Origin: Candidatus Lustribacter sp.
GTDB taxonomy: Bacteria > Vulcanimicrobiota > Vulcanimicrobiia > Vulcanimicrobiales > Vulcanimicrobiaceae
Assembly (NCBI GenBank): GCA_965277805.1
Contig: OZ255842.1
Span: 4,832,001 to 4,896,000 of the forward strand
Direction: 5' to 3'
DNA: 64,000 nt
Shown here: positions 1 to 64,000 of the stretch, piece after piece
How positions within the stretch are numbered: the first letter of the stretch is position 1
Layout of the letters: each line of letters opens with the position of its first letter
Position numbers and translations under genes: made by a program
The notes under the pieces: model-generated
Databases searched by the model: none
What the model was told of the DNA's origin: nothing
Seen by the model: only the letters and a program-made list of their open reading frames with translations

Positions 1-1
1 G

Positions 2-2410
2 TTCGCACTCGAACTGGCCCCGCTGAAGGTCGCCTCGCTGCCGTCGTTCGCAAGCGAGGAAACAGCCTTTGTCACCGATTGCGACGAGCAGGTCTCACCG
101 GGTCAGCGCATACGTCTGGCGGTCAGGTTACGGAACACCGGTACGGCGCGCGCGCGAAACGTACGCGCACAATTCGCGCTTCCCCCCGGTGTCGTCTATT
201 GTGCCGGTTCGCGCACGTGCGACGGAGCGGCCGTACCGGACGGAGAGGATCCCGTCACGTTCGCGCTCGGCGAGTTGGAACCGGGACGAACGATCGAACT
301 CGCGCTCTACGGCGGCATCACGAGCCCGGCGAGCGACGGCACGTCGCTTACTCTCGCCGTACGAACGGATTGGCAGGGCGGGCATCGCGCCTTCGATCGC
401 GTGCTGACCGTTCGCTCGGCTCCGGCCTTCCCCGCGGCGTTCAATGCGATCCGGCGCGAAGGCGCGCGGCGAATTGCGCCCGGTGAAGCGGTCGGGTTCA
501 CCGTAGCGATTGCGAACCTTGGAACGGCCGTCGCTTCCGGCGTTCGCATCGTTCTTGACGCGGATGATGGTATCGAGCATTTGCGGGCCGCCGAGGGCGA
601 CGCCGAGCTACCCATCGGCGACGACGGCGCGATCGCGCTCGACGTGTTGTCGCCCGGGATTCGCCGGACGTTGCGCATCGATGGGGTGCTCGCAACGGTG
701 CTCGAAGACGAGGCGCAACTTCGCCTCCGCGCCGTCTTACGCGTCGCAGGCGTTGATGAGGTCGAGCTCGGCGCGGCCGTCGTTCAAGTCGCGTCGCGTC
801 CGCGCTTTACGGTGGAAACATCGCAGCTCGTCGCCGCGAGCGACGACGCGTTGCGTCCGAACCACATGACCCCGTGCAAGCTCGTGCTTCGCAACGACGG
901 TACGGACCGTGGGCGCGAAGTCCGCGTTCGCCTGCAGTTCCCGCCGGAATTGCGCCTCGAACGTGTCGACGGCGCCACGCACGATGATGAAACGGTTCTG
1001 TTGGGGGACATCGCGGCGGGCGAGACGCGCGAAGCGATGGTGCACTTCCGGCTGACCGGACATGTCTCCCACGACGAACCGCTCACCGTGCTCGGGTGCG
1101 TGAGCGGCCGCAACGTCGTTCCGTTTTCGCTCGAGCCGCTGGAACTGCGCACGCATGCTGAAGCGTCCTTTGCCGAAGGTGCGACGCTGACGTCGCAACC
1201 CGCCGAAACGATCGATGCCGGCGCGTCGATATACTACACCTTGGCGCTGCGCAACGGTGGCGACGGCGCCGCGAAGCGGCTTACGATCCGGCTCGATCAG
1301 CCCACCAATGCCGTCTATGCGCCGGGCAGCACGAGCATCAACGGCATCTCGCTGCTCGACTTTGTCGGCACGTCACCGCTGCTGGGAAGCACCGGGCTCT
1401 CGCTCGGAGACGTCGCCGTCGGTGCAGAGGTGATCGTCCGCATGCAGGCCATCGTCAACGCGCCGCTGCCGGCCGGCACCACAATCGAAGCGCGCGCCTA
1501 CATCGCTTTGGACGGCGGGCCGGAAACGGCCGTGCGTTGCGAGCCGGTGCGCGTGCGATCGACCTCGGCGCTTCCCATCGTCGAGGCCGCGCTTCCGTTC
1601 ACCGTGATCGGTGCCGCCGCCGCGCCGAAGCGTATCTCAAGCAACGGCGATGGACACGCCTATGCGCTGAACGGCTCCGCCGCAACCCCCGTGGCGTTAC
1701 CGCGCGAATCTCTGCCGGTCGAATCGGTGCCGGTCGAGGAGACCATCGACGGGCCGGTGATTCTCTCACTCGGTCTCGATGACAAAAAGCTCGCGTGGAC
1801 GGTACGCTATCTTGAAGAGGCGCGCCTCGATGGGCTCGTCCCCGATTTGCTGCTGCTGCGAGCGCTGTTCCCCGACGACGCGGCCGGCGCAGATGGTGCC
1901 ACGCGCCGGCTTCTACGCGAGCACGCGGAGCGATTGAGCGAGCTTGCCGATCGGCTTTTCGTGAAGCTTCGTCTCCCCGAGCCCGATATCGTCGAGGCGG
2001 ACGTCGAAACACCGGCATTGCGCGAATCACTTCGCGGCGTCCTCACCGCACTGCGCGAATTGCCCGTTGCGGCGCCGTACGAAGCCAATGGATTACGGCT
2101 GATCAGTTCGTTGCACGGGGACGAGCTTGCGAGTGCACAGGCCGCCCTCGATGAGGCTCCTTTGGTCACGGGAGAACCATGGCTCGCGACCGCCTTGCTC
2201 CTCGGCTCGACGCTCGAGTTCGACGGGCGCGTCGTCGGCGACGTGGGCGCGTACCGCACTGCGCTGCGTCGCGAACTTACCTCCATCCGTGATCTTGACA
2301 CCGATGCGTTCCTTGATGCGGTCCTCTCGCGACCGGTCGACGCACAGTTGGTGGAGAGCCGTGGGCAAGCGTTGCGCGTGCTCGCGGCGCAACGTGAACC
2401 AGCGCCCTGA
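2..2410 (+). CDS. Large DUF11-like Ig-repeat protein, 5' end outside window
   Basis: Frame is open from base 2 into ORF 275..2410; repeated beta-sandwich motifs LRNTGT, IANLGTA, LRNDGTD, LRNGGDG. Confidence 0.7.
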   Translation, partial: FALELAPLKVASLPSFASEETAFVTDCDEQVSPGQRIRLAVRLRNTGTARARNVRAQFALPPGVVYCAGSRTCDGAAVPDGEDPVTFALGELEPGRTIELALYGGITSPASDGTSLTLAVRTDWQGGHRAFDRVLTVRSAPAFPAAFNAIRREGARRIAPGEAVGFTVAIANLGTAVASGVRIVLDADDGIEHLRAAEGDAELPIGDDGAIALDVLSPGIRRTLRIDGVLATVLEDEAQLRLRAVLRVAGVDEVELGAAVVQVASRPRFTVETSQLVAASDDALRPNHMTPCKLVLRNDGTDRGREVRVRLQFPPELRLERVDGATHDDETVLLGDIAAGETREAMVHFRLTGHVSHDEPLTVLGCVSGRNVVPFSLEPLELRTHAEASFAEGATLTSQPAETIDAGASIYYTLALRNGGDGAAKRLTIRLDQPTNAVYAPGSTSINGISLLDFVGTSPLLGSTGLSLGDVAVGAEVIVRMQAIVNAPLPAGTTIEARAYIALDGGPETAVRCEPVRVRSTSALPIVEAALPFTVIGAAAAPKRISSNGDGHAYALNGSAATPVALPRESLPVESVPVEETIDGPVILSLGLDDKKLAWTVRYLEEARLDGLVPDLLLLRALFPDDAAGADGATRRLLREHAERLSELADRLFVKLRLPEPDIVEADVETPALRESLRGVLTALRELPVAAPYEANGLRLISSLHGDELASAQAALDEAPLVTGEPWLATALLLGSTLEFDGRVVGDVGAYRTALRRELTSIRDLDTDAFLDAVLSRPVDAQLVESRGQALRVLAAQREPAP

Positions 2411-2799
2411 TGACGCTTACGGCCGGCGTCGCCCTGCTCGTCTTCGTGGCAGTGGTGATAGCGCTCGCGGCGCGATTCTTGCGACGGCCCGCTCGCGACG
2501 CCGTTCCGGCCGTGCCGCAGATACGGGACCTGCCCTATGCGGAGCCGCCGGAACCAGCGCCGCTCGAACCAACGCTGCCGGAGCCGGAGACGGAGCCGGT
2601 CATAACGTGGACGATCGCATTGACCACGACGGCGCTTGATGAAGCGGGCCGCCTGCGCCTCATCGACGATTTGACTATGCTCGCCGCGCCCTGGACGATC
2701 GCTCTCTTACGCCGCGCGTATCAGGAAGAAAGCTCACCGCAAATGCGGGTCCGGATCGAGGCCGCCTTGGCCTCGTCCGGAGAACCGATCGGCACGTAA
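2410..2799 (+). CDS. Membrane-anchored hypothetical protein
   Basis: N-terminal hydrophobic helix, Pro-rich linker; TGATG coupling to upstream gene. Confidence 0.7.
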   Translation: MTLTAGVALLVFVAVVIALAARFLRRPARDAVPAVPQIRDLPYAEPPEPAPLEPTLPEPETEPVITWTIALTTTALDEAGRLRLIDDLTMLAAPWTIALLRRAYQEESSPQMRVRIEAALASSGEPIGT

Positions 2800-3046
2800 A
2801 CTCTAGCGGGACCCGACCTCAAGTCCATTCTTGCTGCGGAAGATAGCGAAGTGAGATTTGGCGGTGCCTAGCGACGTGTACGGAGCGGCAGAACCTGCCC
2901 CGGCCAATGTAGCGTCGATTTTCGTAATGAGGCACGCGCCGCGCTTCGCACTTATAGTAATCTGCGTCGGCTTGACGCCGCTGTTTGGGAGCTTGTGGCC
3001 GGCCGGAACGGAAAAGTTATCGGATCGGCCCGCCGCATAACGTATC

Positions 3047-3643
3047 GTGCCCGTGGCGGGAAAATGGGTTTCGTTAACGATGGTCGCGCTCGGGTATGCC
3101 GAGGCCGGCGAGGAAACGCCGAGCATCGGGGCTGTCAGTGCGATCGCTTCAATCGCGAGCGCCTTTATCGTGCTCATTGCGGCAATCGCAGCCGTGCGAC
3201 AACTGCGGCACATGCGGCTGGCGAACCAGTTGAGTTCCTATTTCCAGATCATGGCGTGGGGTCAGTCCGCGGAAGGCATCGAAGCCCGGCGTTTCCTCGG
3301 GTCGCTGGATCTTAGCGATCGCGCGACGTTTCTTGCGGTGACGACGCCCCAGGTCGACCATCGGCTTAGCGCAATCGGCGCGCATTACCAGAACGTAGCT
3401 CGACTGCTCAATCTCGGAGTCCTCTACGATTCGCTATTCGGGTCCTACTACGACATGGCGCCGCGCATTTGGAAAGAAGTACAACCGATAGCGGCGTTGA
3501 TGCTCGAGCAAACCGGGGCGGCGATCTGGATCGATTTCGAATACTTGGTATATCGTGAACGCAAGCAACGGATACTGGCGAAGCTGTTTCGTCGCTACAG
3601 CCGTACGGCGTCTATCGCTTCCAGCCGAGCGCGTAACCGCTAA
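3047..3643 (+). CDS. Membrane-anchored hypothetical protein (DUF4760-like), start uncertain
   Basis: TM helix followed by AAVRQLRH; C-terminal WIDFEYL. Confidence 0.5.
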   Translation: MPVAGKWVSLTMVALGYAEAGEETPSIGAVSAIASIASAFIVLIAAIAAVRQLRHMRLANQLSSYFQIMAWGQSAEGIEARRFLGSLDLSDRATFLAVTTPQVDHRLSAIGAHYQNVARLLNLGVLYDSLFGSYYDMAPRIWKEVQPIAALMLEQTGAAIWIDFEYLVYRERKQRILAKLFRRYSRTASIASSRARNR

Positions 3644-3647
3644 GCGG

Positions 3648-4037
3648 TCAGCGCTCGCGGGCACCGTTCTGAACCGAGAGCTCCCAGCGATATCCGTCCG
3701 GATCGTGAAACCACAGGCCCATGTGCGGTGAGCCCGGCGACGTGGGGCCGATTTCGTTGCCGGGGTCTTCCAATTCTACGCCGTTTTTCTTCAACGTCTC
3801 GAGCGCTTCGCGCAGCGCGCGCATGTTCTCGAGATGAAACGACGTGTGGTCGATCGTTTCCGGATGTGGTGTGCCTTTAAAGAACCCGATGATCATCGCG
3901 TTGTTCGTCAGCGCGATCGCCTCATCGGACCGGAACATTTCCTGCAGATCGAAGTTCTCGGTCCAGAATTGTGCGCTCTTCTCCGGGTCTCTGACGGCAA
4001 AGCTGAAATGCCAGACCGCGCCAAGTTGTACTTTCAT
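3648..4037 (-). CDS. VOC/glyoxalase family protein
   Basis: HFSFAVRD, DHTSFH, FHDPDGYRWE motifs. Confidence 0.9.
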   Translation of the reverse strand: MKVQLGAVWHFSFAVRDPEKSAQFWTENFDLQEMFRSDEAIALTNNAMIIGFFKGTPHPETIDHTSFHLENMRALREALETLKKNGVELEDPGNEIGPTSPGSPHMGLWFHDPDGYRWELSVQNGARER

Positions 4038-4047
4038 CGTTCGTACC

Positions 4048-4782
4048 TCAGATTTGTGCTAGGCCGCCGTCGACGGCGAGCTCGCTGCCGGTCATGAAGC
4101 TGCTGTCCTGCGACGCGAGAAAGGCGGCTACCGCGCCGATCTCCGCCGGATCGCCCATGCGTTGGAGCGCAGTCATCGAGCCGTAGGCGCTCAGGCCTTC
4201 CTCGCCTAGTGCTTCTCTCGCAAGTTCGGTCGCCGTTGCCCCGGGCGATAGCACGTTCACCCGAATGCCGGTGCCTTTGAGGTCTTCCGCCCAAGTCCGC
4301 GCGAGGTTGCGCACAGCCGCCTTGCTCGCGCTGTAGGCGGTGAACGCCGGGGCACCCGTGGTGCCGGCACTCGATCCGGTCAAGATGATCGACCCTCCGT
4401 TGCCCATCAGCGGCAGCGCCTGCTGGACCGTGAAGATCGTGCCCTTCACGTTGGTGTCGAAGGTTTCGTCGATGTGCTCGGCCGTGATCTTGCCGAGCGG
4501 AAGCCGGCTTCCTACCCCGGCATTGGCGAAGACGATGTCGAGAGTTCCGCGCTCGGCCTTCACTTCCGCGTAGAGCCGGTCGAGGTCGGGCAGGCTGGAG
4601 ACCGAGCCCTTCACCGCGCGAGCATTGGGCCCGAGCTCGGTCAGTGCGGCGTCGAGTGCCGCCTGCCGGCGGCCGAAGATGAAGACGAAAGCGCCCTCCT
4701 CGATGAACCGCTTTGCCGCGGCGCGGCCGATGCCGGTAGCTCCGCCCGTGATCACGGCGGTCTTTCCATTCAGTCTATTCAT
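4048..4782 (-). CDS. SDR family oxidoreductase
   Basis: TGGATGIG, ANAG, YSASK; start taken at MNRLNGK. Confidence 0.95.
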   Translation of the reverse strand: MNRLNGKTAVITGGATGIGRAAAKRFIEEGAFVFIFGRRQAALDAALTELGPNARAVKGSVSSLPDLDRLYAEVKAERGTLDIVFANAGVGSRLPLGKITAEHIDETFDTNVKGTIFTVQQALPLMGNGGSIILTGSSAGTTGAPAFTAYSASKAAVRNLARTWAEDLKGTGIRVNVLSPGATATELAREALGEEGLSAYGSMTALQRMGDPAEIGAVAAFLASQDSSFMTGSELAVDGGLAQI

Positions 4783-4805
4783 GATGCCGTCGAGCGTATC
4801 ATATA

Positions 4806-4855
4806 TGGACCGTTCGGTCAACAATCAGATTTGTTGATTTGGACCGTTTGGTCAT
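4806..4855. promoter_or_regulatory. Two TetR operator-like palindromes in the divergent promoter
   Basis: TGGACCGTTCGGTCAA (4806-4821) and TGGACCGTTTGGTCAT (4840-4855) between SDR and TetR starts. Confidence 0.7.
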
Positions 4856-4875
4856 CATCTGGTATACTACCGTGT

Positions 4876-5451
4876 ATGGGACGGCCGGCGACCTTCGATC
4901 AAACGGAGATGTTGGAGACGATACAATCGGTCTTCTGGGATAACGGGTATTCGGCGACATCGCTCGACGACATCATGCAATCGACCGGTCTCGGCAAGGG
5001 CAGCCTCTACGGCGCCTACGGCTCAAAGCAAGACATGTATCTGCTGGCCTTCACCGATTACTGCGACTGGGCCGTCGCGGATCTTCAGGGACGCCTGCGC
5101 GGTGACGACGCGGGCGCGATCGTACGCTTACGTGAGTATGTTCAGTCGGCGGCGAAGGGCGGCGCAAATGCCCGTCGCGGATGTATGCTGGCAAAGGGTA
5201 CCGCCGAAGTTGCCGCGCGCTTTCCGGAAATTGACAAGATCATCGAGCGGACGTTCAAGGCGATGGAACGCGCAATCGTTCATTGCGTTCGTCAAGCGCA
5301 GAGCGCAGGCGACATTGCCGCCGATCGCGATGCGCGAGCGATCGGCGTAACGTTGCTGGCCGTCGTTCGCGGAATGGGATCGCTGGCGCAAGCGGGCATG
5401 TCTTCAGCTTCCCTTTCGCTGGCTGCCCAAGGCGCGCTGGCCATGCTGTAA
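4876..5451 (+). CDS. TetR/AcrR family regulator
   Basis: MGRPATFD...GYSATSLDDI...GLGKGSLYGAYGSK HTH; RGCML C-domain. Confidence 0.95.
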   Translation: MGRPATFDQTEMLETIQSVFWDNGYSATSLDDIMQSTGLGKGSLYGAYGSKQDMYLLAFTDYCDWAVADLQGRLRGDDAGAIVRLREYVQSAAKGGANARRGCMLAKGTAEVAARFPEIDKIIERTFKAMERAIVHCVRQAQSAGDIAADRDARAIGVTLLAVVRGMGSLAQAGMSSASLSLAAQGALAML

Positions 5452-5509
5452 CTGCCGCTGCTATGGGTTTCTGAAATGGGGCGCGCCGGTGCCGGTCGAA
5501 TCATCGGCT

Positions 5510-6862
5510 ATGGCGACGCAGCTGGCGATTCCGGGGCCGCGCGGCCGCGATGCGCTGCGGTTCCTCGGTTTCGGCGATTCGGACGGGCTGCTCGCGTACT
5601 TCCTCGAGACCGCGCGGCGATACGGGCCGATCAGCTATCTGCGTGTCCTCGGTCAGCACGTCGTGCTGTTGGATGACGCCGGTCTGATCGAAGACGTGTT
5701 GCAGACCCAGCAACACCGCTTCGTGCGCGATGCGGGTGCCGCGCTGTTGCGCGAGATCACCGGCGACGGAGTGCTGACACTCGACGACCCCGGTCATCTC
5801 CGCCGGCGGCGCATGCTGCAGCCGGCATTTCACCGCGCCCGCATCGAGCACTACGTGGCGAGCATGCAAGCGATCGCGCAGCGTACGGCCGACGCTTGGC
5901 ACGACGGCGAGCGGATCGATGTCGGTGCAGCGATGATGCGGTTGACGCTCGACGTGGTTGGGAGCGCGCTCTTCGGCGACGAGGTCGGATGCGCCGATCA
6001 GATTGCGGAGGTGGTCTCGTCGATCGGTCGACGTGGAGGACGCCTTCAACCCCTGCTCGCTGCGCTCGCGCCGGCCCTGCTTGCAGCGCGCAGACATTTG
6101 CCGCAAAACGTGCGCCTCGTTTTCGGGCGCGAGCGTGCCGCGCTCGAGGGCATCGTCGATCCGATCATCGCGCGGCGCCGCGCGGCCAAAACGGGCGGAA
6201 GCGATTTGCTCGCGATGCTGCTCGAGGCGCGCGATGAGGCCGGCGAGGCGCTCAGTGATGTGGACATCCGGAACGAGTTGATCACGTTCGTCCTAGCCGG
6301 ACACGAAACGACCTCGAGCGCGCTGACCTGGGCATGGTATTTGCTCGGGCGGCACCCTGAGGTCGAAGCGCGCTTCCGGGACGAGGTGGATGCGGTACTC
6401 GGCGGACGCCCGGTCACCATGGATGACGTGCGGCAGTTGCCGTATACATCCAACGTTTTCGCCGAAGCACTGCGGCTCTATCCGCCCGCGGCGGCCTTCG
6501 CGCGCCGGCCGACGGAACACGTGACGCTCGGCGGCTATACGATACCACGCTATGCGAGTGTATTCGTGAGCCCGTACGTGACGCATCGCAATCCGCGCTA
6601 CTTTCCCGAGCCGCTGGCATTCCGCCCCGAGCGCTGGGAGGCCATGGATCCGCCGAAGTTTGCCTTCTTCCCGTTCGGCGGCGGGGCAAAGATGTGCATC
6701 GGGGAACCTTTTGCGCGCGCCGAAGGCGTGGTCGTGCTTGCGACGGTTGCGCAACGCCGGCACCTCAAAATCGCTGGGAAGGACGTCGCGCCGGCTCCGT
6801 CAGCGCTGTTGCGGCCGAGCGAACCGATCTTGGCGGAGGTCACTTCTCGCCCGCATGCCTAG
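5510..6862 (+). CDS. Cytochrome P450
   Basis: AGHETT, EALR, PERW, FGGGAKMCIG haem motif. Confidence 0.95.
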   Translation: MATQLAIPGPRGRDALRFLGFGDSDGLLAYFLETARRYGPISYLRVLGQHVVLLDDAGLIEDVLQTQQHRFVRDAGAALLREITGDGVLTLDDPGHLRRRRMLQPAFHRARIEHYVASMQAIAQRTADAWHDGERIDVGAAMMRLTLDVVGSALFGDEVGCADQIAEVVSSIGRRGGRLQPLLAALAPALLAARRHLPQNVRLVFGRERAALEGIVDPIIARRRAAKTGGSDLLAMLLEARDEAGEALSDVDIRNELITFVLAGHETTSSALTWAWYLLGRHPEVEARFRDEVDAVLGGRPVTMDDVRQLPYTSNVFAEALRLYPPAAAFARRPTEHVTLGGYTIPRYASVFVSPYVTHRNPRYFPEPLAFRPERWEAMDPPKFAFFPFGGGAKMCIGEPFARAEGVVVLATVAQRRHLKIAGKDVAPAPSALLRPSEPILAEVTSRPHA

Positions 6863-7127
6863 AGGCCGGGGCGTTGCTACTCGTTCTTTTTACCGAGGAG
6901 ATTGGCAAGGAGCGTGCCGTCGATGACGACGAGCACGGCGATGATGACGGCGAAAACGAGCGTTACCGCCTTGAAGAAACCCCAGAGAAATCCCATGCGG
7001 ACCTTCTCCCCGGCACGGAGGCCATCGAAGCAAGGCGATGCTTGCGCCGCGCGGCTCGGAGCGAGGCCGCGGCGGGAACAATGCCGTTCACCGGCATACG
7101 CTTTCCCGAAGTGGGGGACACGCACGA

Positions 7128-8405
7128 ATGATCACCGAGAGCGAAAACGCACGCCTGACGAGCGTTATGGCCGGCACGCCGAGCGGCGAGTTGCTGCGCC
7201 GTTACTGGTATCCGATCGCGACGGCGGGCGAGATGCGCGACAAGTGGACCAAACGCGTCCGGCTGCTCGGCGAAGACCTCGTGCTCTTTAAGGACCGCAG
7301 CGGCCGGCTGGGCTTGATCGGTGAGGCCTGTCCCCACCGGCGCGCTTCCCTTGCCTACGGGATCCCCACGGCCGACGGCATCCGCTGCCCCTACCACGGC
7401 TGGAAGTTCGACGCGACCGGCGCCTGCACGGAGCAGCCCAACGAGCCTGAGGGTAGCACGTTCAAAGAGAAGGTCAGCATCGGCGGCTACGATGTCGGCG
7501 AACTTGGCGGCCTGATCTGGGGCTATCTCGGGCCCAAGCCGGCGCCGTTCATCCCGCGGCTCGACGGCTTCGTCGTCGAACGCGCCGTGCGCATGATGGG
7601 CGGCGCGCTCGTGCCCTGCAACTGGCTGCAGATCATGGAGAACTCGTGCGACCCGGTCCACACCGAATGGCTGCACGGGCACTTGGCCGAGTTTGTGGCC
7701 GAACAGAAGACCGGCATCAAACCGTCGTACGCGATCTCGCGCCATCATGTGAAGATCGCATTCGACGAGTTCGAATACGGGCTCTACAAGCGCCGCCTTT
7801 ACGAGGGTCAGTCCGAAGACGCCGACGATTGGCGCGTCGGTCATCCGGTGTTCTTCCCGAACACGCTCGCGGTCGGCTCGAAGCGCGACGGCTCGCGGAC
7901 GTATTCGTTCCAGATTCGCGTCCCGGTAGACGACGAGAACACGATGCACTACTGGTATACCGCCTATACGTTCCGGGACGGCGTCGAGATTCCGGCACAT
8001 CTGCTCGAGGACGTCGTCCCATTCGACGTGCCGCAACGCGATGAGAAGGGCGAGTTTCTGCTCGATGTGCTCGACATCCAGGACGTGATGGCGTGGGTCA
8101 CGCAAGGCCCGGTCGCCAAACGTCAACTGGAGAAACTCGGCACTACCGACCGCGGCGTCATCCTATTCCGCAAAATGCTCGAACGCGAGATCGCCAAGGT
8201 CGAAGACGGCGAAGGTCCGATGGCCGTTATCCGCGACGCGTCCAAGAACACCGTGATCGATCTACACGTCGAGTACGACAAGCAGATGCTTAGCGACGGC
8301 CTCGGGCGCGCGCTTTCGCGCACGCAGGCGCGCTTTTATCCATACCGCGCCGATTTGCTGAAGGTGTTCGAAGAAGCCCACCGTCCGCTGACCACCGCGC
8401 CCTAA
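7128..8405 (+). CDS. Rieske non-haem iron oxygenase (phthalate dioxygenase/LigX O-demethylase-like)
   Basis: CPHR...CPYHGW Rieske motif; ENSCDPVHTEWLH mononuclear Fe motif. Confidence 0.9.
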   Translation: MITESENARLTSVMAGTPSGELLRRYWYPIATAGEMRDKWTKRVRLLGEDLVLFKDRSGRLGLIGEACPHRRASLAYGIPTADGIRCPYHGWKFDATGACTEQPNEPEGSTFKEKVSIGGYDVGELGGLIWGYLGPKPAPFIPRLDGFVVERAVRMMGGALVPCNWLQIMENSCDPVHTEWLHGHLAEFVAEQKTGIKPSYAISRHHVKIAFDEFEYGLYKRRLYEGQSEDADDWRVGHPVFFPNTLAVGSKRDGSRTYSFQIRVPVDDENTMHYWYTAYTFRDGVEIPAHLLEDVVPFDVPQRDEKGEFLLDVLDIQDVMAWVTQGPVAKRQLEKLGTTDRGVILFRKMLEREIAKVEDGEGPMAVIRDASKNTVIDLHVEYDKQMLSDGLGRALSRTQARFYPYRADLLKVFEEAHRPLTTAP

Positions 8406-8541
8406 GCAATGCTCCTAGAAGTGTTGATTCGTTAAGCCGGGAGAAGTACCGCGCGTTCGATTTCTGCCCCGTGTAGGTCGCGTTCCACTTGGAGATCGTA
8501 GCTAGCCTGCTGGGCGTATCCAGATGCGGCGAGCACGGGTC

Positions 8542-9819
8542 TCAGTGCGCTATCCCCAGTGCTTGAAATCTCACCATGTCGATGCTGCCCACTGCGGCAA
8601 CGGCCGCATCCATCTCGACGCCCGTTCCGTCGACGCTAACGGCATACCGGTTGCCGACGATCTCCATGAGGTCGCTGCGCTTCCCGTCGTTCGTCCATTT
8701 CTCGTGAACGCGATGTCCGTTGACGTCGATGTTCTTCTCATAGCCGGTATCGCTGTCGTTGTCGGCTTGCATCGTCGTCGCAAGATTCGCGGCCGCGGCC
8801 AATCCGCTAATATTTCCGAGATCCGACACGGTTACATCGATATGCGGACCATCGGAGCGGCCGTACGTCGCGTGCGCCGATGACGTGGAGATGCCGGCGA
8901 GCGATGAGGACGAGCCGCCCGCGGCGTTTCGCGAAAGTCCGGCGATCGCTTTTGGAAGCAGCGACTCGAGGACGTCGTGCGCAATCGGCGTAACCGGCGG
9001 AGCGCCGCCGTGGACGATCGAGCCGAGCATCTTCATGCCGGCTTGCAGCTGCGCGTCGCTGTCGCCGCGCCGCTCCGCTTTCTGCTCGTCCTTCTCCGCG
9101 GCGGCAACGTCTTTGATAACGTTATGGGCGCGCTCGGCATTCGCATTGCCGCCGCCCATAGCGGCGCCCAGAATACCAGCGACGATCGAGTGCCCTTCGT
9201 TATCGGGTGCGGAGGTTGCAATGATACCGTGACGGGCGAAGATACCGGCAGTCAATCCGGTTGCGCCGGTGACGAGCATGCAGATTAGGCTCGCGCAGAT
9301 GCCGCACCCGATGCACGCAGCAGTAAAGGGAATTGCCTTTTCGCGCACGCTCAAACCGAGTGCCGGCGCGCCGCAGGAGAAGACGTAAAGCGCCCAGAGC
9401 GCCGCGAATATTTCGAGCGCGCTCAGCGGCGGAACGACACCGAGGATTCCGGCCACGAGCGACGGCGTGTACGAATACGCGACGAGCTTTAAGGAAGCAA
9501 GCGAATCGCGCCGTCCGCCGAACGACGGCGCGAGAAACGTGGCGATTGCGCTCATGATCAAGACGCCGGCGAGGATCATGACGAACATGAAGATCGCTTG
9601 AGTAAGCGATGCGCTCAACGGGGCGCGATAGGTTCCGGCGAACGGGATGCTCACGCCCACGAGCGAGAGGCCGATGACGAGGGCGACGGGGCCGACCGTC
9701 GCCAGCGGCACGATGTAGCCTGAAAAGAGGCCGGCGGCGGTGGACGGCTCCGCTGCGATCGCCGGCCATTCGGCATGCGGTCGCAAGATGATGCGCTTGG
9801 CGCGCTCGACGATGCTCAC
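8542..9819 (-). CDS. Yip1-domain membrane protein with C-terminal soluble domain
   Basis: ERAKRIILRPHAEW start, several TM helices, LKLVAYSYTP. Confidence 0.8.
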   Translation of the reverse strand: MSIVERAKRIILRPHAEWPAIAAEPSTAAGLFSGYIVPLATVGPVALVIGLSLVGVSIPFAGTYRAPLSASLTQAIFMFVMILAGVLIMSAIATFLAPSFGGRRDSLASLKLVAYSYTPSLVAGILGVVPPLSALEIFAALWALYVFSCGAPALGLSVREKAIPFTAACIGCGICASLICMLVTGATGLTAGIFARHGIIATSAPDNEGHSIVAGILGAAMGGGNANAERAHNVIKDVAAAEKDEQKAERRGDSDAQLQAGMKMLGSIVHGGAPPVTPIAHDVLESLLPKAIAGLSRNAAGGSSSSLAGISTSSAHATYGRSDGPHIDVTVSDLGNISGLAAAANLATTMQADNDSDTGYEKNIDVNGHRVHEKWTNDGKRSDLMEIVGNRYAVSVDGTGVEMDAAVAAVGSIDMVRFQALGIAH

Positions 9820-9901
9820 GATTGCATCTTCCGCCTAGGCCTGTAAACGTCGGGGCATGGCCGGCGCGGGCGCGAGTGGCGCGGGGCGTTTCATTGGAGC
9901 C

Positions 9902-10102
9902 TCATTTTTTGCAGTCGTCGGTCAGTTGGTGCGTGAGAATGAATGCGTTTAAGTCCGCGGGGTCGCGGAAATAGCGCCGCTGTTTGGTAGCGAGATGTTC
10001 CACCGATCCGCGCCACTCCGCGCGCCTGCCGGCGCCTCCGCTCTCGCACCACATGCGGACGAGAAACGCATGCTCGCGGCGTTCATTCTCCACCCACGCA
10101 TG
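9902..10102 (-). CDS. Small hypothetical protein
   Basis: AFLVRMW...WRGSVEH...RRYF, protein-like; divergent from 10196 gene. Confidence 0.55.
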   Translation of the reverse strand, partial: HAWVENERREHAFLVRMWCESGGAGRRAEWRGSVEHLATKQRRYFRDPADLNAFILTHQLTDDCKK

Positions 10103-10113
10103 ATAAAGTGAAT

Positions 10114-10156
10114 GCGTCCAAATCGCGTCCAATGCGATTGGACGAATGCTGGACGC
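10114..10156. promoter_or_regulatory. SARP-type repeat operator (11-bp periodicity)
   Basis: GCGTCCAA at 10114 and 10125; inverted TGGACG copies at 10139 and 10150; SARP/BTAD gene nearby. Confidence 0.6.
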
Positions 10157-10195
10157 CGGTGCGCTATTCTCGACGCACACGCTTTTGGAGGTTCC

Positions 10196-10705
10196 ATGAA
10201 ACGCACTACTGCAGTATCCGTCCTCGCTTTATCGCTCTTCAGCGGCGCCGCCGCCCTTGCGGCGCCAACGCCGATTCCCGGCGGTGCGAATCAGGCAGCC
10301 GGCGTTGCCGGCACGTTCGGACAGAAGCTATTCAACGGTGAAATCCGCCTCTTGCCGAGAGATATTCGCGATGCAAGCGACTCCGACGGGCTCATGGCAG
10401 CGACGGGGAAAAAATGGATCGTGTTCACCGCGTCTGCCAGCAACGGCACCGCGCATGCGCTCGATATGACGCAATTCATCGCGTCGATCGTCGATCAGGA
10501 CGGCGACACGCTCCAGGCGCAGCCGGATAAGGTCAAACCGATGGGCGGCGTGTACGGGCAGCCGCCCGGAGGTCAGTGGAAAGAACAGGTCATGTTCGAC
10601 GTGCCTTTGGATTTCGTTCCGGTGAAAATCGTTCTCTTACCGTACGATCGGAAACATCAGGCCTTCCGCATCACCGTACGCCCCGGAGACTACGCACACT
10701 CGTAG
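10196..10705 (+). CDS. Secreted Ig-like (DUF4352-like) protein
   Basis: GGAGG RBS, signal peptide MKRTTAVSVLALSLF, MFDVP motif. Confidence 0.7.
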   Translation: MKRTTAVSVLALSLFSGAAALAAPTPIPGGANQAAGVAGTFGQKLFNGEIRLLPRDIRDASDSDGLMAATGKKWIVFTASASNGTAHALDMTQFIASIVDQDGDTLQAQPDKVKPMGGVYGQPPGGQWKEQVMFDVPLDFVPVKIVLLPYDRKHQAFRITVRPGDYAHS

Positions 10706-13700
10706 TCTTCGCGAGCGAGAAGCGCTCGGTGCGCGTGCAGCGCAGCATACGCCGCGCGCGTGCGCGCGTCGGGCAGTTTCTCGAGCCGTGCGCGTACCAG
10801 CGCGCCCGCACGTTCGCGTAGCGCGTTCGACTTCGCCGTGCGGCCGATCGCCGCAAACCCGTCGGCCGCTTTCGCGAGCGCATCGGCCGGCATGACGACC
10901 GCATTCTCGTCGATTGAAATCGCTGCGTCGAGTTCCGCGGCAAACTCGCCCGCCTGGTCGCGCTTCCCGCACGCAATCAGCGTCGGAATCATTTCAGCGA
11001 TGAGTTCGCGTCGCTCGTCGGCGAAGCCGGGCGCCGCGCAAATCGCCAGCGCTTCGGTGAACAGCCGGAGGCTCTCGCCGGGGTCGCGATCGAGCAGACG
11101 CAACGCACTTGCGGAATGTCCGAGCGCGGTTGCGATCATGCGTTGGTCCGGAATATTGCGCGCGATCTCGAGCGCGCGCTGCGCTTCGGCCAACGCCCGC
11201 TCGCCGTCGCGTCGCAAAAGCGCAACGTACGCGAAATTCGCATGACAGAGCGAACGGCCCAGCGCGTTGTCGAGCCGAAGAACGTGCGCGAGCGCCTCCC
11301 GGTAGTAGTGTTCCGCATCGTCGAGCAGGCCGACATGATTTTCGAGCGCGCCGGCGTTAATCGCGATCGACGCGCGCGATTGGGGCTTACCGATGCGTTC
11401 AAAAATCGCCGCTGCCGCCCGAATGTGTTCTCGTGCCGACGCGACGTCGAAGGACCACCAGTCGATGCGCGCAGCGACTTGGTGCGCGTTGCCTTCTCCC
11501 TCGACGTCGCCGATTTTCCGGCAGAGTTCGAGAAGCGCCGGCGACAGCCGCGCGGCTTCGCCGCGGTCGGCCATCTCCACGGCGAGCATCGCTTGCGCCC
11601 GGACGATTGCGAGTTGGTCCGCGAGCGAAGGATCGGCTCCGGCCTGCCGCTCCGCTTCGCGGATGACCGTTTGCGCCGGCTCGAAGTCGGCCGCGGCTGT
11701 AAGCGCGTGCGCGACGGTGCGGAGATCGTCGAAGCGTTCGGACGGCGTCCGCGCGAGGCCGTCGATAGCATCGATGTTATGCATCGTGCGTGCGGCCGAA
11801 GCGGGGTAACCCCGCGCGATGTCCCCCCGGGCGCGACAGCGCAGCGTCTTGGCCATCATACTCGCGTCGCCGCTCGCGAGCGCGATGCGTTCGAGCTCAT
11901 CCGTGGCGTGGCGCTGCCGTTCGAAGTCGCCGGTCTGCAACCCGAATTCGCTCGATCTCTGAAGAGCGATCGCGCGCAGAGCATCGTCGTCGAGATCGTT
12001 CGCGAGTGCGAGCATCATCGCGGCGGCATCGTGCTGACGTTGACCGTCGCCGCACGTCAGCGCGGCCGATTCGATGGCGGCATACAGAGCGAAACGTTCC
12101 GGCAGGCGCTGCTCGAGCCGCAGTGCATGGTCTGCAAACGCGATGGCATCCTGCCATGCGTATTGGCCGCGCGCGACGCTCGCCGCACGGGCGTAATATC
12201 GAGCGGCTTCGTCCGTCCGTCCGGCTCTCTCGAAATGCTGAGCAAGGACGCGCGCGAATTCGTCTTGGCGGTCGGGGAAGAGCTGCAGAATCGCTTTGGC
12301 AAACCGCCGGTGCCGCCGCCTCTCGACGTCGGCCGGCATCGATTGCAGCACGGTTGCCCGGATGAGATCGTGCGTGAACTGATAGTCGCCACGCGATCCG
12401 GCCGCCGTTTCACGGAGCACGAAGCGATCGACGAGCTCGTCTGCCGCATCGAGGACTTCCGCCAACGGCCAGCCGGATGCGTGTTGCAGCACGTCGATCG
12501 AGACGATCGTGCCGCCGACGGCCGCAATGTCGATGAGCGAACGCGCTGCCTCGGAAAGCATAGCGACGCGCGCATTGATCGTCGATTCGAGCGTTGCCGG
12601 TATCTCGCCGGGTTCGTCGTCGTTGCATTCGGACCGCGCGCCGTACTCGCGAACGAGCTCGCTGAGAAAGAGCGGGTTGCCGTTTGCGAGATCGATGGCG
12701 CGGCTGCCGAAGGCAGGGGATACGGCCTTGTAGTCCTGAACGATTTTCCGGCAGGCCGTCGCGTCGAGCCGGCCGAGGCCGAGACGCAGCGCCCACTTCA
12801 TCGCCGGATCACTTCGGAACGACTGCAGGGCACTCGTCATCTGCTCCTCGCGAAACGAGACGATCGTCAAAAACGGCGATCGCGCGCACGTTCGGGCAAT
12901 GCGCGTGATCAGATCCAGCGTATCTGCGAAGACCCAATGCAGATCTTCGAAGATCATCACGGTCGGACGCGCGGCGCTCAGCCGCTCGGCCGCGAGCGCG
13001 ATCGCATCGAAAAATCGCTCGCGCTCGCGCTGATCGATCAAGCCGACGCTTTCGGGAATCTCGGGTTTCATGGCGCGCAGTTCCGGAAAGCGCACCGCGA
13101 GCGTGCTCAGCAGCGCCGGCGAGAGCGATAATCGGGCGAGTTCGCTGATCGCGCCGGTCAAGGCTTCGGTGACGGGCTCGTACGGCGCCGCTTCGGGAGC
13201 CGACGAGGTACCCCAGAGGACGCGCGCGCCTTCGTGCTCGGCGACCGTGGCGAATTCACGCAGCAAGCGAGTTTTGCCGATACCTGGTTCACCGGAAACC
13301 ATCGCGACCCGGCCTTTGCCGCTCGCCGCGTGTCGCCACGCGTGGCGCAGCGCGTCGATCTCGTCTTCGCGTCCCGCGAATGGCAGTGCGCGTTCGGGCG
13401 CGGGGCAATGATCGTCGCGCTGCGTGTTCACCGATGCATGCCTGCGGATCGCGTCGTGGAGCGATTGCGTTTCGTGCATCGGCGGTGCGCCAAGCTCGAT
13501 TTGGAGCCGCTCGCGGAATGCGTGAAACTCGGTCAGGGCGCTCGACCGGTCACCGGACTCGTAATGCAGCGTCATCAACGTGCGCACCGCGTCTTCGCGG
13601 AATGGGTCGACATGCAGAGCGCGCTGCGAAAGTGCGATCGCCTCGGAGAAGCGGCGCTCGCCGCGATAACGATCGACGAGACCGATCAGCAGGCGCAAAT

Positions 13701-14244
13701 ACAGTGTTCGTAACCGCTCGCGATGCGGGATGAGCCAATCCTCATCGCAGCCTTCGAACAGTTCGCCGGTATAGAGATCGACCGCGCCGGGGGCGAGGGC
13801 GGGATCGGACGCCGCGGCTTCCAACCGCGTGACGTCGAGATCGAGCGGCATCTGCGAATTGAACGCGACGGTTTTGGCGTCCACATCGAGCCAACGGTGT
13901 CCGGTTACGTCGTTAAGCGCACCGTTGACGCGATGCAGATGGCGCCGCAAATTCGTGCGCGCTTCGATCTCCGAATATTCCGGCCAGAATTTATATGCGA
14001 GTTGATCGCGCGCGATTGGCCGATGGCGTCCGAGCAGCAGATAGACGAACAACGGCAACGTCTGCGCAGCCACAAAGCGTATCGGTTTACCATCGTACGA
14101 AACGTGCGGTGTGCCAAAAAGTCGAACGCTGAGCGGCTGAACATCTTCCAAACCGTTGGTGCCGGCCATTGCGCCGCCTTCGGGTCGTTTTCGATGTTTT
14201 CTTGCGGCCGAAGAAACGGCGGCGAACGATGATCGACGCGTCAA
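10690..14244 (-). CDS. SARP/BTAD-AAA-TPR transcriptional regulator (start possibly 14169)
   Basis: VRLFG wHTH, BTAD (DPFREDAVR), Walker A GEPGIGKT, EDLHW, TPR-like C-terminus. Confidence 0.9.
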   Translation of the reverse strand: MTRRSSFAAVSSAARKHRKRPEGGAMAGTNGLEDVQPLSVRLFGTPHVSYDGKPIRFVAAQTLPLFVYLLLGRHRPIARDQLAYKFWPEYSEIEARTNLRRHLHRVNGALNDVTGHRWLDVDAKTVAFNSQMPLDLDVTRLEAAASDPALAPGAVDLYTGELFEGCDEDWLIPHRERLRTLYLRLLIGLVDRYRGERRFSEAIALSQRALHVDPFREDAVRTLMTLHYESGDRSSALTEFHAFRERLQIELGAPPMHETQSLHDAIRRHASVNTQRDDHCPAPERALPFAGREDEIDALRHAWRHAASGKGRVAMVSGEPGIGKTRLLREFATVAEHEGARVLWGTSSAPEAAPYEPVTEALTGAISELARLSLSPALLSTLAVRFPELRAMKPEIPESVGLIDQRERERFFDAIALAAERLSAARPTVMIFEDLHWVFADTLDLITRIARTCARSPFLTIVSFREEQMTSALQSFRSDPAMKWALRLGLGRLDATACRKIVQDYKAVSPAFGSRAIDLANGNPLFLSELVREYGARSECNDDEPGEIPATLESTINARVAMLSEAARSLIDIAAVGGTIVSIDVLQHASGWPLAEVLDAADELVDRFVLRETAAGSRGDYQFTHDLIRATVLQSMPADVERRRHRRFAKAILQLFPDRQDEFARVLAQHFERAGRTDEAARYYARAASVARGQYAWQDAIAFADHALRLEQRLPERFALYAAIESAALTCGDGQRQHDAAAMMLALANDLDDDALRAIALQRSSEFGLQTGDFERQRHATDELERIALASGDASMMAKTLRCRARGDIARGYPASAARTMHNIDAIDGLARTPSERFDDLRTVAHALTAAADFEPAQTVIREAERQAGADPSLADQLAIVRAQAMLAVEMADRGEAARLSPALLELCRKIGDVEGEGNAHQVAARIDWWSFDVASAREHIRAAAAIFERIGKPQSRASIAINAGALENHVGLLDDAEHYYREALAHVLRLDNALGRSLCHANFAYVALLRRDGERALAEAQRALEIARNIPDQRMIATALGHSASALRLLDRDPGESLRLFTEALAICAAPGFADERRELIAEMIPTLIACGKRDQAGEFAAELDAAISIDENAVVMPADALAKAADGFAAIGRTAKSNALRERAGALVRARLEKLPDARTRAAYAALHAHRALLAREDYECA

Positions 14245-14313
14245 GCCAACCCTCGGTTGCTTATTTTCGCAACCGTGAGATTGCTCATTTGACGATCATC
14301 ACGTAGATAGACC

Positions 14314-14502
14314 GTGCGGCACACCGAAAACGGTTTGGACAAGATCGGGCGCATCACCACCGGCGGTCCCGTAACGGAAGTTGCATCGCCGGTCGCTGGC
14401 CTCGGTTTGCGAGGCATCGCGGTTGCACCCTATGGTTCGCTCTGGTTCTGCGAGCCGGGTACCGGCTTGAATCCCGGACGCATCGGAAAGTGGGTCGCCT
14501 AA
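14314..14502 (+). pseudogene. Vgb-like beta-propeller repeat fragment
   Basis: KIGRITTGGPVTE...GIAVAPYGSLWFCE single repeat, no full gene. Confidence 0.5.
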
Positions 14503-14965
14503 CATGCGGCGCATTTTGCTCTTGATCGCTACCTGCCCCATCGTGTCGGCGCGCACCGACGCTGGCACCACGAGGACTCCGATCTCGTCATCCCAGGGCG
14601 CTACTCCTTCGGCGGGTACCACCACGCTGCCGTCGGGAACCCAACCGATCGCTCTCAGCCCGACCTCGGTTTCGTTGACGGCCGGTTCGCCGGTACAGCA
14701 ATTCTCGGTAAGCGAGTCGAATTACACCCGCACGTTCGCCGTTACGAGCAGCAATTGCAGTGGAATTGCGACGTTCACACCCGCAAGCGCAAGCGGCAGT
14801 TTTCAGGTCGTCGATTTTCGTTACGACGGTGAGCGGAACGGTGAATTAAGCCGTAGCGCCGGCCTTAGATCGGTAGCGCTGTAGCCGCGCATGTAGGCGT
14901 GCGGTGACAGCCGGCTCATGATGTCGGCGACGAACTTCGCGTAGAGCTCGCGTCCGCTTGCAATA

Positions 14966-15576
14966 CTAGTGCATGCACGGAATTGCTGTCTCAAGCCGGG
15001 CTCGTAGTTCGATCACCTCCGCACCGCAGAGATCGGTCCGGTAAACTAATGCGCCATTCGCCCCCAGCGTATCGAGAGTCGACTTTGCCGGATGACCGAA
15101 CGTATTATGGCGACCGACCGAAATGATAGCAATGTGCGGCTGCACGGCGGCGACGAACGCCGAAGTCGATGCGTAGCGAGAGCCATGGTGGCCGACCTTC
15201 AGGATGTCTGCGTGAACATCGATCCTGCCCGCGAGCAGACGCGACTCACTCGCCTCGCCGGCGTCTCCCATGAAGAGTTCACGAAACGTGAGCGATCCGT
15301 CGATATACGTCAGCCTTGTGACGATGCTGTTTTCATTTATGTCGTCACCAGTGTCGGCGAGGAACGGAAACGAAGGCGCGAGTAGGTCGAGCTCCACGCC
15401 GTCGTCCGATGACCATCGGATTCCGCGCCGCGCGATGACGATCGGCACGTGATGCGCATGCGCCGCGGTGACGCAGTCCCGATAAGCGCGACCCGCGTAC
15501 GTCTGCCCCGAATCGAACAGCAACCGTACCGGCATTGCGTCGATGATCGGAGCACAGCCACCGACGTGATCGCCGT
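14966..15576 (-). pseudogene. comEC: comEC 3' part (C-terminal MBL domain), separated by the element
   Basis: GDHVGG, NENSIV, LFMGDAG, LKVGHHGS, ISVGRHNTFGHP. Confidence 0.93.
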
Positions 15577-15580
15577 AGGG
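15570..15580. other. Left attachment junction
   Basis: TCGCCGTAGGG versus TCGCCGTGGGG at right end. Confidence 0.9.
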
Positions 15581-15654
15581 AAATAAAACACATACCAAAG
15601 GGTCTCGCCGATGGTTCAGATCGGCGAGGCCCACGCACCGGAAAGTGACTTCCA

Positions 15655-15909
15655 GTGACCCGTTCAGCTTACCACGGCAGCCACTCCACGAAGAAGTGGG
15701 CGACGGTCTCGACCACAAGCCTGATGCGCCAAGCCGGCGAACGTGCCGAATGGGACGTCTCCAGGGCGGTCTCGATCCTCCGGAGCTGGTCATACGACCA
15801 CCCGAACGCCAAGTCGGCGATCGCGATCATTGTGAGCAAGGCCGCTGGCGCCCCGAAGTTCGCCATCGACGAAAAGCACCTGAGGACCATCGTCGGAGTC
15901 GCTGCGTGA
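15655..15909 (+). CDS. Small hypothetical protein
   Basis: Stop overlaps next start (GTGA 15906-15909). Confidence 0.4.
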   Translation: MTRSAYHGSHSTKKWATVSTTSLMRQAGERAEWDVSRAVSILRSWSYDHPNAKSAIAIIVSKAAGAPKFAIDEKHLRTIVGVAA

Positions 15910-16088
15910 ACGCCGCCGCCGCAAAGGCCAAGGGGTTCGCCACCGCCGCGTGCGGTTCTCTAGGCTGGCACGCATCGTGCATAGCCTGCAATTGGACGCA
16001 GCAGCCCGATCTGCGCCGGTACTACAGCGACGCTGCACGCGCGGCCCGCCTGCACAGCGCCCAACTGCACAAGGACACAAGCCGATGA
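15906..16088 (+). CDS. Small CxxC...H...H Zn-finger-like protein coupled to the recombinase
   Basis: WHASCIACNW...AARLHSAQLH; GTGA and ATGA overlaps at both ends. Confidence 0.5.
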   Translation: MNAAAAKAKGFATAACGSLGWHASCIACNWTQQPDLRRYYSDAARAARLHSAQLHKDTSR

Positions 16089-17062
16089 CCGCGCTGGCGA
16101 CAACGCTTGAACCAGCTGCGGCGATGCTGGCCATGATCCAAGATCTCGGCGAACGAGCGAACGATTACGCGACCGCATCGAAGGCCAGCAGCACACGACG
16201 GGCCTACGCGACCGATATGGCCGATTTCGGTGCCTTCGCGGGCTCCTGCGGAGCTGCTACCGTCCCGGCCGACTGGCAGCTCATCGCCGCCTACGCGACG
16301 CACATGGCCGACCGGGGCCTGTCTATCGCGACGATCCGCCGGCGCATGGTCGCGATCTCCCAGGCGCACAAAACCGCCGGCCTCGAGTCGCCTACCGCGA
16401 AGAAGGCCGTGCGCGATGTGGTCGCCGGCATCGCCCGCACCAAGGGCGTCCCGCCCCGGCGCAAAGACGCCCTGAGCGTCGACCTGCTGCGCAACGCTGT
16501 GCTGACCCTGGCTGACGACGACCTCAAGGCGAAGCGCGACCGTGCGATGGTACTCCTCGGGTTCGCGATCGCGGCGCGCCGGTCGGAGCTCGCGGCCCTC
16601 AACGTTGAGGATCTGCATTTCGATGCGCGCGGGCTCGTCGTGACGATCCGGCGGTCGAAAACGGACCAGGAGGGCGTCGGGGCCGAGATCGGCGTCCCGT
16701 ACGTCGACAACAAGGGCCTTTGCGCGGCGCGTGCGGTGCGCACGTGGCTGGACGCGGCCGTAGTCACCTCGGGTCCCGTGTTCCGCACCTTCAGCAAGGC
16801 ACGTGTGCTGCAGGCGAACCGTATCGATGGCGCGGACGTCGCGCGGCTCGTGAAGCGCGTCACCGGGCTCGCCGGGATTGCTGGTGACTTCGCCGGCCAC
16901 AGCCTGCGCGCGGGCTTCATCACTTCCGCGGCCTCAAGCGCCGGCGTTAGCGAGGTCGACATTATGCGCGTCAGCCGGCATAAGAGCGTAACCATCTTGC
17001 GCGGCTACGTGCGGCGCGCGACCGTTTTTGATAAGGCTCCGCTGACGTCGATCCTTGGATAG
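16085..17062 (+). CDS. Cre-like tyrosine recombinase
   Basis: STRRAY SAM-like N-domain; RRSEL, RRSKTDQ, GHSLRAG, RHKS...RGY catalytic residues; AAGGA RBS. Confidence 0.93.
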   Translation: MTALATTLEPAAAMLAMIQDLGERANDYATASKASSTRRAYATDMADFGAFAGSCGAATVPADWQLIAAYATHMADRGLSIATIRRRMVAISQAHKTAGLESPTAKKAVRDVVAGIARTKGVPPRRKDALSVDLLRNAVLTLADDDLKAKRDRAMVLLGFAIAARRSELAALNVEDLHFDARGLVVTIRRSKTDQEGVGAEIGVPYVDNKGLCAARAVRTWLDAAVVTSGPVFRTFSKARVLQANRIDGADVARLVKRVTGLAGIAGDFAGHSLRAGFITSAASSAGVSEVDIMRVSRHKSVTILRGYVRRATVFDKAPLTSILG

Positions 17063-17074
17063 CTGCGCTCGAAA

Positions 17075-17971
17075 TTACGGGTTGTTGGCTAACCAGTTGT
17101 CGACGGCAACAAGGAGATCGACGGCGATCGGCCGACCGGCAAGAAGTAACGTAGCGACGAGCTCACCGTCAAGCGGAAGCGCGGCGCCCGCGGAAACCCG
17201 AGGGGCGATCGCTGGCAAGTTGGCAATGGCTTCCACATAGTCGACGTCCACGATCCCAGAACGATGCACGAGCACTTGCCGGATGGCGTTCAATGCATCG
17301 AGGGTTGGATCGTTTAGCGGACCGAGAATGGCCTGCACATCGCCAAACGCATCTTTATATGCCCTCCGCGAGCCGCGCCGAGGGTCGCCCAATGAGTCGA
17401 AGCGGTACTTCTCACGGAGGAGTGTCCCCATGCGACCGGTCAGGTTGAAATTGTAACGGTGAAGTATTCCTAACGCCACCTGTTTTTGATCGTCTCCGCG
17501 CGGTGTGGAAGCTTTGCTGCCATTTAGGTTGGCAAGTATCTTTGGGTGCGAATTGAGCGCTTTTTCCCACAAGTCCGCTACAAGCGTCTCGAGTGTTGTC
17601 CACGATTGCACAAGAAGTGTCGAAAGAACACCTTCGACGCCGAGTTCGATCATCGAATGATACGACTGGACTGCCTGCCATTGCGCCAGCCCAATCCGAT
17701 AGAGATCCTCGACTGATGCCGGTGAAACAGGAACCTCTCCCGTGGCGGCTCGCCCTGCGTACATACTCGTCACGATCGTCTGAACAATCGCGTCGCCGCG
17801 CCACAAATTTTTAGTAGCTGCTTGGTAGACCGGCCGCAGTTCTGGCGTTTTCAACTGTTGGGCGAGCGGCTCTCCGCGCATCATCCATGGGATTAAGCCG
17901 GTGAGTTTGAAATCACGTTGTGGAACGGTGCTGTCCATCGCGTTTGCTTCCGCACAAAGAGAACGACCCAT
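17075..17971 (-). CDS. HEPN-motif protein
   Basis: Helical protein with Rx4H motif IRQVLVHRSGIVD. Confidence 0.55.
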   Translation of the reverse strand: MGRSLCAEANAMDSTVPQRDFKLTGLIPWMMRGEPLAQQLKTPELRPVYQAATKNLWRGDAIVQTIVTSMYAGRAATGEVPVSPASVEDLYRIGLAQWQAVQSYHSMIELGVEGVLSTLLVQSWTTLETLVADLWEKALNSHPKILANLNGSKASTPRGDDQKQVALGILHRYNFNLTGRMGTLLREKYRFDSLGDPRRGSRRAYKDAFGDVQAILGPLNDPTLDALNAIRQVLVHRSGIVDVDYVEAIANLPAIAPRVSAGAALPLDGELVATLLLAGRPIAVDLLVAVDNWLANNP

Positions 17972-17987
17972 TCGTTCAGTAGCAGGT

Positions 17988-18008
17988 TCGATAACCTCTC
18001 ATTATCGA
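17988..18008. repeat. lox/dif-like site
   Basis: TCGATAA-cctctca-TTATCGA, perfect 7-bp arms. Confidence 0.65.
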
Positions 18009-18301
18009 CCATGTCTGGGGACGGGACTTGCGGAGGCCGCCAGCAATGCACGCGCATGCGCCGCTGACCACTGCTCCCATAAATCTTTACAAATGCTACG
18101 ACGCGCGCCCTTGGGCATCCGTGCCTTATCGAGTTTTCATTTAATGATATATACAGCAAACAAAGAAAAGAAGACAGTGGCGAAATTTTCCTTTAAAACG
18201 AGGCATTTATGCTTAGTTACGGAGTTTTGCGCACCGATTGCGGAGCGATGCGAAATCGTATAGGCTTACCCAAACCTCAACCCCGCATCGACCAACAAAG
18301 C

Positions 18302-18333
18302 GGCCCCGCCGGCGCTTGAACACCGACGAGGCC
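18302..18333 (-). terminator. G-U-containing hairpin on minus strand (terminator or antisense RNA end)
   Basis: GGCCTCGTCGGTG-TTCAAG-CGCCGGCGGGGCC followed by GCTTTGTT. Confidence 0.55.
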
Positions 18334-18356
18334 AGTCATAGGAAGGATCACTCCAC

Positions 18357-18878
18357 ATGACAATGACCACTACGCTCATTGAGACCGCGAAACCCATAAT
18401 TTACAAAGAAACGAAACCGAAAGTTCACGTGTGGCCGAAGGTCACCGTTCGGGAAACGACCGATGCAGAGCGTGCTGAGGCACTTAGTGTCGGTACCAAG
18501 GCACTCGGCTCAACCGTCGACGCTGAAGAACACAAACTCCGGGCGCTTAAGGCCATGCTCAACGTAGCGCGTGCGGTTTCAGAAGATCCGAAAGCCTTGA
18601 ACGACGTCGGCGCCGTCATGACGTGGGCTGATGGCTTAGACGCGCTCGATCGCCACTATGACGAGTTCGGCGTCACGCAGGCCTTGATGGACCTCGGTGA
18701 AGCAGCGCGCGAAGCGGAGCAGCTCGCGATCGTGTCGGGCCATGCCATCTTTGCCGCAGGCGGAGACATGACCGATGGCGAGTTTGTGGCCACCCCCCGG
18801 ACCCATGTCGCCGAGCAGATCGCGAAATACGGCGCAGCAAAAACCACCACTGGCTACCGGAAAGCAAAGGTCCGCTAA
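18357..18878 (+). CDS. Hypothetical protein
   Basis: AGGAAGGA RBS, 173 aa ORF. Confidence 0.7.
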   Translation: MTMTTTLIETAKPIIYKETKPKVHVWPKVTVRETTDAERAEALSVGTKALGSTVDAEEHKLRALKAMLNVARAVSEDPKALNDVGAVMTWADGLDALDRHYDEFGVTQALMDLGEAAREAEQLAIVSGHAIFAAGGDMTDGEFVATPRTHVAEQIAKYGAAKTTTGYRKAKVR

Positions 18879-19043
18879 ATGCCGGCTGAGATCGACTACA
18901 ACCCGGGCGGCACGATCAAAACGATCTGGCTGGACGTCGACGCTGCCCCGTTCATCGACATCATGCTTGACTGTATCGAGCAGGCGGAAGCGCGCAAGAA
19001 AGTGAGTGCCGCTGACCCAAAATCGATTGCGACCCAACTGTAG
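18879..19043 (+). CDS. Small hypothetical protein (54 aa)
   Basis: TAAATG junction; MPAEIDYNPGGTIKTIWLDVD. Confidence 0.55.
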   Translation: MPAEIDYNPGGTIKTIWLDVDAAPFIDIMLDCIEQAEARKKVSAADPKSIATQL

Positions 19044-19180
19044 TGACCGGGCCCCTTGCACCGGTGGCAACTAACGTGCGCGATAACCAGATTGGCGGAG
19101 CGCGCCTAGTTCGGTTTACCGCTGGCCGCAATGAGACCTGCACGCGCGGCCGTCGGATCATCGCGCCCGTGGCGATCACA

Positions 19181-19414
19181 TCACGGAGAGGGGCGGCGCT
19201 GTTGCTCTTCGAGCATGCGGAGTCGACGTTCAATCGGCCATTTGCGAAAAGCAAAAACCATGAGCAGAATGATATTGATTGGGGATATAAATGTGAGCAT
19301 CGCGATAGTAGGATTGTAACCCGCCTTCGAGGCAATTCGCCAGCTCGCCGGTACAACAAGGCAGACGAAGATGAGCGTAACGACGATACCCGGTATCAAT
19401 TGAGCCGACACAAG
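19181..19414 (-). CDS. Small two-TM membrane protein
   Basis: WRIASKAGY...PINIILLMVFAFRKWP. Confidence 0.6.
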   Translation of the reverse strand, partial: LVSAQLIPGIVVTLIFVCLVVPASWRIASKAGYNPTIAMLTFISPINIILLMVFAFRKWPIERRLRMLEEQQRRPSP

Positions 19415-20187
19415 TGGTCCCTTTCTTAAAAACGGCATGCGCCACGTTGCGATCCTTTCTTGCGGCAGCTGGACGACTCCGGCCGCGTTGCATCCGCCGG
19501 GGCGATGCTGAACCGTCCCGCTCGGACTCATCGGCGTGTCATGGATTCGCCAACATCGCGTTGCAGACTGATCTATTGACCGTACGTTCGTCGTAAACTA
19601 GCGCGCGGTCGAACGTCACCCACCAGACTTTTTTATCGGCGGCGTCGACCTGGGCGTTCGCCGCTACTGCCGCTAAGGTGTGCTCGATAAAAGTGCACGA
19701 GGAGGCGAGCGACGCCGCGGCATTACGCGTAGCCCAAACCGCTCTATCGAACACGTCCGCGTATCTGAAGGTCCATCTCCGTAATGGGACGACCGAAACG
19801 GGAAGCGTGAACAATGGCCCGCTCGCCGCGAGCCAGAGTTCCTGGGCATGTGGATGGCCCGCACCTTTGCCGGCGCTCCGAACGGTACCACGAGAGTGAG
19901 CGGCACACGACGTCGTGGTGCGCAGCGCAATCCGAAAAAAGATGCGGTCACCGATAAGCGCGGATGCGCTACGACCCAATTGTGAGGATCGCCTCCGGAT
20001 CCCGGATCGTCGTTTGTTCACGGAGAGTAAAGCGAATCGACGTTTGGGGCCTCGGCGTGATCCTCATCACGCAACCCCTTTGACTTTTGGCGGATAACTG
20101 TAACGGAATCGCTTGAGCCGAAACTGCCCTCGATTTGATTTTGTAAACAGCCTAGCGCACGTACCACGAAATCGCTAAGGTCGTTCC

Positions 20188-20394
20188 ATGTTAATGTCAC
20201 TGAGAGAGCAGGGCACGCGCGTCAGCTCATGCCCGTATCCGACAAAAGCCGAGCGGGGTTGTAGGGCGGACATCGCGTGGTTTTGCGTGTCTTGCAAACG
20301 ATTTTCGTGCGGGATGCACGTGACCCGTCAGAGTGGCAACGTGGCATGCCGGCATTGCGCGCAGCAGTTACGTCGCCTGGGTGATCTAAATTGA
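20188..20394 (+). CDS. B-box-like Zn finger, paralogue 1
   Basis: C-x9-C-x5-W-x-C-x2-C-x4-C-x2-HVxR-x6-C-x2-C. Confidence 0.7.
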   Translation: MLMSLREQGTRVSSCPYPTKAERGCRADIAWFCVSCKRFSCGMHVTRQSGNVACRHCAQQLRRLGDLN

Positions 20395-20714
20395 TGGATG
20401 GGCCGTCCAATGTCGATCAACGGGCCGGGGGACAAAACACGGCTCGAGTTTACGATGCTGACCGTCGCGTGACCAAAGTAGAGTGCGCGGAAGCCACGAT
20501 GCGCGGTGAGGCCTGCCGAGCGATTCCGCGTTGGCGGTGCCAAGGATGCGATCGTAACACGTGCGCCGATCATGTCGTGAGGCTGGCTGCGGGACCGCTT
20601 TGCGCAATCTGTAAGCAGCCAGCGACTCCGCTAATGCGGCGCGGCATTTTCTCGCACCATACCGACGAGACAGCCACGGTATTCATGAACCCACCTCAAC
20701 GGCTTAGCCGATAA
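20391..20714 (+). CDS. B-box-like Zn finger, paralogue 2
   Basis: Same motif with identical spacing. Confidence 0.7.
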   Translation: MMDGPSNVDQRAGGQNTARVYDADRRVTKVECAEATMRGEACRAIPRWRCQGCDRNTCADHVVRLAAGPLCAICKQPATPLMRRGIFSHHTDETATVFMNPPQRLSR

Positions 20715-20719
20715 TTCCG

Positions 20720-20959
20720 ATGAAAATTCAAAGGAAGGCCGAACGGCGAAAGGAGCCGCCTCATTGCGCGCAGGTCAGCGCAAACCGAAAACATTGCAAG
20801 TCGATACCGGCCTGGCGTTGCGAAATGTGCGCGACGGTTTTGTGCGGTGTGCACGTCGTCAGGAACGAGTACCGCGCGAGTTGCCGGCTCTGTGGGAGCA
20901 ACGTGGTTCGCTTCAGTAAGCGCCTCGGCGAACGGCGGGCATCAATTTCGTTGCAGTGA
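20720..20959 (+). CDS. B-box-like Zn finger, paralogue 3
   Basis: Same motif with identical spacing. Confidence 0.7.
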   Translation: MKIQRKAERRKEPPHCAQVSANRKHCKSIPAWRCEMCATVLCGVHVVRNEYRASCRLCGSNVVRFSKRLGERRASISLQ

Positions 20960-21500
20960 CAGCGCCGGATGGTCCACTAGGTTTGCCCCGGCGCTTCGCG
21001 GAGACCAGTACCCGGGCGGGGGTAGAGCTACCCGCCGCGAAGGCGACCCGTCCGTGAACTTTCCGGCCTACGTGCACTTGGTAACCGACAAGATTCGCGA
21101 GGTCATGCCTGACGTAGCCCGGGTCGCGCACGGGCGCTGCGTGACGTGGTCGCGCGGTTCGCAATCACTCACGGTCGACGCCTCCGACAGCAAGACGTGG
21201 TGGGTGAGGTTCGACCGCGCGCTCGTGTACGATGAACGCCAGAACGTCGAGAGCGCCATTGTGATGGCGCAAAACGCAGTTGCGCACTTCACTTAGCGCG
21301 TTCGACGGCGCGGCGTGCGCGACAATAGCCGCGGAATATCGTCTCGACCAACGAGGCGTCCTCGTCGAGGATGAGGCCATGCGGTGCCGAGCGTGCGGGT
21401 TCTCATCGCGCCTACCCGGCACCCCGGTTTCCGCGTGGCGCCGTCGCAGTCCGGAAATCGAGCCGCCGGTAGTCGAGCTGTGTGAGATCTGCAACGCCGC
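20955..21500 (+). repeat. Repeat module A, copy 1
   Basis: 21054-21500 near-identical to 33171-33617; upstream leader diverged but alignable. Confidence 0.9.
21054..21296 (+). CDS. 80-aa hypothetical protein (module A)
   Basis: Same length and frame in both copies; WWVRFDRALVYDER. Confidence 0.7.
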   Translation: MNFPAYVHLVTDKIREVMPDVARVAHGRCVTWSRGSQSLTVDASDSKTWWVRFDRALVYDERQNVESAIVMAQNAVAHFT

Positions 21501-21762
21501 AGCCGAAACGTGTAGCACGGCGGAGCGGAGTTTAACAGGGGGCCGAGTCCGGAAAGCGTGTTCTATGGACAACGAAGCAGCGGACTCGGCGAAAAGCCCC
21601 GAAGCTCCGAACGGCGACTCGAAGAAGCCTCGCCAGTCACCTTACGGCCAGTCCGAAAACTACGGCTCCCCCGGCGGCGACGAGCCACCGGCAAGCACGG
21701 ACCCTGGAAGCGGCGCCGCCGGCGACGCGCGCGAGCGCGGTGAAGGTCCGGCGCCGTCGTAG
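21379..21762 (+). CDS. CxxC...CxxC Zn-ribbon protein with disordered tail
   Basis: MRCRACG...LCEIC; GAGG upstream; N-part duplicated at 33496. Confidence 0.45.
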   Translation: MRCRACGFSSRLPGTPVSAWRRRSPEIEPPVVELCEICNAAAETCSTAERSLTGGRVRKACSMDNEAADSAKSPEAPNGDSKKPRQSPYGQSENYGSPGGDEPPASTDPGSGAAGDARERGEGPAPS

Positions 21763-22009
21763 GGTGGCGCCGGCTGACGCATCCGAGAACGCAATCTTAA
21801 CTGGCAGAATGAGCAGGGGGCGATGCCGCGATGGGCAGCGAGCGACGAGTTGACGACGTGGATAGCCTATCCTCTGCACAGGGGGCGGGAAGTTGGTAGT
21901 TTCGAAGAGGTCCGACGTCTACAATGCGGGACGCCACGCGACGTCTTGATACGCGTAGGCGCAATTATGAGGTGATTTGAAAGCGCCCACCAATGCGCTC
22001 GAGGGCTAG

Positions 22010-22306
22010 TTAGAGACTCTCGAGAAACGCCTGGCGCTCGGCTCGACTTTTTCGGTATTCCTCTAGTCGTTCGGGCGAAGATTCCGTTTCCGCTAAACGC
22101 TTCTCGAATTCTAGCCATTTCTTCAGCTTCGGGTGTGTGAGGCGGAAGGCGGAGACTTCTTTACCGCAGCCTGCAATCTCTCGCGACTGCTGTGCTGCCT
22201 TCTCCTGAGCCCGAATATACAGTTGTCCGTCCTCCGGCCCGTCCACTTCGACAAGGGTCGCGTAATCGCGGCTGCCGCCACGATCGGTAACAATGAAGAA
22301 AGGCAC
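22010..22306 (-). CDS. Hypothetical protein
   Basis: 98 aa ORF with GAGGAG RBS. Confidence 0.6.
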   Translation of the reverse strand: MPFFIVTDRGGSRDYATLVEVDGPEDGQLYIRAQEKAAQQSREIAGCGKEVSAFRLTHPKLKKWLEFEKRLAETESSPERLEEYRKSRAERQAFLESL

Positions 22307-22324
22307 AGCTTATGCTCCTCGTAG

Positions 22325-22530
22325 TGACGTGTAGCCAGGAGATAGGGCGCCATAGGCGGAGAGTTGGGGTGGTTTGCAGCTCGCGAACGAACTCCTCGGG
22401 ACTGCGTTTGCCGATTTACGTCTGCGGGCGAACTCCTTGCAGTTGCCCCGCGCGTCTTCCACGATCAATCGTGCAATCGTCCGCCAGTGATTGAACTCTT
22501 TCTCATTGAGGCATTGGTCTAGGAAGCGCC
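22325..22530 (-). mobile_element. IS3-family right-end remnant (degenerate)
   Basis: GRFLDQCLNEKEF...ARLIVED; end TGACGTGTAGCC matches the 24755-24766 end. Confidence 0.75.
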
Positions 22531-23140
22531 CCTGGGACGACGCGATGTAGGCACTCTGGGTCGGTGTGCCCGGTCGACGAAGGGCAGCGACCTCGGCGAT
22601 CGCCCCCTGAAGGACGGTACGGCGAGGCCCAGCAATGTGCCACACCGTGGCTCGTAAGTGGAATCCCTCAAGATCTCAAAAAGACGAACCAGAACCTTAC
22701 CTACTATTGGGCAAGGATCTAAGTGCGGATGAAATCGCCGACATCATTCATCATTCTGTCCGCTCTGATGTTGGTGAAGCAGATTGACGAAACGCTGAGG
22801 CATCAGTTGTCCATATTTCCATAGCCGGGATTTGCAGTTGTGCCCGCGTGTGAGTCGTCAAGCTCGCTAGCCGTTGGTCCCGAAGCCTGACGAAAAACCA
22901 AATCACCGCACATTCTGTGACATTTTTCAGACCCGCTGTACCTCATTCTCAGTGACTTTTACGAGAGCGTGTCAACGGCTTTGAAACCGTCCATCGTTGA
23001 GAACTTCATACTTTTTTGAGGTTCGTCATCGATTTGACGCTTTCGGTGAGCAAGATGACGTCGGAGCCACAAGAACGGGCTTCGGCGCTGAATGGGGAGA
23101 AGAGTTACAGCCAACAGCGATTCCCGAGGTACAGGTTTTG

Positions 23141-24148
23141 ATGGCAGACATCGGTGATCTCAAACCATATGCCTTAAGGCAAATCTGGCAATTCGAGGAT
23201 CGGCACTTTACAGTTTGGTTATCTGACAATCTCGATCGGCTCGGGAGCGCCCTAAGCATGTCTCTCGAATTTCGAGAACGGGAGAAGGCCGTAGGGCCAT
23301 TTTCACTCGACATTCTCGCACATGACACGATTCGGGACCGTCTTGTGATCATCGAGAACCAACTCGAAGCGACTAATCACGACCACCTCGGGAAGCTGCT
23401 GACCTACGCGGCTGGACTTGATGCCAAGTCAGTTATCTGGGTCGCTCCAACCTTTCGTGATCAGCACCGCGCAGTGATCGATTGGCTCAATGCCCATACC
23501 GATGAAAACGTTGACTTTTTTGCCGTCGTGTTAGAGGCAGTCCAAATCGACAACTCCCGCCCTGCAGTCAACTTTAAGGTGGTCGCATTCCCGAATTCAT
23601 GGCAGAAGACGCTTAGCGATCAGCGAGCCGATATTCAATCCGATAATCGCGGCATTTTTTTCTACCAGTTCAATGAAGCACTCCTTTTGGAACTGCGCAC
23701 CATAGGCGGATTTAAAACGCTTCCCGCACCCTCCGCTCGATACGAGATGATCGTTGAACGAACAAATTGGGGGGTGCGGTATGGCACCGCATTTTCGCGT
23801 GACACATTACGCGTTGCCGCATGGATCGTCTCTACCGACCAACAGGCAAACAAAGACCTCTTCGAAGCGTTGAAGCAGGAGCGCACAGATCTCGACGCAG
23901 CAATCGGCCAGGAAATTACTTGGAACTATAATCCTGATCGCCTAGGACAGATTCTCGAAATAAGTCGGCCAGCTATTTCGCGAGGAAACATTGCAGATCT
24001 TTCCTCGACGATCAAATGGGCTGCGCAGACGCTCGTCAGTATGAGGGCCGCAGTGGAGCCGCGCCTTACGTCAATTGCTTCCTCGCTCAATAGCGGATAC
24101 CAGGATAACGAAAGATTCGAACACCAACTCGATCAACGCGGAGGCTGA
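23141..24148 (+). CDS. DUF4268-domain protein with N-terminal NucS-like PD-(D/E)xK nuclease
   Basis: FTVWL...LDILA...IIENQLEATNHDHLGKLLTYAAG. Confidence 0.8.
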   Translation: MADIGDLKPYALRQIWQFEDRHFTVWLSDNLDRLGSALSMSLEFREREKAVGPFSLDILAHDTIRDRLVIIENQLEATNHDHLGKLLTYAAGLDAKSVIWVAPTFRDQHRAVIDWLNAHTDENVDFFAVVLEAVQIDNSRPAVNFKVVAFPNSWQKTLSDQRADIQSDNRGIFFYQFNEALLLELRTIGGFKTLPAPSARYEMIVERTNWGVRYGTAFSRDTLRVAAWIVSTDQQANKDLFEALKQERTDLDAAIGQEITWNYNPDRLGQILEISRPAISRGNIADLSSTIKWAAQTLVSMRAAVEPRLTSIASSLNSGYQDNERFEHQLDQRGG

Positions 24149-24541
24149 TGTGGACAACAATGCGGCGATCTAGGGCTGCCTCAAAAGGTTTCTTCCCTGA
24201 AGCGACCGGCGCCGCCGGCGCAACGCACCATGGTAAATTGGGCCAAAGCGTTGCTACGCGATTATGAGCTAGCCGTAACCCGGGGTGGGCGACCCACCGG
24301 CATTGAACGCCCGCGCGCGAATCACGTGGCCGTCTCGCAGCAGACCCGTCGAAAATAAGCGCCGAGCCCGTTGACCCGAGCGGCGAGGCACGGAGGAGCG
24401 GGTACCGGGCTACATTCTGTCGACGCTGCTGTTGATAAACCAGATTGAGCGTTTAGACCGTGAGGCTTCGGGACCTACGAGCCGCCGCTTCAGTGTGCAT
24501 AAATAGTTCGTGTATCGTTTCGGTGTGCATTCGCCCAGACA

Positions 24542-24766
24542 ATGCGAAAGCGGTTTAACGGCCGGTTTCGAGATGAATGCCTCAACGAGAACGAGTTTCG
24601 ATCCCTGGCGCATGCACGGCTGATCATCGAAGACTGGAGGCGCGACTACAACGAATTCCGCCCGCACAAGTCGCTCGGCAACCGAACTCCCGAGGACTTC
24701 GTCCAGCGAGCTGCAAACCACCCCAACGGTCTACCTATCCGCGGCATAACTCAGGGCTACACGTCA
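24542..24766 (+). mobile_element. IS3-family transposase 3' remnant with right IR
   Basis: FNGRFRDECLNE...WRRDYNEFRPHKSLG; ends GGCTACACGTCA. Confidence 0.85.
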
Positions 24767-24908
24767 CTGTGGTTATTGCGTCGGCGCGTTTGCGGCAGGC
24801 GGATTCTCGAGAGCGCGTCCGCCGACATGATGACGAAAAACACGACACACAGAAGGCGAGCTTCCTTGGCTTCCATGATCGATAACCGGAGATTAACAGC
24901 CGCGTCGT

Positions 24909-25370
24909 TCATTTCTTGACTTCGCCAACGTCGTCACACGATCTAGTGGGCTTGTCTTGCGTGCAGTCAAAAAAGAACGCCGGATGTACCGACATGCGAT
25001 CGGGATGGTTGGCATAAAAATCATCAACGGCGTGCATGTAGGTGCCGAATGTTTTTGAGTACACCGGACTTGATCCGCTTGACGTAAAAATCGCTGAGAC
25101 AAGAGAGCTCTTCTGCGCCGCTGTCAGGCCACTCATACCATTTACTTTCTTGATCAGCGCAACCTGAAGGCGCAATTCTGCCGATTATGACGCAACTGGC
25201 AGGACATCGGACAGGACTACAACGACCGCTAGCTTCGACTCATCGCTGAGACCTTTCCACCACTGTCCATCCGCATCGAGGGTTTGGGTCGCTTGCGACT
25301 GCAATGCGAAGAGAAGAACGAAGGACGCGAAGGCCACCGCAGTCAGCGACTTTCTGGTAAATTTGATCAT
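24909..25370 (-). pseudogene. Secreted protein with one in-frame stop; paralogue of 37371..37817
   Basis: The two ORFs share a frame, interrupted by TAA at 25187-25185; DGQWW..L....K and KTFGT motifs. Confidence 0.7.
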
Positions 25371-25460
25371 TGCCCGTTCCTCGTGTCGCGATCGCCCGCG
25401 GCGTCGGCCTCTTTCTTGCACACGAAGGCGCCGTGCTTCGTGCGAGCGTACCAGCGCACG
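25367..25460 (-). pseudogene. Module B gene, 3' remnant
   Basis: RWYARTKHGAFVCKKEADAAGDRDTRNGQ*. Confidence 0.8.
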
Positions 25461-25611
25461 TTGCCAGCATTCTAAAGACTTCCCGCGCGTAGCTGCCCCG
25501 AGTCGAATTTTCAGCGGCTGAGCCCCGTGGCGCGAGCCGGCAGTATGATTAAACGGGCGTGGCGCGTACCTTTAAGGCGCGTCGCGATATTGAACTCGGG
25601 TGACCTGGAGG

Positions 25612-26469
25612 CTAGTTCTTCCCCGCATTCAGGTGTTCGAAAACGGCTGCGAGAAGACCGAATGCGGTTCCGATAAAAGCAAACAGTGATGCGATCGGTC
25701 CAAACAAATCAGCCCGAGCTTCCGCGCGAAGCAAAAACCAGGTCAGCGGTCTTCTTGTGAAACGGCGGGTCAGCATGAGCGCATAACTTAACGCGAACAT
25801 AAAGAAGAGAGTGTACGTTGTCAGCGACGGGCCGATGACCGCCAGGAAGCCGATAAACCGATTGGCTTGGTGAATAAACGGCGCTAGAAACGGCAGTGCC
25901 GCGGGAATAGCAAGAGCAATCAATGCCGAGGTGAAGATAGAGTCTCCGCGGTTAGCGAGGCTCACGAGCGCGAGACCAGGGATAGCTGCCACAATGTAAA
26001 GTGAAACACATGAAAGCATCAGTTGGGCCCTACGAGCCGACACAGCACGTCGGATTATGTAGCGTGAGAGAATGCCTAACAAAACGTCTATTACACATCC
26101 GATTAGGATGTACAAGGAGAAGGTAGCAACGGCCGTCAGTTTCGCGTCGAGATTCGCATGATACCATTGAGCTGAGAGCACGCGCGATGCAGTCGCTCCG
26201 CCGAGTATTAGGAGGGTCAGAAATGCCGGGATAGCGCCGAGTAAAAGTGCTCGGCGAGAAATGAGACGTTTCCCCAATATTGAGGTGAGGAATGCGTCGC
26301 AGAAGCGGAAAGTCGTTAACGGGATCGAGCCCCAATCTCCCAGGTCAACTTTCAAGTACCAATCCTCCAAGCGCTTGCGCAAAGGTTCACGGTCGTTCGG
26401 GCGCAGAGAAAAGTTGAGGATCTGGCAGATACCGCTTAGAACGAAGAACGCAACGCTTATTGCGAACAC
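25612..26469 (-). CDS. Multi-pass membrane protein
   Basis: Several hydrophobic helices. Confidence 0.65.
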   Translation of the reverse strand: MFAISVAFFVLSGICQILNFSLRPNDREPLRKRLEDWYLKVDLGDWGSIPLTTFRFCDAFLTSILGKRLISRRALLLGAIPAFLTLLILGGATASRVLSAQWYHANLDAKLTAVATFSLYILIGCVIDVLLGILSRYIIRRAVSARRAQLMLSCVSLYIVAAIPGLALVSLANRGDSIFTSALIALAIPAALPFLAPFIHQANRFIGFLAVIGPSLTTYTLFFMFALSYALMLTRRFTRRPLTWFLLRAEARADLFGPIASLFAFIGTAFGLLAAVFEHLNAGKN

Positions 26470-26568
26470 TGTACAGAACGCCCTCCGATGACGCGGGGAG
26501 CGAAAGTTTCGTTCTCTCGAGGGCGCTTTCCCTAGCGCTAATCCGAGCGCGGGGCGATGTGCCGCTCG

Positions 26569-26985
26569 TCAAAAAGCGCGCCAAATGTTCGCGCGAATAT
26601 CAAGGTCGGTTGTATGAAACACTGCCATCAACACGAGACGCAATCTCATGCCGAGCGACGTTCCGTCGAGTGTGTTGCGTTTGGCTGCATCCGCTTCCGA
26701 GCGACCAGAAGCCGGCATTAAACCGCAAAGCTCTTTGATCGCCATGTCATCGACCCGATAATCGATGAAGTGAGAAATGGCGTTGCGGATATTGCAGAAC
26801 CTCTCTAGCAGCGGTCCGAGTTCTGCAGAGACGGCACCATATTCCAGCGAAAGAGTAATTAGGCGCCCGAGCGTCGCTCCCCGTCCCCTGGGCCGGCGGA
26901 CCCTGGCGCCGTGGATCAACCCGCATCGGCGGATATAACCTCGAACAAAGGCATGCGAGAATTGCTGACATTTTTCGACCACCAC
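26569..26985 (-). CDS. HEPN/MtlR-like protein, possibly degenerate
   Basis: IRNAISH Rx4H motif. Confidence 0.4.
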   Translation of the reverse strand: MVVEKCQQFSHAFVRGYIRRCGLIHGARVRRPRGRGATLGRLITLSLEYGAVSAELGPLLERFCNIRNAISHFIDYRVDDMAIKELCGLMPASGRSEADAAKRNTLDGTSLGMRLRLVLMAVFHTTDLDIRANIWRAF

Positions 26986-27175
26986 GCCCAGGGCAAACCG
27001 TCCGAACGCTGAAGCGCTTTAAGATATAATCGCCGCGAAACTTCCAGGCGCTTTGAAGCGTCCTTCGCCAACGCAACAAGACAGAAACAATCACTTCTTC
27101 GTCTCGCCATCTCAGATGATGGCGAGGTCCACCGTGCCACTTAGCCGCCTCAGCGCTACGCTTAGAAAGTGATGC

Positions 27176-27904
27176 CTAAAATATCTCTCGTTGCCATCCC
27201 GCAATCATGGCATCCGACGCATTCGCCCAGCCGAACTGTCGGAAGATCGATTGAATAGCTTTAATTGCAAGCTCGAAGGGCTTTGCGACTAAAACGTCCA
27301 GTTCGACAACTTGGGCAACTTCTTGCTTGTCAGTCGCCGTAGTGTAGAGACCGCTCAGACGTATGCCGGGATCCGTCGAGCCAATCGCCCATCCTCGCGT
27401 CCCGCGCAGTCCTACCGTGATCTCTACTGCGCTCTCGTAGGGAATGGCCTGTGCAAGTCGCGCCGCAAACTCGAAAGTCTCCGTAATTGAATATATTAAG
27501 CTGACAAAGCTCACGAACCCACGGATCGCGTCAATCGCGCCTTCGCCTTGCCGCCAGGGGCGCACGCTCTTGCGCATGTTGGCCTGCACTTCCGTATCGC
27601 CATCCTCCAATAATTTTGCGCGAAACAGAAATTGGCCGTTACGATATAGGCGCCATTCTTCGGGATGATCGCCAATTAGAGCACTACCGGACTTCGATTC
27701 GCAATACAACTCCCTTGGGCCGATCGTTAAGGGTCGCTGACGCTCGATGTGCGGAAAATACCAACCGCGCGCCTGGACTTGCGCAGTCGAAAGCAGGTCA
27801 TCATAGCGGCGGACGTCGATCAGTTCTTCGTTCAGCCGGAGAGGCACGATCGTCAGCACATAGCGGGCACTGGAATCTATTGACGCGCCTATTTCGTCAG
27901 TCAT
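27176..27904 (-). CDS. Partner of the AlbA_2 protein
   Basis: TAATG coupling; VQARGWYFPH, EEWRLYRNGQF. Confidence 0.7.
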   Translation of the reverse strand: MTDEIGASIDSSARYVLTIVPLRLNEELIDVRRYDDLLSTAQVQARGWYFPHIERQRPLTIGPRELYCESKSGSALIGDHPEEWRLYRNGQFLFRAKLLEDGDTEVQANMRKSVRPWRQGEGAIDAIRGFVSFVSLIYSITETFEFAARLAQAIPYESAVEITVGLRGTRGWAIGSTDPGIRLSGLYTTATDKQEVAQVVELDVLVAKPFELAIKAIQSIFRQFGWANASDAMIAGWQREIF

Positions 27905-28587
27905 TATTCAAAATCCGCGCTGAACTCGCGGCGTTGCCCGCGCATAATCTCGGCCGCATCATCTGGAAGCCGTAGGCCGATTCGTTGAGCCGTTGTAATG
28001 ATCTCTCTTGCCCGCTTCTCGGCGGCAATCTCGATAATTTCCGCGACGAGCGTCGCGTCATGGATCTTCGTCGTCGATATTCTATCTCTTGTCCGAGCAG
28101 GAATATCCCCGATACTTAGGCCGTCCTTCCCTGATTCATTAGGCGTCGCATTTCCGCAGAAGATGAAGGTGCGGTCGAACGGCTCAACTTCAATTGCAAC
28201 GAAAGTCTTGCCCTCATGTTCAATGTGTCGAACCTTCAGCTGGACCGGCGGGCGCGCGTACCGATTGACGAGGAGCTGAACATCGTCTTGTGTATATTCG
28301 GCCGCAACCGGCTGGCTAACGCCGTCCGGAAACCAACGGCCCTCACGTTCAGCCATCCCAATGAGAATCCGACCTCCATCTCGGAGGTTCGCCATCGCCA
28401 TACAAGTCTTGGCAAGCTTCCAACGAAGCTTGCTATACGTTTCCCCCGACTTGAATTCGTTGTTACGGGTTTCAACCGCCGCCTTAATCGCTTCAAGCGA
28501 CAGGTCTAAATCTTGGTCCACGATACCCCACTCGGCCAGGATGGTTCCCGGTATTAGCTTGGCTGACGTTGCTTTCGCAAAACGCAT
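27904..28587 (-). CDS. AlbA_2/Schlafen-domain protein
   Basis: ETRNNEFKS, AMANLRDGGRILIG. Confidence 0.85.
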   Translation of the reverse strand: MRFAKATSAKLIPGTILAEWGIVDQDLDLSLEAIKAAVETRNNEFKSGETYSKLRWKLAKTCMAMANLRDGGRILIGMAEREGRWFPDGVSQPVAAEYTQDDVQLLVNRYARPPVQLKVRHIEHEGKTFVAIEVEPFDRTFIFCGNATPNESGKDGLSIGDIPARTRDRISTTKIHDATLVAEIIEIAAEKRAREIITTAQRIGLRLPDDAAEIMRGQRREFSADFE

Positions 28588-28778
28588 CTACCATCTTTCA
28601 TCCTTGTACCTGGAAATGTCTTGACCGTTCTCAAACGGGTCAATTTTTCGCTTTCCAAGGACGCGGTATTTGATTCCGCAGATCGGCTGGATCGGATCTC
28701 CAGAGTCTGGCGGCAGCTGAAGCATTACATCGGCCGCAGTTTTTGCCAAGGGAGCGACAAATTTGCTTCGACTAGCGC

Positions 28779-29451
28779 TTGAAGTTGCACGTTCGACGCA
28801 AGTTCAATAGGCGCCGAAACCTCGAGACCCGGATAGAGGACCTCGACGTCAAACCAGCTTTCTGCAGACCGGTCGTCGCAATTCTGTTGGGCGGACTGGA
28901 CGTAAACGACATGACTAAGGTTCCGCGACAGGATTTCCAAAACGTCATCGTCGCCGACGAAGCTGGGTTTCATAAACTGGTGATGGAGCAAAACATCGCC
29001 GCAGGCGGTCCTATGTCCGACGCCCGTTTAGAAAGGCAATTTAGCTTGGTATGGCCGGACCTTGCGGCTGCTCTCGACGAGTGCGCGGCGATCCCCCGCC
29101 GAAGTTTCGAAAAAGGCTCTTGCGCCAAATGAGATTCTTGAGGAAATACTACAACGGGTTCGAGAAATCGAGCGCGGGATGGCTGACTCCAGGCAAACGT
29201 CGGCGATAAAATTGCAGTCCGGGATAGGCACTGGCGTATCGGAACCGCCGCTCGTCCTCACGGCCAGGTTGCTGGATCTTGTGGAGCGCGATCTGCTGGA
29301 AAATACTGACGATGCGACACGTATACTTCGTTGGAAATGGCTCCTAGCGGACGGAGACAGTCGGAATCAAAAAGGAGCGATCTCAAAAAAGAAACAGCCA
29401 ACAATCCGCCGGCTTAAAGTTCGACAAGACGCTCCGCGAGAAAATCATTGA
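28779..29451 (+). pseudogene. Degenerate TIR-domain gene (C-terminal half, frameshifted)
   Basis: PVVAILL..LDVND...P.QDFQ...FHKLV...LERQFSLVWPDL, then EILEEILQRVR in another frame. Confidence 0.45.
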
Positions 29452-29929
29452 GTGCCTTTTTCGGGATGCACCTCTCGAATCGAAGATTTGATCAGAAGAA
29501 CGAGTAGGAAAATTCTCGCAGAACGCTCGACGAGATCGGTCAGCGCCTGACGACCTTCGATTAACGCCGAAGTACTTTCCGTAGGCTGGCACTTTCGAGA
29601 CCGCATCCCATGCTCGCGCGCGGCTAAGGTTTTGGCCGTGCTCGCAATAGGCTATTCGCGCGCGCGGTCCAAGGGGCGTTGCGGATCGCATTCACGTAAA
29701 TGCTAGATGAAATGGCTACACGCGTGCGGAGCTGCCTGTGGGAAATCAGGATCATCCGATATTACGAACGTGCCCTGCTGGTAGATCCGATTAAATGCCG
29801 GGTACGAGAGTACTCCTTAAGATGAGGACGACCTGGAAGCCCCCGTTGGCAACGACGGGGGCTTCTGGATTCCCCAGCTATTATTTCGACATTCGCAGGT
29901 TTGGGCATGAAAACGGGTACACGGCCGAC

Positions 29930-30103
29930 ATGAACTTACAAGAGCCCGCGATTGAAATGGAAGATCCTTACGCTTCGCAGGACGATCCGGACGTTGGCCC
30001 CTCGCCAAACGTCGATCCAATCGGAGATAACGGCGACGACGATGATGACAACGAGGACGATGACGAGGACGGGGATGGCGACGACGACGAGGCCGTCGCG
30101 TAA
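29930..30103 (+). CDS. Extremely acidic 57-aa peptide
   Basis: 25 D/E and no K/R by manual count. Confidence 0.5.
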   Translation: MNLQEPAIEMEDPYASQDDPDVGPSPNVDPIGDNGDDDDDNEDDDEDGDGDDDEAVA

Positions 30104-30335
30104 AGGTAGCGCGCGTTAGAGCGGAAGACTGCGATGTCTACTGTACCCGAAGATGCAAGTCCATCCGGGCCTCGACGGCAAATAGATTGCTTGGTTTTTG
30201 CTCTTTCAACCGCGCTTAAGCTGATGCGGAGTCCTGAATCATCTAGACGCGCAATCCCGTGTGTCGCACTAGAAGCTGAAATTCTCCAAGCGTTCGTGCT
30301 CCTCTACGTCCGCCGAAACTGAGTTCACAGTCGCC

Positions 30336-30578
30336 ATGCAACGCGTTCCTCAGAGCACCAAGTATTTTGCCAAGGTACTCGCCTGGCGAAAGCTCGACAA
30401 TGGCCCGCTTTGGGAAATGGCCACAACGTGCGCAGAAAAATTGGGCCACAGACACGGCTCGCAGGCTGAAGCGGAATCCTGCGGCCCGCCAGGCACTGTG
30501 ATCGAGTACGACTTGGGCGATAGAGGCGCTGTTCGAAGCTACGGCCCCTTACTACGCAAAGACTTACCGCCGAGCTGA
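30336..30578 (+). CDS. Small hypothetical protein
   Basis: 80 aa ORF with C...GHRH...AESC motif. Confidence 0.45.
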   Translation: MQRVPQSTKYFAKVLAWRKLDNGPLWEMATTCAEKLGHRHGSQAEAESCGPPGTVIEYDLGDRGAVRSYGPLLRKDLPPS

Positions 30579-30591
30579 TCCCAGCCTAACA

Positions 30592-30753
30592 GATGATGCA
30601 AATGAATACTTGCGTGCCGCGGATGCTGAGGCGCTACGCCGCGCGGGTAATATGCTTCGGACGCATCAACGTGCTCTGATAGAACTGGCATTCTTTGACG
30701 GACACACGCACGACGAGATCGCCAACAAGTGGCTTTACCAGTACGCTCTGTAA
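30592..30753 (+). pseudogene. ECF sigma factor region-4 fragment
   Basis: Manual translation QRALIELAFFDGHTHDEIA; not in ORF track. Confidence 0.65.
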
Positions 30754-30763
30754 CTGGAAATTA

Positions 30764-31592
30764 TCATGAGCGCGGCTGCTTAAATAGATTGCTGGCTCCG
30801 GCTATTCGTCCACGCGCGGCCGCAACGCGCTCATCAGTTTCTGGAAGCGGTAGCGATGAGCCGGTAAATCCCGTCAAGCCGTAATCGGGCTCGGTGGTCA
30901 GCGTCAGCTCCGTGAAGCTGCCGTCTGGACAGAAGCGCCGATTACCGATACGTTTGCGGAGTAGGCTGCTCGTGCTTCTTGCCATGCGTCGAAAAAGGCG
31001 TAGTAGAAGTGCAGGGCTCCGTTGAGGCGCGGAACGAGATCGGTGTTAATGGGAACGCTTGGCGTTAGAAAGCCGTTAATAAGCACCGGCTTCCGCGGAC
31101 GATGTTGAACCGATCAGCGTGCAGTTGGTAGTTGGCGTGTACGAACGCGTTGCGAATCTGATTCGAGTAGAAGACGAATAGTGTCCCCACCTCCTCCAGT
31201 TCAAGTCGTCGCGCCCAGGCCCTGATCTTGTCGATTTTTTGCACTGGGTAAGGTAGCGCGTCGCCGCTCTTGGTCACAAAAGGTAACATCGAATACCGGT
31301 CGCCGCGGCAGACACGCAACATGTTTCCCACGATGTGATAGCCGATGTCCATCTCGATGATGTGCGTATAGACGAGGAGCCCGAGGCGCAGTTTCGTGTA
31401 GATGTCGGCTAGTGGCTCTTGCAACGCCATCAGATCGCGCACCAGCACTTGACTCTCGCTCTCGGCAAACCAGCCAGGTCCTTTGAGGCCCGTTATGTTG
31501 ACTAGGGTCGAAGCGTACTCAAATTCGTCGACTGCGCGCGCCCGTGCAAATAACGTCTCGAGGACCGCCTGAGCTTTAATACGACTTAGCAC
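30764..31592 (-). pseudogene. HEPN-motif gene broken by frameshifts
   Basis: IRNAFVH; three successive overlapping ORFs 31065..31592, 30904..31086, 30764..30985. Confidence 0.55.
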
Positions 31593-31598
31593 GATGCG

Positions 31599-31841
31599 TC
31601 ATTGGCCATTCCTCGTATCGCGATCGCCGGCGGCGTCGGCCTCTTTCCTGCACACGTAGGTTGGTGTGTTCAGCCAGAGCACGACGTCGCGGGGACAATG
31701 CCTCTGCGCGGCCGCCTCGCTGTCGAACATCGCAGTCGCGGCTGCCACTATGACTGTCGAGGGCAGCGTTGCGGCCGCGGCTAGCCCGAGGCCGCTCGGC
31801 ACGGCAAGAGCAGCGGACGCGAAAAAGGCTCGGATCTGCAT
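31599..31841 (-). CDS. Module B secreted protein with 18-aa internal deletion
   Basis: GGGAGG RBS; lacks GVYHERGMRWYGRTKHGA of the 36630 copy. Confidence 0.75.
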   Translation of the reverse strand: MQIRAFFASAALAVPSGLGLAAAATLPSTVIVAAATAMFDSEAAAQRHCPRDVVLWLNTPTYVCRKEADAAGDRDTRNGQ

Positions 31842-32245
31842 GCGTGCGACCTCCCGGAATCGCATATGGGCGCTTCGCGGCGCCACAGCGTAGAGCCGCC
31901 CGCACAGGAAGTTCTCGCTCGTACCTAGCGTGCTCGACTGCTGGAACATCATTGGGCGCGCAACGCGGGTCTGCCCACTAGGTGGTCGGAAGTTGCCATC
32001 ATGGCGCTGGATCAAAATACGCTGACTTTGGCGGCCCACAGCTGCGCGAGCGAACGCGCGCGCCTGACTGTTGAGCTCGCGATAAGTGGACGTCGGCTCC
32101 TCCAGGAAGCCGCGTCAAACGGCATCTTCGGGGGCCTGTCCCAGGTCTCTTAACGACACAGGGCGCCGAGAACCTGAAGGCCAACCGTTATGGGCGCGCC
32201 TTACTGTTACCCCCGCTTGTCGCGGGACGGTATGTTCGTCGCCGA

Positions 32246-32764
32246 CTATGTGCGAGTAACCGACATAACGCGGTCCTCTTCAAGTAGCCAGGCCCCGCTA
32301 ACCGACTGCGTCCACGTGAGCTGGTGCTTCTCAAAATCGAGCTCCCTGCCGGGTCCCTGTCGCGGATCGTTACTGCTAACGCCGGAAAACCAATGTTGCG
32401 CGTCGACAGATTCCGTCGCGCCCCGTGGCGTAACGCTCGTCGAAGTTACCTTCTGACTGTTGCCCATCGGCTCCATCGCGCGTAACGCAAATGAACTGAT
32501 TTGTTGCGCAAAGGGCTCGAGCGTAAGCCGGGTACCGTCCGGCTGAATCACGTGGAAGTCTTTAGAAATCATCCCCGTCAGTGCGGGCACGTCGCCATGT
32601 GAAACGGCGTCGAAGTAACGATTCGTCGCCCTGTCCAGCGAGCTCGGTGCAGCACCGGAAGACATCTGAGCGCCGGCTAGCGACGGAGCGGTAAATGCCA
32701 GTGCCATGAGTAGCGGGCTTACTATGCGTCTAAGCATCGTGGGATAACTATACGTCGGTTTCAT
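32246..32764 (-). CDS. Secreted NTF2-like (DUF4440) protein
   Basis: Signal peptide; GDVPAL..MISKDFHVIQPDG; W....GAWLL. Confidence 0.7.
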   Translation of the reverse strand: MKPTYSYPTMLRRIVSPLLMALAFTAPSLAGAQMSSGAAPSSLDRATNRYFDAVSHGDVPALTGMISKDFHVIQPDGTRLTLEPFAQQISSFALRAMEPMGNSQKVTSTSVTPRGATESVDAQHWFSGVSSNDPRQGPGRELDFEKHQLTWTQSVSGAWLLEEDRVMSVTRT

Positions 32765-33066
32765 GTCTCACAAACGTTCGGTGAACGAACCTGGATTTAC
32801 TAAATCTTAGCTGAGCAACGGCTCAACGCTAGTAACCGATTGCCGTGCTGTTAACGCGAATCTGTCGCGCACGAGATTGTTTGGGACTGCGCCGGCATAG
32901 GACGTGGATCGCCTAAGGTAATGTTCAGCGGACGGCAAAGCGATTGCGCGCCGTTGTCGCGCAGCGCGCAGCGCATTAGAGCCGCAGAAGGGCGCTCGGA
33001 TGTGTGCTGTTACGTCCGCCCTGCGTTCTGCGCGTCTGGGGTTTAAATCATTGTTTCCCCGAGGTA

Positions 33067-33617
33067 GTGACGACGCCAGACGTCCGGCTCCATGTTGGTG
33101 TCCGGCATCGTCTGGGAGACCTGTACCCCGGGCGGGGAGAGGCCTATCCCCCGCGAAGCGGCGATGTCCGATGACGTTCCCGACCTACGTGCGCTTGGTG
33201 ACCGACAAGATTCGCGAGGTCATGCCTGACGTGGCCCGGGTTGCGCGCGGCCGCTGCGTGACGTGGTCGCGCGGTTCGCAATCACTCACGGTCGACGCCT
33301 CCGACAGCAAGACGTGGTGGGTGAGGTTCGACCGCGCGCTGGTTTACGACGAACGCCAGAACGCCGAGAGCGCCATTGTGACGGCGCAAAACGCAGTTGC
33401 GCACTTCACTTAGCGCGTTCGACGGCGCGGCGTGCGCGACAATAGCAGCGGAATATCGTCTCGACCAACGAGGCGTCCTCGTCGAGGATGAGGCCATGCG
33501 GTGCCGAGCGTGCGGGTTCTCCTCGCGCCTACCCGGCACCCCGGTTTCCGCGTGGCGCCGGCGCAGTCCGGAAATCGAGCCGCCGGTGGTCGAGCTCTGC
33601 GAGATCTGCACCGCCGC
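33067..33617 (+). repeat. Repeat module A, copy 2
   Basis: Direct repeat of 20955-21500, offset 12117. Confidence 0.9.
33171..33413 (+). CDS. 80-aa hypothetical protein (module A)
   Basis: Paralogue of 21054..21296. Confidence 0.7.
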   Translation: MTFPTYVRLVTDKIREVMPDVARVARGRCVTWSRGSQSLTVDASDSKTWWVRFDRALVYDERQNAESAIVTAQNAVAHFT

Positions 33618-34087
33618 CCTGGAAGCCGTACAGCGATCTGATGGTGGAGAGACTGCTCGGCCCCTAGAGATGGTAGGGGAACGAACTAACCCTGCAGCGC
33701 TTACGCGCCCTCGAACCGTTAGGAAGCCCCGTTCGAGCCTGCGCCATCGTTGAAACGAGGAATAATCGGGCAGGGGCGGGCTAACTCAAGATGGTGTGCG
33801 AGGTGCACCGTCCTTCCATCCCGCGCAGTGTGGGACGCTCAATCTACCGCGGCACCTGTCCAAAGGTTTCACCCTGGCGGGGCGCTTCACAACGCCATCT
33901 TATCGGCGCCGCGGACGGCCGGCGCCGCAAGGCGGGGCCACCCGGGCCGGAGATCACTATGCGACACCCAGCGAAGGGCCGGGCTCCAACGCGCAGAACG
34001 TCCGCTACGTGCGAAACTTTCCTGCTTGCCGCTAGTGTCTAACGTGCGCCGCCTGGGGTGTGCCAGGCTACGAGAGGCCTGCCAAGG

Positions 34088-34534
34088 ATGAAAACCGCGA
34101 AGTTCCGTGCTGTCGACGTTGCCAAATGCCTACTGGAACTCCACGGCCCGATGCCGCAACTCCAGTTGCAAAAGCTGCTTTACTACTGCCAAGGCTGGAG
34201 TCTCATTTGGGACTCGCGTCCGCTTTTCCGCGACACCATTGAAGCCTGGGTAAACGGCCCTGTTGTGCCATCGATCTGGCGACGACATTCTTATGAGTAC
34301 GAGTTGACGCCGACCGAGTTTGACGGTGATTCGAGTAATCTCGATCGAGATGCACGGGAGACAATCGAGGGAGTGCTACGTTATTACGGGGACTACACTC
34401 CTTCGCAACTCGTCGCGAAAACTCACGGCGAGATGCCATGGCTGCGCGCGCGCAGGGGTCTAAAAAGCTATGAGCGCGGGAACGTGCCGATCTCGTTGGA
34501 CGACATGGTAGAGTATTTCAGCGCGGCCCCGTAG
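34088..34534 (+). CDS. Panacea/DUF4065 (SocA-like) antitoxin
   Basis: LQKLLYYCQ, IEAWVNGPVV, THGEMPW. Confidence 0.9.
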   Translation: MKTAKFRAVDVAKCLLELHGPMPQLQLQKLLYYCQGWSLIWDSRPLFRDTIEAWVNGPVVPSIWRRHSYEYELTPTEFDGDSSNLDRDARETIEGVLRYYGDYTPSQLVAKTHGEMPWLRARRGLKSYERGNVPISLDDMVEYFSAAP

Positions 34535-34802
34535 CGGCCGTCTTGCAGTCAACGTCCTTCGTTGGCACACTGTGCTTGACGTGAGCAAAAACCGAATACA
34601 CATCGTTTAAACGTTCCGCGGTACACCGATCAGCGGCATTGCGCCGGTCATCGATCACACGCGCATGCTCAAAAAAGGTCGGATCATCGCGTATTCCATC
34701 GTGGACGAAAGTGCACGATGTGATCAGCGTGACCAGGCTCGCCACAATTACGACTCCCCAAAACCACCACTGCGACCGCGTTACCTCGTTTGGATCTTGC
34801 AT
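34518..34802 (-). CDS. Small membrane-anchored protein
   Basis: One TM helix; follows 34806 gene closely. Confidence 0.5.
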   Translation of the reverse strand: MQDPNEVTRSQWWFWGVVIVASLVTLITSCTFVHDGIRDDPTFFEHARVIDDRRNAADRCTAERLNDVYSVFAHVKHSVPTKDVDCKTAATGPR

Positions 34803-34805
34803 GGC

Positions 34806-35522
34806 TTATCCCGTTCCCGGAGGGGGCTTTTTCTGCGGAGCATTCGATGGCAGGAAAGCGGGAGGCGGCTCGATTTTCGCAACCGCTGATCTCTCTATAA
34901 TGGATTGGCGCGCGTGAAAACTAATCCCGAAGCCCTTCATATGAGTGGCGCGGTCGTTCCAACGGAATGTTACGTTTGCGAGTTGCTGACTGAATAGCAG
35001 CGCAAGGTGCTCGGATTTTCCGGCTCTGATGCTTCCAATGTCAACGGGCAGCGAAAATTCCTGGCCTTGGGGGTTGCAAGCAGTAACCGTTAGGATGCCA
35101 TTTACGACCGGCGATCTGCCGACGCTAATCAGCTCTACTTCTGCTGGCTGGTAAGGCGACGCGTTTATATCGGCTGGCGGTTCCATTACGAACCCCTTTG
35201 TCACATCGGAGATGAAAAGGCGAAGCGGCGGCCGTTTGTGGGAAGCGTTGCATGACTGCACGCTGAGCGCCGGCAGTTTCTCGTGCTCGAGTGCCTCTTG
35301 CGTGTAACGGGCCGCCTTGTAGGCAGCGAGAAATGCACCAAGAGTCAGCATGCCGAGGAGATATGTCGAAACCGTGAGCGAACAAACCGGATCACCATAA
35401 ATGCAGCGCGCTGGATGTGCGCCAATCGCTACCCAGTAGGGAATGGCCGGACCTAGTGCGACGGCGACAAGAATTACAGCAGCAATCGCGACCCACAGCG
35501 TCCGGATATGCTGAAGCCTCAC
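34806..35522 (-). CDS. Two-TM membrane protein
   Basis: Two hydrophobic helices then soluble beta-rich domain. Confidence 0.6.
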   Translation of the reverse strand: MRLQHIRTLWVAIAAVILVAVALGPAIPYWVAIGAHPARCIYGDPVCSLTVSTYLLGMLTLGAFLAAYKAARYTQEALEHEKLPALSVQSCNASHKRPPLRLFISDVTKGFVMEPPADINASPYQPAEVELISVGRSPVVNGILTVTACNPQGQEFSLPVDIGSIRAGKSEHLALLFSQQLANVTFRWNDRATHMKGFGISFHARQSIIERSAVAKIEPPPAFLPSNAPQKKPPPGTG

Positions 35523-35869
35523 GATCGTTCTATTCGAACCGACGTGATCGTATTGCGAACGGTCTTCAGCGCGGGCGTCTCTGAGACGCTAACAATCTGC
35601 GCAATAGTCTTTGCCAAACTCTGCATTTGCTCCGCGTTGATTGCTAAATCGCGCGCAGCGAATACTAGGCAACCTTCTTTCTCGTCAGTCCGAACGTATT
35701 CGGCACCGAGGTCGACTACTAGCTCATTCAATTCCTGAGCTAGCGGGCTCTTAGTCGCGGAACTTAATCGATCGGCCCCATGTTGCGGGTCGACAGCAGC
35801 TTCGTTCGCTTTTACGGACGCTCCGTCGGCTTCGTCGGTGTCCTGTAGCCGCTCCCCGTCGCCGTTCAT
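35519..35869 (-). CDS. Hypothetical protein
   Basis: GTGA overlap with downstream gene. Confidence 0.5.
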   Translation of the reverse strand: MNGDGERLQDTDEADGASVKANEAAVDPQHGADRLSSATKSPLAQELNELVVDLGAEYVRTDEKEGCLVFAARDLAINAEQMQSLAKTIAQIVSVSETPALKTVRNTITSVRIERS

Positions 35870-35929
35870 GCGAAACGCTTCTCGCCCGCGGCCTGAGAGC
35901 CTCGTTTTCCGACCGTCAGCTTGCCAGAA

Positions 35930-35952
35930 TCGATAAGCCTCTAATATCGAAC
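35930..35952 (+). repeat. lox/dif-like site
   Basis: TCGATAA-gcctcta-ATATCGA; 35931-35952 is identical to the reverse complement of 40841-40862. Confidence 0.8.
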
Positions 35953-35998
35953 GGGCCCGGCTGCGGTCGCAGAACTACGCAATCGTTCGGCTCTCGCT

Positions 35999-36448
35999 TT
36001 AGGTGCAGTGGTCGGAGATGCTTTGAAGTCGCTGGTGAAAGCCGTCGCGGTCGAAACTAGTAATGCCCGAATGCGGGGATTTGACTGCTAAAGCGTTTTG
36101 CAGCAGCAGTCGCTCCCGGTAGACGTACCGGCAATTGCGCTGGCCGGCATCTACGCTTTCATCGAAAGCGTTATCGAGGTCGGCAGCGATAGCATCGAGC
36201 TGACCGCCATAGTCTTCAGCTCCAACGTGCGTACACGCCAGATGCGCATCCGCCGACCGAACAAATGCCGCTAAGGCCGCAGAGTGATCACGTGCACTCA
36301 AGTCGACGGCGCGATCGCGGATGTCATCGGCTCGATCTAAACAGGTCGCCGCTACCGCACGTGCAGGGAGACCCAGCATCAGCATCCCGCTAGAAAGTGC
36401 GAGGACCGTGAGCAGGATGCTAACGCCTTCCCAAGCACGGCGCAACAT
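35999..36448 (-). CDS. Secreted helical protein with 4 Cys
   Basis: Signal peptide ending AVA. Confidence 0.6.
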   Translation of the reverse strand: MLRRAWEGVSILLTVLALSSGMLMLGLPARAVAATCLDRADDIRDRAVDLSARDHSAALAAFVRSADAHLACTHVGAEDYGGQLDAIAADLDNAFDESVDAGQRNCRYVYRERLLLQNALAVKSPHSGITSFDRDGFHQRLQSISDHCT

Positions 36449-36629
36449 TAAGCAAAGTACCTAAGATCATTTAGTGGCAGCATGCGCCGCAGACTAGCAT
36501 GCCGCACGGGGGCGGCGCAAGGTACGAACGTCCTTGGACCGTCGAGGTACGCCTGCGGACGCGATGTACGGGCGGCTCTACGGCGCGGCGCCGCGAAACG
36601 CGCACATGCGATTCCGGGAGGTCGCAAGC

Positions 36630-36926
36630 ATGCAGATACAAGCCTTGTTCGTTTCCGCGGTTCTTGCCTTGTCCGTCGCGCTCGTGCCGGCCGCGGCCGC
36701 AACGCTGCCGTCGACAGTCATAGTGGCAGCCGCGCCCGCGATGTTCGATACCGAGGCCGCCGCGCAAAAGCACTGCCCGCGCGACGTCGTCGTTTGGTTG
36801 AACATCCCGACCGGCGTCTATCACGAGCGGGGCATGCGGTGGTACGGCCGCACAAAACACGGCGCGTACGTGTGCAAGAGAGAAGCCGACGCCGCCGGCG
36901 ATCGCGACACGAGGAACGGCCAGTGA
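36630..36926 (+). CDS. Module B secreted protein, intact copy (Ada metal-binding-like fold suspected)
   Basis: GGGAGG RBS, signal peptide, HCPRDVVVWLN..TGVYH..G.RWYGRTKHGAYVC. Confidence 0.8.
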   Translation: MQIQALFVSAVLALSVALVPAAAATLPSTVIVAAAPAMFDTEAAAQKHCPRDVVVWLNIPTGVYHERGMRWYGRTKHGAYVCKREADAAGDRDTRNGQ

Positions 36927-37360
36927 GGCTAAGTCCGCATTGCTACGTCAGAGCTCTGGCCTTTTCGCTCGGAACTGCCGTTGTTTCGACCGCAACTGAC
37001 GCATCTGCCACCGAGCACATCAGCATGCTTCAGTACGTAGCGCAGCGTGGATCTATGCTGGGGTTCGCGCACGATGATGTGACGCGGTTCGTTACTTACG
37101 GCAACGTCATCCCCGCTTGCGCCGAAGTCGCACGAGCGTTCCCTGATATGTCGGCCGTGCCTCCTCAGCAGGTTCGCCACGTGATACGTCTTCAGGCTGT
37201 CTGCCGCGCGGGACTTAAAAGCCGGAACGCGGGCTTAGGCGTATTTCGCGTCGAGGACTCCCTGCTCGGCCTCACGTGCATTAGCCTGAGGATGATGGAG
37301 CCCGCCGCAGACCTAAAGCCGGCGTGCAGTATACCGTCTTCTCTGCCGGCCCCTCCATAG
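36923..37360 (+). CDS. Secreted hypothetical protein
   Basis: GTGA overlap with module B stop; signal-like N-terminus. Confidence 0.55.
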   Translation: MRLSPHCYVRALAFSLGTAVVSTATDASATEHISMLQYVAQRGSMLGFAHDDVTRFVTYGNVIPACAEVARAFPDMSAVPPQQVRHVIRLQAVCRAGLKSRNAGLGVFRVEDSLLGLTCISLRMMEPAADLKPACSIPSSLPAPP

Positions 37361-37370
37361 GATAGTGCAC

Positions 37371-37817
37371 ATGAGAAAACCGTGGTTCGTGCTTTGCGTG
37401 CTGATTGCGCTTGCAGGAGGCTATTCGGCCACCCGCGCGACTGAACAAACGATCGTAACATTCGACGGCGCGTGGTGGACGAGTCTTGACACTTCCCAGA
37501 AATATGCGGCCGTTGAGGGCATGATCGTGGGCTACCAAGCCGGTTATCAGCGCGGCGCTGGCAACGCGGTCGAATACATGTCTCCAAGCGAGGCGAAGGC
37601 GCAAGGTTTTCCCGCAGCTTTCAAGGCGTTTTCGGCGCGCGGTGCAGCGCTGTACCAGCGTGCTATGAATATGAACGATGCCGGATCCGATCGCACGTTT
37701 GGAACAATGACTAACGAACTCGATGCTTACTTCGTGAATCAGCCAACACGCGCCAAAGAACTCGTAGAGTACCGAGTTTGGTGCGCCATTACGAGCGGAG
37801 CGCACTGTAAACAATAA
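37371..37817 (+). CDS. Secreted helical protein (loosely Rap1a/Tai-like)
   Basis: Signal peptide; DGAWWTSL...K, RTFGT; paralogue at 24909..25370. Confidence 0.65.
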   Translation: MRKPWFVLCVLIALAGGYSATRATEQTIVTFDGAWWTSLDTSQKYAAVEGMIVGYQAGYQRGAGNAVEYMSPSEAKAQGFPAAFKAFSARGAALYQRAMNMNDAGSDRTFGTMTNELDAYFVNQPTRAKELVEYRVWCAITSGAHCKQ

Positions 37818-37973
37818 TCTCCGGTTCTCGGCCACGCAAGCGATCCAACGATACCGTCGCGAGGAGGTGGCCGCTTGCAAGTGCTAGCCAGGCCAACTCG
37901 GACGCGCACTTGAAGCCGCATGTTCGGAACAAATTAAGAAACGATCTGTCGGCAATTCAATCTGGAGAAGCAC

Positions 37974-38999
37974 ATGGGAATCGTTGAACCGCTCAAATTG
38001 AGCGTCACCTATGCGTTCGTAAGGTCGCGACAACTTGACGGAACATACCCTGGTAATGATCAAACTGGCGTTTGGATGCCAACTGATTTGCGAATCCGCG
38101 CTGGTTGGGGGAAGGTGTTCGAAAGTGATTGGCCGCGTTCATCTCTTGCCAACTGGCCTCCCGCTGAACCCCCCGGTCTCGACGTTAAAGCTCAGAAGCT
38201 CAGATCTCTATATTATCAACGAGTGCGCGATATTGATGATGCACGCTCAACATTGGATCATCACGGACCGTTCGCCGCGGCGTTCGATATTGGACTAGCG
38301 TGGTTCAAATACACTGACGGTATAATAAGCACAACCCCCGATCCTCTCGAAAAAAAAGAGGCTCACGCTGTTATGATCATCGATTATGATGATACAAACC
38401 AGTGTCTGCGCGTTCGCAATTCGTGGGGCACAGGTTGGGGAGAAGCTGGTTATGCGAATTTGGCATATAGCGTCTTTTCGTCGACAATGACCGATGCTTG
38501 GACGATCTCTGCCGAGACACCGGAGGATATATGGGCCCCTTCGAGCGCGAACAAGTCGTGCGTCAAAACCTGGGGTATGCCTACCATGTCAAGAGGCAAA
38601 GCTGTGCATGGGATCGATTTGGTTGCGGCAACGGGTGAACGGAATGGCTGGGCGTTCGTTGTAGAGCGCGACGACGTTTTAGACGTCGAGGAATTTTTTA
38701 TACGTCCGCCCCAGCGACGCCGCGGATTGGGCAAAAGCTTGTTGGCCGAATGTCTCGACCTCAGCAATAGGAAAGGGCTGCCGTTGAGATTTTTGGTAAC
38801 ACACGCGGATTACTTGACTTCAAACCTCGCCGCGATGCGCGCTCTATTTGCAGCCTCCGGCTACGCCATGCACTCAAGTCCGCTCCAGTATGCCTCCGCG
38901 ATTTTCGAAGCAGGTAACCCGGCCACCGGTCTGGCCGCTGGCAACGTGCGTCCATCAGGATTGCCTCCGCGCCCGGCATATCTTTCGCAAGTTCGATAA
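37974..38999 (+). CDS. Papain-like C1 peptidase (N-terminally truncated) fused to GNAT
   Basis: HAVMIIDYD, RNSWGTGWGEAGY; FIRPPQRRRGLGKSL acetyl-CoA motif. Confidence 0.8.
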   Translation: MGIVEPLKLSVTYAFVRSRQLDGTYPGNDQTGVWMPTDLRIRAGWGKVFESDWPRSSLANWPPAEPPGLDVKAQKLRSLYYQRVRDIDDARSTLDHHGPFAAAFDIGLAWFKYTDGIISTTPDPLEKKEAHAVMIIDYDDTNQCLRVRNSWGTGWGEAGYANLAYSVFSSTMTDAWTISAETPEDIWAPSSANKSCVKTWGMPTMSRGKAVHGIDLVAATGERNGWAFVVERDDVLDVEEFFIRPPQRRRGLGKSLLAECLDLSNRKGLPLRFLVTHADYLTSNLAAMRALFAASGYAMHSSPLQYASAIFEAGNPATGLAAGNVRPSGLPPRPAYLSQVR

Positions 39000-39161
39000 C
39001 AATGTTTCGCGCGTTCTTGACGAGCGCGGCGTGCCGCCGGCGGAGTAGGGTTGGACGCCTGTGCCGTGCCGGGAAGCCTCTAATATCCAATGCCCTGAGG
39101 TCACGAGGAACAGCGAGCCGTTTGCGCAGACAGGACCGATCGACCTACGCTGTCCAGCGTG

Positions 39162-39539
39162 TCAGGTGCTATGCGACTTGCCCTTCGGCGGAATCGCGCT
39201 TTCGACGACGAGCACCCCCCTGCTGTCGGCGGTGATCACATGGCCGTCTTGCCGTATTGCGCCGATGATCACGGCCGGACCGTCCGTGTGCTCGACCTCC
39301 TCGATCTGGACCGGCTCGTCGACACCATTGTAGCCGTGCTCATTGTAGGCGAAGACCTCGCCATCGTCGTCCTTGGATTTCATGTTATCCCCCTCGAATT
39401 TATAGGTACCCGGCGCCGGCATGAAGATCACTTCCGGACGCAAGAAAGACATGGTCACCCGCTCCGCGGCAGCGGCGCGCCTCGCGATGGCCTGCGCCTG
39501 CGCGTCGACCGGGTCCGGCGGTATTACTGGTCGCGCCAT
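39162..39539 (-). CDS. Hypothetical protein
   Basis: 125 aa protein-like ORF. Confidence 0.55.
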   Translation of the reverse strand: MARPVIPPDPVDAQAQAIARRAAAAERVTMSFLRPEVIFMPAPGTYKFEGDNMKSKDDDGEVFAYNEHGYNGVDEPVQIEEVEHTDGPAVIIGAIRQDGHVITADSRGVLVVESAIPPKGKSHST

Positions 39540-39660
39540 GCCATGACGTTCAGCAAAAAATTCGCCTAATCGGGCGCGCGCTGTCGTATGGACGACCGTC
39601 GCTCGGCCTGCTAGGATTAGGCCCCATCTTTAGGCGTTTGCTCGGAGGTGTGTGCGGCAC

Positions 39661-39954
39661 ATGGACTCGCTCTACCTAACTGTCACGTCGCAGGGAGAAC
39701 GCTTTGTTGCGACGAGTGCGGCGCCGCGCATCTGTTCGCTCGGAGCGTCGCCTGAACAAGCCACTGAGAGCGCCCGGCTCGTGGCCCTTGCCATGTTTGG
39801 CGGCGGACCGCGCCCGGCCATGCTCATCGACCGGATCACGCAGCCCGGGCTTTCGACGCTCGTCATGCAACCGCTCGAAAAACCGTTCACCATCGGGAGC
39901 ATAGTACAGAAGGTCGGCTGGCGTTATATGGCGTCCGTTCCTGGCCGGGTTTGA
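39661..39954 (+). CDS. HicB-N-like small protein
   Basis: GGAGG RBS; FVAT....ICSLGASPEQA..SA pattern. Confidence 0.4.
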   Translation: MDSLYLTVTSQGERFVATSAAPRICSLGASPEQATESARLVALAMFGGGPRPAMLIDRITQPGLSTLVMQPLEKPFTIGSIVQKVGWRYMASVPGRV

Positions 39955-39967
39955 AGCTGGCTCAGTA

Positions 39968-40156
39968 GTGGACGTGATGGTGCTGTGCCGGTGCGGGCAC
40001 CCCTCCGGTCTGCATACCGAAAACGGCTGTCGCGCCGGCCGATATCAGCCTTGTCCCTGCATGTTGGATTCACGTTTAGCAATGGAGACCGCAGTCGCGG
40101 CCGTGCGAGTACCGTCACGGAAAGAATCGGTCAGCAACACGATAACGGGCAAGTGA
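39968..40156 (+). CDS. Small Cys/His-rich protein
   Basis: CRCGH...H...GC......CPC. Confidence 0.5.
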   Translation: MDVMVLCRCGHPSGLHTENGCRAGRYQPCPCMLDSRLAMETAVAAVRVPSRKESVSNTITGK

Positions 40157-40550
40157 GGTCATGGAGTTTTTGGCCTGGCGGTACACTGAACGGCTAGGTA
40201 TGCGCATTTCGATGTCGTCGAATTCTAGCCACGATATGGCCTTGCATTGGCCGTGCGGTTGCGCGCTTCAGGGAACACGGGAGACGACCGTGTACGTGCC
40301 GTGCGAGACGCATGAGCGGCGTCCGATATAGCGCCTGCCGCATTCAGCGAAGTCAAGTGAAGACGCTTAAAGCATGGCCAATGCAACATTCGTCAAGCCC
40401 GTCGACTGGCGACTGAACGGCGTCCCGCACCCAATTGGACAGTTGTTTTCGTTCCACTAGGGACGCAAATCACACATCGTGTAAATGTTCGTACCCTGTC
40501 GCTTGCAGCTCGTCACAATTGAGTAAACCCCCCTGCGCTAGCAAGAAATC

Positions 40551-40760
40551 ATGATAGGCTGGCTCCATGATAGCCGTGAGTGCGTAGTGCGCGTGGCCTG
40601 CTCGTATCTAACGATACGTGGTGAGCCCTGCAAGGCCGCCGCTTGCTGGATGTGCCCAAATTGTAAACGAGTAGCCTGCGGCACACACGTACAGCGGCAA
40701 GGCGGCGGTGGCCGCTGTTTGAATTGCAAAAACACTGTTCAGCGGTTGTATGCAGACTAA
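40551..40760 (+). CDS. B-box-like Zn finger, paralogue 4
   Basis: Same motif and spacing as the 20188-20959 trio. Confidence 0.7.
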   Translation: MIGWLHDSRECVVRVACSYLTIRGEPCKAAACWMCPNCKRVACGTHVQRQGGGGRCLNCKNTVQRLYAD

Positions 40761-40840
40761 CGGGCATGCATTTTCGGACGGCGTCTGAGCACCCTCGGTG
40801 CAACCGACGAGGTTTAAGCTCATTCGTTAGTGCGCACCGT

Positions 40841-40863
40841 GTTCGATATTAGAGGCTTATCGG
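40841..40863 (-). repeat. lox/dif-like site, inverted copy
   Basis: TCGATAT-tagaggc-TTATCGG. Confidence 0.8.
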
Positions 40864-40870
40864 ACTCGTG

Positions 40871-41098
40871 CTAATACGTTTTCTTCTTGGTTTGCACCGG
40901 GTTGGGGTGCTCTGTCGGCGCCGGGGTCGGCGCATGCGTTGATTCCACTACAGGCCCGCCGATATGGACGTACGGCTTTGCGAGATCCCATGCTGGCATT
41001 TCAATAAGGGCAAGAACACCGAGGACAATGGCGACTATCCAGCCCGTTCTACCGTCTTTGTTCTTCGCGAGCGTCTCGAGGTTCCCCCATTGTAACAC
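40871..41098 (-). CDS. Small single-TM protein
   Basis: GWIVAIVLGVLALI plus Pro/Thr tail. Confidence 0.5.
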   Translation of the reverse strand: MLQWGNLETLAKNKDGRTGWIVAIVLGVLALIEMPAWDLAKPYVHIGGPVVESTHAPTPAPTEHPNPVQTKKKTY

Positions 41099-41253
41099 TT
41101 TACTAAAACGGACGTCTGGCTAAATGTTACAGAGCGCGCTTACGACTGTGTTGTCATCAGGCGATGCGGAAGTTCCCCCCGATAATTGGAGACCCAAAGG
41201 TGCGGGCCGGCCAGATCAATGGGTGCGCTGGCTACATGCTCGGGGGCCATTAT

Positions 41254-42537
41254 CTAGGTCTTCTGGCCTAGCAAATGCTCAATTTCCAATCGGCGCTGCG
41301 CTGTCGGCGGAAATGCTTCGTCAGAATCCATAACGCGAAGAATCTGAATCATCGGTCGATCTTCATCTGTTGCGAAGATATCGTCATTTCGCGCGGTATC
41401 GTTATCACCCGAAGTAGAGAGGACCGCCGCGACTCGGTTTGAGCCTGGATCATAAAATCCATAGAAGCGTTGGAACGGACAAGCATGTGGTTCGCATTCA
41501 TCGAAAATAACATATTGGCGACCATTTTGATCCACGAGCAGTTTTAGAGTCGATGCAACTCCGCCCGCGCCTTCTATCCATCGCGCTGACTTGCCGCGAG
41601 AAGTTCGCTCGGCGTCTTTAACGGCAGCGTTGAATGCGGAAGCGAACTTTGGATCACGGCGGTATAAGTCAAACGCATACGTAGAACCCGAGAGTGACGT
41701 CCCATCAAAGCTCGCGGGAAGCACTCCCGCTCTGAGCCCGAGAAAAAGCCGCTGGGCGGTTTCGATGTCGCTGACTTTCGGTTGCGTCGATTGAGTTTGT
41801 TGCGGCGCTGCCACCGGCGTGCCGGATGACCCGCTGAGATCCTTAGCTGCGTTGATTTCAACCGCAAGCCGATCATGCAAGTCCGACATCCGGCTCCATA
41901 TGCTATCCCACTGTGAACGACTTGCAGCCTCCTGTTCGTCCGAGGTCCTGTAAAGCGCAGCGACGTCCTCACTCGACCGATAAAATTGATGATTAACACT
42001 TGCGGCGACGCTGTCGTCGATGTCGCTAGCAGCGCGCAGCCAGTCGGAGAGACCCGTACCTTCTGCTTGGGATGCGGCGGAAATGTCAGCAATCAACGAC
42101 GACGTAGTTGCTTCACCGAAGTGGTCGCCTAAGGCAGTAGCCGCACCCCGCGCAGCATTCGCCTTCGCTTCTGAAAGCGCTCCGAGCTGTTCGACATCAT
42201 CCTTTTCGGTATTAATGTATCCGAGAATGTCCGCGTCGTCGCCCGGAGTTTTACTGTAGAGGTCGTGACGCTGTTGGCTCGCTTCCTCAGCATCCATTAG
42301 GACTTTGTCGTATTGATCTTTTGACGAAGAAAACTGCGCAAGTGTCGCATCGATGCGAGAGCCTAGCGCGCTTAGGCTTCGAAAATTCGCTAAGGCTACA
42401 GCTTGAGCCGCGGCGATGCGTGCTCGGTCCGCCGCGGCTGCGACATCGCGTTGGTGTTTTTCTACTCCGAACACTACGCCCGCACCGACAATGCAAATTA
42501 AGAAGACAAGGCCGAGGACAGTCCCTACCCGCTTCAT
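41254..42537 (-). CDS. Membrane-anchored coiled-coil protein with C-terminal Ivy-like lysozyme inhibitor domain
   Basis: N-terminal TM; WIEGAGG...YVIFDECEPHACPFQR resembles Ivy CKPHDC loop. Confidence 0.7.
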   Translation of the reverse strand: MKRVGTVLGLVFLICIVGAGVVFGVEKHQRDVAAAADRARIAAAQAVALANFRSLSALGSRIDATLAQFSSSKDQYDKVLMDAEEASQQRHDLYSKTPGDDADILGYINTEKDDVEQLGALSEAKANAARGAATALGDHFGEATTSSLIADISAASQAEGTGLSDWLRAASDIDDSVAASVNHQFYRSSEDVAALYRTSDEQEAASRSQWDSIWSRMSDLHDRLAVEINAAKDLSGSSGTPVAAPQQTQSTQPKVSDIETAQRLFLGLRAGVLPASFDGTSLSGSTYAFDLYRRDPKFASAFNAAVKDAERTSRGKSARWIEGAGGVASTLKLLVDQNGRQYVIFDECEPHACPFQRFYGFYDPGSNRVAAVLSTSGDNDTARNDDIFATDEDRPMIQILRVMDSDEAFPPTAQRRLEIEHLLGQKT

Positions 42538-42927
42538 TTTGATAGCTTCTTCAGCGAGATAATCATCTCGGTACTCATGGAAGGTCGCCTCTCCCGGCGC
42601 GCAGCGCCTGACAGAGGGTGCGTCGGTGAAGCGCTCTGACTCCTGCTTGCCCGATCATATCCAAGCTTCACGCTGTCGAAGGAACGTGTTGCCGAGCTTA
42701 GGCCGGATGTCGACGGACAGCTAGTCGGCGAGGCCAACAACGTTCGTTTCTCTTTTTTCTTCCAGCCGACCGGAAAGTGCCGCAACTCACGAGCTTCGGC
42801 TCCGTGCGTCCGCGAATCGCCTTGGTGACCCCGATGCGTTCGAGCTCCTCGGCGGTGCTCACGCCGTCGTCGAAGCAGCCAACGGTCGGCTGTGGACCGA
42901 CCTGCCTGTTTGCGCCACCTCATCCAT

Positions 42928-43239
42928 TCAGGGATCGTACGTCGCCGCGGCAAACGCAGTGCGCTCGCGGCGCTCGGCGTTGCTGAGGTGGTGGCACCAT
43001 AATTCAGCGACCACGCTCGGGTCGTCTTCAAATGGAACAAAGTCAACCGCGATCACGACGAAGCTGTCTTGGCCACCGCCATCTTCCGCCGGGATATGCA
43101 GTTCTTTGCGATGCTCGTCGGACAGCTCAATGTTAACAAATTCACCGACGCATGGAACTCGCTCAAACGTTTGTTCGAGATTCATAACCCGCGTTAGAGT
43201 CTGCGTCGGACCGTAGAGATGAACAAAGACTGATCTCAT
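42928..43239 (-). CDS. Hypothetical protein directly after terL
   Basis: TGAATG junction. Confidence 0.6.
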   Translation of the reverse strand: MRSVFVHLYGPTQTLTRVMNLEQTFERVPCVGEFVNIELSDEHRKELHIPAEDGGGQDSFVVIAVDFVPFEDDPSVVAELWCHHLSNAERRERTAFAAATYDP

Positions 43240-44505
43240 TCAGAAGCCTTTCGAATTTCCGCGCGTCATCAACACGCCGTAGCAGAATGTATCGAGCAGA
43301 TCTAGGCCGTCGCTCGCTTTGGAACCCACGCGGAAGTTCGTCACCTGTTTGATGAGGTGGTTGGCCGAGATACGCTTGTGGACTTTCGTCTTGTTGTAGG
43401 CGCGATCGGTGATCTTCACGTCGCCGGCATAGACGTACGGGCTCGCTGCAATCGCTCTTTCGTCTTTACCTAGAGCGGTAAGCTTTGAGTCGATCGCATG
43501 TGCCGGCCAGCCAGCATTGCGCGCCTGCTGCAGAAGCACGATGCCCGTGCCCTTTTCCTCAATCAGGGCGCCCGCCGAACCGTTCCGCGCCCCGCAGATC
43601 CGCGCAAGATCCTCGCACCGCTGAAAGATGGTCGGGAGCCAATTCGCCTGATCGGCCCCTTCGATAGACAGGACATCCCAATCGAGGATGAGCGTTTGCG
43701 GGTGCGTCAGGCTGTTGTAGCTCCACCACGTTACGCCGGTGGAGTTGTGCTCGGTGCCGCTCTTAATCGCCGTGTCGACCGTCGCGAGCACCACATCGCA
43801 GCGATCGGGGAACGGAGCGGGAGCCCCATTAATGAGCAGCGAGTCCAACGGGAAGAACGCAACGCCCGACCAGTCGACGAACTCGGCGAGGTACTCTTGC
43901 CGGTAGACCTCTGGTGAGTTTTCGAGTTCGAGCTTGGCGACCTCATCGGCGGGCAGGTAGGGATTCGTCGACGTCGGGGCGTGGAACTCGACGAACTCGC
44001 TCTGCGGGTCGTTGCAGATTGTGTAGAACCAGTTATCTTCGTCCTTGCCGGCGGGCGTAGAGAACACCCAACCAACCCCCCCGAAGTCGAGCAGCGTCGG
44101 CTTGATCGACTTGGACCAGATCTCTTCCATCTCGGGACCAGCGAACGCAGCTTCGTCAATCATGACGCCGTGATAATGGCGAGAGCGACCGGCGCGCTTG
44201 TTATTGAGCGTCCAGAAATCGACGCGCCCCCCGCCCGTGCAGCGAATGACCCCATCGATTTTCGAAGCCGAAATCGTGATCGGGTCAAGGATCTCGAAAA
44301 TCTCGCGATAGGTCTCGGACGTGATCTTGTAATCGGGAGCGAAAAGGCCCCATGATTCGCCGCGGGCAACGCGATCGCAAATGATCGTTGAGGCCATCGC
44401 CGTCTTGCCCCAGCGCCGCCCGCACCGGATGACCTTATATCGGCCCAGCACCCTCCACGCATCGATCTGGCCGCTATGCAGCTGCGGCAGCGTTATTGTG
44501 GGAAT
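43240..44505 (-). CDS. terL: Terminase large subunit
   Basis: CGRRWGKT Walker A, VMIDEAAF Walker B, FSTP, nuclease VDTA...DLLD; start apparently ATT. Confidence 0.9.
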   Translation of the reverse strand: MPTITLPQLHSGQIDAWRVLGRYKVIRCGRRWGKTAMASTIICDRVARGESWGLFAPDYKITSETYREIFEILDPITISASKIDGVIRCTGGGRVDFWTLNNKRAGRSRHYHGVMIDEAAFAGPEMEEIWSKSIKPTLLDFGGVGWVFSTPAGKDEDNWFYTICNDPQSEFVEFHAPTSTNPYLPADEVAKLELENSPEVYRQEYLAEFVDWSGVAFFPLDSLLINGAPAPFPDRCDVVLATVDTAIKSGTEHNSTGVTWWSYNSLTHPQTLILDWDVLSIEGADQANWLPTIFQRCEDLARICGARNGSAGALIEEKGTGIVLLQQARNAGWPAHAIDSKLTALGKDERAIAASPYVYAGDVKITDRAYNKTKVHKRISANHLIKQVTNFRVGSKASDGLDLLDTFCYGVLMTRGNSKGF

Positions 44506-44876
44506 TCGGGCAGTCCCCCGACGATTGTGATTTTCACGTCGGAAGGGACCGCATCGGCCTTCGGCGGCCCATAGAACTCGCGGAAGCGGCGCTCGAGCAC
44601 CCAGGTGGCCTGAGACGATCCGGTACCGCCCTCGAGCGCCTTGCAATGGAGATGGACTCCGCCACGCGCGACAGCGCGCATGATCCGATCGGCAAAATCC
44701 GGATACTGTTCTATCCAACGGTGAGCGGTGCTGCGGCTGACCCCCTCCGCCTCCGCAGCGAGAGCGACCGGCACGCCAAGCTCGAGATGGGCGCAAATCG
44801 CCTTCGCGATCGCTGGATCGACTTTCGCCTTTGGCGGTCGGCCGACGGGGCGGACTGTTTTCGGTCGTTCGCTCAT
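44493..44876 (-). CDS. terS: Terminase small subunit (HTH)
   Basis: GRPPK, AAEAEGVSRSTAHRW, WVLERRF; overlaps terL. Confidence 0.75.
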   Translation of the reverse strand: MSERPKTVRPVGRPPKAKVDPAIAKAICAHLELGVPVALAAEAEGVSRSTAHRWIEQYPDFADRIMRAVARGGVHLHCKALEGGTGSSQATWVLERRFREFYGPPKADAVPSDVKITIVGGLPEFPQ

Positions 44877-44889
44877 GTGAATTGCGTGC

Positions 44890-44910
44890 CTGATAATGGG
44901 TGGTTATCGA
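44890..44910. repeat. lox/dif-like site
   Basis: CTGATAA-tgggtgg-TTATCGA. Confidence 0.55.
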
Positions 44911-44952
44911 GTGCACGGATGATCTCGCCGACGACCGGAACGAGGCCACCCA

Positions 44953-46671
44953 TCAGAATTGCGCCGTTGCGTTGATCGACGTCGCTACGTTCGAAGCGGT
45001 CGAGTTGGTAACGTGGACGTTCACGGCCGGCTTCGAGGAGCGCGCCGCGCGCTGCGAGGCATAGAACTGCTTCGAAATGAGCGCTTCGAACTTATCGGCG
45101 TACGCATTTTGCGAGGGGTAGGAGTGGCCGCCGTAGGTCTGCGGCGCATTGAGTTGCGCCTGCGATTCATCCCAGCTCCCCTCGCCACCGTACCATCCGA
45201 GGGCGATCATGCGCAGGATCTTCTTCGGGTCACTCGTCCGCTTCTCGGCATCGTGCAGCAGCTGCCCATAGAAATCGTTAAAGGCGGCAGTCTGCGCCTT
45301 CGGGCTGCCGAGGAAGTTGGCGCGACCGCGAGCAGTGCTCGTCGACCCGTACTTCGCGATCCACGCCTTGCCGAGGTGCGCGTCCGCCGTGCCGGGCATG
45401 AACTGCCACCGTCCAAGCGCGCCGCTATCGGCGTTGACGGACGTCCAGGAGCCTTCGATGCTTCCCAGCGCGTCGGCGGCTGCAGTGCGCACAATCGGCG
45501 TGCTCAGAGACCTCAGAGTCGGCGCGCCGACGATGCGCTCAAAGACCTGCGCAACGCTCGCGGCCGCGTGTTGAAGGCCGTGAAGCGCGGGGGTGACGCG
45601 CCGCTGAATGGTCTCGCCCAGCGACGCCGCTGCCCCCTTCTCCCCGGTGAGTGCGCCAAGCACTTGCGCGATGACCGGATCGGCGCCGGAGAGGTGATTG
45701 ATCGCAAAGCTCTGCGCGGCGATCCCCGCACCCTCGACGGCCTTCTTGAACGTCGCCGCGTGCGAGACAGCAGTGCGCGTGAGATTCAGCCGGCCAGCAT
45801 TGCGGGCTTCCTCGGCCTGCGATGCGGCGAGGGCCGCCGGTCCTAGCTTGAGCGCATTCCGAACATCCCCGATGTCGCCGCCGAACGACCGGTACGCCTG
45901 GACCGCCGGGATGTTCTCGAGCGGCACATCCGGCATGGCCTGCGCCGCCTTGACCACGCCGCCGAGCATTTTGTAGGCGAGATCTGAGGCCGTCATGATC
46001 CGGGCTTTGTTGAAATCGATTCCGAGCAATGACAAAGGGCCGATATTGCCCAGGTTGAGCTGCGCGTTGGCGGCGGCTTGCAGTGCTCCCGGGCCCATAA
46101 ACTGCTGGCCGTAGACGCCGAAACTCGCTTCTTGGCCCGGCGTAATGCCTTTGCTAAACGCCGAGCGCTGACGCGTGACCGCAGCGTCCGCAAGGGCCTT
46201 TGCCGCAGCTCCAGCACCTCCGACGGCCGCGGCGATCGCGCCGGCCGCAAGTCCCACGGGCCCAAGCGCAGAGAGTGCTCCTTCCGCTACGCCAGCGAGG
46301 CCGGAGCCGACTTTGCTGATACTGGCATCGGCTGCGCCGGAAAATGCCTTCCACGCGCTTTGTCCCGTCGTGCCGATGTTCCGCACCGACTCGTGCATCG
46401 TCGAGAGGCTCTTGTTGTTCGAGGCGGTCGCTTTCGCAAACGCGCTCTGAGCAGTGGTAGCGTCACGCAGGTGCACCGCAATAAGATCGGCCTGTGCCGC
46501 GGCTAGTGCGAGAGACTCTTTTGCGGTCGCCCCAGCGCCGCCCATCGCCTTGTTGAGTGACTCCCATTTCTCGGGCTGCTCGTCGAGCGATTCCGAATAG
46601 CCCATAAAGAGGTCCAGGAATTTCTGAAATTTCGAATCATCGAAATCGATCGAAATAATAGGGCGAGCCAT
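44953..46671 (-). CDS. Tape-measure-like protein with C-terminal lysozyme-fold/transglycosylase domain
   Basis: Ala/Gly-rich helical body with hydrophobic segment; SIEGS...SGALGRWQFMPGTA...WYGG. Confidence 0.7.
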   Translation of the reverse strand: MARPIISIDFDDSKFQKFLDLFMGYSESLDEQPEKWESLNKAMGGAGATAKESLALAAAQADLIAVHLRDATTAQSAFAKATASNNKSLSTMHESVRNIGTTGQSAWKAFSGAADASISKVGSGLAGVAEGALSALGPVGLAAGAIAAAVGGAGAAAKALADAAVTRQRSAFSKGITPGQEASFGVYGQQFMGPGALQAAANAQLNLGNIGPLSLLGIDFNKARIMTASDLAYKMLGGVVKAAQAMPDVPLENIPAVQAYRSFGGDIGDVRNALKLGPAALAASQAEEARNAGRLNLTRTAVSHAATFKKAVEGAGIAAQSFAINHLSGADPVIAQVLGALTGEKGAAASLGETIQRRVTPALHGLQHAAASVAQVFERIVGAPTLRSLSTPIVRTAAADALGSIEGSWTSVNADSGALGRWQFMPGTADAHLGKAWIAKYGSTSTARGRANFLGSPKAQTAAFNDFYGQLLHDAEKRTSDPKKILRMIALGWYGGEGSWDESQAQLNAPQTYGGHSYPSQNAYADKFEALISKQFYASQRAARSSKPAVNVHVTNSTASNVATSINATAQF

Positions 46672-46909
46672 AGATCTACCGTCCTTCACTTCGTGACAAC
46701 CGACGCGAGCGGCATCCGATGTCGCAGTATCTCACGCTAGCCCTCAAGTGTCAGCACCGACGTATCGGAACGAACGGCGTCACGCACGGGACGACCGGGC
46801 TTTCGCCCGACACGGGTCGCGTCGTGCGTCCGATAATAGGACCGTTACTGAAAACGATGAGCGGGCTCGCGCGTAACGCGCGTGGGCGATGAGCGTTTCG
46901 GAAAATGTC

Positions 46910-47089
46910 TCAGATGACATCATCGGCCTCGATCGTGACGACGAGGCGGATGGGAACCTCGTCCTCGGGAAGAGCGTCCTTGCGGACGTAGACGTACCGC
47001 ACCGGCGCGGTCACCTCATCGGCTTCGTAGCGCCAGTTCCGCATCGTCTCTTTCTCGCGGTGCAGGCGGACCTCGATCGGCTCCATCAT
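46910..47089 (-). CDS. Small hypothetical protein
   Basis: MMEPIEVRLHREKET...YVRKDALP. Confidence 0.55.
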   Translation of the reverse strand: MMEPIEVRLHREKETMRNWRYEADEVTAPVRYVYVRKDALPEDEVPIRLVVTIEADDVI

Positions 47090-47099
47090 CGATCCGCCA

Positions 47100-47519
47100 T
47101 CAGAGGGACCGCAATCGCTGTTCCAGCGCCTGCTCTTGCCGATCCAGATATGCGTCGCGTTCGGCTGTTGTGGCGAAACGCGCCGGCGTGCTTGGGGCAG
47201 GCCGGCTGAGACGCTTCGGTCTACGGCGGGCTGCGGGTTCGGGTTGTTCCGCTTTACGCGCGATCGGTGTCGGGGTTGCGATGGCAAGTCGCTCGAGAAC
47301 CGCGGCGCAGAAGGCTTCCGCGAGGACCGGCTCCAGCCAAAACGTTCGTTTGTGCTCATCGCCGATTGAGCGAGGCTTTGCGAACGCCGGTTTACCCACG
47401 GGCGCGAAGATGCAGATGTCGAACTTCCCGAACCCCGAGACGGCGATCGTTGCTGCGGCGACGAGACTGCCGTACTTTAGGCGCTCAACGGCCACGATGC
47501 GGAACGCTGGCTGCATCAT
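47100..47519 (-). CDS. Hypothetical protein
   Basis: ATGA overlap with upstream gene. Confidence 0.55.
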   Translation of the reverse strand: MMQPAFRIVAVERLKYGSLVAAATIAVSGFGKFDICIFAPVGKPAFAKPRSIGDEHKRTFWLEPVLAEAFCAAVLERLAIATPTPIARKAEQPEPAARRRPKRLSRPAPSTPARFATTAERDAYLDRQEQALEQRLRSL

Positions 47520-47872
47520 GACGTTGCCGGCCCTGAGCGCTCGACGCAGCGCCAGCAAATCCAAGAGCCGTTCGCATACTGGACACAGCGATCGATCTTC
47601 AGACAGCAACCGCACAGGCGTCCGCCGGCACTGAGGGCGCCGATCGCGGCCGCTACAACCGCTGAGGCTCGTGCTACTTCGACCGGTGAGCCACGGCGGT
47701 CGCAGACTTCGTACTCAACGAGCACTGCGCGGATCGCGTCGCGGTGCGGGCGAAGCCGCGTTACCCAAGCGTCAAGTTCGTCAGCCGGCGCGCGAACCCG
47801 AACCTCGGCGCCGACGACGGTGAATTCAAGCCCGCGCCGCCGCGCCTCGACGACGAGCGCCCACGCGTTCAA
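47516..47872 (-). CDS. TubC-N-like protein with C-terminal Cys cluster
   Basis: LVVEARRRGL...VRVRAP...LRPHRDAIRAVL; CGCC...CWRC. Confidence 0.55.
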   Translation of the reverse strand: MNAWALVVEARRRGLEFTVVGAEVRVRAPADELDAWVTRLRPHRDAIRAVLVEYEVCDRRGSPVEVARASAVVAAAIGALSAGGRLCGCCLKIDRCVQYANGSWICWRCVERSGPATS

Positions 47873-49341
47873 AGCATTGCCTCGGCGACCGGCGCACTGC
47901 TTTTCGACACGGCAACGGGCTCGACGGGGCTGTTTTCGCGAGTGCGGTCACGGTCACGGTCAATATATATATCTGACCGCTGACCGCGTTCGTTTAAGGA
48001 CGACGAGGAACGGTCCCCGTCCGAAGGGCCGGGGGACGCGTTCTCATCTCCGGATCGGCCTGCGCGGTCACGAGTGCGGTCAGACGTGACCGCGTTCAAA
48101 CCCCCGTCGCTACTGTTGTTTACGCGAACGCGGTCACGAGTGCGGTCACGAGCGACCGGGTTCGCGAGTGTCGGGGCGACCTGATCAGGCAGCCCGTACA
48201 GCGTCTTTCGCTCTATTTTTCCGATTACGACGATCGTTTTGGCCTTCTTGAGCTGTTCGAACGCCCGTTTCATGTTGCCGCGGTCAGCGCCGAGGGCGAC
48301 GATTGTGAGCGGCCCCTCGGCCTCGAGCCGGTCCAGAATGGCGCTCTCGGCGTCGGTGACTTTTTCGGCGACAGCTTCCGGCGAGGTCGCGTCGGCCGCG
48401 ATGATAATCGAGCATGGTGGCTCGCCGGACTCGAGCCGCGCGGTAATGGGCCACTCCGTTCCGGCCGCTACACCGTCGAGCGGGAAGCGCGTCTTGTCGA
48501 CCTTGAGCGCATGCATCGGCCGGCCGTCGCGGGATTTCAAGACGAGGTGAATATCCACAGCTGCGATGATGTCTCGGGATCCGCTGACCCGTTCCCGATC
48601 GGAGTTAGAGACGGCACCGATCTTTCGAACGTGATGTGCGACCACCGCTGCGCAGTCGTATGCTTGGCAGAGGCGCAGTAGGACCGCGAATGGACGGCGG
48701 ACCTCGCCAGCATCGTTCTCGTCAATTTCGAAGAGCGCCCGAAGCGTATCGAACACGATCACCGCCGGGCGGATCTGTTCAATGAGCCGCTCAAGCCGCT
48801 CGCAGTCCTGGTCGTTGAACCGAAATGTGGCGAGCCCGTCGCAGCCTTCGAAGATGATCCGCCCGGGCGGTACCGCGCCCCCGAATCCGGCCACGGCTTG
48901 GTGCACGTACTGCCTGAGCAGATCGCGCCCCATTTCGCCATTAATGTAGAGCACGGGACGCCCCGCCGCAGCTGTCTCGAATCGGCCGGCCGCTAGCGCA
49001 TCGAGAGCAAGCGCCACTGACGCGTGCATGAGGAACGCCGACTTGCCGCCGCCCGTATCAGCCGACACCAGGGTAACACCGCGCTCGGCGATCAGATGCT
49101 CGACCACGAATTTCGGCGGCTCGTACGACTGGCAAAGCAGATCCGCGGCGTCCAACGTTTGGAGACCGGCATCAGCGCCATCGGTTTCCAAGCGTTCTCC
49201 GGGCTTCGGCGCTGCGGAAAGCGCCATCGCCTTTTCGACGAGGTCCTTAAGTTGGTCGACGGTGCCACCTTCGGCAATCCAATCCGAAACGTCGAAGCCA
49301 TCGCTACGCATTCGCATCAAGCTCCACGATCCGCACGTCAT
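47869..49341 (-). CDS. RepA-like AAA helicase (continuation of frameshifted primase)
   Basis: ADTGGGKS, VLYINGE, IVFDT, HHVRK, SGSRDI. Confidence 0.85.
   Translation of the reverse strand: MTCGSWSLMRMRSDGFDVSDWIAEGGTVDQLKDLVEKAMALSAAPKPGERLETDGADAGLQTLDAADLLCQSYEPPKFVVEHLIAERGVTLVSADTGGGKSAFLMHASVALALDALAAGRFETAAAGRPVLYINGEMGRDLLRQYVHQAVAGFGGAVPPGRIIFEGCDGLATFRFNDQDCERLERLIEQIRPAVIVFDTLRALFEIDENDAGEVRRPFAVLLRLCQAYDCAAVVAHHVRKIGAVSNSDRERVSGSRDIIAAVDIHLVLKSRDGRPMHALKVDKTRFPLDGVAAGTEWPITARLESGEPPCSIIIAADATSPEAVAEKVTDAESAILDRLEAEGPLTIVALGADRGNMKRAFEQLKKAKTIVVIGKIERKTLYGLPDQVAPTLANPVARDRTRDRVRVNNSSDGGLNAVTSDRTRDRAGRSGDENASPGPSDGDRSSSSLNERGQRSDIYIDRDRDRTRENSPVEPVAVSKSSAPVAEAML
47944..48148. repeat. 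Iteron cluster / putative replication origin
   Basis: Ten (G)CGGTCA copies in both orientations around ATATATATAT. Confidence 0.7.
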
Positions 49342-49762
49342 TGCAAACGGCCGTTAAAAGCGCCCCGCGCTCAGCCGCTGCCTCACGGCCCGGCGCGTCG
49401 CAGTCGGGGATAACGACGATTTGCTTCGCTCCCCGGAAGTGCTCAGTGAATTCGGGCGTATACTTCCACGCCGCACCACCGGCGTTTGTGGTGGCACAGA
49501 AGCCAAGCGATTCTAAAGACTCAACGTCCTTTTCACCCTCCACGACGAAGATCGTTTGGCCTTCGGCTTTGCGCTCGAGTAACTGCGGTAGGTGGAATGG
49601 AATGCGTTCTACGCCATCCATATGCCATGTGTGTCCGCCATGTTTGTCGCATCGGCGCTGACGAAAGGTCTTCGGGAAGAAGCGCACCACTTCGTAAATC
49701 GGAGTGCCGGCTGCGTCTTGATAGACGTACACCTTTTCGATGCCGCGCTGCGACGCTGTCAT
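49304..49762 (-). CDS. Toprim primase domain
   Basis: YVYQD..G...YEVVR...KTFRQ; VVEGEKD; IPDCDAPG. Confidence 0.85.
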   Translation of the reverse strand: MTASQRGIEKVYVYQDAAGTPIYEVVRFFPKTFRQRRCDKHGGHTWHMDGVERIPFHLPQLLERKAEGQTIFVVEGEKDVESLESLGFCATTNAGGAAWKYTPEFTEHFRGAKQIVVIPDCDAPGREAAAERGALLTAVCNDVRIVELDANA

Positions 49763-49995
49763 CTGCGGCCTTTCCTCGCTGGGAATAACTCACGCAGTTT
49801 TAAACCAACGGCAGCCATTATCGCAGCGATGGCGCAGCCGGAAAAACAACGGCAAAGAACCGTGCCGTCAGCAACTTCGCGAATGCTCAGCGAGGGCGAT
49901 CGATCGTCATGCGCTGGGCAACGAGCAATCCATTTTCGACCCGGCAATTCACGTACGCCATCGAGCCGCGGAAGCAACAAATCAATCGGCCGCAA
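49759..49995 (-). CDS. Stand-alone CHC2 primase Zn finger
   Basis: CPAHDDRSPSL...CFSGC; ATGA overlap with Toprim. Confidence 0.8.
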   Translation of the reverse strand: MRPIDLLLPRLDGVRELPGRKWIARCPAHDDRSPSLSIREVADGTVLCRCFSGCAIAAIMAAVGLKLRELFPARKGRR

Positions 49996-50188
49996 GAGAT
50001 CGGTCCAATTCCGCAGCGATCTGTGACCCGAGTCGCGCGTCCGGTAACGACATGTTAACGTGCACGCCATGCTCGGATTCGAGCATCTCCAAAATAGTAA
50101 GGAGGCGCGATGCGTCGTCGCAGTCGCCAAGTAGCGCAAGGCGTTCGCCTGCTCCTCCGCTTGCAAAGGCAGCCATCACATCATTCAT
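49982..50188 (-). CDS. Small hypothetical protein
   Basis: ATGA overlap with xis. Confidence 0.5.
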   Translation of the reverse strand: MNDVMAAFASGGAGERLALLGDCDDASRLLTILEMLESEHGVHVNMSLPDARLGSQIAAELDRSLAAD

Positions 50189-50427
50189 TGCGCCTTAACC
50201 ATGCTGCGTGCGATCCAAGCCAGCAATTCGCTAAACGCGATCCTTCGGTCAGCGCCGATCCTGACGTAACCGATTTCACCTGAGTTGATCAGACCGTGAA
50301 TCGTCGTTCGGCTGCAGCCCAGACGTATCGCCGCCTCGCTAATCGTCAACAACAGGGACTCGCAGCTGCTTTTGGGCTCGGACCGGTTCCGCGCGTCGCG
50401 TTTGTCTGTCCGTGGAAGGGCGTTCAT
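50185..50427 (-). CDS. Excisionase-family HTH protein
   Basis: LLTISEAAIRLGCSRTTIHGLINSGEI..VRIG..RRI. Confidence 0.85.
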   Translation of the reverse strand: MNALPRTDKRDARNRSEPKSSCESLLLTISEAAIRLGCSRTTIHGLINSGEIGYVRIGADRRIAFSELLAWIARSMVKAQ

Positions 50428-50480
50428 GTTCGTGAGCGTAGTTGTTACAAACGGCAATTTCCTAATGCGAGCATATCCAC

Positions 50481-51386
50481 TTGACGACAGTGAATGAAAA
50501 TAAGAAGGGTCTCCGGTGGCGCAAGACGGCCAACGCCATACTGACCGCGGCTGGTGTCAAACAGTCTTCCTTGGCCGCGGAGATCGGCGAAAAGGCGGGC
50601 TACGTCAATCGGTATTTGACGGGGAGGCGGATGCCGTCGCTACACGATGTGGAGCGTATCAATCGCGCGATCGCGCAACTCTCAGGCCTCGATAGAGTCG
50701 TCGACCTTCTCGAATTCGAAGCCCTCGCTAGCGGACTGCTCCCGGCGCGGGCTCTCACCGCCGAGGAGTTGGCCCGGGGCGCCAACCGCATTCTTTCGTG
50801 GTACCAGAGCTTTCTCAAACCGGGAACCACGAAGCGCATTATGGGGATCGCAGACACATTCGGTGAGTCGGCACGGCGCAGGCTCTTTATCCGCCTCAAT
50901 CTTGCGCTCCGGAGTATCGTGCTGGGGCAACTTCTGCCTTCCGAGCGCCCTGTCGGGCTCAGCGCGGTCATCGAGGCGCTCATCTCGAGCGGCATCCCGC
51001 TCGACGGAATCGAATCCGAACAAAGCACAAAGCTGCTCGCCTGGGAGCGCTTCGAATGTGTCGTGAACCACGAGATAGCCGCCGCCAATCCGGGTGCTTC
51101 GGCGCGTGAGCGCCTCGCCGCAGCTGGGCGCATTCGCGATGCCATCGATGGCATCGCGCTCGCTGCCGTCAATGTGAAGCCGGACTTCTCGGGACCGGCA
51201 GCTTTGATGGAGGTTACTAAGCCGGCGAGCGGCGCGCGCGAAAGCACGTTTCATGACGGCGCCCGCGCCGTGTGGGCACCATTTCAGCCGAAAGCACGGC
51301 ACTTCTTGAGCAATATTAACGTGCCGACTGCCGAGCCCATTGCAGGCCGTCCTTCGTCGCCGTCACGCCGCCGAGGCTCGCGGTGA
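50481..51386 (+). CDS. XRE-family repressor
   Basis: KQSSLAAEIGEKAGYVNRYLTGRRMP; divergent from xis. Confidence 0.75.
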   Translation: MTTVNENKKGLRWRKTANAILTAAGVKQSSLAAEIGEKAGYVNRYLTGRRMPSLHDVERINRAIAQLSGLDRVVDLLEFEALASGLLPARALTAEELARGANRILSWYQSFLKPGTTKRIMGIADTFGESARRRLFIRLNLALRSIVLGQLLPSERPVGLSAVIEALISSGIPLDGIESEQSTKLLAWERFECVVNHEIAAANPGASARERLAAAGRIRDAIDGIALAAVNVKPDFSGPAALMEVTKPASGARESTFHDGARAVWAPFQPKARHFLSNINVPTAEPIAGRPSSPSRRRGSR

Positions 51387-52791
51387 GCGAGGCCATGAGC
51401 TCGCGTTTCACTTCGTACTCCGCGCGATCGTAGAGAGGCCAGAAGTTCGAGAGGAGCCGCTTCGCTTGGTCGAAGTTGCGCCCTTTCGAATCCGTCGCGT
51501 CAACGCGCGCGCGGAGTTCCGCGAGCCGTGCGCGATCAGCTTCGGCCTTGTTGGCAAGGCGTCTTAGCTGGCGCTCGAGGTCCGCAGCCGCGTAGCTGCC
51601 GCCGATCGCGAGATCCCAAACGCGAGCCCGCGCGGCTTCGACCGTTGCGGGCGCAGTGGAGCGCTCAAGCGTTGCAATCTCACGACGAACCGCCTTCGCG
51701 TCATCGGTAGGGCGTTCACCGGCAACCCAGCGCTTCAGTAGATTTTCGTCGGCCGTAAGCATTCCGATCTGCTCGCGAAACCAGCCCTCCATCCGCTCGG
51801 CATTAATTGCCACGAGGCAAACGCGGCATTGATAGTACCGAATCCGCTTTGCGTCATATACGACCATTTTTCCGGACGCAAGCTTCTTGCGAATCACTCC
51901 CGAGCTCGAGTGTCCGCTAAATGCGCGGCCGCAACCCGCGCAGCGTACGGCGCCGGAAAGCGGATATTCCGACATGCGGGTTTGACGCCATCGCGGTTTA
52001 CCCGCGATGAGCGCTTGCACGCGGTCGAACAATTCTGGCTTCACGATCGTCCCGCGATAGCGACGCTGTACGAGTAATTTCTTCATCCGGTTTGATTCCC
52101 AGACGTGCTCGCGGCTGCGATAGATCGGCTTTCCATCGCTACCTAGCCGCGGCGTACGCACGACGTGAGGCGGCGCCCCTTCCGCAAAGCGGATCCCGAT
52201 CGTCTTGAACCCAACGCCGGCGGCATACCACTCGAAGGCTTTGCGGACCCACTCCGCACTCTTGGGCGCGGGGGCGTCGCGCTCGCTGTCGAGCTGCAGC
52301 CCGTACGGCACCTTATTCGATGTCGGCTTGCCCTCACGTCGACGGCGTTCCCACGATGCGCGGGCGCGATTACTGCGAGCCTCGTTCTCGGCTTCGCCGC
52401 CCATCGCCTGACCAGCGAGCGCGGCGCGCTGCGCGAACGTCTCGGCTTTGATAACGCCAGCGTCGCGGACGAATAGTTCGACCTTCATACCCTTGAGCGC
52501 ACGCGCGACGACGAGCGTGTCGGTCATGTCGCGTGAGAGCCTGTCCAATGAAGTCACAGCAAGCTGCTGCGGTCGCTTAGCGGCCGGCAGCTCTTGCAAC
52601 GCGGCGATCATGCGTTGAAATTCAGGCCGGCCGATCGTCGTCTTGGCCGAGGCGCGCTCTTTGAAGATCGTGATGGCCTGGTCGGCTGCTGCCGCGTGCT
52701 TCCTAGCCCATCGCTCTTGTTCATCGAGCGAGAGTTCTTGCTCGCCCTTCGTCGTGCTGACGCGACAGTAGGCCCAGATTCCGTGCGGCAT
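51316..52791 (-). CDS. Large serine recombinase (integrase)
   Basis: YCRVST, SLDRLSR, PYG, Zn ribbon CAGCG...YYQC, coiled coil. Confidence 0.95.
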   Translation of the reverse strand: MPHGIWAYCRVSTTKGEQELSLDEQERWARKHAAAADQAITIFKERASAKTTIGRPEFQRMIAALQELPAAKRPQQLAVTSLDRLSRDMTDTLVVARALKGMKVELFVRDAGVIKAETFAQRAALAGQAMGGEAENEARSNRARASWERRRREGKPTSNKVPYGLQLDSERDAPAPKSAEWVRKAFEWYAAGVGFKTIGIRFAEGAPPHVVRTPRLGSDGKPIYRSREHVWESNRMKKLLVQRRYRGTIVKPELFDRVQALIAGKPRWRQTRMSEYPLSGAVRCAGCGRAFSGHSSSGVIRKKLASGKMVVYDAKRIRYYQCRVCLVAINAERMEGWFREQIGMLTADENLLKRWVAGERPTDDAKAVRREIATLERSTAPATVEAARARVWDLAIGGSYAAADLERQLRRLANKAEADRARLAELRARVDATDSKGRNFDQAKRLLSNFWPLYDRAEYEVKRELMASLTASLGGVTATKDGLQWARQSAR

Positions 52792-52809
52792 GGTCGATAT
52801 GTGTTGACT

Positions 52810-54525
52810 CTATGCGTAATTTCCTTTATGCTCGCCGTGGGGATGTGTAAGGAGCATCAAGTCGATCTGGTGGACGCCGGTGCGGCGCAGGTAGCCGAGC
52901 ACGATTCGTGTGCCGGCGCGTTCGGCGTTGGAGGTGGGGCCGGAACGTTCGAGTTCGCCGCCGGTGTCGATGAGGATAACGTGGTCGTGCGGGGTGCGGA
53001 TGACGGCAGCATCGGCCTGCCCGACGTCGAGGTGCGTGATCTCGAGGCCGTGCGGGAAATGCATGAGGGCGGGGAGCGCGACGATGACGCAAGCGCTTGC
53101 AAATGTGCCGGCGGCGAGAGTCGCGCGGCCGTGCCGTAACGCGACGGCGGCGGCGATCGCCATGACGTCGTAGGCCACGATCGCGGTAATGGGTGGAGTC
53201 GCCAGCGTCGCGCGCGCGCCGGGGAACGCTGCAATCGTGCGGACGATCGTCTCCGCCGTAAGCAACAACAATGTTTCGAGTGGCGCGAGCGGCGGCAGCA
53301 CGAGCGTCGCGATTCCGACGATGAGGATCACAGCGACGAGCGGTACGACGATCGCGTTAGCGAGAATTGCGAACGGCGCGAGCGTGGAGAAGACGGCGGC
53401 GGTCAGCGGCCAGGTACCGATCTGCGTCGCGCAGGTTAGTGCCAGTGCTTCCCGCACGCGCTCGTGCAGGGGTAGTGCCTCGAGAGCGCGCGCGATCGGT
53501 TCGGCGAAGAGCACGATGGCGGCGACGCACGAGAACGACAGCGCAAACGATGCGCTGCCGGCCGCCGCCGGCCACAAAAAGGCGACGACCAATCCCGCCA
53601 GGGCCAGAGCATTCCACGATGTCACCCGCGCGCCGCACGCGCGTGCCAGCAAGGCGACACCGATCATGGCCGCCGCGCGCTCCGACGGCAGATGCGCGCC
53701 CGTAAACCACGCATACGCGACGATCAGCACCAGCGCAATAGCGCACGCCGCGATGCGGTGCAATCCCAGTAGGGCCAGCAAAAACGCGACGAGGCCCGCG
53801 ACGATCCCTAAGTGCAAACCCGCGGTAACGAGCACGTGCACCGTGCCGGTGGCTTGGAAGGCGTCGTGGAGGTCGTCGGGCAGCGTGCCGCGCTCGCCCC
53901 ACAGCGCGCCGGCCAGAATCGTGGCCGACGGTTCGGGGATGCTCTCGCGTACCCGGTGCGAAGCGGCGGCGCGCAAACGCGCGGCCCACGCGCGCACGTC
54001 GTGCGCGTCCGGAGACGCACGCCCAAGCAAATGCACGCTCGCCAGCCGTCCGGCAAATCCATCGTCGCGTTCGATTTCGCGCATCGACGGTTCGCCCGGA
54101 TTACGCGGCTCATCGAACGGTTCGAGACGGCCGCGCACGACGATGCGTTCGCCCGGCATCACACGCTCGCGTAACGTCGCGCGCACCGTTCCGACGCCGT
54201 CGATTGCAAGCGCGGTGCTTGATAGGCCGCTGTCCTCTTCCTCGCGGACATCGCCGATGACGGTCGCGACGTAACGGGCGGTGGCGCGTTCGCTCGTGAG
54301 CGTCGTGGGATGTCCACGGAGTGCCGAAATTCCGGCACCCGCCGCACACGCGAGCGCCACGGCAACGATGGTAATCCGCAGCCGGCTGCCGCGGCCACAA
54401 TAAACCCACGAGGCCGTGCAAGCAAGCCCGACGGCCGTGCACGCCGCACCGGCCCACCCATGCTGCTCGGCGACGATCGCGAGGAGCGCGGCAATGGCGG
54501 GAACGAGCAGAGGAGCACGGCGCAC
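52810..54525 (-). pseudogene. comEC: comEC 5' part (competence domain and start of MBL domain)
   Basis: PRNPGE, TGTVHVLVTAGLH, LDVGQADA, LIDTGG, LTHPH then premature stop. Confidence 0.95.
52832..52842. other. Right attachment junction
   Basis: TCGCCGTGGGG. Confidence 0.9.
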
Positions 54526-54605
54526 GCGAATCTTTCACGCTTTTTACCAATGTAAACAAGCGAGCGGGATGGGAACGACCGGCGGGGGCGAAGCGTTTGT
54601 CCTTC

Positions 54606-55571
54606 ATGCGCATCGTGGTTACCGGCGGCGCCGGCTTTATCGGATCGCATCTTGTCGACGCATTTATTGCTGCCGGCAACGATGTCGTGGTGATCGACAA
54701 TTTGTGGGCGCACGGTGGTGGGCGCCGCGAGAATCTGCATCCGCGCGCGTCGTTCGTCCACATGGACATCCGCGACGAAGCCGTAAAACGCATTTTCCAC
54801 GAAGTCAAACCCGACGTCGTGGTGCATCACGCCGCGCAGCACAGCGTTGCGATCGGTGCGCGCGATCCGCAATTCGACGCCAATGTTAACATCGTCGGTT
54901 TTCTCAACGTGCTCGATGCTGCGGTCGCTGCCGGCACGCGCAAGGTGATCTTCGCCTCGAGTGCGGCCACCTACGGCGACGTTAGCCAGCTGCCGGTCGA
55001 TGAGAGCACGCTGCAGCGCCCCGTTTCGCCGTACGGTATCTCGAAGATGGTGTCCGAACACTATCTGCGCTTCTATCAGTCCGAACACGGCCTCGATTAC
55101 ACGAGCCTGCGTTACGGCAACGTCTACGGGCCTCGCCAGGATCCCAACGGCGAAGCCGGCGTGATCGCGATCTTCTGCGCGAAGTTTCTCGCCGGTGAAG
55201 GCGTGCGTCTCGACTGGGACGGCGAACAGTCACGCGACTACGTCTATGTGGGCGATGTCGTGCGCGCCAACGTCGCGGCCCTCACCAAGGGCTCGGGTGA
55301 AACCTACGTCATCGGCACCGGCAAAAAGACGACCGTGAATCAGGTCTACAAGGCGCTGGCTGCGGCCACCGGCTTCGAAGCGCCGATCACCCGGGCGCCG
55401 CGCCGGCCGGGTGATGCCCGCGAGATCTACTTCAACCCGGCGAAAGCCGCGCGTGAACTCGGCTGGAAGGCCGAGGTCGAGTTGAAGGCCGGGATGGCGG
55501 AGACTGTCGCCTACTTCCGCGAGCGCAGCGCGACTGCGCCCGCTCCCGCCTCCGCCTCCGCCTCGGTCTAG
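54606..55571 (+). CDS. UDP-glucose 4-epimerase-like NAD-dependent epimerase
   Basis: TGGAGFIGSH, YGISK, RYGNVYGPRQ. Confidence 0.9.
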   Translation: MRIVVTGGAGFIGSHLVDAFIAAGNDVVVIDNLWAHGGGRRENLHPRASFVHMDIRDEAVKRIFHEVKPDVVVHHAAQHSVAIGARDPQFDANVNIVGFLNVLDAAVAAGTRKVIFASSAATYGDVSQLPVDESTLQRPVSPYGISKMVSEHYLRFYQSEHGLDYTSLRYGNVYGPRQDPNGEAGVIAIFCAKFLAGEGVRLDWDGEQSRDYVYVGDVVRANVAALTKGSGETYVIGTGKKTTVNQVYKALAAATGFEAPITRAPRRPGDAREIYFNPAKAARELGWKAEVELKAGMAETVAYFRERSATAPAPASASASV

Positions 55572-56527
55572 ATGCGGTGTAGGAGCGGCTCGTTACGCAG
55601 GTAGCGGCCGAGGTTCTCCACCACGGTCGCGACGATGCGGCTGCCCGTCCGCGTTCCGCCCGCGCCGGCAACGTGCGGCGAGATGAGCAGGTTCGGCGTC
55701 GTCCAGAGCGGGTCGCCGTCGGGTAGCGGTTCCGGCTCGGTGACGTCGATCGCGGCACCGCCGAGCTGACCGTTTTCGAGCGCCGCACGCAGCGCTGCTG
55801 AATCGACCGTATCGCCGCGCGTGACGTTAATGAACAGTGCGCCTTTCTTGCAGGCCGCAAATGCAGCCGCATTCATGAGGTAGTGCGTTTCCGGTACGGA
55901 GGCGACGCACAGCACGATGGCGTCGGCGCGTGCGAGCACCGCGTGCAGTTCGGTGAGGGGGTGCATTTCATCGGCGAACGGCTCATCCTGCGGCGCACGC
56001 GCGAGCCCCAGGATTTGCATGTCGAACGCCTTTGCACGGCGCGCTACGTTTCGCCCGATGTTGCCGAAACCGACCACCGCCAGCGTGCGTCCTTCGAGCG
56101 CCATGATGGGCGGCGTGAACTTCGGGTCCCACGTTCCGCGCTTCGAGCGCTCATAGGTGGGCCCGATTTGGCGTGCCATGCCGAGCAGCAGCGCCATCGC
56201 GTGTTCGGCGACCGTTGGAGCGACGGCACCGCCTTGGTTCGTGATGACGATCGACGATGGAATGCCTTGCGAAACGATGCCGTCAACGCCGGCGGAAACG
56301 CACTGAATCCAGCGTACGGCGTTGTTTGGGCCGCGCAAGGCTTCGCCCAGCACCTTGCCTTCCGCGCCGCGCGGATCCGAAATCACGAGCACGTCGTTGC
56401 AATCGACGAGCGGCGCGATCTCCGTGAGGTCGCCGGCTTCCGTGAAGGCGATCTCCGGCATGGTGCTGAGGCGGTTCCGCACCTCTTCGCGGGCGATCCG
56501 GCCGCCGAAGGCAACGCGCAGACTCAT
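55568..56527 (-). CDS. D-2-hydroxyacid dehydrogenase
   Basis: VAEHA, GFGNIG, INVTRG, DVTEPEP, SPHVAG. Confidence 0.9.
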   Translation of the reverse strand: MSLRVAFGGRIAREEVRNRLSTMPEIAFTEAGDLTEIAPLVDCNDVLVISDPRGAEGKVLGEALRGPNNAVRWIQCVSAGVDGIVSQGIPSSIVITNQGGAVAPTVAEHAMALLLGMARQIGPTYERSKRGTWDPKFTPPIMALEGRTLAVVGFGNIGRNVARRAKAFDMQILGLARAPQDEPFADEMHPLTELHAVLARADAIVLCVASVPETHYLMNAAAFAACKKGALFINVTRGDTVDSAALRAALENGQLGGAAIDVTEPEPLPDGDPLWTTPNLLISPHVAGAGGTRTGSRIVATVVENLGRYLRNEPLLHRI

Positions 56528-57309
56528 GGACTTCCTTTCGTTGACGATGTGAACGTGGCGGGCAGCATGCCCGCGGCAAACAGTGTCTGCGCATACGGAT
56601 GCTGCGGTGTGCGGGCCAGCGTTGCGGCCGGTCCGGTCTCGACGATCTTGCCGTGATACATCACGGCGATCCGGTCGCACATGCGCGCTACCAGCGGCAG
56701 ATCGTGGGAGATCAGTAAGTACGAAAGACCGAAGCGTTCTTGCAAATCGAGCAGCAGGTTGAGAATCTGCGCGCGAATCGAGACGTCGAGCGCAGAGACG
56801 GGTTCGTCGAGCACCAGCAGCTTCGGTAGCAAGATCAGGGCGCGCGCGATCGCGATCCGCTGGCGCTGGCCGCCGCTGAACTCGTGCGGGAAACGTTCGC
56901 TCGCATCCGGCCGCAGGCCGACGATCGCGAGCTGCTCGGCGACGCGATCGCGGATCTCGTTCGCGCTGAAGCCGCCGGCGGCGACCAGCGGCTCGGCCAC
57001 GATCGCGCGCACGCGCATGCGCGGGTCGAGCGCGCTGTATGGATTCTGAAACACCGCCTGGACGGCGGAGCGGAACGGGCGCAGCGCCTTCCCGCGCAGC
57101 GCCTGAACCGGCTCGCCATTGTAGAGTATCGTTCCGCCGTCCGGTTCGATGAGCCGCAGCACGAGCTTCGCCGTGGTCGATTTGCCGCTGCCGGACTCGC
57201 CGACGAGGCCGACGGTTTGCCCAGCCTCGACCAGGAGGTCGATTCCATCGACGGCGTGCACGCTGCCGAACGCTTTGCGCAGATCGCGCAGTTCGAGCAG
57301 CGCGCTCAT
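56524..57309 (-). CDS. Opp/Dpp ABC ATPase
   Basis: GESGSGKS, FSGGQRQR, DEPVSALD. Confidence 0.95.
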   Translation of the reverse strand: MSALLELRDLRKAFGSVHAVDGIDLLVEAGQTVGLVGESGSGKSTTAKLVLRLIEPDGGTILYNGEPVQALRGKALRPFRSAVQAVFQNPYSALDPRMRVRAIVAEPLVAAGGFSANEIRDRVAEQLAIVGLRPDASERFPHEFSGGQRQRIAIARALILLPKLLVLDEPVSALDVSIRAQILNLLLDLQERFGLSYLLISHDLPLVARMCDRIAVMYHGKIVETGPAATLARTPQHPYAQTLFAAGMLPATFTSSTKGSP

Positions 57310-58292
57310 GCGGTTGTCCCAGCTTTCCAGCAGCGCGCAACGTGACCCGGCGCGAGCTCGACGTTGGGCGGGACCTCGGCACGGCAGCGATCGTCGGCGA
57401 GCGGGCAGCGCGGTGCGAAACGACAGCCCGGCGGCACGTCGGCCAAATCGGGGGGCTGGCCTTCGATCGTGTTCAAGCGCCCGCGCGTGCCCGGTTCACC
57501 GTAGGCGAGCGCATCGATCAGCGCGCGCGTGTAGGGGTGACCGGGCGACTCGAAGATCTCGCGCGTGGTGCCGCTCTCGACGATCTGTCCGGCATACATC
57601 ACGACGATGCGTTCGCATAGCCGCGCCGCCGCGCCGAAATCGTGCGTGACCAAAATGACCGACATGCCGCGCTCGCGCTTGAGCCCGGCCAGCAGTTCGA
57701 GGAACTGCGCCTGCAGGGTGGGGTCGAGAGCGGTTGTCGGTTCGTCGGCGATGACGAGTTCGGCGTTGCACGAGATCGCGATCGCGCCGACGATCCGCTG
57801 TAGCATGCCGCCGCTCATCTCGTGCGGATGCTGCCGCAGCCGCGCTTCCGGATCCGAAATCCCAACTGCTTCGAGCAGCGCGACGGAGCGCGCACGGACC
57901 TCAGCCGGCGGCAAATCGAGGTGCTCTCGCATCGTCTCGCCCATCTGATCGCCAATCGTAAACAGCGGGTCCAGCGCGACCATCGGGTCCTGGAAGATCA
58001 TCGCGATGCGACCGCCGCGAATCGCGCGCATCGCTTCTTCGGATTCGGTTGCGAGGTCGTTGCCGTCGAAGGTGATCGTTCCGCCGCTAATCCTGCCGCC
58101 CGCCGGCAGCAGCCGCACGATTGATAGGGCGGTCATCGTCTTGCCGCAACCCGACTCACCGATGATTCCGACCGACTCGCCGCGCGCGAGCGTCAGCGAG
58201 ACGCCGTCGACGATGCGAATCGGCGCGCGGCCGGCGGCGCGCGGAACGTCGACGCAAACGTCGCTAAGCACGAGTAGCGGCCCGCTAGACAT
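57306..58292 (-). CDS. Opp/Dpp ABC ATPase
   Basis: [28 protein letters not shown]. Confidence 0.95.
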
Positions 58293-59202
58293 AGCGTATC
58301 CGCGGATCGATGATGCCGAAGAGCAGATCGACGCCGAGATTGAGGAAGACCACCGCGGTCGAGGTGAGGATCGCCGCCGCTTGGATGAGCGGGTAGTCGC
58401 GCGCGTGAACCGCGTCGACCATCAGGCTGCCGAGTCCCGGCCACGCGAACACGGTCTCGACGATCACCGTGCCGCCGAGCAAAAAGCTTAGCTGGCTGCC
58501 GGCGAGCGCCGTGATCGGCACCAGCGCGTTGCGCAAAGCGTGTTTCCAGATGACCAGCGCGGGCTTGATGCCCTTCGCGCGCAGGTAACGCACGTATTCG
58601 GAACCCATCGCCTCGAGCATCGACGAGCGGGTGATGCGCATCGTGGCGGCCAGCGGATAGAGCGCGAGCGTGATGGCCGGGAGCACCAGCGACAGCACGC
58701 TCGTGCGGCCGCTGCTGGGAAACCAGCCTAGACCGACGGCGAAGATCATGATCGCGACGAGTCCGAGCCAGAAGTTGGGCATCGACTGGCCGAGCGCGGC
58801 GAGCGTGCGCAGTGCAAGATCGAGGCCCGTGCCGCGGTTGATCGCGGCCGCGACGCCGAACGCGATGCCCAGCACTTGCGAGAGCACGAACGCCGCGATG
58901 ACGAGCTCGATCGTCGCCGGCAGGCGTTCGGCCAGCAGCGAGAGCACCGATTGATGGTAGTGGATCGACTGGCCGAAATCGCCGTGCACGAGCGCGCCCA
59001 AGAACACGAAGAACTGCACGTAGATCGGTTTGTCGAGGCCGAGCTGCGCGTGGATGCGCGCGATGTCTTCGGGCGTAGGTGAGTCGCCGGCCAAAAGATA
59101 GGTCGGATCGCCGGTCAGCCTTGCCGCCACGAACACGAACAGCAGCACGCCGAGCAGCGCGACGAGAGCAAGACCGATGCGCGTCCAGATGTAGCGCGCC
59201 AT
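58285..59202 (-). CDS. Opp/Dpp ABC permease (B type)
   Basis: ITRSSM...RAKG...[17 protein letters not shown]. Confidence 0.93.
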
Positions 59203-60026
59203 CAGATCTCGATCAAGCGCGGATCGAGCCGATCGCGCAGCCAGTCGCCGAGGATGTTCGCGCCGAGCACGGTGATCGTGATGCAGAGGCCCGGGAACGT
59301 CGGAATCCACCAGTCGCTCGAGACGAGGCCGCGGCCGTCGGCGATCATCAGGCCCCACGCCGCCGCCGGCGCTTGAATGCCTAGACCGATGAACGTAATC
59401 GACGCCTCCACGATCAGCGCCCGGCCGAGCTGCAGCGTCATAAGGATGATCGCGGTCGGCAAGATGTTCGGAAACACGTGCGTCGCCAAGATGCGTAGAT
59501 CGCTGCAGTTCGCCACGCGTGCGAGCGCCACGTAGTCGGCATCGCGCAGCGTCAGTGCTTGGCTGCGCACCACGCGTGCGTAGTCGGCCCAGAAGATCAG
59601 CACGATGCTCACGAGCACGGTCGTGAGGCCGCCGCCGATCGCACCCCCGATGAGCAGCGTCAAGAGGATCGACGGGATCGACATCTTCACGTCGACCAGG
59701 CGCATCACGAGGTTATCGGTCCAACCGCCGAAGTAGCCCGCCGCAAGTCCGGCCGGAATGCCGATCGCCGCCGCCAGCGCGACGCCGCAAAACGAAACGA
59801 TCAGCGCGGGGCGTGCGCCGGCGATCAATTGGCTGAGCACGTCGCGTCCGAACTGATCGGTGCCGAGTAAGAACGCAGCTTCGCCGCCGGGCAGCCACGC
59901 CGGCGGTTTGTGCGGCGCGAGCAAGTTCATGGCAGTCGGATCGTGCGGGTAGAGGAGCGGTCCGAGGATGCCCCACACGAGAACCGGCAGCACCAGCACG
60001 ATTCCGAACCAGGGCAGCCGCCTCAT
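59202..60026 (-). CDS. Opp/Dpp ABC permease (C type)
   Basis: LLGTDQFGRD, HVFPN, WGLMI. Confidence 0.93.
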   Translation of the reverse strand: MRRLPWFGIVLVLPVLVWGILGPLLYPHDPTAMNLLAPHKPPAWLPGGEAAFLLGTDQFGRDVLSQLIAGARPALIVSFCGVALAAAIGIPAGLAAGYFGGWTDNLVMRLVDVKMSIPSILLTLLIGGAIGGGLTTVLVSIVLIFWADYARVVRSQALTLRDADYVALARVANCSDLRILATHVFPNILPTAIILMTLQLGRALIVEASITFIGLGIQAPAAAWGLMIADGRGLVSSDWWIPTFPGLCITITVLGANILGDWLRDRLDPRLIEI

Positions 60027-61198
60027 CGCTTGAGCGGATGCTCCAGCGCGACGGCTTCGTTCAGATCGGCGCCCCAGCCGGGACGGTTCGGCAGCACGTA
60101 CTCGCCGTTTTCGATGACGGCGGGATGCGTCAGCAGCGATTTCCGCCACGGTACTTCGTCGACATCGAGTTCGAGATAACGGAAGTTCGGAATCACCGCG
60201 CAGAACTGCGCGCTGATCAGCGAACCGAGCGGTCCGTGCGAGTTGTGCGCGGCGACGTTGATCTCATAGGCGTCGAGCAGCGCCGCCATGCGCACCGATT
60301 CGTGCAAGCCGTTGAACACCGCATCGACGATGCCCACGTCGACGGCACCCGCTTCGGCAAACGGCCGCAGCTGTCCGATCCCGAACAATGCCTCGAGCGA
60401 CGCAATCGGCGTGGAGGTTGACTTACGGATCAGTGCGAGCGAAGCGGCATCGTATGTATCCATCTCGAGCCACGTCATGTCGAGGTGCTCGACGGCCTTC
60501 GCGATGCGCTTGAACCCCTCGGTCTTGTAATTAAAGTTCAAGTCCATCATCAGGCCGACGCCCGGTCCCGCCCCTTCGTGAAATGCTTCGAGCTGATCGA
60601 CGACCATTGCGACGATCTCGCCGTCGACATTGAAAGCGAATTCGTCGCGTCCGCGCTGCACGAACGGCTTCTGCCCGGTGCCGAGAGCGAGCAGGTTCGT
60701 CTTCAGCGCGCTGTAGCCGCCGCGCGCGACTTCCGCGCCCAAAGCGCGGATGTCGTCGAGCGTCGTCACCGGCGCGACGCCGATCACGTCGCGGAAGATC
60801 TCGGGGTAGCGTGCGCGGTACATCCCGCAGTGCGACCAGTAGACCGGCAAACGCGTGCGCAGCGCACCGCCGAAAAGCTGATAGACCGGTACGCCGAGCG
60901 CTTTCGCGGCGATGTCGATGCAGGCGTTTTCGAACGCGCCGATTGCGAGCGATTGCAGGCCACCGGTCGCGCTTTTTGTGAGTACGCGCAGCTTCATCGT
61001 GAGGCGCGCGAAGTCGCGCGGGTCTTCGCCGATCACGAGCTCCTGCATGTCGGCTACGACGCGCGTCAGGCCGCGCCGCGCACGCGCTTCGCTATACTCC
61101 GACCAGCCGACCAAACCGTCGTCGGTCGTTAGTTTGAGAAAGGACCACGGATCCCAGCCGCCATCGACGTGGAAATGTTCGGCCTTGACGATTTTCAT
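60023..61198 (-). CDS. Mandelate racemase/muconate lactonizing enzyme family protein
   Basis: DIAAKALGVPVYQLFGG, PGWG. Confidence 0.9.
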   Translation of the reverse strand: MKIVKAEHFHVDGGWDPWSFLKLTTDDGLVGWSEYSEARARRGLTRVVADMQELVIGEDPRDFARLTMKLRVLTKSATGGLQSLAIGAFENACIDIAAKALGVPVYQLFGGALRTRLPVYWSHCGMYRARYPEIFRDVIGVAPVTTLDDIRALGAEVARGGYSALKTNLLALGTGQKPFVQRGRDEFAFNVDGEIVAMVVDQLEAFHEGAGPGVGLMMDLNFNYKTEGFKRIAKAVEHLDMTWLEMDTYDAASLALIRKSTSTPIASLEALFGIGQLRPFAEAGAVDVGIVDAVFNGLHESVRMAALLDAYEINVAAHNSHGPLGSLISAQFCAVIPNFRYLELDVDEVPWRKSLLTHPAVIENGEYVLPNRPGWGADLNEAVALEHPLKR

Positions 61199-61206
61199 TG
61201 GCGCCC

Positions 61207-62046
61207 CTATTGGAGCGGCGGTCCCTCAACCATGAGCCGGTGCATCAAGCGCTTCTCGCCATGGTAGTCGTTGAGCGCGTAGTGAAGACATTGGCGATTG
61301 TCCCAAAACGCGATCGAGCCTTCTTCCCAGTGGAAGCGGCACGCGAACTCGGGCCGCGCGATGTGCGTGTAGAGGAAGCGCAATAGCGGCTCGCTCTCCG
61401 CCATGGTCCAGCCCTCGAAGTGCGTGGTATAGGTAGGGTTCACGTAGAGCACCTCGCGGCCGTTTTCGGGATGCCGCCCGACGACCGGATGCGTCGCCTC
61501 GTTTGAAGCCTCGCCCAGATTGACCATGCCGCGGCGGGCAGCGACCTCGTCGGGGGCCGTCTTTACGCCGAACACGTGCGCGTTGCTGTGCACGGCGCGC
61601 ATTCCGCGCAGCGTTTGCTTGAGGCCCTCGGAGAGCGCGTCGAAGGCGAGCGCCATGTTGAGCCACATCGTATCGCCGCCGACGTCCGGCAGTTGCCGCG
61701 CGACGAGCATCGTGCCCATCACCGGAACGTCGCGGAAGGCTTGGTCCGTATGCCAGCCGCCGCCGATGTTCTTGGTGTCGGCTTCTTCCTTGCGCACTTC
61801 AGCGAGTTCGGTATAGCCGTCGACCTTCGGGTTGAACTTGCTGCTGGTGAGCGGTCCGAAGCGCCGCGCGAACGCGATGAACTGGTCGGAGTCGACGTGC
61901 TGGTCGCGGAAGAAGATCACGCCGCGATCGTTGTAGGTTTGGCGGATCAGCGCGAAGGTTTCGTCGTCGAGATCGTTGACGTCGACGCCGAGAATTTCCG
62001 AACCGACGGCAGTCGTGAGTGGTTTGATGCGAAGCGTAGTGAGCAC
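61207..62046 (-). CDS. TauD/TfdA dioxygenase
   Basis: WHTD, GGDT, WDNRQCLH. Confidence 0.93.
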   Translation of the reverse strand: MLTTLRIKPLTTAVGSEILGVDVNDLDDETFALIRQTYNDRGVIFFRDQHVDSDQFIAFARRFGPLTSSKFNPKVDGYTELAEVRKEEADTKNIGGGWHTDQAFRDVPVMGTMLVARQLPDVGGDTMWLNMALAFDALSEGLKQTLRGMRAVHSNAHVFGVKTAPDEVAARRGMVNLGEASNEATHPVVGRHPENGREVLYVNPTYTTHFEGWTMAESEPLLRFLYTHIARPEFACRFHWEEGSIAFWDNRQCLHYALNDYHGEKRLMHRLMVEGPPLQ

Positions 62047-62063
62047 GGGCGTTCCTCTCGGCG

Positions 62064-63677
62064 CTACTTGAGGCGGATGTCTTTGACGTACATCAGCGGG
62101 AGCTGGTGCGCGACGGCAGTATAGCTCACGTCGGGTTTCATGACGTACTGCGTGGCGGCGTGCCAGATACCGATGATGCCGACGTCGTCGTAGAGCATGC
62201 GATCGGCTTGGCGAATGACGGCCGCGCGCTGTCCCGCATCGAAGATCGTGATCGACTTGTCGACCAGTTCCTCGAACTTCGGATCGGTCGGCTTGTAGGT
62301 GGTCGTCGCGCCGTGATTCGAGAGCGTGAAATACAGTGCCGAAGCGGGGTCGTTGTAATTCGAGAACGGCATCGCGCGCAACTGAATGTAGACGAAGCTC
62401 GGATCCTTGCTGGATTTGCCGAGCATCTCTTGGTTCTGAATCGTCTCGACTTGGTTGACGTTAACGGTAATGCCGACGGCTTTCAGGTAGAGCGCTACGG
62501 CCTCGGCGGTTTCGCGCATGCCGTAGTACGTCTGCGGCCAGTAGAGCGGCATCGTGAACCCGTTCGGATAGCCCGCTTCCGCCAGCAGCTTCTTGGCGAG
62601 CGCGGGGTCGTAGCTGTAGTTCTTTAAACCCGGGTCGTAGCCGAGCTCGCCCACCGATAGCAGCGGTTCGCGCGACGGAATCCCGTTCATCAAGCCCTTG
62701 GCGATCGCATCGCCGTCGATGGCGTGCGCCATCGCTTGCCGGACCTTCAGCTTCGCCCACGGGACGTTCGGGTTGTACGTCTGAAAGTTGATCGCGATGA
62801 ACGGAAACGTCGGGACCGACACGACCTTGTCGCCGGCTTTTTGAAAAGCCGCAACCTGGTTCCACGGCGCCGACGAAATCAGGTCGGCTTCTCCCGACTG
62901 GAGCTTGGCGGCGCGCGTCGCATCATCTTTGATGAAGTAAATGCGCGCACGCTTCACCTGCGGCGCGCCGCCCCAGTAGTTCGCGTTTGCTTCGAGGTCG
63001 GCGTACTGACCGCGTTTGTAGTCGACGAGTTTATAGGGCCCGGTACCGATCGGATGATCGAAGAACGTCTGCTCGCCCACCCGATCGTGGTAAACCTTTG
63101 AGGCGAGGTAGATGCTGCGTTCGTTGACGACCGTGACGTTGGGGGTTTTGAACACGAAGCGCGCCGTCGACGGGTTGACGGCCTCGACGTGGTCGATGTT
63201 GGCTTTATAGAACCCGCGAAAGTTTGCCGAATTGGCCATCGTGCGGTCGAAGCTGAAGACCACGTCCTCGGCCGTGAGCGGGTCGCCGGTCGAAAACTTG
63301 ATGCCTGGATGAAGGTGGAAGTCGACCGTTTTGCCGTCCGGGCTGATCACCCAGTTTGCGACCGTCATCTTGGGCCGGCCGTTGTGGTCGACGCCGATCA
63401 GCGTCTCCTCGATGTTCGACATGAGCGGCTCGGTCGAGGGCTGGGAGAGCGCGAACGCCGGGTCGAGGGTGGCGGGCTCCTGGTCGATCACGATGACGAG
63501 CTGCCGTTGCCCGCTTTGAGCTCCGGCGGGGACGGCGACAGTGGCCCCGAGCAGCGCGACGGCGCACGCGATGCGCGCAAGCAACAAATATGCCGTTCGA
63601 TTCACGTTTCGGAGAATACCATTCCACCGGACGGCGAGAAAGCTCAAACCGGCCTTTTTCCGTTGCATGCAGCGCAA
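62064..63677 (-). CDS. ABC substrate-binding protein, family 5 (start possibly 63605)
   Basis: EPATLDP, LTAEDVVFS, PIGTGPY. Confidence 0.92.
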   Translation of the reverse strand: MRCMQRKKAGLSFLAVRWNGILRNVNRTAYLLLARIACAVALLGATVAVPAGAQSGQRQLVIVIDQEPATLDPAFALSQPSTEPLMSNIEETLIGVDHNGRPKMTVANWVISPDGKTVDFHLHPGIKFSTGDPLTAEDVVFSFDRTMANSANFRGFYKANIDHVEAVNPSTARFVFKTPNVTVVNERSIYLASKVYHDRVGEQTFFDHPIGTGPYKLVDYKRGQYADLEANANYWGGAPQVKRARIYFIKDDATRAAKLQSGEADLISSAPWNQVAAFQKAGDKVVSVPTFPFIAINFQTYNPNVPWAKLKVRQAMAHAIDGDAIAKGLMNGIPSREPLLSVGELGYDPGLKNYSYDPALAKKLLAEAGYPNGFTMPLYWPQTYYGMRETAEAVALYLKAVGITVNVNQVETIQNQEMLGKSSKDPSFVYIQLRAMPFSNYNDPASALYFTLSNHGATTTYKPTDPKFEELVDKSITIFDAGQRAAVIRQADRMLYDDVGIIGIWHAATQYVMKPDVSYTAVAHQLPLMYVKDIRLK

Positions 63678-63680
63678 CGA

Positions 63681-64000
63681 TCAGGTCGCGCGCCGGGCGT
63701 ATCTCCCAGCCACGGTGCGTAGCGCCTTCATGAGCCGCGAGTCGCGCATCTTGCGCGGGTAGGCGAGGCCGACGGTCCGCGTGCGGGCGGCGCTGCCGTC
63801 GATCGTGATGGCCACGACGTCGGGATGGCCGTGGCCGGCGATACGTTCGGCGATGATCGAGACGGCGATCCCGCGCCGTACCACACCCAGCAGTGCGATC
63901 ATGTCGCTAACCTCGACGTTGATTTTTGGGGTGAAGCCGGCCCGCGCGCAGGCCTTGAGCAGCTCTTGGTAACTCCACGACCCGTCCATGAGCGTGGCGA
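63681..64000 (-). CDS. LysR regulator, C-terminal part (5' end outside window)
   Basis: ACARAGFTPKI..E...LLGVVRRGIAVSII. Confidence 0.75.
   Translation of the reverse strand, partial: ATLMDGSWSYQELLKACARAGFTPKINVEVSDMIALLGVVRRGIAVSIIAERIAGHGHPDVVAITIDGSAARTRTVGLAYPRKMRDSRLMKALRTVAGRYARRAT

Follow-up and report, generated by a model that had tools for sequence, protein, structure and literature searches.

A dispersed array of putative lox-type sites beside a Cre-like recombinase gene in a phage-like island within comEC

SCre recombines the lox-type site SloxM1 (CTCGTGTCCGATA ACTGTAAT TATCGGACACGAG) in E. coli as well as in human cells, according to the portion of PMC3082901 used here, and SloxP lies at positions 260253-260276 of NC_008573.1. 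As described in the cited part of PMC10516654, integration of SPbeta is carried out by the serine recombinase SprA, and the master repressor MrpR (YopR), whose tyrosine-recombinase fold is nearest to that of Cre, binds SPBRE sites dispersed over promoter regions, 10 in all; MrpR lacks most of the catalytic residues and does not recombine. We compared with these systems a stretch of 64,000 nucleotides (the window) from an Eremiobacterota genome of 5.53 Mb, where a Cre-like recombinase gene is accompanied by several copies of a lox-like motif.

The motif copies lie in a phage-like island that interrupts comEC (Table 1). The uninterrupted gene of a related genome, G003:C4, matches the window at 15020-15574 (G003:C4 157416-157958) and at 52828-53000 (157252-157424), and the two matches overlap by 9 bp at the junctions. 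The C-terminal fragment of comEC covers positions 503-662 of the 663 in the ComEC_Rec2 profile (E = 1.9e-16, NCBIfam), and the N-terminal part retains only positions 2-56 of 196 of Lactamase_B (Pfam). The GC content of the island is 0.51-0.60, versus 0.64 for the genome. A large serine recombinase is encoded at the right end of the island (Pfam Resolvase, Recombinase and Zn_ribbon_recom; phrog_95, 3.3e-53). An earlier note had set the Cre-like enzyme apart from this serine integrase, and the interrupted gene supports integration of the island as a separate task of the latter. The same note had described the cargo as short, mixed in orientation and often broken, which is broadly true: all 10 of the small island ORFs tested lack a Pfam match, a partial Peptidase_C1 is fused to GNAT, and truncated repeat copies are present. 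One small gene family, 'X', has no Pfam match; a further copy (31599-32039, minus strand) and a fragment (25367-25458) occur in the island, and the family is also found in G002 C2. The small ORF at the left end of the island, 83% identical in G002 C2 and 65-70% in G004 C32, has no match in Pfam, NCBIfam or PHROG. The true start of the terminase large subunit is probably downstream of that of the longest ORF.

Table 1. Coordinates of the island, its genes and its motif copies in the window
Feature	Position	Strand	Basis
comEC C-terminal fragment (ORF as listed; junction near 15575)	14966..15793	-	NCBIfam ComEC_Rec2
Integrated phage-like island, ~37.25 kb, in comEC	15575..52827	.	Uninterrupted comEC in G003:C4
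Small conserved ORF, island's left end	15655..15909	+	Conserved in G002 C2, G004 C32
Cre-like tyrosine recombinase, catalytic hexad intact	16085..17062	+	Pfam, PDB relatives, residue check
Perfect-arm site TCGATAA cctctca TTATCGA	17988..18008	.	Score 28.4 (maximum)
1.5 kb segment	20012..21505	+	92% identical to genome 2484762-2486258
Candidate anti-phage defence gene PDC-S11 (DUF4268)	22997..24148	+	PADLOC 3.7e-89; Pfam DUF4268
Class B site, spacer ccggaga, right arm decayed	24879..24899	+	Score 17.3
Schlafen AlbA_2 domain protein	27904..28587	-	Domain match
Claimed degenerate site, indistinguishable from chance	30747..30767	-	Score 9.0, no shared core
Class A site, spacer gcctcta, 60 nt upstream of 35519-35869 (-)	35930..35950	+	Score 25.5
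Small gene family 'X'	36534..36926	+	Repeat copies
Class B site, two decayed arms; stop codon of 37365-37817 in one arm	37811..37831	-	Shared core
Class A site, two decayed arms	39069..39089	+	Shared core
Class A site, 19 nt upstream of 40608-40823 (-)	40843..40863	-	Score 24.1
Terminase large subunit (longest ORF)	43240..44949	-	Pfam Terminase_6N 4.5e-6; phrog_2 4.3e-33
Terminase small subunit (terS)	44493..44876	-	PHROG 4102, 3.8e-9
Site 13 nt upstream of terS	44890..44910	-	Score 23.9
AAA_25 / DnaB-like replicative helicase	47869..49317	-	Profile matches incl. PHROG
Primase (Toprim-type) fragment or domain	49304..49762	-	NCBIfam/PHROG
Large serine recombinase (island integrase), right junction 37 bp away	51316..52791	-	Pfam + PHROG
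comEC N-terminal part, cut within metallo-beta-lactamase domain	52810..54525	-	Pfam Competence 1.3e-46

The Cre-like tyrosine recombinase is intact, as had been read from the sequence. It matches Pfam Phage_integrase (1.7e-12), 17 of its 18 PDB matches are Cre chains (best 2.1e-10, residues 60-311), and the hexad R-K-H-R-H-Y is complete (R165, K192, H272, R275, H299 and Y308). The full hexad is also present in 22 of 25 homologues with 40-82% identity.

The motif YCGATAA-N7-TTATCGR occurs in the island in four strong copies, at the positions first reported (17988, 35930, 40843 and 44890), and in one fair copy (24879). Their mismatches to the consensus are zero at 17988, one at 35930, two each at 40843 and 44890, and three at 24879. 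Among the degenerate copies that had been proposed, 39069 and 37811 are real relatives, with cores of 12-15 nt in common with good copies, and 30747 is to be discarded, since its low score and lack of a shared core put it at chance level (2.8 such matches per 37 kb of low-GC DNA). All sites are intergenic. The perfect site 17988 lies 926 bp past the recombinase stop codon, and the ATG of 17075-17971 (-) follows it after 16 nt. ORFs 37365-37817, 30764-30985, 24577-24885 and 40871-41098 were confirmed to have their stop codons within or close to sites.

An AT-rich palindrome could simply be commoner in foreign DNA of lower GC content, and indeed the island has a lower GC content than the genome, half-sites are enriched 3-fold in it and weak matches, 30747 among them, do not rise above background. 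We nevertheless consider this origin of the array practically negligible. At no more than 2 mismatches to the consensus, a count independent of the position weight matrix (PWM), the genome has 11 matches, 4 of them in the island. With the PWM, which was built from 9 sites including the 4 strong island ones, 4 of the 6 genomic matches scoring at least 22, and 5 of the 14 scoring at least 17, are in the island. In 2,000 first-order Markov simulations of the island, which keep its own dinucleotide make-up, the mean numbers expected at these thresholds were 0.0025 (maximum 1) and 0.067 (maximum 2), and low-GC 1 kb windows outside the island (383 kb) gave only 0.097 matches per 37 kb at a score of at least 22. 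The excess is specific to the spacer length: in the PWM scan, spacers of 0-6 and 8-15 returned no island matches and 7 alone did. The motif is moreover seen again beside homologues of the recombinase in other genomes. The simulations and the low-GC windows effectively refute a chance origin of the strong copies.

The motif follows the recombinase family. In G014, all 6 genomic matches (at most 1 mismatch of 12) are on the contig of the recombinase and 5 are no more than 12 kb from the gene; in G002, the only two zero-mismatch matches are 4.8 and 7.2 kb from its two recombinase homologues; in G277, a site is found 38 nt upstream of the recombinase gene. Within 80 viral loci (1.37 Mb), matches with PWM scores of at least 18 number 19 at spacer 6, 8 at spacer 7 and 0-3 at other spacers, with the consensus tgtCCGATAA-N6/7-TTATCGGaca typically adjoining the recombinase gene; 27 loci have a match, none has more than two, and in 9 the site lies at most 300 bp upstream of the gene. 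Plasmid NC_008573.1 encodes three Cre-like genes, each with such a palindrome just upstream. The arms also match the proven lox site SloxM1, as given in the consulted part of PMC3082901. Ten loci with 45-55% identical homologues, however, showed no enrichment (1 match in 174 kb downstream versus 2 in 200 kb upstream). Counted over whole genomes of relatives, the 12-base motif is no more frequent than a reversed-pattern control; its clustering alone is striking. Overall, the lox-type architecture and the tie to the recombinase family, both put forward earlier, hold across genomes, viral contigs and plasmid, and (G)TYCGATAA-N7-TTATCGR(AC), 21-25 bp long, is the putative cognate target of the island's Cre-like recombinase.

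Another DNA-binding protein might own the sites as operators, with the recombinase a bystander. The recombinase is, however, the sole protein common to the motif-bearing loci G000 (the present genome), G002 C2, G002 C3, G014 and G277 in a search of ORFs of at least 40 aa at E 1e-4, which a small or fast-evolving HTH protein could escape. The conserved ORF 15655-15909, with no assigned function, would be a candidate, but G004 C32 has this ORF and no site, and hence the ORF does not track the motif. Viral contigs and a gammaproteobacterial plasmid also carry the motif beside recombinase homologues, and it equals a proven lox arm. We therefore regard a different owner as very improbable.

The copies in the island are related to each other beyond their arms. 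Sites 39069, 35930 and 40843 have AAGCCTCTAATATC in common (class A) and 37811 and 24879 have AACCGGAGATTA in common (class B), whereas the core of 44890 is 2 nt from that of 17988 and inverted relative to it. G000 contains three exact copies of the class A core of 17 nt, at two loci, and 250 other genomes of the family contain none. Positions 35931-35952 and 40841-40862 form an inverted pair complementary at 22 of 22 positions, with 4,888 nt between the arms. A second low-GC islet, 2.4 Mb away, carries three more sites and no recombinase, and a site at genome position 2483906 has 15 nt in common with 37811. Same-core duplicates are mostly the decayed sites, and their flanks are unrelated; the class B pair has about 10 nt of further flank similarity (27 nt at 81%), which may point to an old segmental duplication and not to an event at the sites. 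Cores that are identical despite unrelated flanks, the 22 bp inverted pair among them, suggest from the sequence past rearrangement driven by the recombinase.

We tentatively favor, with somewhat less than even confidence, the reading that the motif is the lox-type target of the recombinase and was multiplied in the island, the same-core copies deriving from past events at the sites. The usual layout of the family, one site beside the gene and occasionally two, would correspond to a multimer-resolution or cyclisation module of a replicon, as may suit an island that excises via a serine integrase and itself encodes a primase, a helicase and a terminase. Here the site would have multiplied into five copies that are usable and two that are decayed, spread over the accessory region, and three at the second islet. 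Recombinase-mediated insertion of circles, or inversions, at the sites may have placed same-core copies in unrelated flanks, one partner often decaying afterwards. At present, recombination would be possible between same-core partners only; 35930 and 40843 are the clearest case and should flip the intervening 4.9 kb. The enrichment of the motif, its link to the recombinase and the intact active site are direct observations, and binding, past recombination and any current activity are inferences.

The earlier note had gone further, proposing that the enzyme captures, excises and inverts cargo modules, which would place cargo breakpoints at the sites, and this part is not supported. The three boundaries examined all miss the sites: none is found at the ends of the 1.5 kb shared segment 20012-21505, at those of its partial third copy (33115-33617), or where the homology between G000 and G002 ends. 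Most island sites have unequal spacers, and Cre-type enzymes would not productively recombine sites with different spacers. If copies arose by insertion, both ends of an insert should carry the same spacer, a misfit with G014, whose five sites have five different spacers, and with the viral loci, where two sites have unequal ones. The contigs of the sole sample that holds the region show one arrangement, with 35930 and 40843 bridged in the reference orientation and no joints, although rare isoforms may exist. As a whole, the interpretation in the note is partly supported, and shuffling, gene regulation and leftovers are live readings of the site copies.

In a regulatory reading, the recombinase, regardless of any continuing recombination at its primary site, would repress island genes, terS-terL included, via the dispersed sites while the serine integrase integrates and excises. 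The precedent is SPbeta, with its serine recombinase and Cre-like-fold repressor (cited part of PMC10516654), and the positions of many sites agree with it: start codons lie 5-60 nt downstream of most (9 listed), several without an intervening Shine-Dalgarno and one being that of terS, and two sites (17988 and G014 52379) are in divergent intergenic regions. Sites directly upstream of recombinase genes in G014, G277, 9 viral loci and the Shewanella plasmid would suit autoregulation, and conserved arms with freely varying spacers are as expected for a dimer operator. However, MrpR lacks most of the catalytic residues (Table 3 in the cited part of PMC10516654) and 22 of 25 family members keep all six, a zero-mismatch site in G002 C3 falls between two convergent stops rather than in a promoter region, no site precedes the replication genes, and promoter prediction gave no sigma-70-like promoter for any of the sites, which is a weak test in this phylum. 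Nor does operator evolution explain identical cores of 14-22 nt in unrelated flanks. We find this role fairly unlikely.

Alternatively, one site, probably 17988, would serve resolution or cyclisation and the others would be functionless leftovers of piled-up related elements. One or two sites per locus are the norm of the family, five-site arrays being seen only in this island and G014. Arms are conserved family-wide and spacers are element-specific, so that imports from different elements would look like the island's array. The cargo is patchy, rich in repeats and partly broken, two copies are decayed, the second islet has sites without a recombinase, and related genomes bear several recombinase copies (4 in G199 and 3 in G208). 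On the other hand, four copies remain 0-2 mismatches from the consensus among decaying genes, all sites are intergenic, and no recombinase pseudogene remnants were detected in G000 (a single match genome-wide at E<=0.001). The class A core, confined to this genome in its three exact copies, points to local multiplication and not to import. We judge such leftovers unlikely as an account of the array.

Like SCre/SloxP and Cre/loxP, the island has a two-domain tyrosine recombinase, with Cre as its best match among solved structures and with full hexad, and near the gene a target in which inverted repeats enclose a short asymmetric spacer; its arm core, CCGATA(A), is the one given for SloxM1 in the used part of PMC3082901. 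It differs in that the recombinase has only about 23% identity with the Cre orthologue of NC_008573.1 (and 37% with another recombinase there), ATAA and TTAT are separated by N7 instead of the N6 of SloxP, and 7-9 bp of the arms are conserved rather than the 13 bp of lox sites. Those systems have one site per element on a plasmid prophage, whereas this island has several, is integrated and encodes its own serine integrase. SPbeta, in the cited part of PMC10516654, likewise is a serine-integrase element that encodes a protein of tyrosine-recombinase fold and carries a short conserved element dispersed in intergenic or promoter regions (~10 copies); unlike MrpR, the island recombinase and its family keep the catalytic residues, and the island sites are candidate operators only. 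The pdif modules of Acinetobacter plasmids also have many dif/lox-like sites bounding gene modules in an accessory region (cited parts of PMC6449649 and PMC7399989), but the host XerC/XerD pair acts on them and the island has a gene for a single Cre-like enzyme of its own, the spacing is unlike that of pdif with no rule of alternating orientation, and no island module was found in two contexts. As in integrons, a tyrosine recombinase sits at the edge of a series of short ORFs with recombination sites between them, with a candidate defence gene in the cargo; the island sites are simple lox-type ones of 21-25 bp, in contrast to the long imperfect palindromes of attC, the genes are in mixed orientation, and the weak generic Xer and XerA/integron-integrase matches of the recombinase in NCBIfam (38-49 bits) are far below the cut-off of 220-335. 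The distinctive feature is the multiplied site array next to a Cre-like gene, whose relatives usually have one or two sites.

The island interrupts comEC, the two parts of which now lie on either side of it (see the table of features). In the related genome G003 the gene is unbroken: G003:C4:157416-157958 corresponds to window positions 15020-15574 and G003:C4:157252-157424 to 52828-53000, with a 9 bp overlap, and the island therefore spans approximately 15575-52827 (37.25 kb). A primase and a DnaB/AAA_25 helicase lie left of the serine recombinase, and none of the ORFs tested was recognised as a capsid or tail gene, so we regard the element as a phage-like island rather than a complete prophage. 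Approximately 26 kb of it has a lower GC content (0.51-0.60), in a genome of 5.53 Mb and 64.3% GC. This DNA is mostly composed of small ORFs without family matches (no Pfam match for any of the 10 tested), the cargo genes are in mixed orientation, and a Schlafen AlbA_2 protein and a Peptidase_C1 fragment fused to GNAT are encoded there along with the candidate defence gene. Scans for tRNAs and Rfam families returned nothing in the window, and neither did a megablast of its positions 15-39 kb against plasmids.

Coordinates of the comEC fragments, island genes and motif copies (window positions; sites are named by their start, and mismatches are counted against TCGATAA-N7-TTATCGA)
Feature	Position	Strand	Remark
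ComEC, C-terminal end	14966-15793	-	NCBIfam profile positions 503-662 of 663
Tyrosine recombinase	16085-17062		far left of island
Site	17988	+	0 mismatches
Site, core class B	24879	+	spacer ccggaga; 3 mismatches
Site, core class A	35930	+	spacer gcctcta; 1 mismatch
Site, core class B	37811	-	spacer ccggaga
Site, core class A	39069	+	spacer gcctcta
Site, core class A	40843	-	spacer gcctcta; 2 mismatches
terS	44493-44876		left of primase and helicase, beside terL
Site	44890	-	2 mismatches
Candidate defence gene PDC-S11			in low-GC cargo DNA at 22997-24148; E-value 3.7e-89
Large serine recombinase	51316-52791		37 bp from right island junction
ComEC, N-terminal part	52810-54525	-	cut within beta-lactamase-fold domain

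Several other features were noted around the insertion site and in the cargo. A large BTAD-AAA_16-TPR (STAND-type) regulator (10690-14169, minus strand) lies outside the island and adjoins the insertion site. Just past the 3' end of comEC, a stretch of 74 nt (14878-14951) is 85-93% identical in G007, G004 and G003 and recurs at a second place in the source genome (4910718-4910791), with no tRNA or Rfam match. The 298 aa protein encoded between the recombinase gene and the perfect site 17988 (17075-17971, minus strand) has no family match; in the ESM Atlas its matches are all unnamed clusters, apart from a single weak lead (rank 30, 0.92) to HEPN_RiboL-PSP. Small paralogous ORFs of ~70-110 aa, mutually 28-41% identical, occur in tandem at 20179-20959 and 40542-40760. 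The segment 39576-40075 holds a multi-copy gene family (ORF 39652-39954), with copies of 82-83% identity at 2038218 and 2107977 of the source genome and in G003; because of this family, the assembly graphs of all four runs inspected break at 39917-39946, with higher depth to the right of the break.

The earlier note had described the tyrosine recombinase as Cre-like and intact, and both parts of this description held. Cre or Cre-derived proteins account for 17 of its 18 PDB matches (best E-value 2.1e-10, over residues 60-311), and the sole Xer-like match has an E-value of 8.3e-4. All catalytic residues are present: R165, K192, H272, R275, H299 and Y308 align to R173, K201, H289, R292, W315 and Y324 of Cre, as numbered in Table 3 of PMC10516654. 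Of 25 homologues (40-82% identity), 22 retain all six; the exceptions are a pseudogene in G034 and two copies in G021, in which Q replaces the second His. Similarity to Cre is low, with ~23% identity measured to the Cre orthologue of plasmid NC_008573.1. The gene is single-copy in the source genome, and two other loci carry recombinases that are 82% and 74% identical to its product. A single-protein scan of genome contigs retrieved only same-genus loci and a distant Magnetococcales MAG, and the same scan of viral contigs retrieved nothing. Viral relatives appeared only with an alignment of homologues as query: 238 of the 256 candidate viral stretches encode relatives, and homologues of the clade occur in 1734 plasmid records.

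Allowing at most two mismatches, the motif has 11 matches genome-wide, four of which lie in the island; these are the strong copies reported by the earlier note (17988, 35930, 40843 and 44890). With a half-site position weight matrix (PWM) built from nine sites, including the four strong island copies that it then scores, six matches in the genome reach a score of at least 22, four of them in the island, and 14 reach at least 17, five of them in the island. In 2,000 first-order Markov simulations of the island the corresponding means are 0.0025 and 0.067, and low-GC windows outside the island contain 0.097 matches of at least 22 per 37 kb. The motif is concentrated in the element relative to the chromosome. 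Only spacer 7 yields island matches in the PWM scan, with none at spacers 0-6 and 8-15. The degenerate copies of the earlier note fared less uniformly: 39069 and 37811 share 12-15 nt cores with good copies and are decayed true relatives, and 24879 has retained most of the motif, but 30747, with a score of 9.0, is at background level (2.8 such matches are expected per 37 kb of low-GC DNA).

The sites are simple (21-25 bp), intergenic and kilobases apart, and they split no gene. Site 17988, which lies 926 bp from the recombinase stop, and site 44890 differ by 2 nt in the core, are mutually inverted and flank the whole cargo. Positions 35931-35952 and 40841-40862 form a perfect inverted repeat of 22 nt, 4.9 kb apart. 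This pair was also considered as transposon ends, and neither a transposase-like Pfam match in the ORFs tested between them nor a target duplication in the flanks was found. A Shine-Dalgarno or other RNA function of the purine-rich spacer was rejected, because 35930 and 40843 are mutually inverted yet both lie 5' of minus-strand genes, and because the spacer is too distant from the ATG. No clear canonical dif site was found in the source genome. In metagenomes, the class A core was found in three unrelated low-GC contigs, none similar to the window.

A second low-GC islet of the same genome (2.482-2.489 Mb) contains three more sites and no recombinase. One site is of class A, another of class B, 75 bp away and inverted relative to it, and the third has the spacer gtcgcta. 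The islet (G000:C1:2482000-2489000, equal to 8000-15000 of the excised locus L002, with sites at L002 positions 9831, 9906 and 13205) has a GC content of 0.55-0.58 and also includes a truncated acyltransferase, an FG-GAP protein, further copies of the tandem small paralogues and a segment of 1.5 kb that matches window positions 20012-21505 at 92% identity. Its two adjacent inverted sites have extra flank similarity in common (GGACGCGC..AAC).

The motif is linked to the recombinase also outside the source genome. In G014, whose recombinase is 58% identical, all six genome-wide matches lie on the recombinase contig, five of them within 12 kb of the gene; G002 has two zero-mismatch matches, 4.8 and 7.2 kb from its two recombinase homologues; and in G277 (61%) a site lies 38 nt upstream of the gene. 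The recombinase is the sole protein common to the motif-bearing loci of these three genomes and the source genome, and a conserved small ORF (15655-15909) is present in G004 C32 without any site. In relatives, the site lies 24-105 bp upstream of the recombinase gene or just downstream of it. Counted over whole genomes of relatives, the motif does not exceed the reversed-pattern control. No enrichment was detected at ten loci with homologues of 45-55% identity (one match in 174 kb downstream and two in 200 kb upstream), and 17 further stretches (171 kb) gave three matches in all.

Two other elements were noted in relatives. All eight genomes of the genus of G014 contain an element of 83 nt with two hairpins and a terminal T run (L020 18926-19008; G014:C61:58926-59008), which is 90-93% identical among them, present twice in some, and without a tRNA or Rfam match. 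In homologues of 53-55% identity, the ribosome-binding site and start codon of the recombinase gene are overlain by a conserved palindrome, ACGGAAGGnTGAnTTCCGATG (loci L027, L033, L041, L052, L037 and L055, in G208, G204, G158, G189, G199 and G206, respectively), which may be a translational or autoregulatory element. Dispersed arrays of CGGAA-N7-TTCCG were also sought around this clade, but this element proved to be only the conserved palindrome at the gene start, with no array, and a de novo search for recurrent perfect palindromes in nine distant loci returned nothing.

Viral and plasmid homologues carry the motif as well. Across 80 viral loci, 19 matches with a PWM score of at least 18 occur at spacer 6 and eight at spacer 7, versus 0-3 at the other spacers tested, and the viral consensus is tgtCCGATAA-N6/7-TTATCGGaca. 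It lies within 300 bp upstream of the recombinase gene in nine loci and just 3' of it in others; at a score of at least 16, matches occur in 27 of the 80 loci, never more than two per locus. The Shewanella plasmid NC_008573.1 (255706-265601) has three Cre-like genes within 62 kb, each with its own motif-type palindrome (CGATAA/TTATCG) just upstream. The published SloxP site of this plasmid, which we located at 260253-260276, lies between two Cre-like genes, 3.5 and 4.2 kb away. The arms of the family's motif are those of SloxM1 (CTCGTGTCCGATA ACTGTAAT TATCGGACACGAG), described in PMC3082901 as recombined by SCre. We take SCre to be the Cre orthologue of this plasmid (E-value 9.4e-40 to Cre); the closer homologue of the island recombinase there (37% identical) is a different gene. 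There is good support for the motif and for its link to an intact Cre-like recombinase. From this association and the likeness to a proven site, we conclude at the level of sequence that the motif is a lox-type target of the recombinase family, and the island enzyme very probably binds its sites.

A one-site module is the norm in the family. Such a layout is as for multimer resolution or cyclisation, and it fits an island that carries replication and packaging genes of its own. Among approximately 120 loci examined, five-site arrays occur only in the source genome and in G014, and in both, as in the two-site locus on contig C2 of G002, the order is tyrosine recombinase, sites, serine recombinase. 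All five spacers of the G014 array differ. The sites could be leftovers of several related elements, parts of which accumulated in a single region: the arms are conserved family-wide and the spacers differ between elements, so such an accumulation would resemble this array. We consider this origin unlikely. It is plausible, and we infer tentatively, that the array arose through recombinase-mediated rearrangement and can still undergo it. The exact 17 nt class A core occurs in three copies at two loci of the source genome; the 250 other genomes of the family have no exact copy and six two-mismatch matches, compared with 13 in the reversed control. The same cores in unrelated flanks are the trace that would be expected of site-specific exchange. 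Same-core duplicates are mostly the decayed copies, and such decay would make inserts stable. Because the intact pair 35930/40843 is inverted, recombination between its members would be harmless. Some additional similarity in the flanks of the class B pair suggests an old segmental duplication.

The earlier note went further and proposed an active system that captures, excises and inverts cargo. In the boldest reading that we add to this, circles with a family-type site would enter the accessory region, invert within it and leave it, producing a variable store of defence and other cargo; such a platform would be analogous to integrons or pdif modules but would depend on one Cre-like enzyme that the element itself encodes. 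The intact enzyme and the lox-type sites fit the proposal of the earlier note, but direct tests gave no support, and neither did the differing spacers of G014 or the flank similarity of the class B pair. The breakpoints examined do not fall at sites: homology between the source genome and G002 C2 ends at the recombinase stop, and no site lies at the ends of the 1.5 kb segment that the window and the second islet have in common or at those of its third partial copy. G004 C32, which has the left-end ORF and a helicase, is too diverged a relative to yield breakpoints. In genus relatives no cargo module turned up in a second context, nor was one bounded by sites detected elsewhere in the loci compared, and genus relatives of G014 have no cargo in common with it. 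In the contigs of four public runs from the only sample holding the region, 35930 and 40843 are spanned in the reference orientation, with no joints and in a single arrangement, from which rare isoforms could escape. An active capture, excision and inversion platform is improbable, and it is equally doubtful that the Cre-type enzyme of a serine-integrase island runs a lox-based cassette platform of its own.

The recombinase could also regulate the element through the dispersed sites, as MrpR does on SPBRE. PMC10516654 describes in SPbeta the serine recombinase SprA, the tyrosine-fold repressor MrpR and 10 dispersed SPBRE sites, an exact precedent for the layout. Start codons follow nine of the sites at distances of 5-60 nt (13 nt in the case of terS), the spacers are free to vary, and the region upstream of the recombinase gene itself often overlaps a site. 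However, the MrpR active site is lost according to the same account, whereas that of the island family is kept, and a perfect site in G002 C3 lies between convergent stops. Promoter and terminator scans gave nothing at the sites, with counts at shuffle level. Regulation of this kind seems rather unlikely. In a variant, the catalytically intact enzyme may also be the island's master repressor via the same sites, an intermediate towards MrpR.

Cre-type recombinases are known as one-enzyme, one-site modules. The island described here, itself a serine-integrase element, carries a lox-type system in which the set of sites has multiplied, and the cargo region over which the site has spread holds at least one candidate defence gene. 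In a non-exhaustive literature search we found no account of lox-type sites that form arrays and are acted on by a Cre-like enzyme of the same element. If shuffling were true, it would be a new and simple path by which genes are captured and inverted as modules, distinct from integrons and Xer/pdif; if regulation were true, a recombinase would for the second time, and independently, have been recruited to regulate a mobile element globally. Whichever reading applies, (G)TYCGATAA-N6/7-TTATCGR(AC) is the predicted native target of a large, little-studied Cre-like clade, and orthogonal lox systems are developed from such enzyme-target pairs.

Known systems resemble the island to different degrees. 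In integrons, intI and attI serve co-oriented promoterless cassettes with attC sites, which are long imperfect palindromes; the island differs from them in its short simple sites, its mixed gene orientation and its enzyme, which scores 38.3 bits with the NCBIfam XerA/integron-integrase model (cut-off 220). Its scores of 48-49 bits with the XerC and XerD models (cut-offs 330-335), the lack of island matches at spacer 6 and the lack of a cargo module in a second site-bounded context separate it from pdif/Xer modules, whose sites have a 6 bp spacer and are recognised by the XerC/XerD of the host, and which recur in several contexts. In shufflons (Rci/sfx), inverted sites cluster within a single gene or at its 3' end, where inversion yields protein variants; the sites of the island are, by contrast, intergenic and widely spaced. 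MrpR/SPBRE shares with it the tyrosine-recombinase fold, the serine integrase and the dispersed intergenic sites, but not the intact catalytic hexad. The island recombinase has the R-K-H-R-(H/W)-Y residues of Cre/lox, is closer to Cre than to other solved tyrosine recombinases over both domains, and is encoded near an inverted-repeat target of the lox type, for which 6-8 bp spacers are typical and whose spacer is 9 bp in lox notation (arms ending ...GATA).

Follow-up and report, generated by a model that had tools for sequence, protein, structure and literature searches.

A mobile element within comEC

The window analysed here, a stretch of 64,000 nucleotides from Candidatus Lustribacter sp., contains a comEC gene interrupted by a mobile element of 37.26 kb (approximately 15581-52842), whose bounds at the serine-integrase junctions were set by junction alignment. 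The junctions are precise, as comEC is restored when both are aligned with the uninterrupted comEC of L113. A 14-bp core is common to the two ends, attL at 15567-15580 (CCCTACGGCGATCA in the minus-strand reading) and attR at 52829-52842 (CCCCACGGCGAGCA, likewise in the minus-strand reading), and attP-like arms surround the core with the integrase beside it, at the very end of the element and 37 bp from attR. The 5' part of comEC (52810-54525, minus strand; Competence 1.3e-46, DUF4131 and the start of Lactamase_B) is broken within its HxHxDH motif and is 93% identical to the ComEC of G003. The 3' fragment, which carries the metallo-beta-lactamase end of the target on the left-hand side (14966-15580, minus strand; a stop-to-stop ORF with an HHGS motif), picks up the intact G003 comEC from the junction onward, and its protein shows just 65-67% identity to all ComEC proteins of the same genus. 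Public contigs contain the integrated form only, and all of them come from one sample, probably that of the assembly.

The backbone from integrase to terL occupies 9.6 kb in the right part of the element. The genes listed in the earlier note (integrase, repressor/xis divergon, primase, helicase, origin, small ORFs, tape-measure protein and both terminase subunits) were all found where it had placed them, by means of Pfam, PHROGs, homology to phage TMPs and a repeat search, with the Xis and the zinc-binding primase recognised by eye; the regulator lies on the plus strand and the coding genes otherwise on the minus strand. A large serine integrase (51316-52791, minus strand; Resolvase 1.9e-20, Recombinase, Zn_ribbon_recom; phrog_95 3.3e-53) is accompanied by an HTH_3 regulator, a repressor candidate (50481-51386, plus strand; HTH_3 2.1e-6), which is divergent from a Xis/AlpA-like HTH ORF (50185-50457, minus strand) that across 66 aa is 42% identical to its counterpart in L022. 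Then come an ORF resembling the Zn-binding N-terminal part of a primase (49759-50166, minus strand), assigned from its Cys/His motif by eye alone, a Toprim primase domain (49304-49762, minus strand; Toprim 2.2e-6, phrog_239 4.6e-17) and a RepA/DnaB-like helicase (47869-49341, minus strand; AAA_25 2.2e-28). The helicase has 16 homologues in a large protein collection, the best of them, P0139, at 77% identity; in P0139 and in L022, Toprim and helicase form a single fused protein, which a frame change divides here. Inside the 3' end of the helicase ORF sits an origin-like region (47931-48170, from the repeat search), in which GCGGTCA iterons in both orientations surround the AT-rich palindrome ATATATATAT. 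It is followed by small ORFs of 118 aa, 171 aa or 149 aa (46910-47872, minus strand) that match no Pfam or PHROG family; for the one of 171 aa a weak homologue occurs in L125, beside a helicase homologue. Among 2.9 million IMG/VR contigs this integrase-replication backbone has no close relative, whereas TerL and the tape-measure protein have them.

The left end of the element carries a tyrosine recombinase (15950-17062, plus strand; Phage_integrase 1.7e-12, Phage_int_SAM_1), beyond which extends a low-GC cargo (17075-42537; GC 0.53-0.62) with short ORFs on both strands and internal repeats. Pfam matches in the cargo comprise Schlafen AlbA_2, SocA_Panacea, DUF4268, Peptidase_C1 with GNAT, DUF4440 and Ivy, and nine cargo ORFs scanned with PHROGs gave no structural match. 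The DUF4268 ORF is a candidate anti-phage gene (22997-24148, plus strand; PADLOC PDC-S11, PDLC04911 E 3.7e-89) bracketed by inverted repeats at 22323-22384 and 24706-24768. The Ivy (lysozyme inhibitor) domain forms the C-terminus of a 427-aa membrane-anchored protein (41254-42537, minus strand; Pfam Ivy 7.5e-7 at 29.8 bits, the cut-off being 21), whose N-terminal hydrophobic stretch was recognised by eye.

Tape-measure and terminase genes and their phage relatives

Three genes of phage morphogenesis and one further ORF form a tight block, in which 76 bp separate the tape-measure gene from terS, terS and terL overlap, and the next ATG abuts the TerL stop. A promoter-like site upstream of the block (46726-46754, minus strand) comes from a consensus scan only, with 9 of 12 positions and TG. 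The tape-measure protein (TMP), identified by homology to phage TMPs, has 572 aa (44953-46671, minus strand; the ORF reaches 46689, with 46671 the probable start). It is full length against 13 homologues, and its N-terminal 340 aa are homologous to a TMP sited between tail chaperone and baseplate genes in all eight readable phage and prophage loci. Its C-terminal domain is lytic-transglycosylase-like: the homologues have a Pfam SLT domain at this position, and the E...S...G-x-x-Q...T motif of the lysozyme-like fold can be traced by eye. The domain itself has no Pfam match, no PDB sequence match and nothing in Foldseek at E <= 0.001; with VIA-align, residues ~391-549 place lytic transglycosylases and lysozyme-like enzymes at ranks 1-7, 9 and 10 of the ten best, a weak resemblance (Z 5.5-7.3) in a part of the model with pLDDT 63-72. 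Lytic transglycosylases are matched by residues ~395-545 at Z 6.4-7.3, likewise a weak score.

The small terminase subunit TerS (44493-44876, minus strand; phrog_4102 3.8e-9) is 53% identical to the terS product of phage contig L010. The large subunit TerL (43240-44505, minus strand; phrog_2 4.3e-33, Terminase_6N 4.5e-6) is full length and keeps every one of the 85 columns that are invariant among 34 aligned sequences, with best database homologues at 84-85% identity. The 569-aa ORF at 43240-44949 was rejected as TerL throughout; its TerL part starts at 44505, and the ~150 residues ahead of that point are an out-of-gene read-through that overlaps terS. No ATG, GTG or TTG is found at the conserved start position of TerL, which is ATT in the island and ATG in four related phages. 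ATT also stands at this position in L022, which is not a sister in the TerL tree, and the codon may therefore be a weak but working start rather than damage. The TerL stop codon TGA is directly followed by the ATG of a 103-aa ORF (42928-43239, minus strand) without Pfam or PHROG match, in agreement with the earlier description of a non-portal ORF at this place.

The closest homologues are P0004 and P0006 for TerL, P0124 and P0125 for TMP, and P0139 for the helicase; the gene-order counts given here are those of readable loci, with the contigs of P0004, P0006, P0124 and P0139 left out. The TMP and terminase genes have their relatives in complete, myovirus-like phages of ~50 kb (50-52 kb), here called the G061 type, whose members are the IMG/VR contigs behind L010-L012 and L108-L111 together with prophages in G362 and G189. 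Identity to these phages is 70-72% for TerL, 31-53% for TerS and 33-51% for the N-terminal half of TMP, and on the strength of these sequence relationships we take the three genes to be derived from a ~50-kb myovirus-like phage lineage infecting the host family. Gene order in the G061 type is terS-terL-portal-head-sheath-tube-chaperone-TMP-baseplate. TerL relatives lie within complete head-tail modules in L010-L013, G061, G062 and G362 (in the four readable nearest ones, L010-L013, a portal gene stands next to TerL in every case), as do the TMP relatives at the 8/8 readable loci. The earlier note would have counted such relatives against its satellite reading; they do exist, and they tell us that these genes came from phages but not what kind of element the island is. 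TMP upstream of terminase is indeed foreign to prophage order, as the note had held, since TMP belongs to the tail module in eight of eight readable relatives and lies ~22 kb after TerL in G061.

Other virion genes appear to be missing, as the earlier note had also claimed for the whole 37 kb. Sequence profiles revealed neither a portal nor a capsid nor any further tail gene when Pfam was run on 35 island ORFs and PHROGs on 20, and these searches found no head-to-tail adaptor or stopper either. When all 59 ORFs of G061 were compared with the island by tblastn, only TerL and TMP were matched and 57 of the 59 left no trace; the tail assembly chaperone and the post-TMP genes were among those without a match, and the small ORFs upstream of TMP match no family. 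The same 59 ORFs searched against the whole genome again gave TerL and TMP only, and thus no helper-type prophage. A terminase and a TMP without head, portal and other tail genes therefore point either to a phage parasite of a new kind or to a heavily rearranged dead prophage.

The latter would be what is left of a complete temperate prophage, myovirus-like and mosaic in its early region, that had inserted in comEC. Several deletions, together with one rearrangement or more, would have removed its head and tail genes, unrelated DNA would have come in, and TMP, terS and terL would be leftovers without a present role. Prophage remnants are in general far commoner than satellites, and such an origin is suggested by the nesting of TerL and TMP among the genes of complete ~50-kb phages, by a layout without a second copy in the genomes searched, and by two possible lesions, the frameshifted primase-helicase and the ATT start of TerL, which may together mean that this copy of the island is impaired. 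The unrelated backbone does not exclude a phage, because early regions vary greatly among related phages (G061 and L010 share one early gene only); its absence from IMG/VR nevertheless speaks against a remnant. The order TMP-terS-terL is beyond the reach of deletions alone, because TMP follows TerL by ~22 kb in the tail module of the relatives, and decay would require either a transposition or a tandem dimer that underwent two deletions, and in addition ~25 structural genes would have to be replaced, with ORFs left intact and tightly spaced each time. Furthermore, no fragment of other G061-type genes remains in island or genome by tblastn, TerL and TMP are without internal damage, and one of the two supposed lesions, the ATT codon, recurs in L022. 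A decayed prophage is a possible origin, to which we give clearly less than an even chance.

A candidate helper-dependent satellite

Four things are read directly from the DNA: which genes are present, where the junctions lie, the derivation of TMP, terS and terL from phages, and the lack of further virion genes. The best single explanation for them is that the element is an integrative, self-replicating island of PICI-like build and a candidate helper-dependent satellite, and in this combined reading we place about as much belief as doubt. The satellite proposed in the earlier note thus stands as far as its gene content and its missing head, portal and tail genes are concerned, and three points weigh towards the decayed prophage that the note names as its alternative (frameshift, non-ATG TerL, no second copy). 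As for the note's suggestion that the large cargo might fill a helper-sized head, the element measures 37.3 kb and the related phages 50-52 kb.

As a satellite, a backbone island would have acquired three morphogenesis genes (a TMP with a wall-cutting end, TerS and TerL) from the ~50-kb phage lineage, and the ~27-kb low-GC cargo would represent accreted accessory and defence genes. Infection by, or induction of, a helper phage of that lineage would be the trigger; G061-like prophages, possible helpers, are present in two genomes of the island's bacterial family. The island would then be excised from comEC by its integrase and Xis and replicate from its own origin, its TerS would select island DNA, and its TerL would dock onto the helper portal and fill helper capsids by headful. 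By analogy with the PLE example discussed below, the island TMP might be incorporated in helper tails, and the resulting particle would transfer the island into another cell for renewed insertion in comEC.

A different use of the same genes would be made by an integrative defence and cargo island whose TMP, TerS and TerL act as decoy or poison subunits, sabotaging phage tail assembly and packaging and not moving the island. The cargo does contain the candidate defence gene PDC-S11 and Schlafen/AlbA and SocA-Panacea domains, the Ivy-domain protein adjoins the TMP-terS-terL block, and satellites are described as interfering with helper tail assembly and packaging (PMC12987554; PMC11417361). However, TerL retains every invariant residue of working enzymes, which a decoy would not need, TerS, TerL, origin and integrase together are what self-packaging requires, and no known phage-interference gene was recognised in the island. 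Sabotage therefore appears improbable to us, and well behind decay.

Conservation of the order primase-replicase-TMP-terS-terL in other genomes, considered in the earlier note, was not borne out: searches with TerL (60 relatives and 400 genomes of the phylum), TMP (400) and helicase (400) gave no second copy of the island layout. Partial parallels were found. L022, an element of the same phylum, has the order int-xis-primase/helicase-terS-terL; beyond terL lie a gene that is not structural and a recombinase. In Alphaproteobacteria, a sister clade of TerL lacks a portal throughout and has the order ParB-methylase - DUF5681 - TerL - DUF3489 - DUF2924 - serine recombinase. It is conceivable, though we would sooner doubt than assert it, that the island is one member of a wide and so far unrecognised class of phage parasites with their own packaging motor (TerS and TerL), here also with a TMP, and no shell, which would need a helper only for capsids and the remaining tail; the alphaproteobacterial clade and L022 would be further branches, and the shared ATT of TerL a device keeping motor expression low until the helper comes.

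In the assessment of the satellite, the integration and replication modules, the tight TMP-terS-terL-103-aa block, the intact TerL and TMP and the L022 parallel were counted in its favour, as were the precise junctions, a gene order that deletions cannot produce, the missing traces of the other 57 G061 ORFs, a backbone without close relatives in IMG/VR, the possible helpers in the family and the precedent for a TMP on a satellite. Counted against it were the singleton layout, the portal-bearing phages as nearest readable TerL relatives and a length of 37.3 kb above PICI sizes, as well as the frame-split primase-helicase, the TerL ATT, the lack of a helper-type prophage in the genome and the occurrence of the integrated form only.

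Comparison with known satellites

PICI integrases are mostly of the tyrosine type; the island differs from PICIs in its large serine integrase and in having TerL and TMP. It shares with them, following the SatelliteFinder definition, the order integrase - regulators - primase/replicase with adjacent origin - small ORFs - terS, as well as accessory genes beyond those for packaging and the lack of capsid genes (PMC10085698). The regulation module of PICIs (AlpA, MerR or Stl-like) may have its counterpart in the HTH_3 ORF and, by eye, the Xis/AlpA-like ORF, and a primase-replicase with its own origin is present as Toprim, AAA_25 and iterons, with the fused gene divided by the frame change. TerS is the sole packaging gene of a PICI, without other morphogenesis genes, whereas the island also has TerL and TMP. 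At 37.26 kb the island is also far longer than the ~10-15 kb typical of PICIs, for which a median of 9.5 kb and few members at 20-28 kb are given (PMC10085698). No capsid-size redirection gene was recognised in the island.

The cf-PICIs resemble the island in combining phage-derived TerS and TerL with a PICI-like backbone, but they encode their own capsid, portal, head-tail adaptor and connector (PMC10085698; PMC10690885), of which sequence searches found none here, major capsid protein included. TMP is not among the genes that these descriptions report for cf-PICIs, and the island has one. Complete temperate tailed phages of the G061 type possess the full virion set in another order on an unrelated backbone, whereas the island has three of these genes only, and tblastn with the 59 ORFs revealed no portal, protease/scaffold, major capsid protein, sheath, tube or baseplate.

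PLEs use the helper's terminase and are not known to have a TerL of their own. Satellites of this group, which parasitise the Vibrio cholerae phage ICP1, build their own TMP into the contractile tails of the helper, so that chimeric tails result (PMC12987554), and use a serine recombinase (VEIME preprint). The island has a TMP and a serine recombinase like them, with no sequence relationship; PLEs are described as encoding in addition a tail assembly chaperone and a baseplate hub (PMC12987554), neither of which was recognised in the island. The EPIPs of Mycolicibacterium aichiense are likened to it by gene content: as the preprint describes them, they measure 11 kb and combine a serine integrase with an HTH regulator, TerS and a TMP, without tail genes, and it is suggested there that their TMP changes the tails of the helper (preprint 10.64898/2025.12.02.691453). 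They differ in size (~11 kb against 37 kb), in the phylum of the host, and in carrying head-to-tail adaptor, stopper and scaffold genes with no TerL listed, the reverse of the island. The TMPs of PLEs and EPIPs, as these sources present them, thus provide a precedent for a tape measure on a satellite (PMC12987554; preprint 10.64898/2025.12.02.691453).

Ends of the element and its comEC target

The host genome is a single contig of 5.53 Mb, and the island interrupts its comEC gene. The 5' part of the gene, encoding the first 571 residues of ComEC, is found at 52810-54525 on the minus strand (Pfam Competence 1.3e-46, DUF4131 and the start of Lactamase_B), and the remainder occupies the stop-to-stop ORF 14966-15826, the comEC fragment proper being 14966-15580. 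In the same-genus genome G003 the gene is uninterrupted (769 aa), and its DNA aligned to the window matches up to 52828 and picks up again at 15574. The two junctions have in common a 14-bp core, CCC[C/T]ACGGCGA[G/T]CA, located inside the HxHxDH motif; on the element side, their arms are imperfect inverted repeats of each other, and the gene for a large serine integrase starts 37 bp from the right core. Locating both junctions against G003 comEC gives an element of about 15581-52842, or 37.26 kb, which agrees with the 37 kb estimated in the earlier note. The flanks have a GC content of about 0.65, and values drop to 0.53-0.64 in the stretch from about 17 to 53 kb; no tRNA gene was found in the window.

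The protein identity of the 5' part (52810-54525) to four same-genus genomes drops with distance (93, 85, 77 and 68%), and the 3' part (14966-15580) is 65-67% identical to three of these genomes and 58% to the fourth (G005). The next conserved flank of G003 corresponds to about 8.4-8.5 kb of the window. Given this flank and the identity pattern of the 3' part, the left flank from about 8.5 to 15.6 kb looks foreign or replaced, and the two comEC halves have different histories. Within the DNA that G003 lacks here, a 1184-aa BTAD/AAA_16/TPR regulator (10690-14244) is encoded just left of the comEC fragment.

The four public sequencing runs that contain the element derive from one sample, the contigs of which hold the integrated form only; an excision joint at 52.83 kb was not found in the contigs of these four runs, and a fifth run under the same species label contains next to nothing of the organism. 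None of the runs listed as containing the element is an RNA run. A public contig from a run of the same sample, which is probably the assembly's own, is identical to 40010-54854 with zero differences, so the ATT start of terL and the frame split between Toprim and helicase are not obvious assembly errors.

Backbone, cargo and the search for virion genes

The right 9.6 kb of the island forms a backbone in which every gene except the HTH gene is on the minus strand. It comprises the large serine integrase (Resolvase, Recombinase and Zn_ribbon_recom; phrog_95 3.3e-53), a 301-aa HTH_3 protein on the plus strand (Pfam), a 90-aa Xis/AlpA-like ORF and a 135-aa Zn-binding primase-like ORF (both recognised by eye), a Toprim ORF and an AAA_25 helicase (Pfam, PHROGs), two or three small ORFs with no family match in Pfam or PHROGs, the tape-measure protein (TMP) with a promoter-like site upstream of it on the same strand (consensus scan), both terminase genes, and a 103-aa ORF whose ATG lies directly 3' of the TerL stop. 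A repeat search revealed an origin-like region (47931-48170) in which ATATATATAT is surrounded by GCGGTCA iterons of either orientation. Toprim and helicase are a single protein in the homologue P0139 (77% identical) and in L022, a locus from a record titled Vulcanimicrobiota MAG; in the island their frames differ and switch across the codons for ...ELDAN / RSDGFD.... An upstream extension of the Toprim frame was rejected, the alignment having run across a stop codon. The frameshift in the primase-helicase favours the reading of the island as a rearranged prophage remnant, which we consider a rather doubtful explanation of the whole.

Among 5.8 billion proteins, 16 are homologous to the helicase, the best being P0139 on a 32.9-kb contig and some of the others lying on contigs of 36-218 kb. 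It matches in 4 of 400 other genomes of the phylum, with a best readable context of just 4.5 kb, and in IMG/VR no close relative was found for either the helicase or the integrase. TerL, TerS and TMP apart, no island protein matched G061, a complete myovirus-like IMG/VR phage, or L010-L013, phage contigs with a related TerL; to judge from these comparisons, the island backbone differs from that of G061-type phages.

The earlier note had seen no structural module in the 37 kb, and three kinds of search bear it out. Pfam identified no structural family among 35 island ORFs (all those of at least 130 aa in a plausible frame included), nor did PHROGs among 20, and tblastn of 59 G061 ORFs against 15001-53500 (E <= 0.01) matched only TerL and the TMP N-terminus, with nothing else structural in the whole genome. 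The island would thus be without a recognisable capsid, a statement that leaves room for a very divergent one. Its sole portal-sized ORF (427 aa, 41254-42537) encodes a membrane-anchored protein with an Ivy domain (lysozyme/lytic transglycosylase inhibitor), some 400 bp downstream of the 103-aa ORF with which the TMP block ends; speculatively, this protein could shield the cell or keep out incoming phages of the same type.

Short ORFs on both strands make up the cargo, which has internal paralogues and repeats; a codon-usage gene caller trained on the host was of no help in this low-GC region. It includes a PDC-S11 candidate defence gene (E 3.7e-89), Schlafen/AlbA, SocA-Panacea and C1 peptidase-GNAT domains, and a tyrosine recombinase at the far left; that the element as a whole is an interference island seems improbable to us. 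The PDC-S11 (DUF4268) gene sits between imperfect inverted repeats of about 60 bp (22323-22384 and 24706-24768), like a small mobile cassette. The intervals 19539-21762, 33000-33611, 20179-20959 and 40551-40760 hold paralogous gene copies and small Cys-rich ORFs (CxxC...CxxH...CxxC), of which there are at least four; a 300-bp direct repeat of 95% identity links 21055-21354 with 33172-33471 and has a third, inverted copy near 19585-19650.

Terminase, tape measure and their phage relatives

On the minus strand, terS (phrog_4102 3.8e-9) accompanies terL (phrog_2 4.3e-33, Terminase_6N 4.5e-6). A 569-aa ORF was first read as TerL in its entirety; alignments of homologues uphold this from 44505 down, and the first ~150 residues are not TerL. 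The start codon at 44505 is ATT, with a GGGGGA run 8 nt upstream, and L010, L011, L012 and L013 have ATG at the same place. With L022, whose TerL also starts at ATT, this makes ATT in both portal-less loci and in none of the four portal-bearing ones. The codon could be either a weak working start or damage, and a TerL start other than ATG counts among the arguments for a remnant. Database TerL calls that start past the Walker A motif (10 of 45) were rejected as a sign of non-ATG starts, because one of them, P0034, is identical to the TerL of L010, which has ATG.

The closest TerL homologues, P0004 and P0006, are 84-85% identical. Among 8000 candidates scored, 3006 matched TerL at E <= 1e-5, many on contigs of 47-58 kb; matches in the GenBank phage collection reach at most 47% identity, all in complete phages, and four IMG/VR contigs carry TerL at 69-71%. 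In L010, the nearest readable relative (72% over 415 alignment columns), the portal gene starts 15 bp after TerL. G061 (50,132 bp, CheckV 96%) and G062 (51,817 bp, 100%) are whole phages with the order early genes, terS, terL, Ig-domain protein, portal (phrog_146 5.8e-42), head morphogenesis protein, protease/scaffold, major head protein, sheath, tube, chaperone, TMP and baseplate. Full head-tail modules in close relatives, which the earlier note had set against its satellite reading, are real for TerL and TMP, as G061 and G062 illustrate, and no such link to IMG/VR contigs was found for the helicase or the integrase. Within the phylum, TerL matched in 3 of 400 other genomes sampled (G362, where portal, head and further genes follow; G189, a partial match at a contig end; and G326, which may duplicate L022) and in none of 60 nearer relatives. 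Locus L136 (G326:C49:273297-273539) is an isolated C-terminal TerL fragment (residues 335-415, identity 62%) that has no further phage gene in the 10 kb around it; it shows the appearance of a genuine TerL remnant in this phylum.

The product of a 578-codon ORF on the minus strand (probable start at codon 7) can be identified from its homologues as a tape measure. The large protein collection holds 13 of these, with 33-69% identity across the 14-sequence alignment and P0124 (66%) and P0125 (61%) closest. All 14 sequences share an N-terminal helical part and a C-terminal tail (...NSTASRVAVS.NAAAQ), and the intervening domain varies, being Pfam SLT in four homologues and, in the window's subgroup, a different domain in which the motif G-A-L-G-R-W-Q-F-M-P-G-T was noticed by eye. 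In every readable relative (G061 and G062, all four IMG/VR contigs L108-L111 and both same-family prophages L106 and L107) the homologue is part of a contractile-tail module, flanked by the tail assembly chaperone gene on one side and baseplate genes on the other. That TerL and TMP both nest in phages is a further point for the remnant reading.

The lytic nature of the variable domain is moderately supported at best. In VIA-align, residues ~391-549, modelled with pLDDT 63-72, matched lytic transglycosylases or lysozyme-like enzymes in nine of the top ten ranks (1-7, 9 and 10) and a GH124 cellulase in rank 8, with Z scores of 5.5-7.3; an Atlas feature search, taken as a lead only, gave SLT and phage tail lysozyme at 0.88-0.89. 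Against it, there was no match in Pfam, among PDB sequences or in Foldseek at E <= 0.001, the Foldseek query being a poor model of the whole protein (mean pLDDT 48). As a single-protein query TMP found no close relative in IMG/VR, and the GenBank phage collection gave no match. Matching contigs by size across the TerL, TMP and helicase homologue lists yielded only one link, a 50,056-bp contig with both the TerL homologue P0018 and the TMP homologue P0135, and a metagenome scan for the context of the closest homologues gave a single 2.7-kb contig.

Portal-less terminase loci and known satellites

A distant parallel is provided by L022, whose TerL is 70% identical to that of the island. Its element (2606-15543) runs from a tyrosine integrase through a 342-aa ORF on the other strand, a Xis-like ORF (42% identity over 66 aa to the island's), a fused 891-aa primase-helicase, a 109-aa ORF, a ParB-methylase, terS and terL to an 869-aa protein without family match, which by eye resembles a Zn-ribbon plus PD-(D/E)xK nuclease, and a split serine recombinase. 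It is portal-less within the 5 kb 3' of TerL, where the contig stops and beyond which head genes are possible; neither a tRNA nor a convincing direct repeat was found at its ends. In a 54-row TerL tree L022 pairs with P0022 and is separated from the window by starred branches, so it is not the window's sister, and the ATT starts of the two apparently arose independently.

A genome scan gave 80 TerL loci; 65 of them have 4 kb or more of downstream sequence, and in 30 of these TerL adjoins a portal and head genes of G061 type. In a 69-row tree, which omits 15 loci whose TerL match is below 380 aa in one piece or contains stops, the clade with the window has as its sister group (support 87) 27 alphaproteobacterial rows, which form a clade of 100% support and come from Bradyrhizobium, Rhizomicrobium, Methylocapsa, Reyranella and other hosts, none with a portal (23 with full and 4 with short flanks). 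The loci concerned are L034-L065, L070, L072 and L093-L099, for example L059:6910-15395. A wider set of 34 portal-less loci conserves an unknown 250-aa protein, a ParB-methylase, one or two DUF5681 proteins and TerL, often followed by DUF3489, DUF2924 and a large serine recombinase, with no further conserved ORF family of at least 150 aa. No G061-type portal was found anywhere in five host genomes, the HK97-type capsid and portal Pfam matches of which lie far from the TerL loci, and within one genome a 4.7-kb cassette is repeated at 99.96% identity. The conserved set of genes may be an undescribed capsid-less terminase element, and the clade would deserve its own study even if the island is a remnant.

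We regard it as an even call that the island is a satellite-type element, possibly now impaired. Such an origin is suggested by a PICI-like backbone with its own origin, of a lineage unseen among viral contigs; by three genes of phage origin that are intact, closely packed and arranged as deletions could not have left them; by the lack of a scrap of other virion genes; by the L022 parallel and possible helpers in the host family; and by satellite TMPs as described in the available parts of reports on PLEs (PMC12987554) and EPIPs (10.64898/2025.12.02.691453). The base rate of prophage remnants, the large size and the absence of a second copy of the layout among the loci found speak for a remnant, in which case this is an ordinary genomic island of little importance. 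If a satellite-type element, it would represent a third strategy, with its own motor, its own tail ruler and a borrowed shell, and a natural test of two questions: how far a terminase can act on a portal not its own, and whether the tail of a helper can be retargeted by a tape measure alone. It would also be, to our knowledge, the first candidate satellite in its little-studied phylum.

PLEs borrow the large terminase of their helper, as do PICIs, P4 and EPIPs in the portions of the literature at hand. According to the sections available of the respective sources, PICIs carry TerS only, with a median size of 9.5 kb (PMC10085698), cf-PICIs and Streptomyces satellites carry TerL along with capsid and portal (PMC10085698, PMC10690885), and VEIMEs encode terS homologues and "motor-like ATPases" (VEIME preprint). 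PLEs encode TMP, chaperone and baseplate hub and form chimeric tails (PMC12987554), and EPIPs combine a serine integrase with TerS, TMP, adaptor and stopper (preprint 10.64898/2025.12.02.691453). No described satellite with TerS, TerL and TMP and no capsid was found in the literature searched, the supplementary tables of which might list one. As far as these partial sources go, the island thus differs from PICIs, cf-PICIs, Streptomyces satellites, VEIMEs, PLEs and EPIPs in joining TerS, TerL and TMP without head genes.
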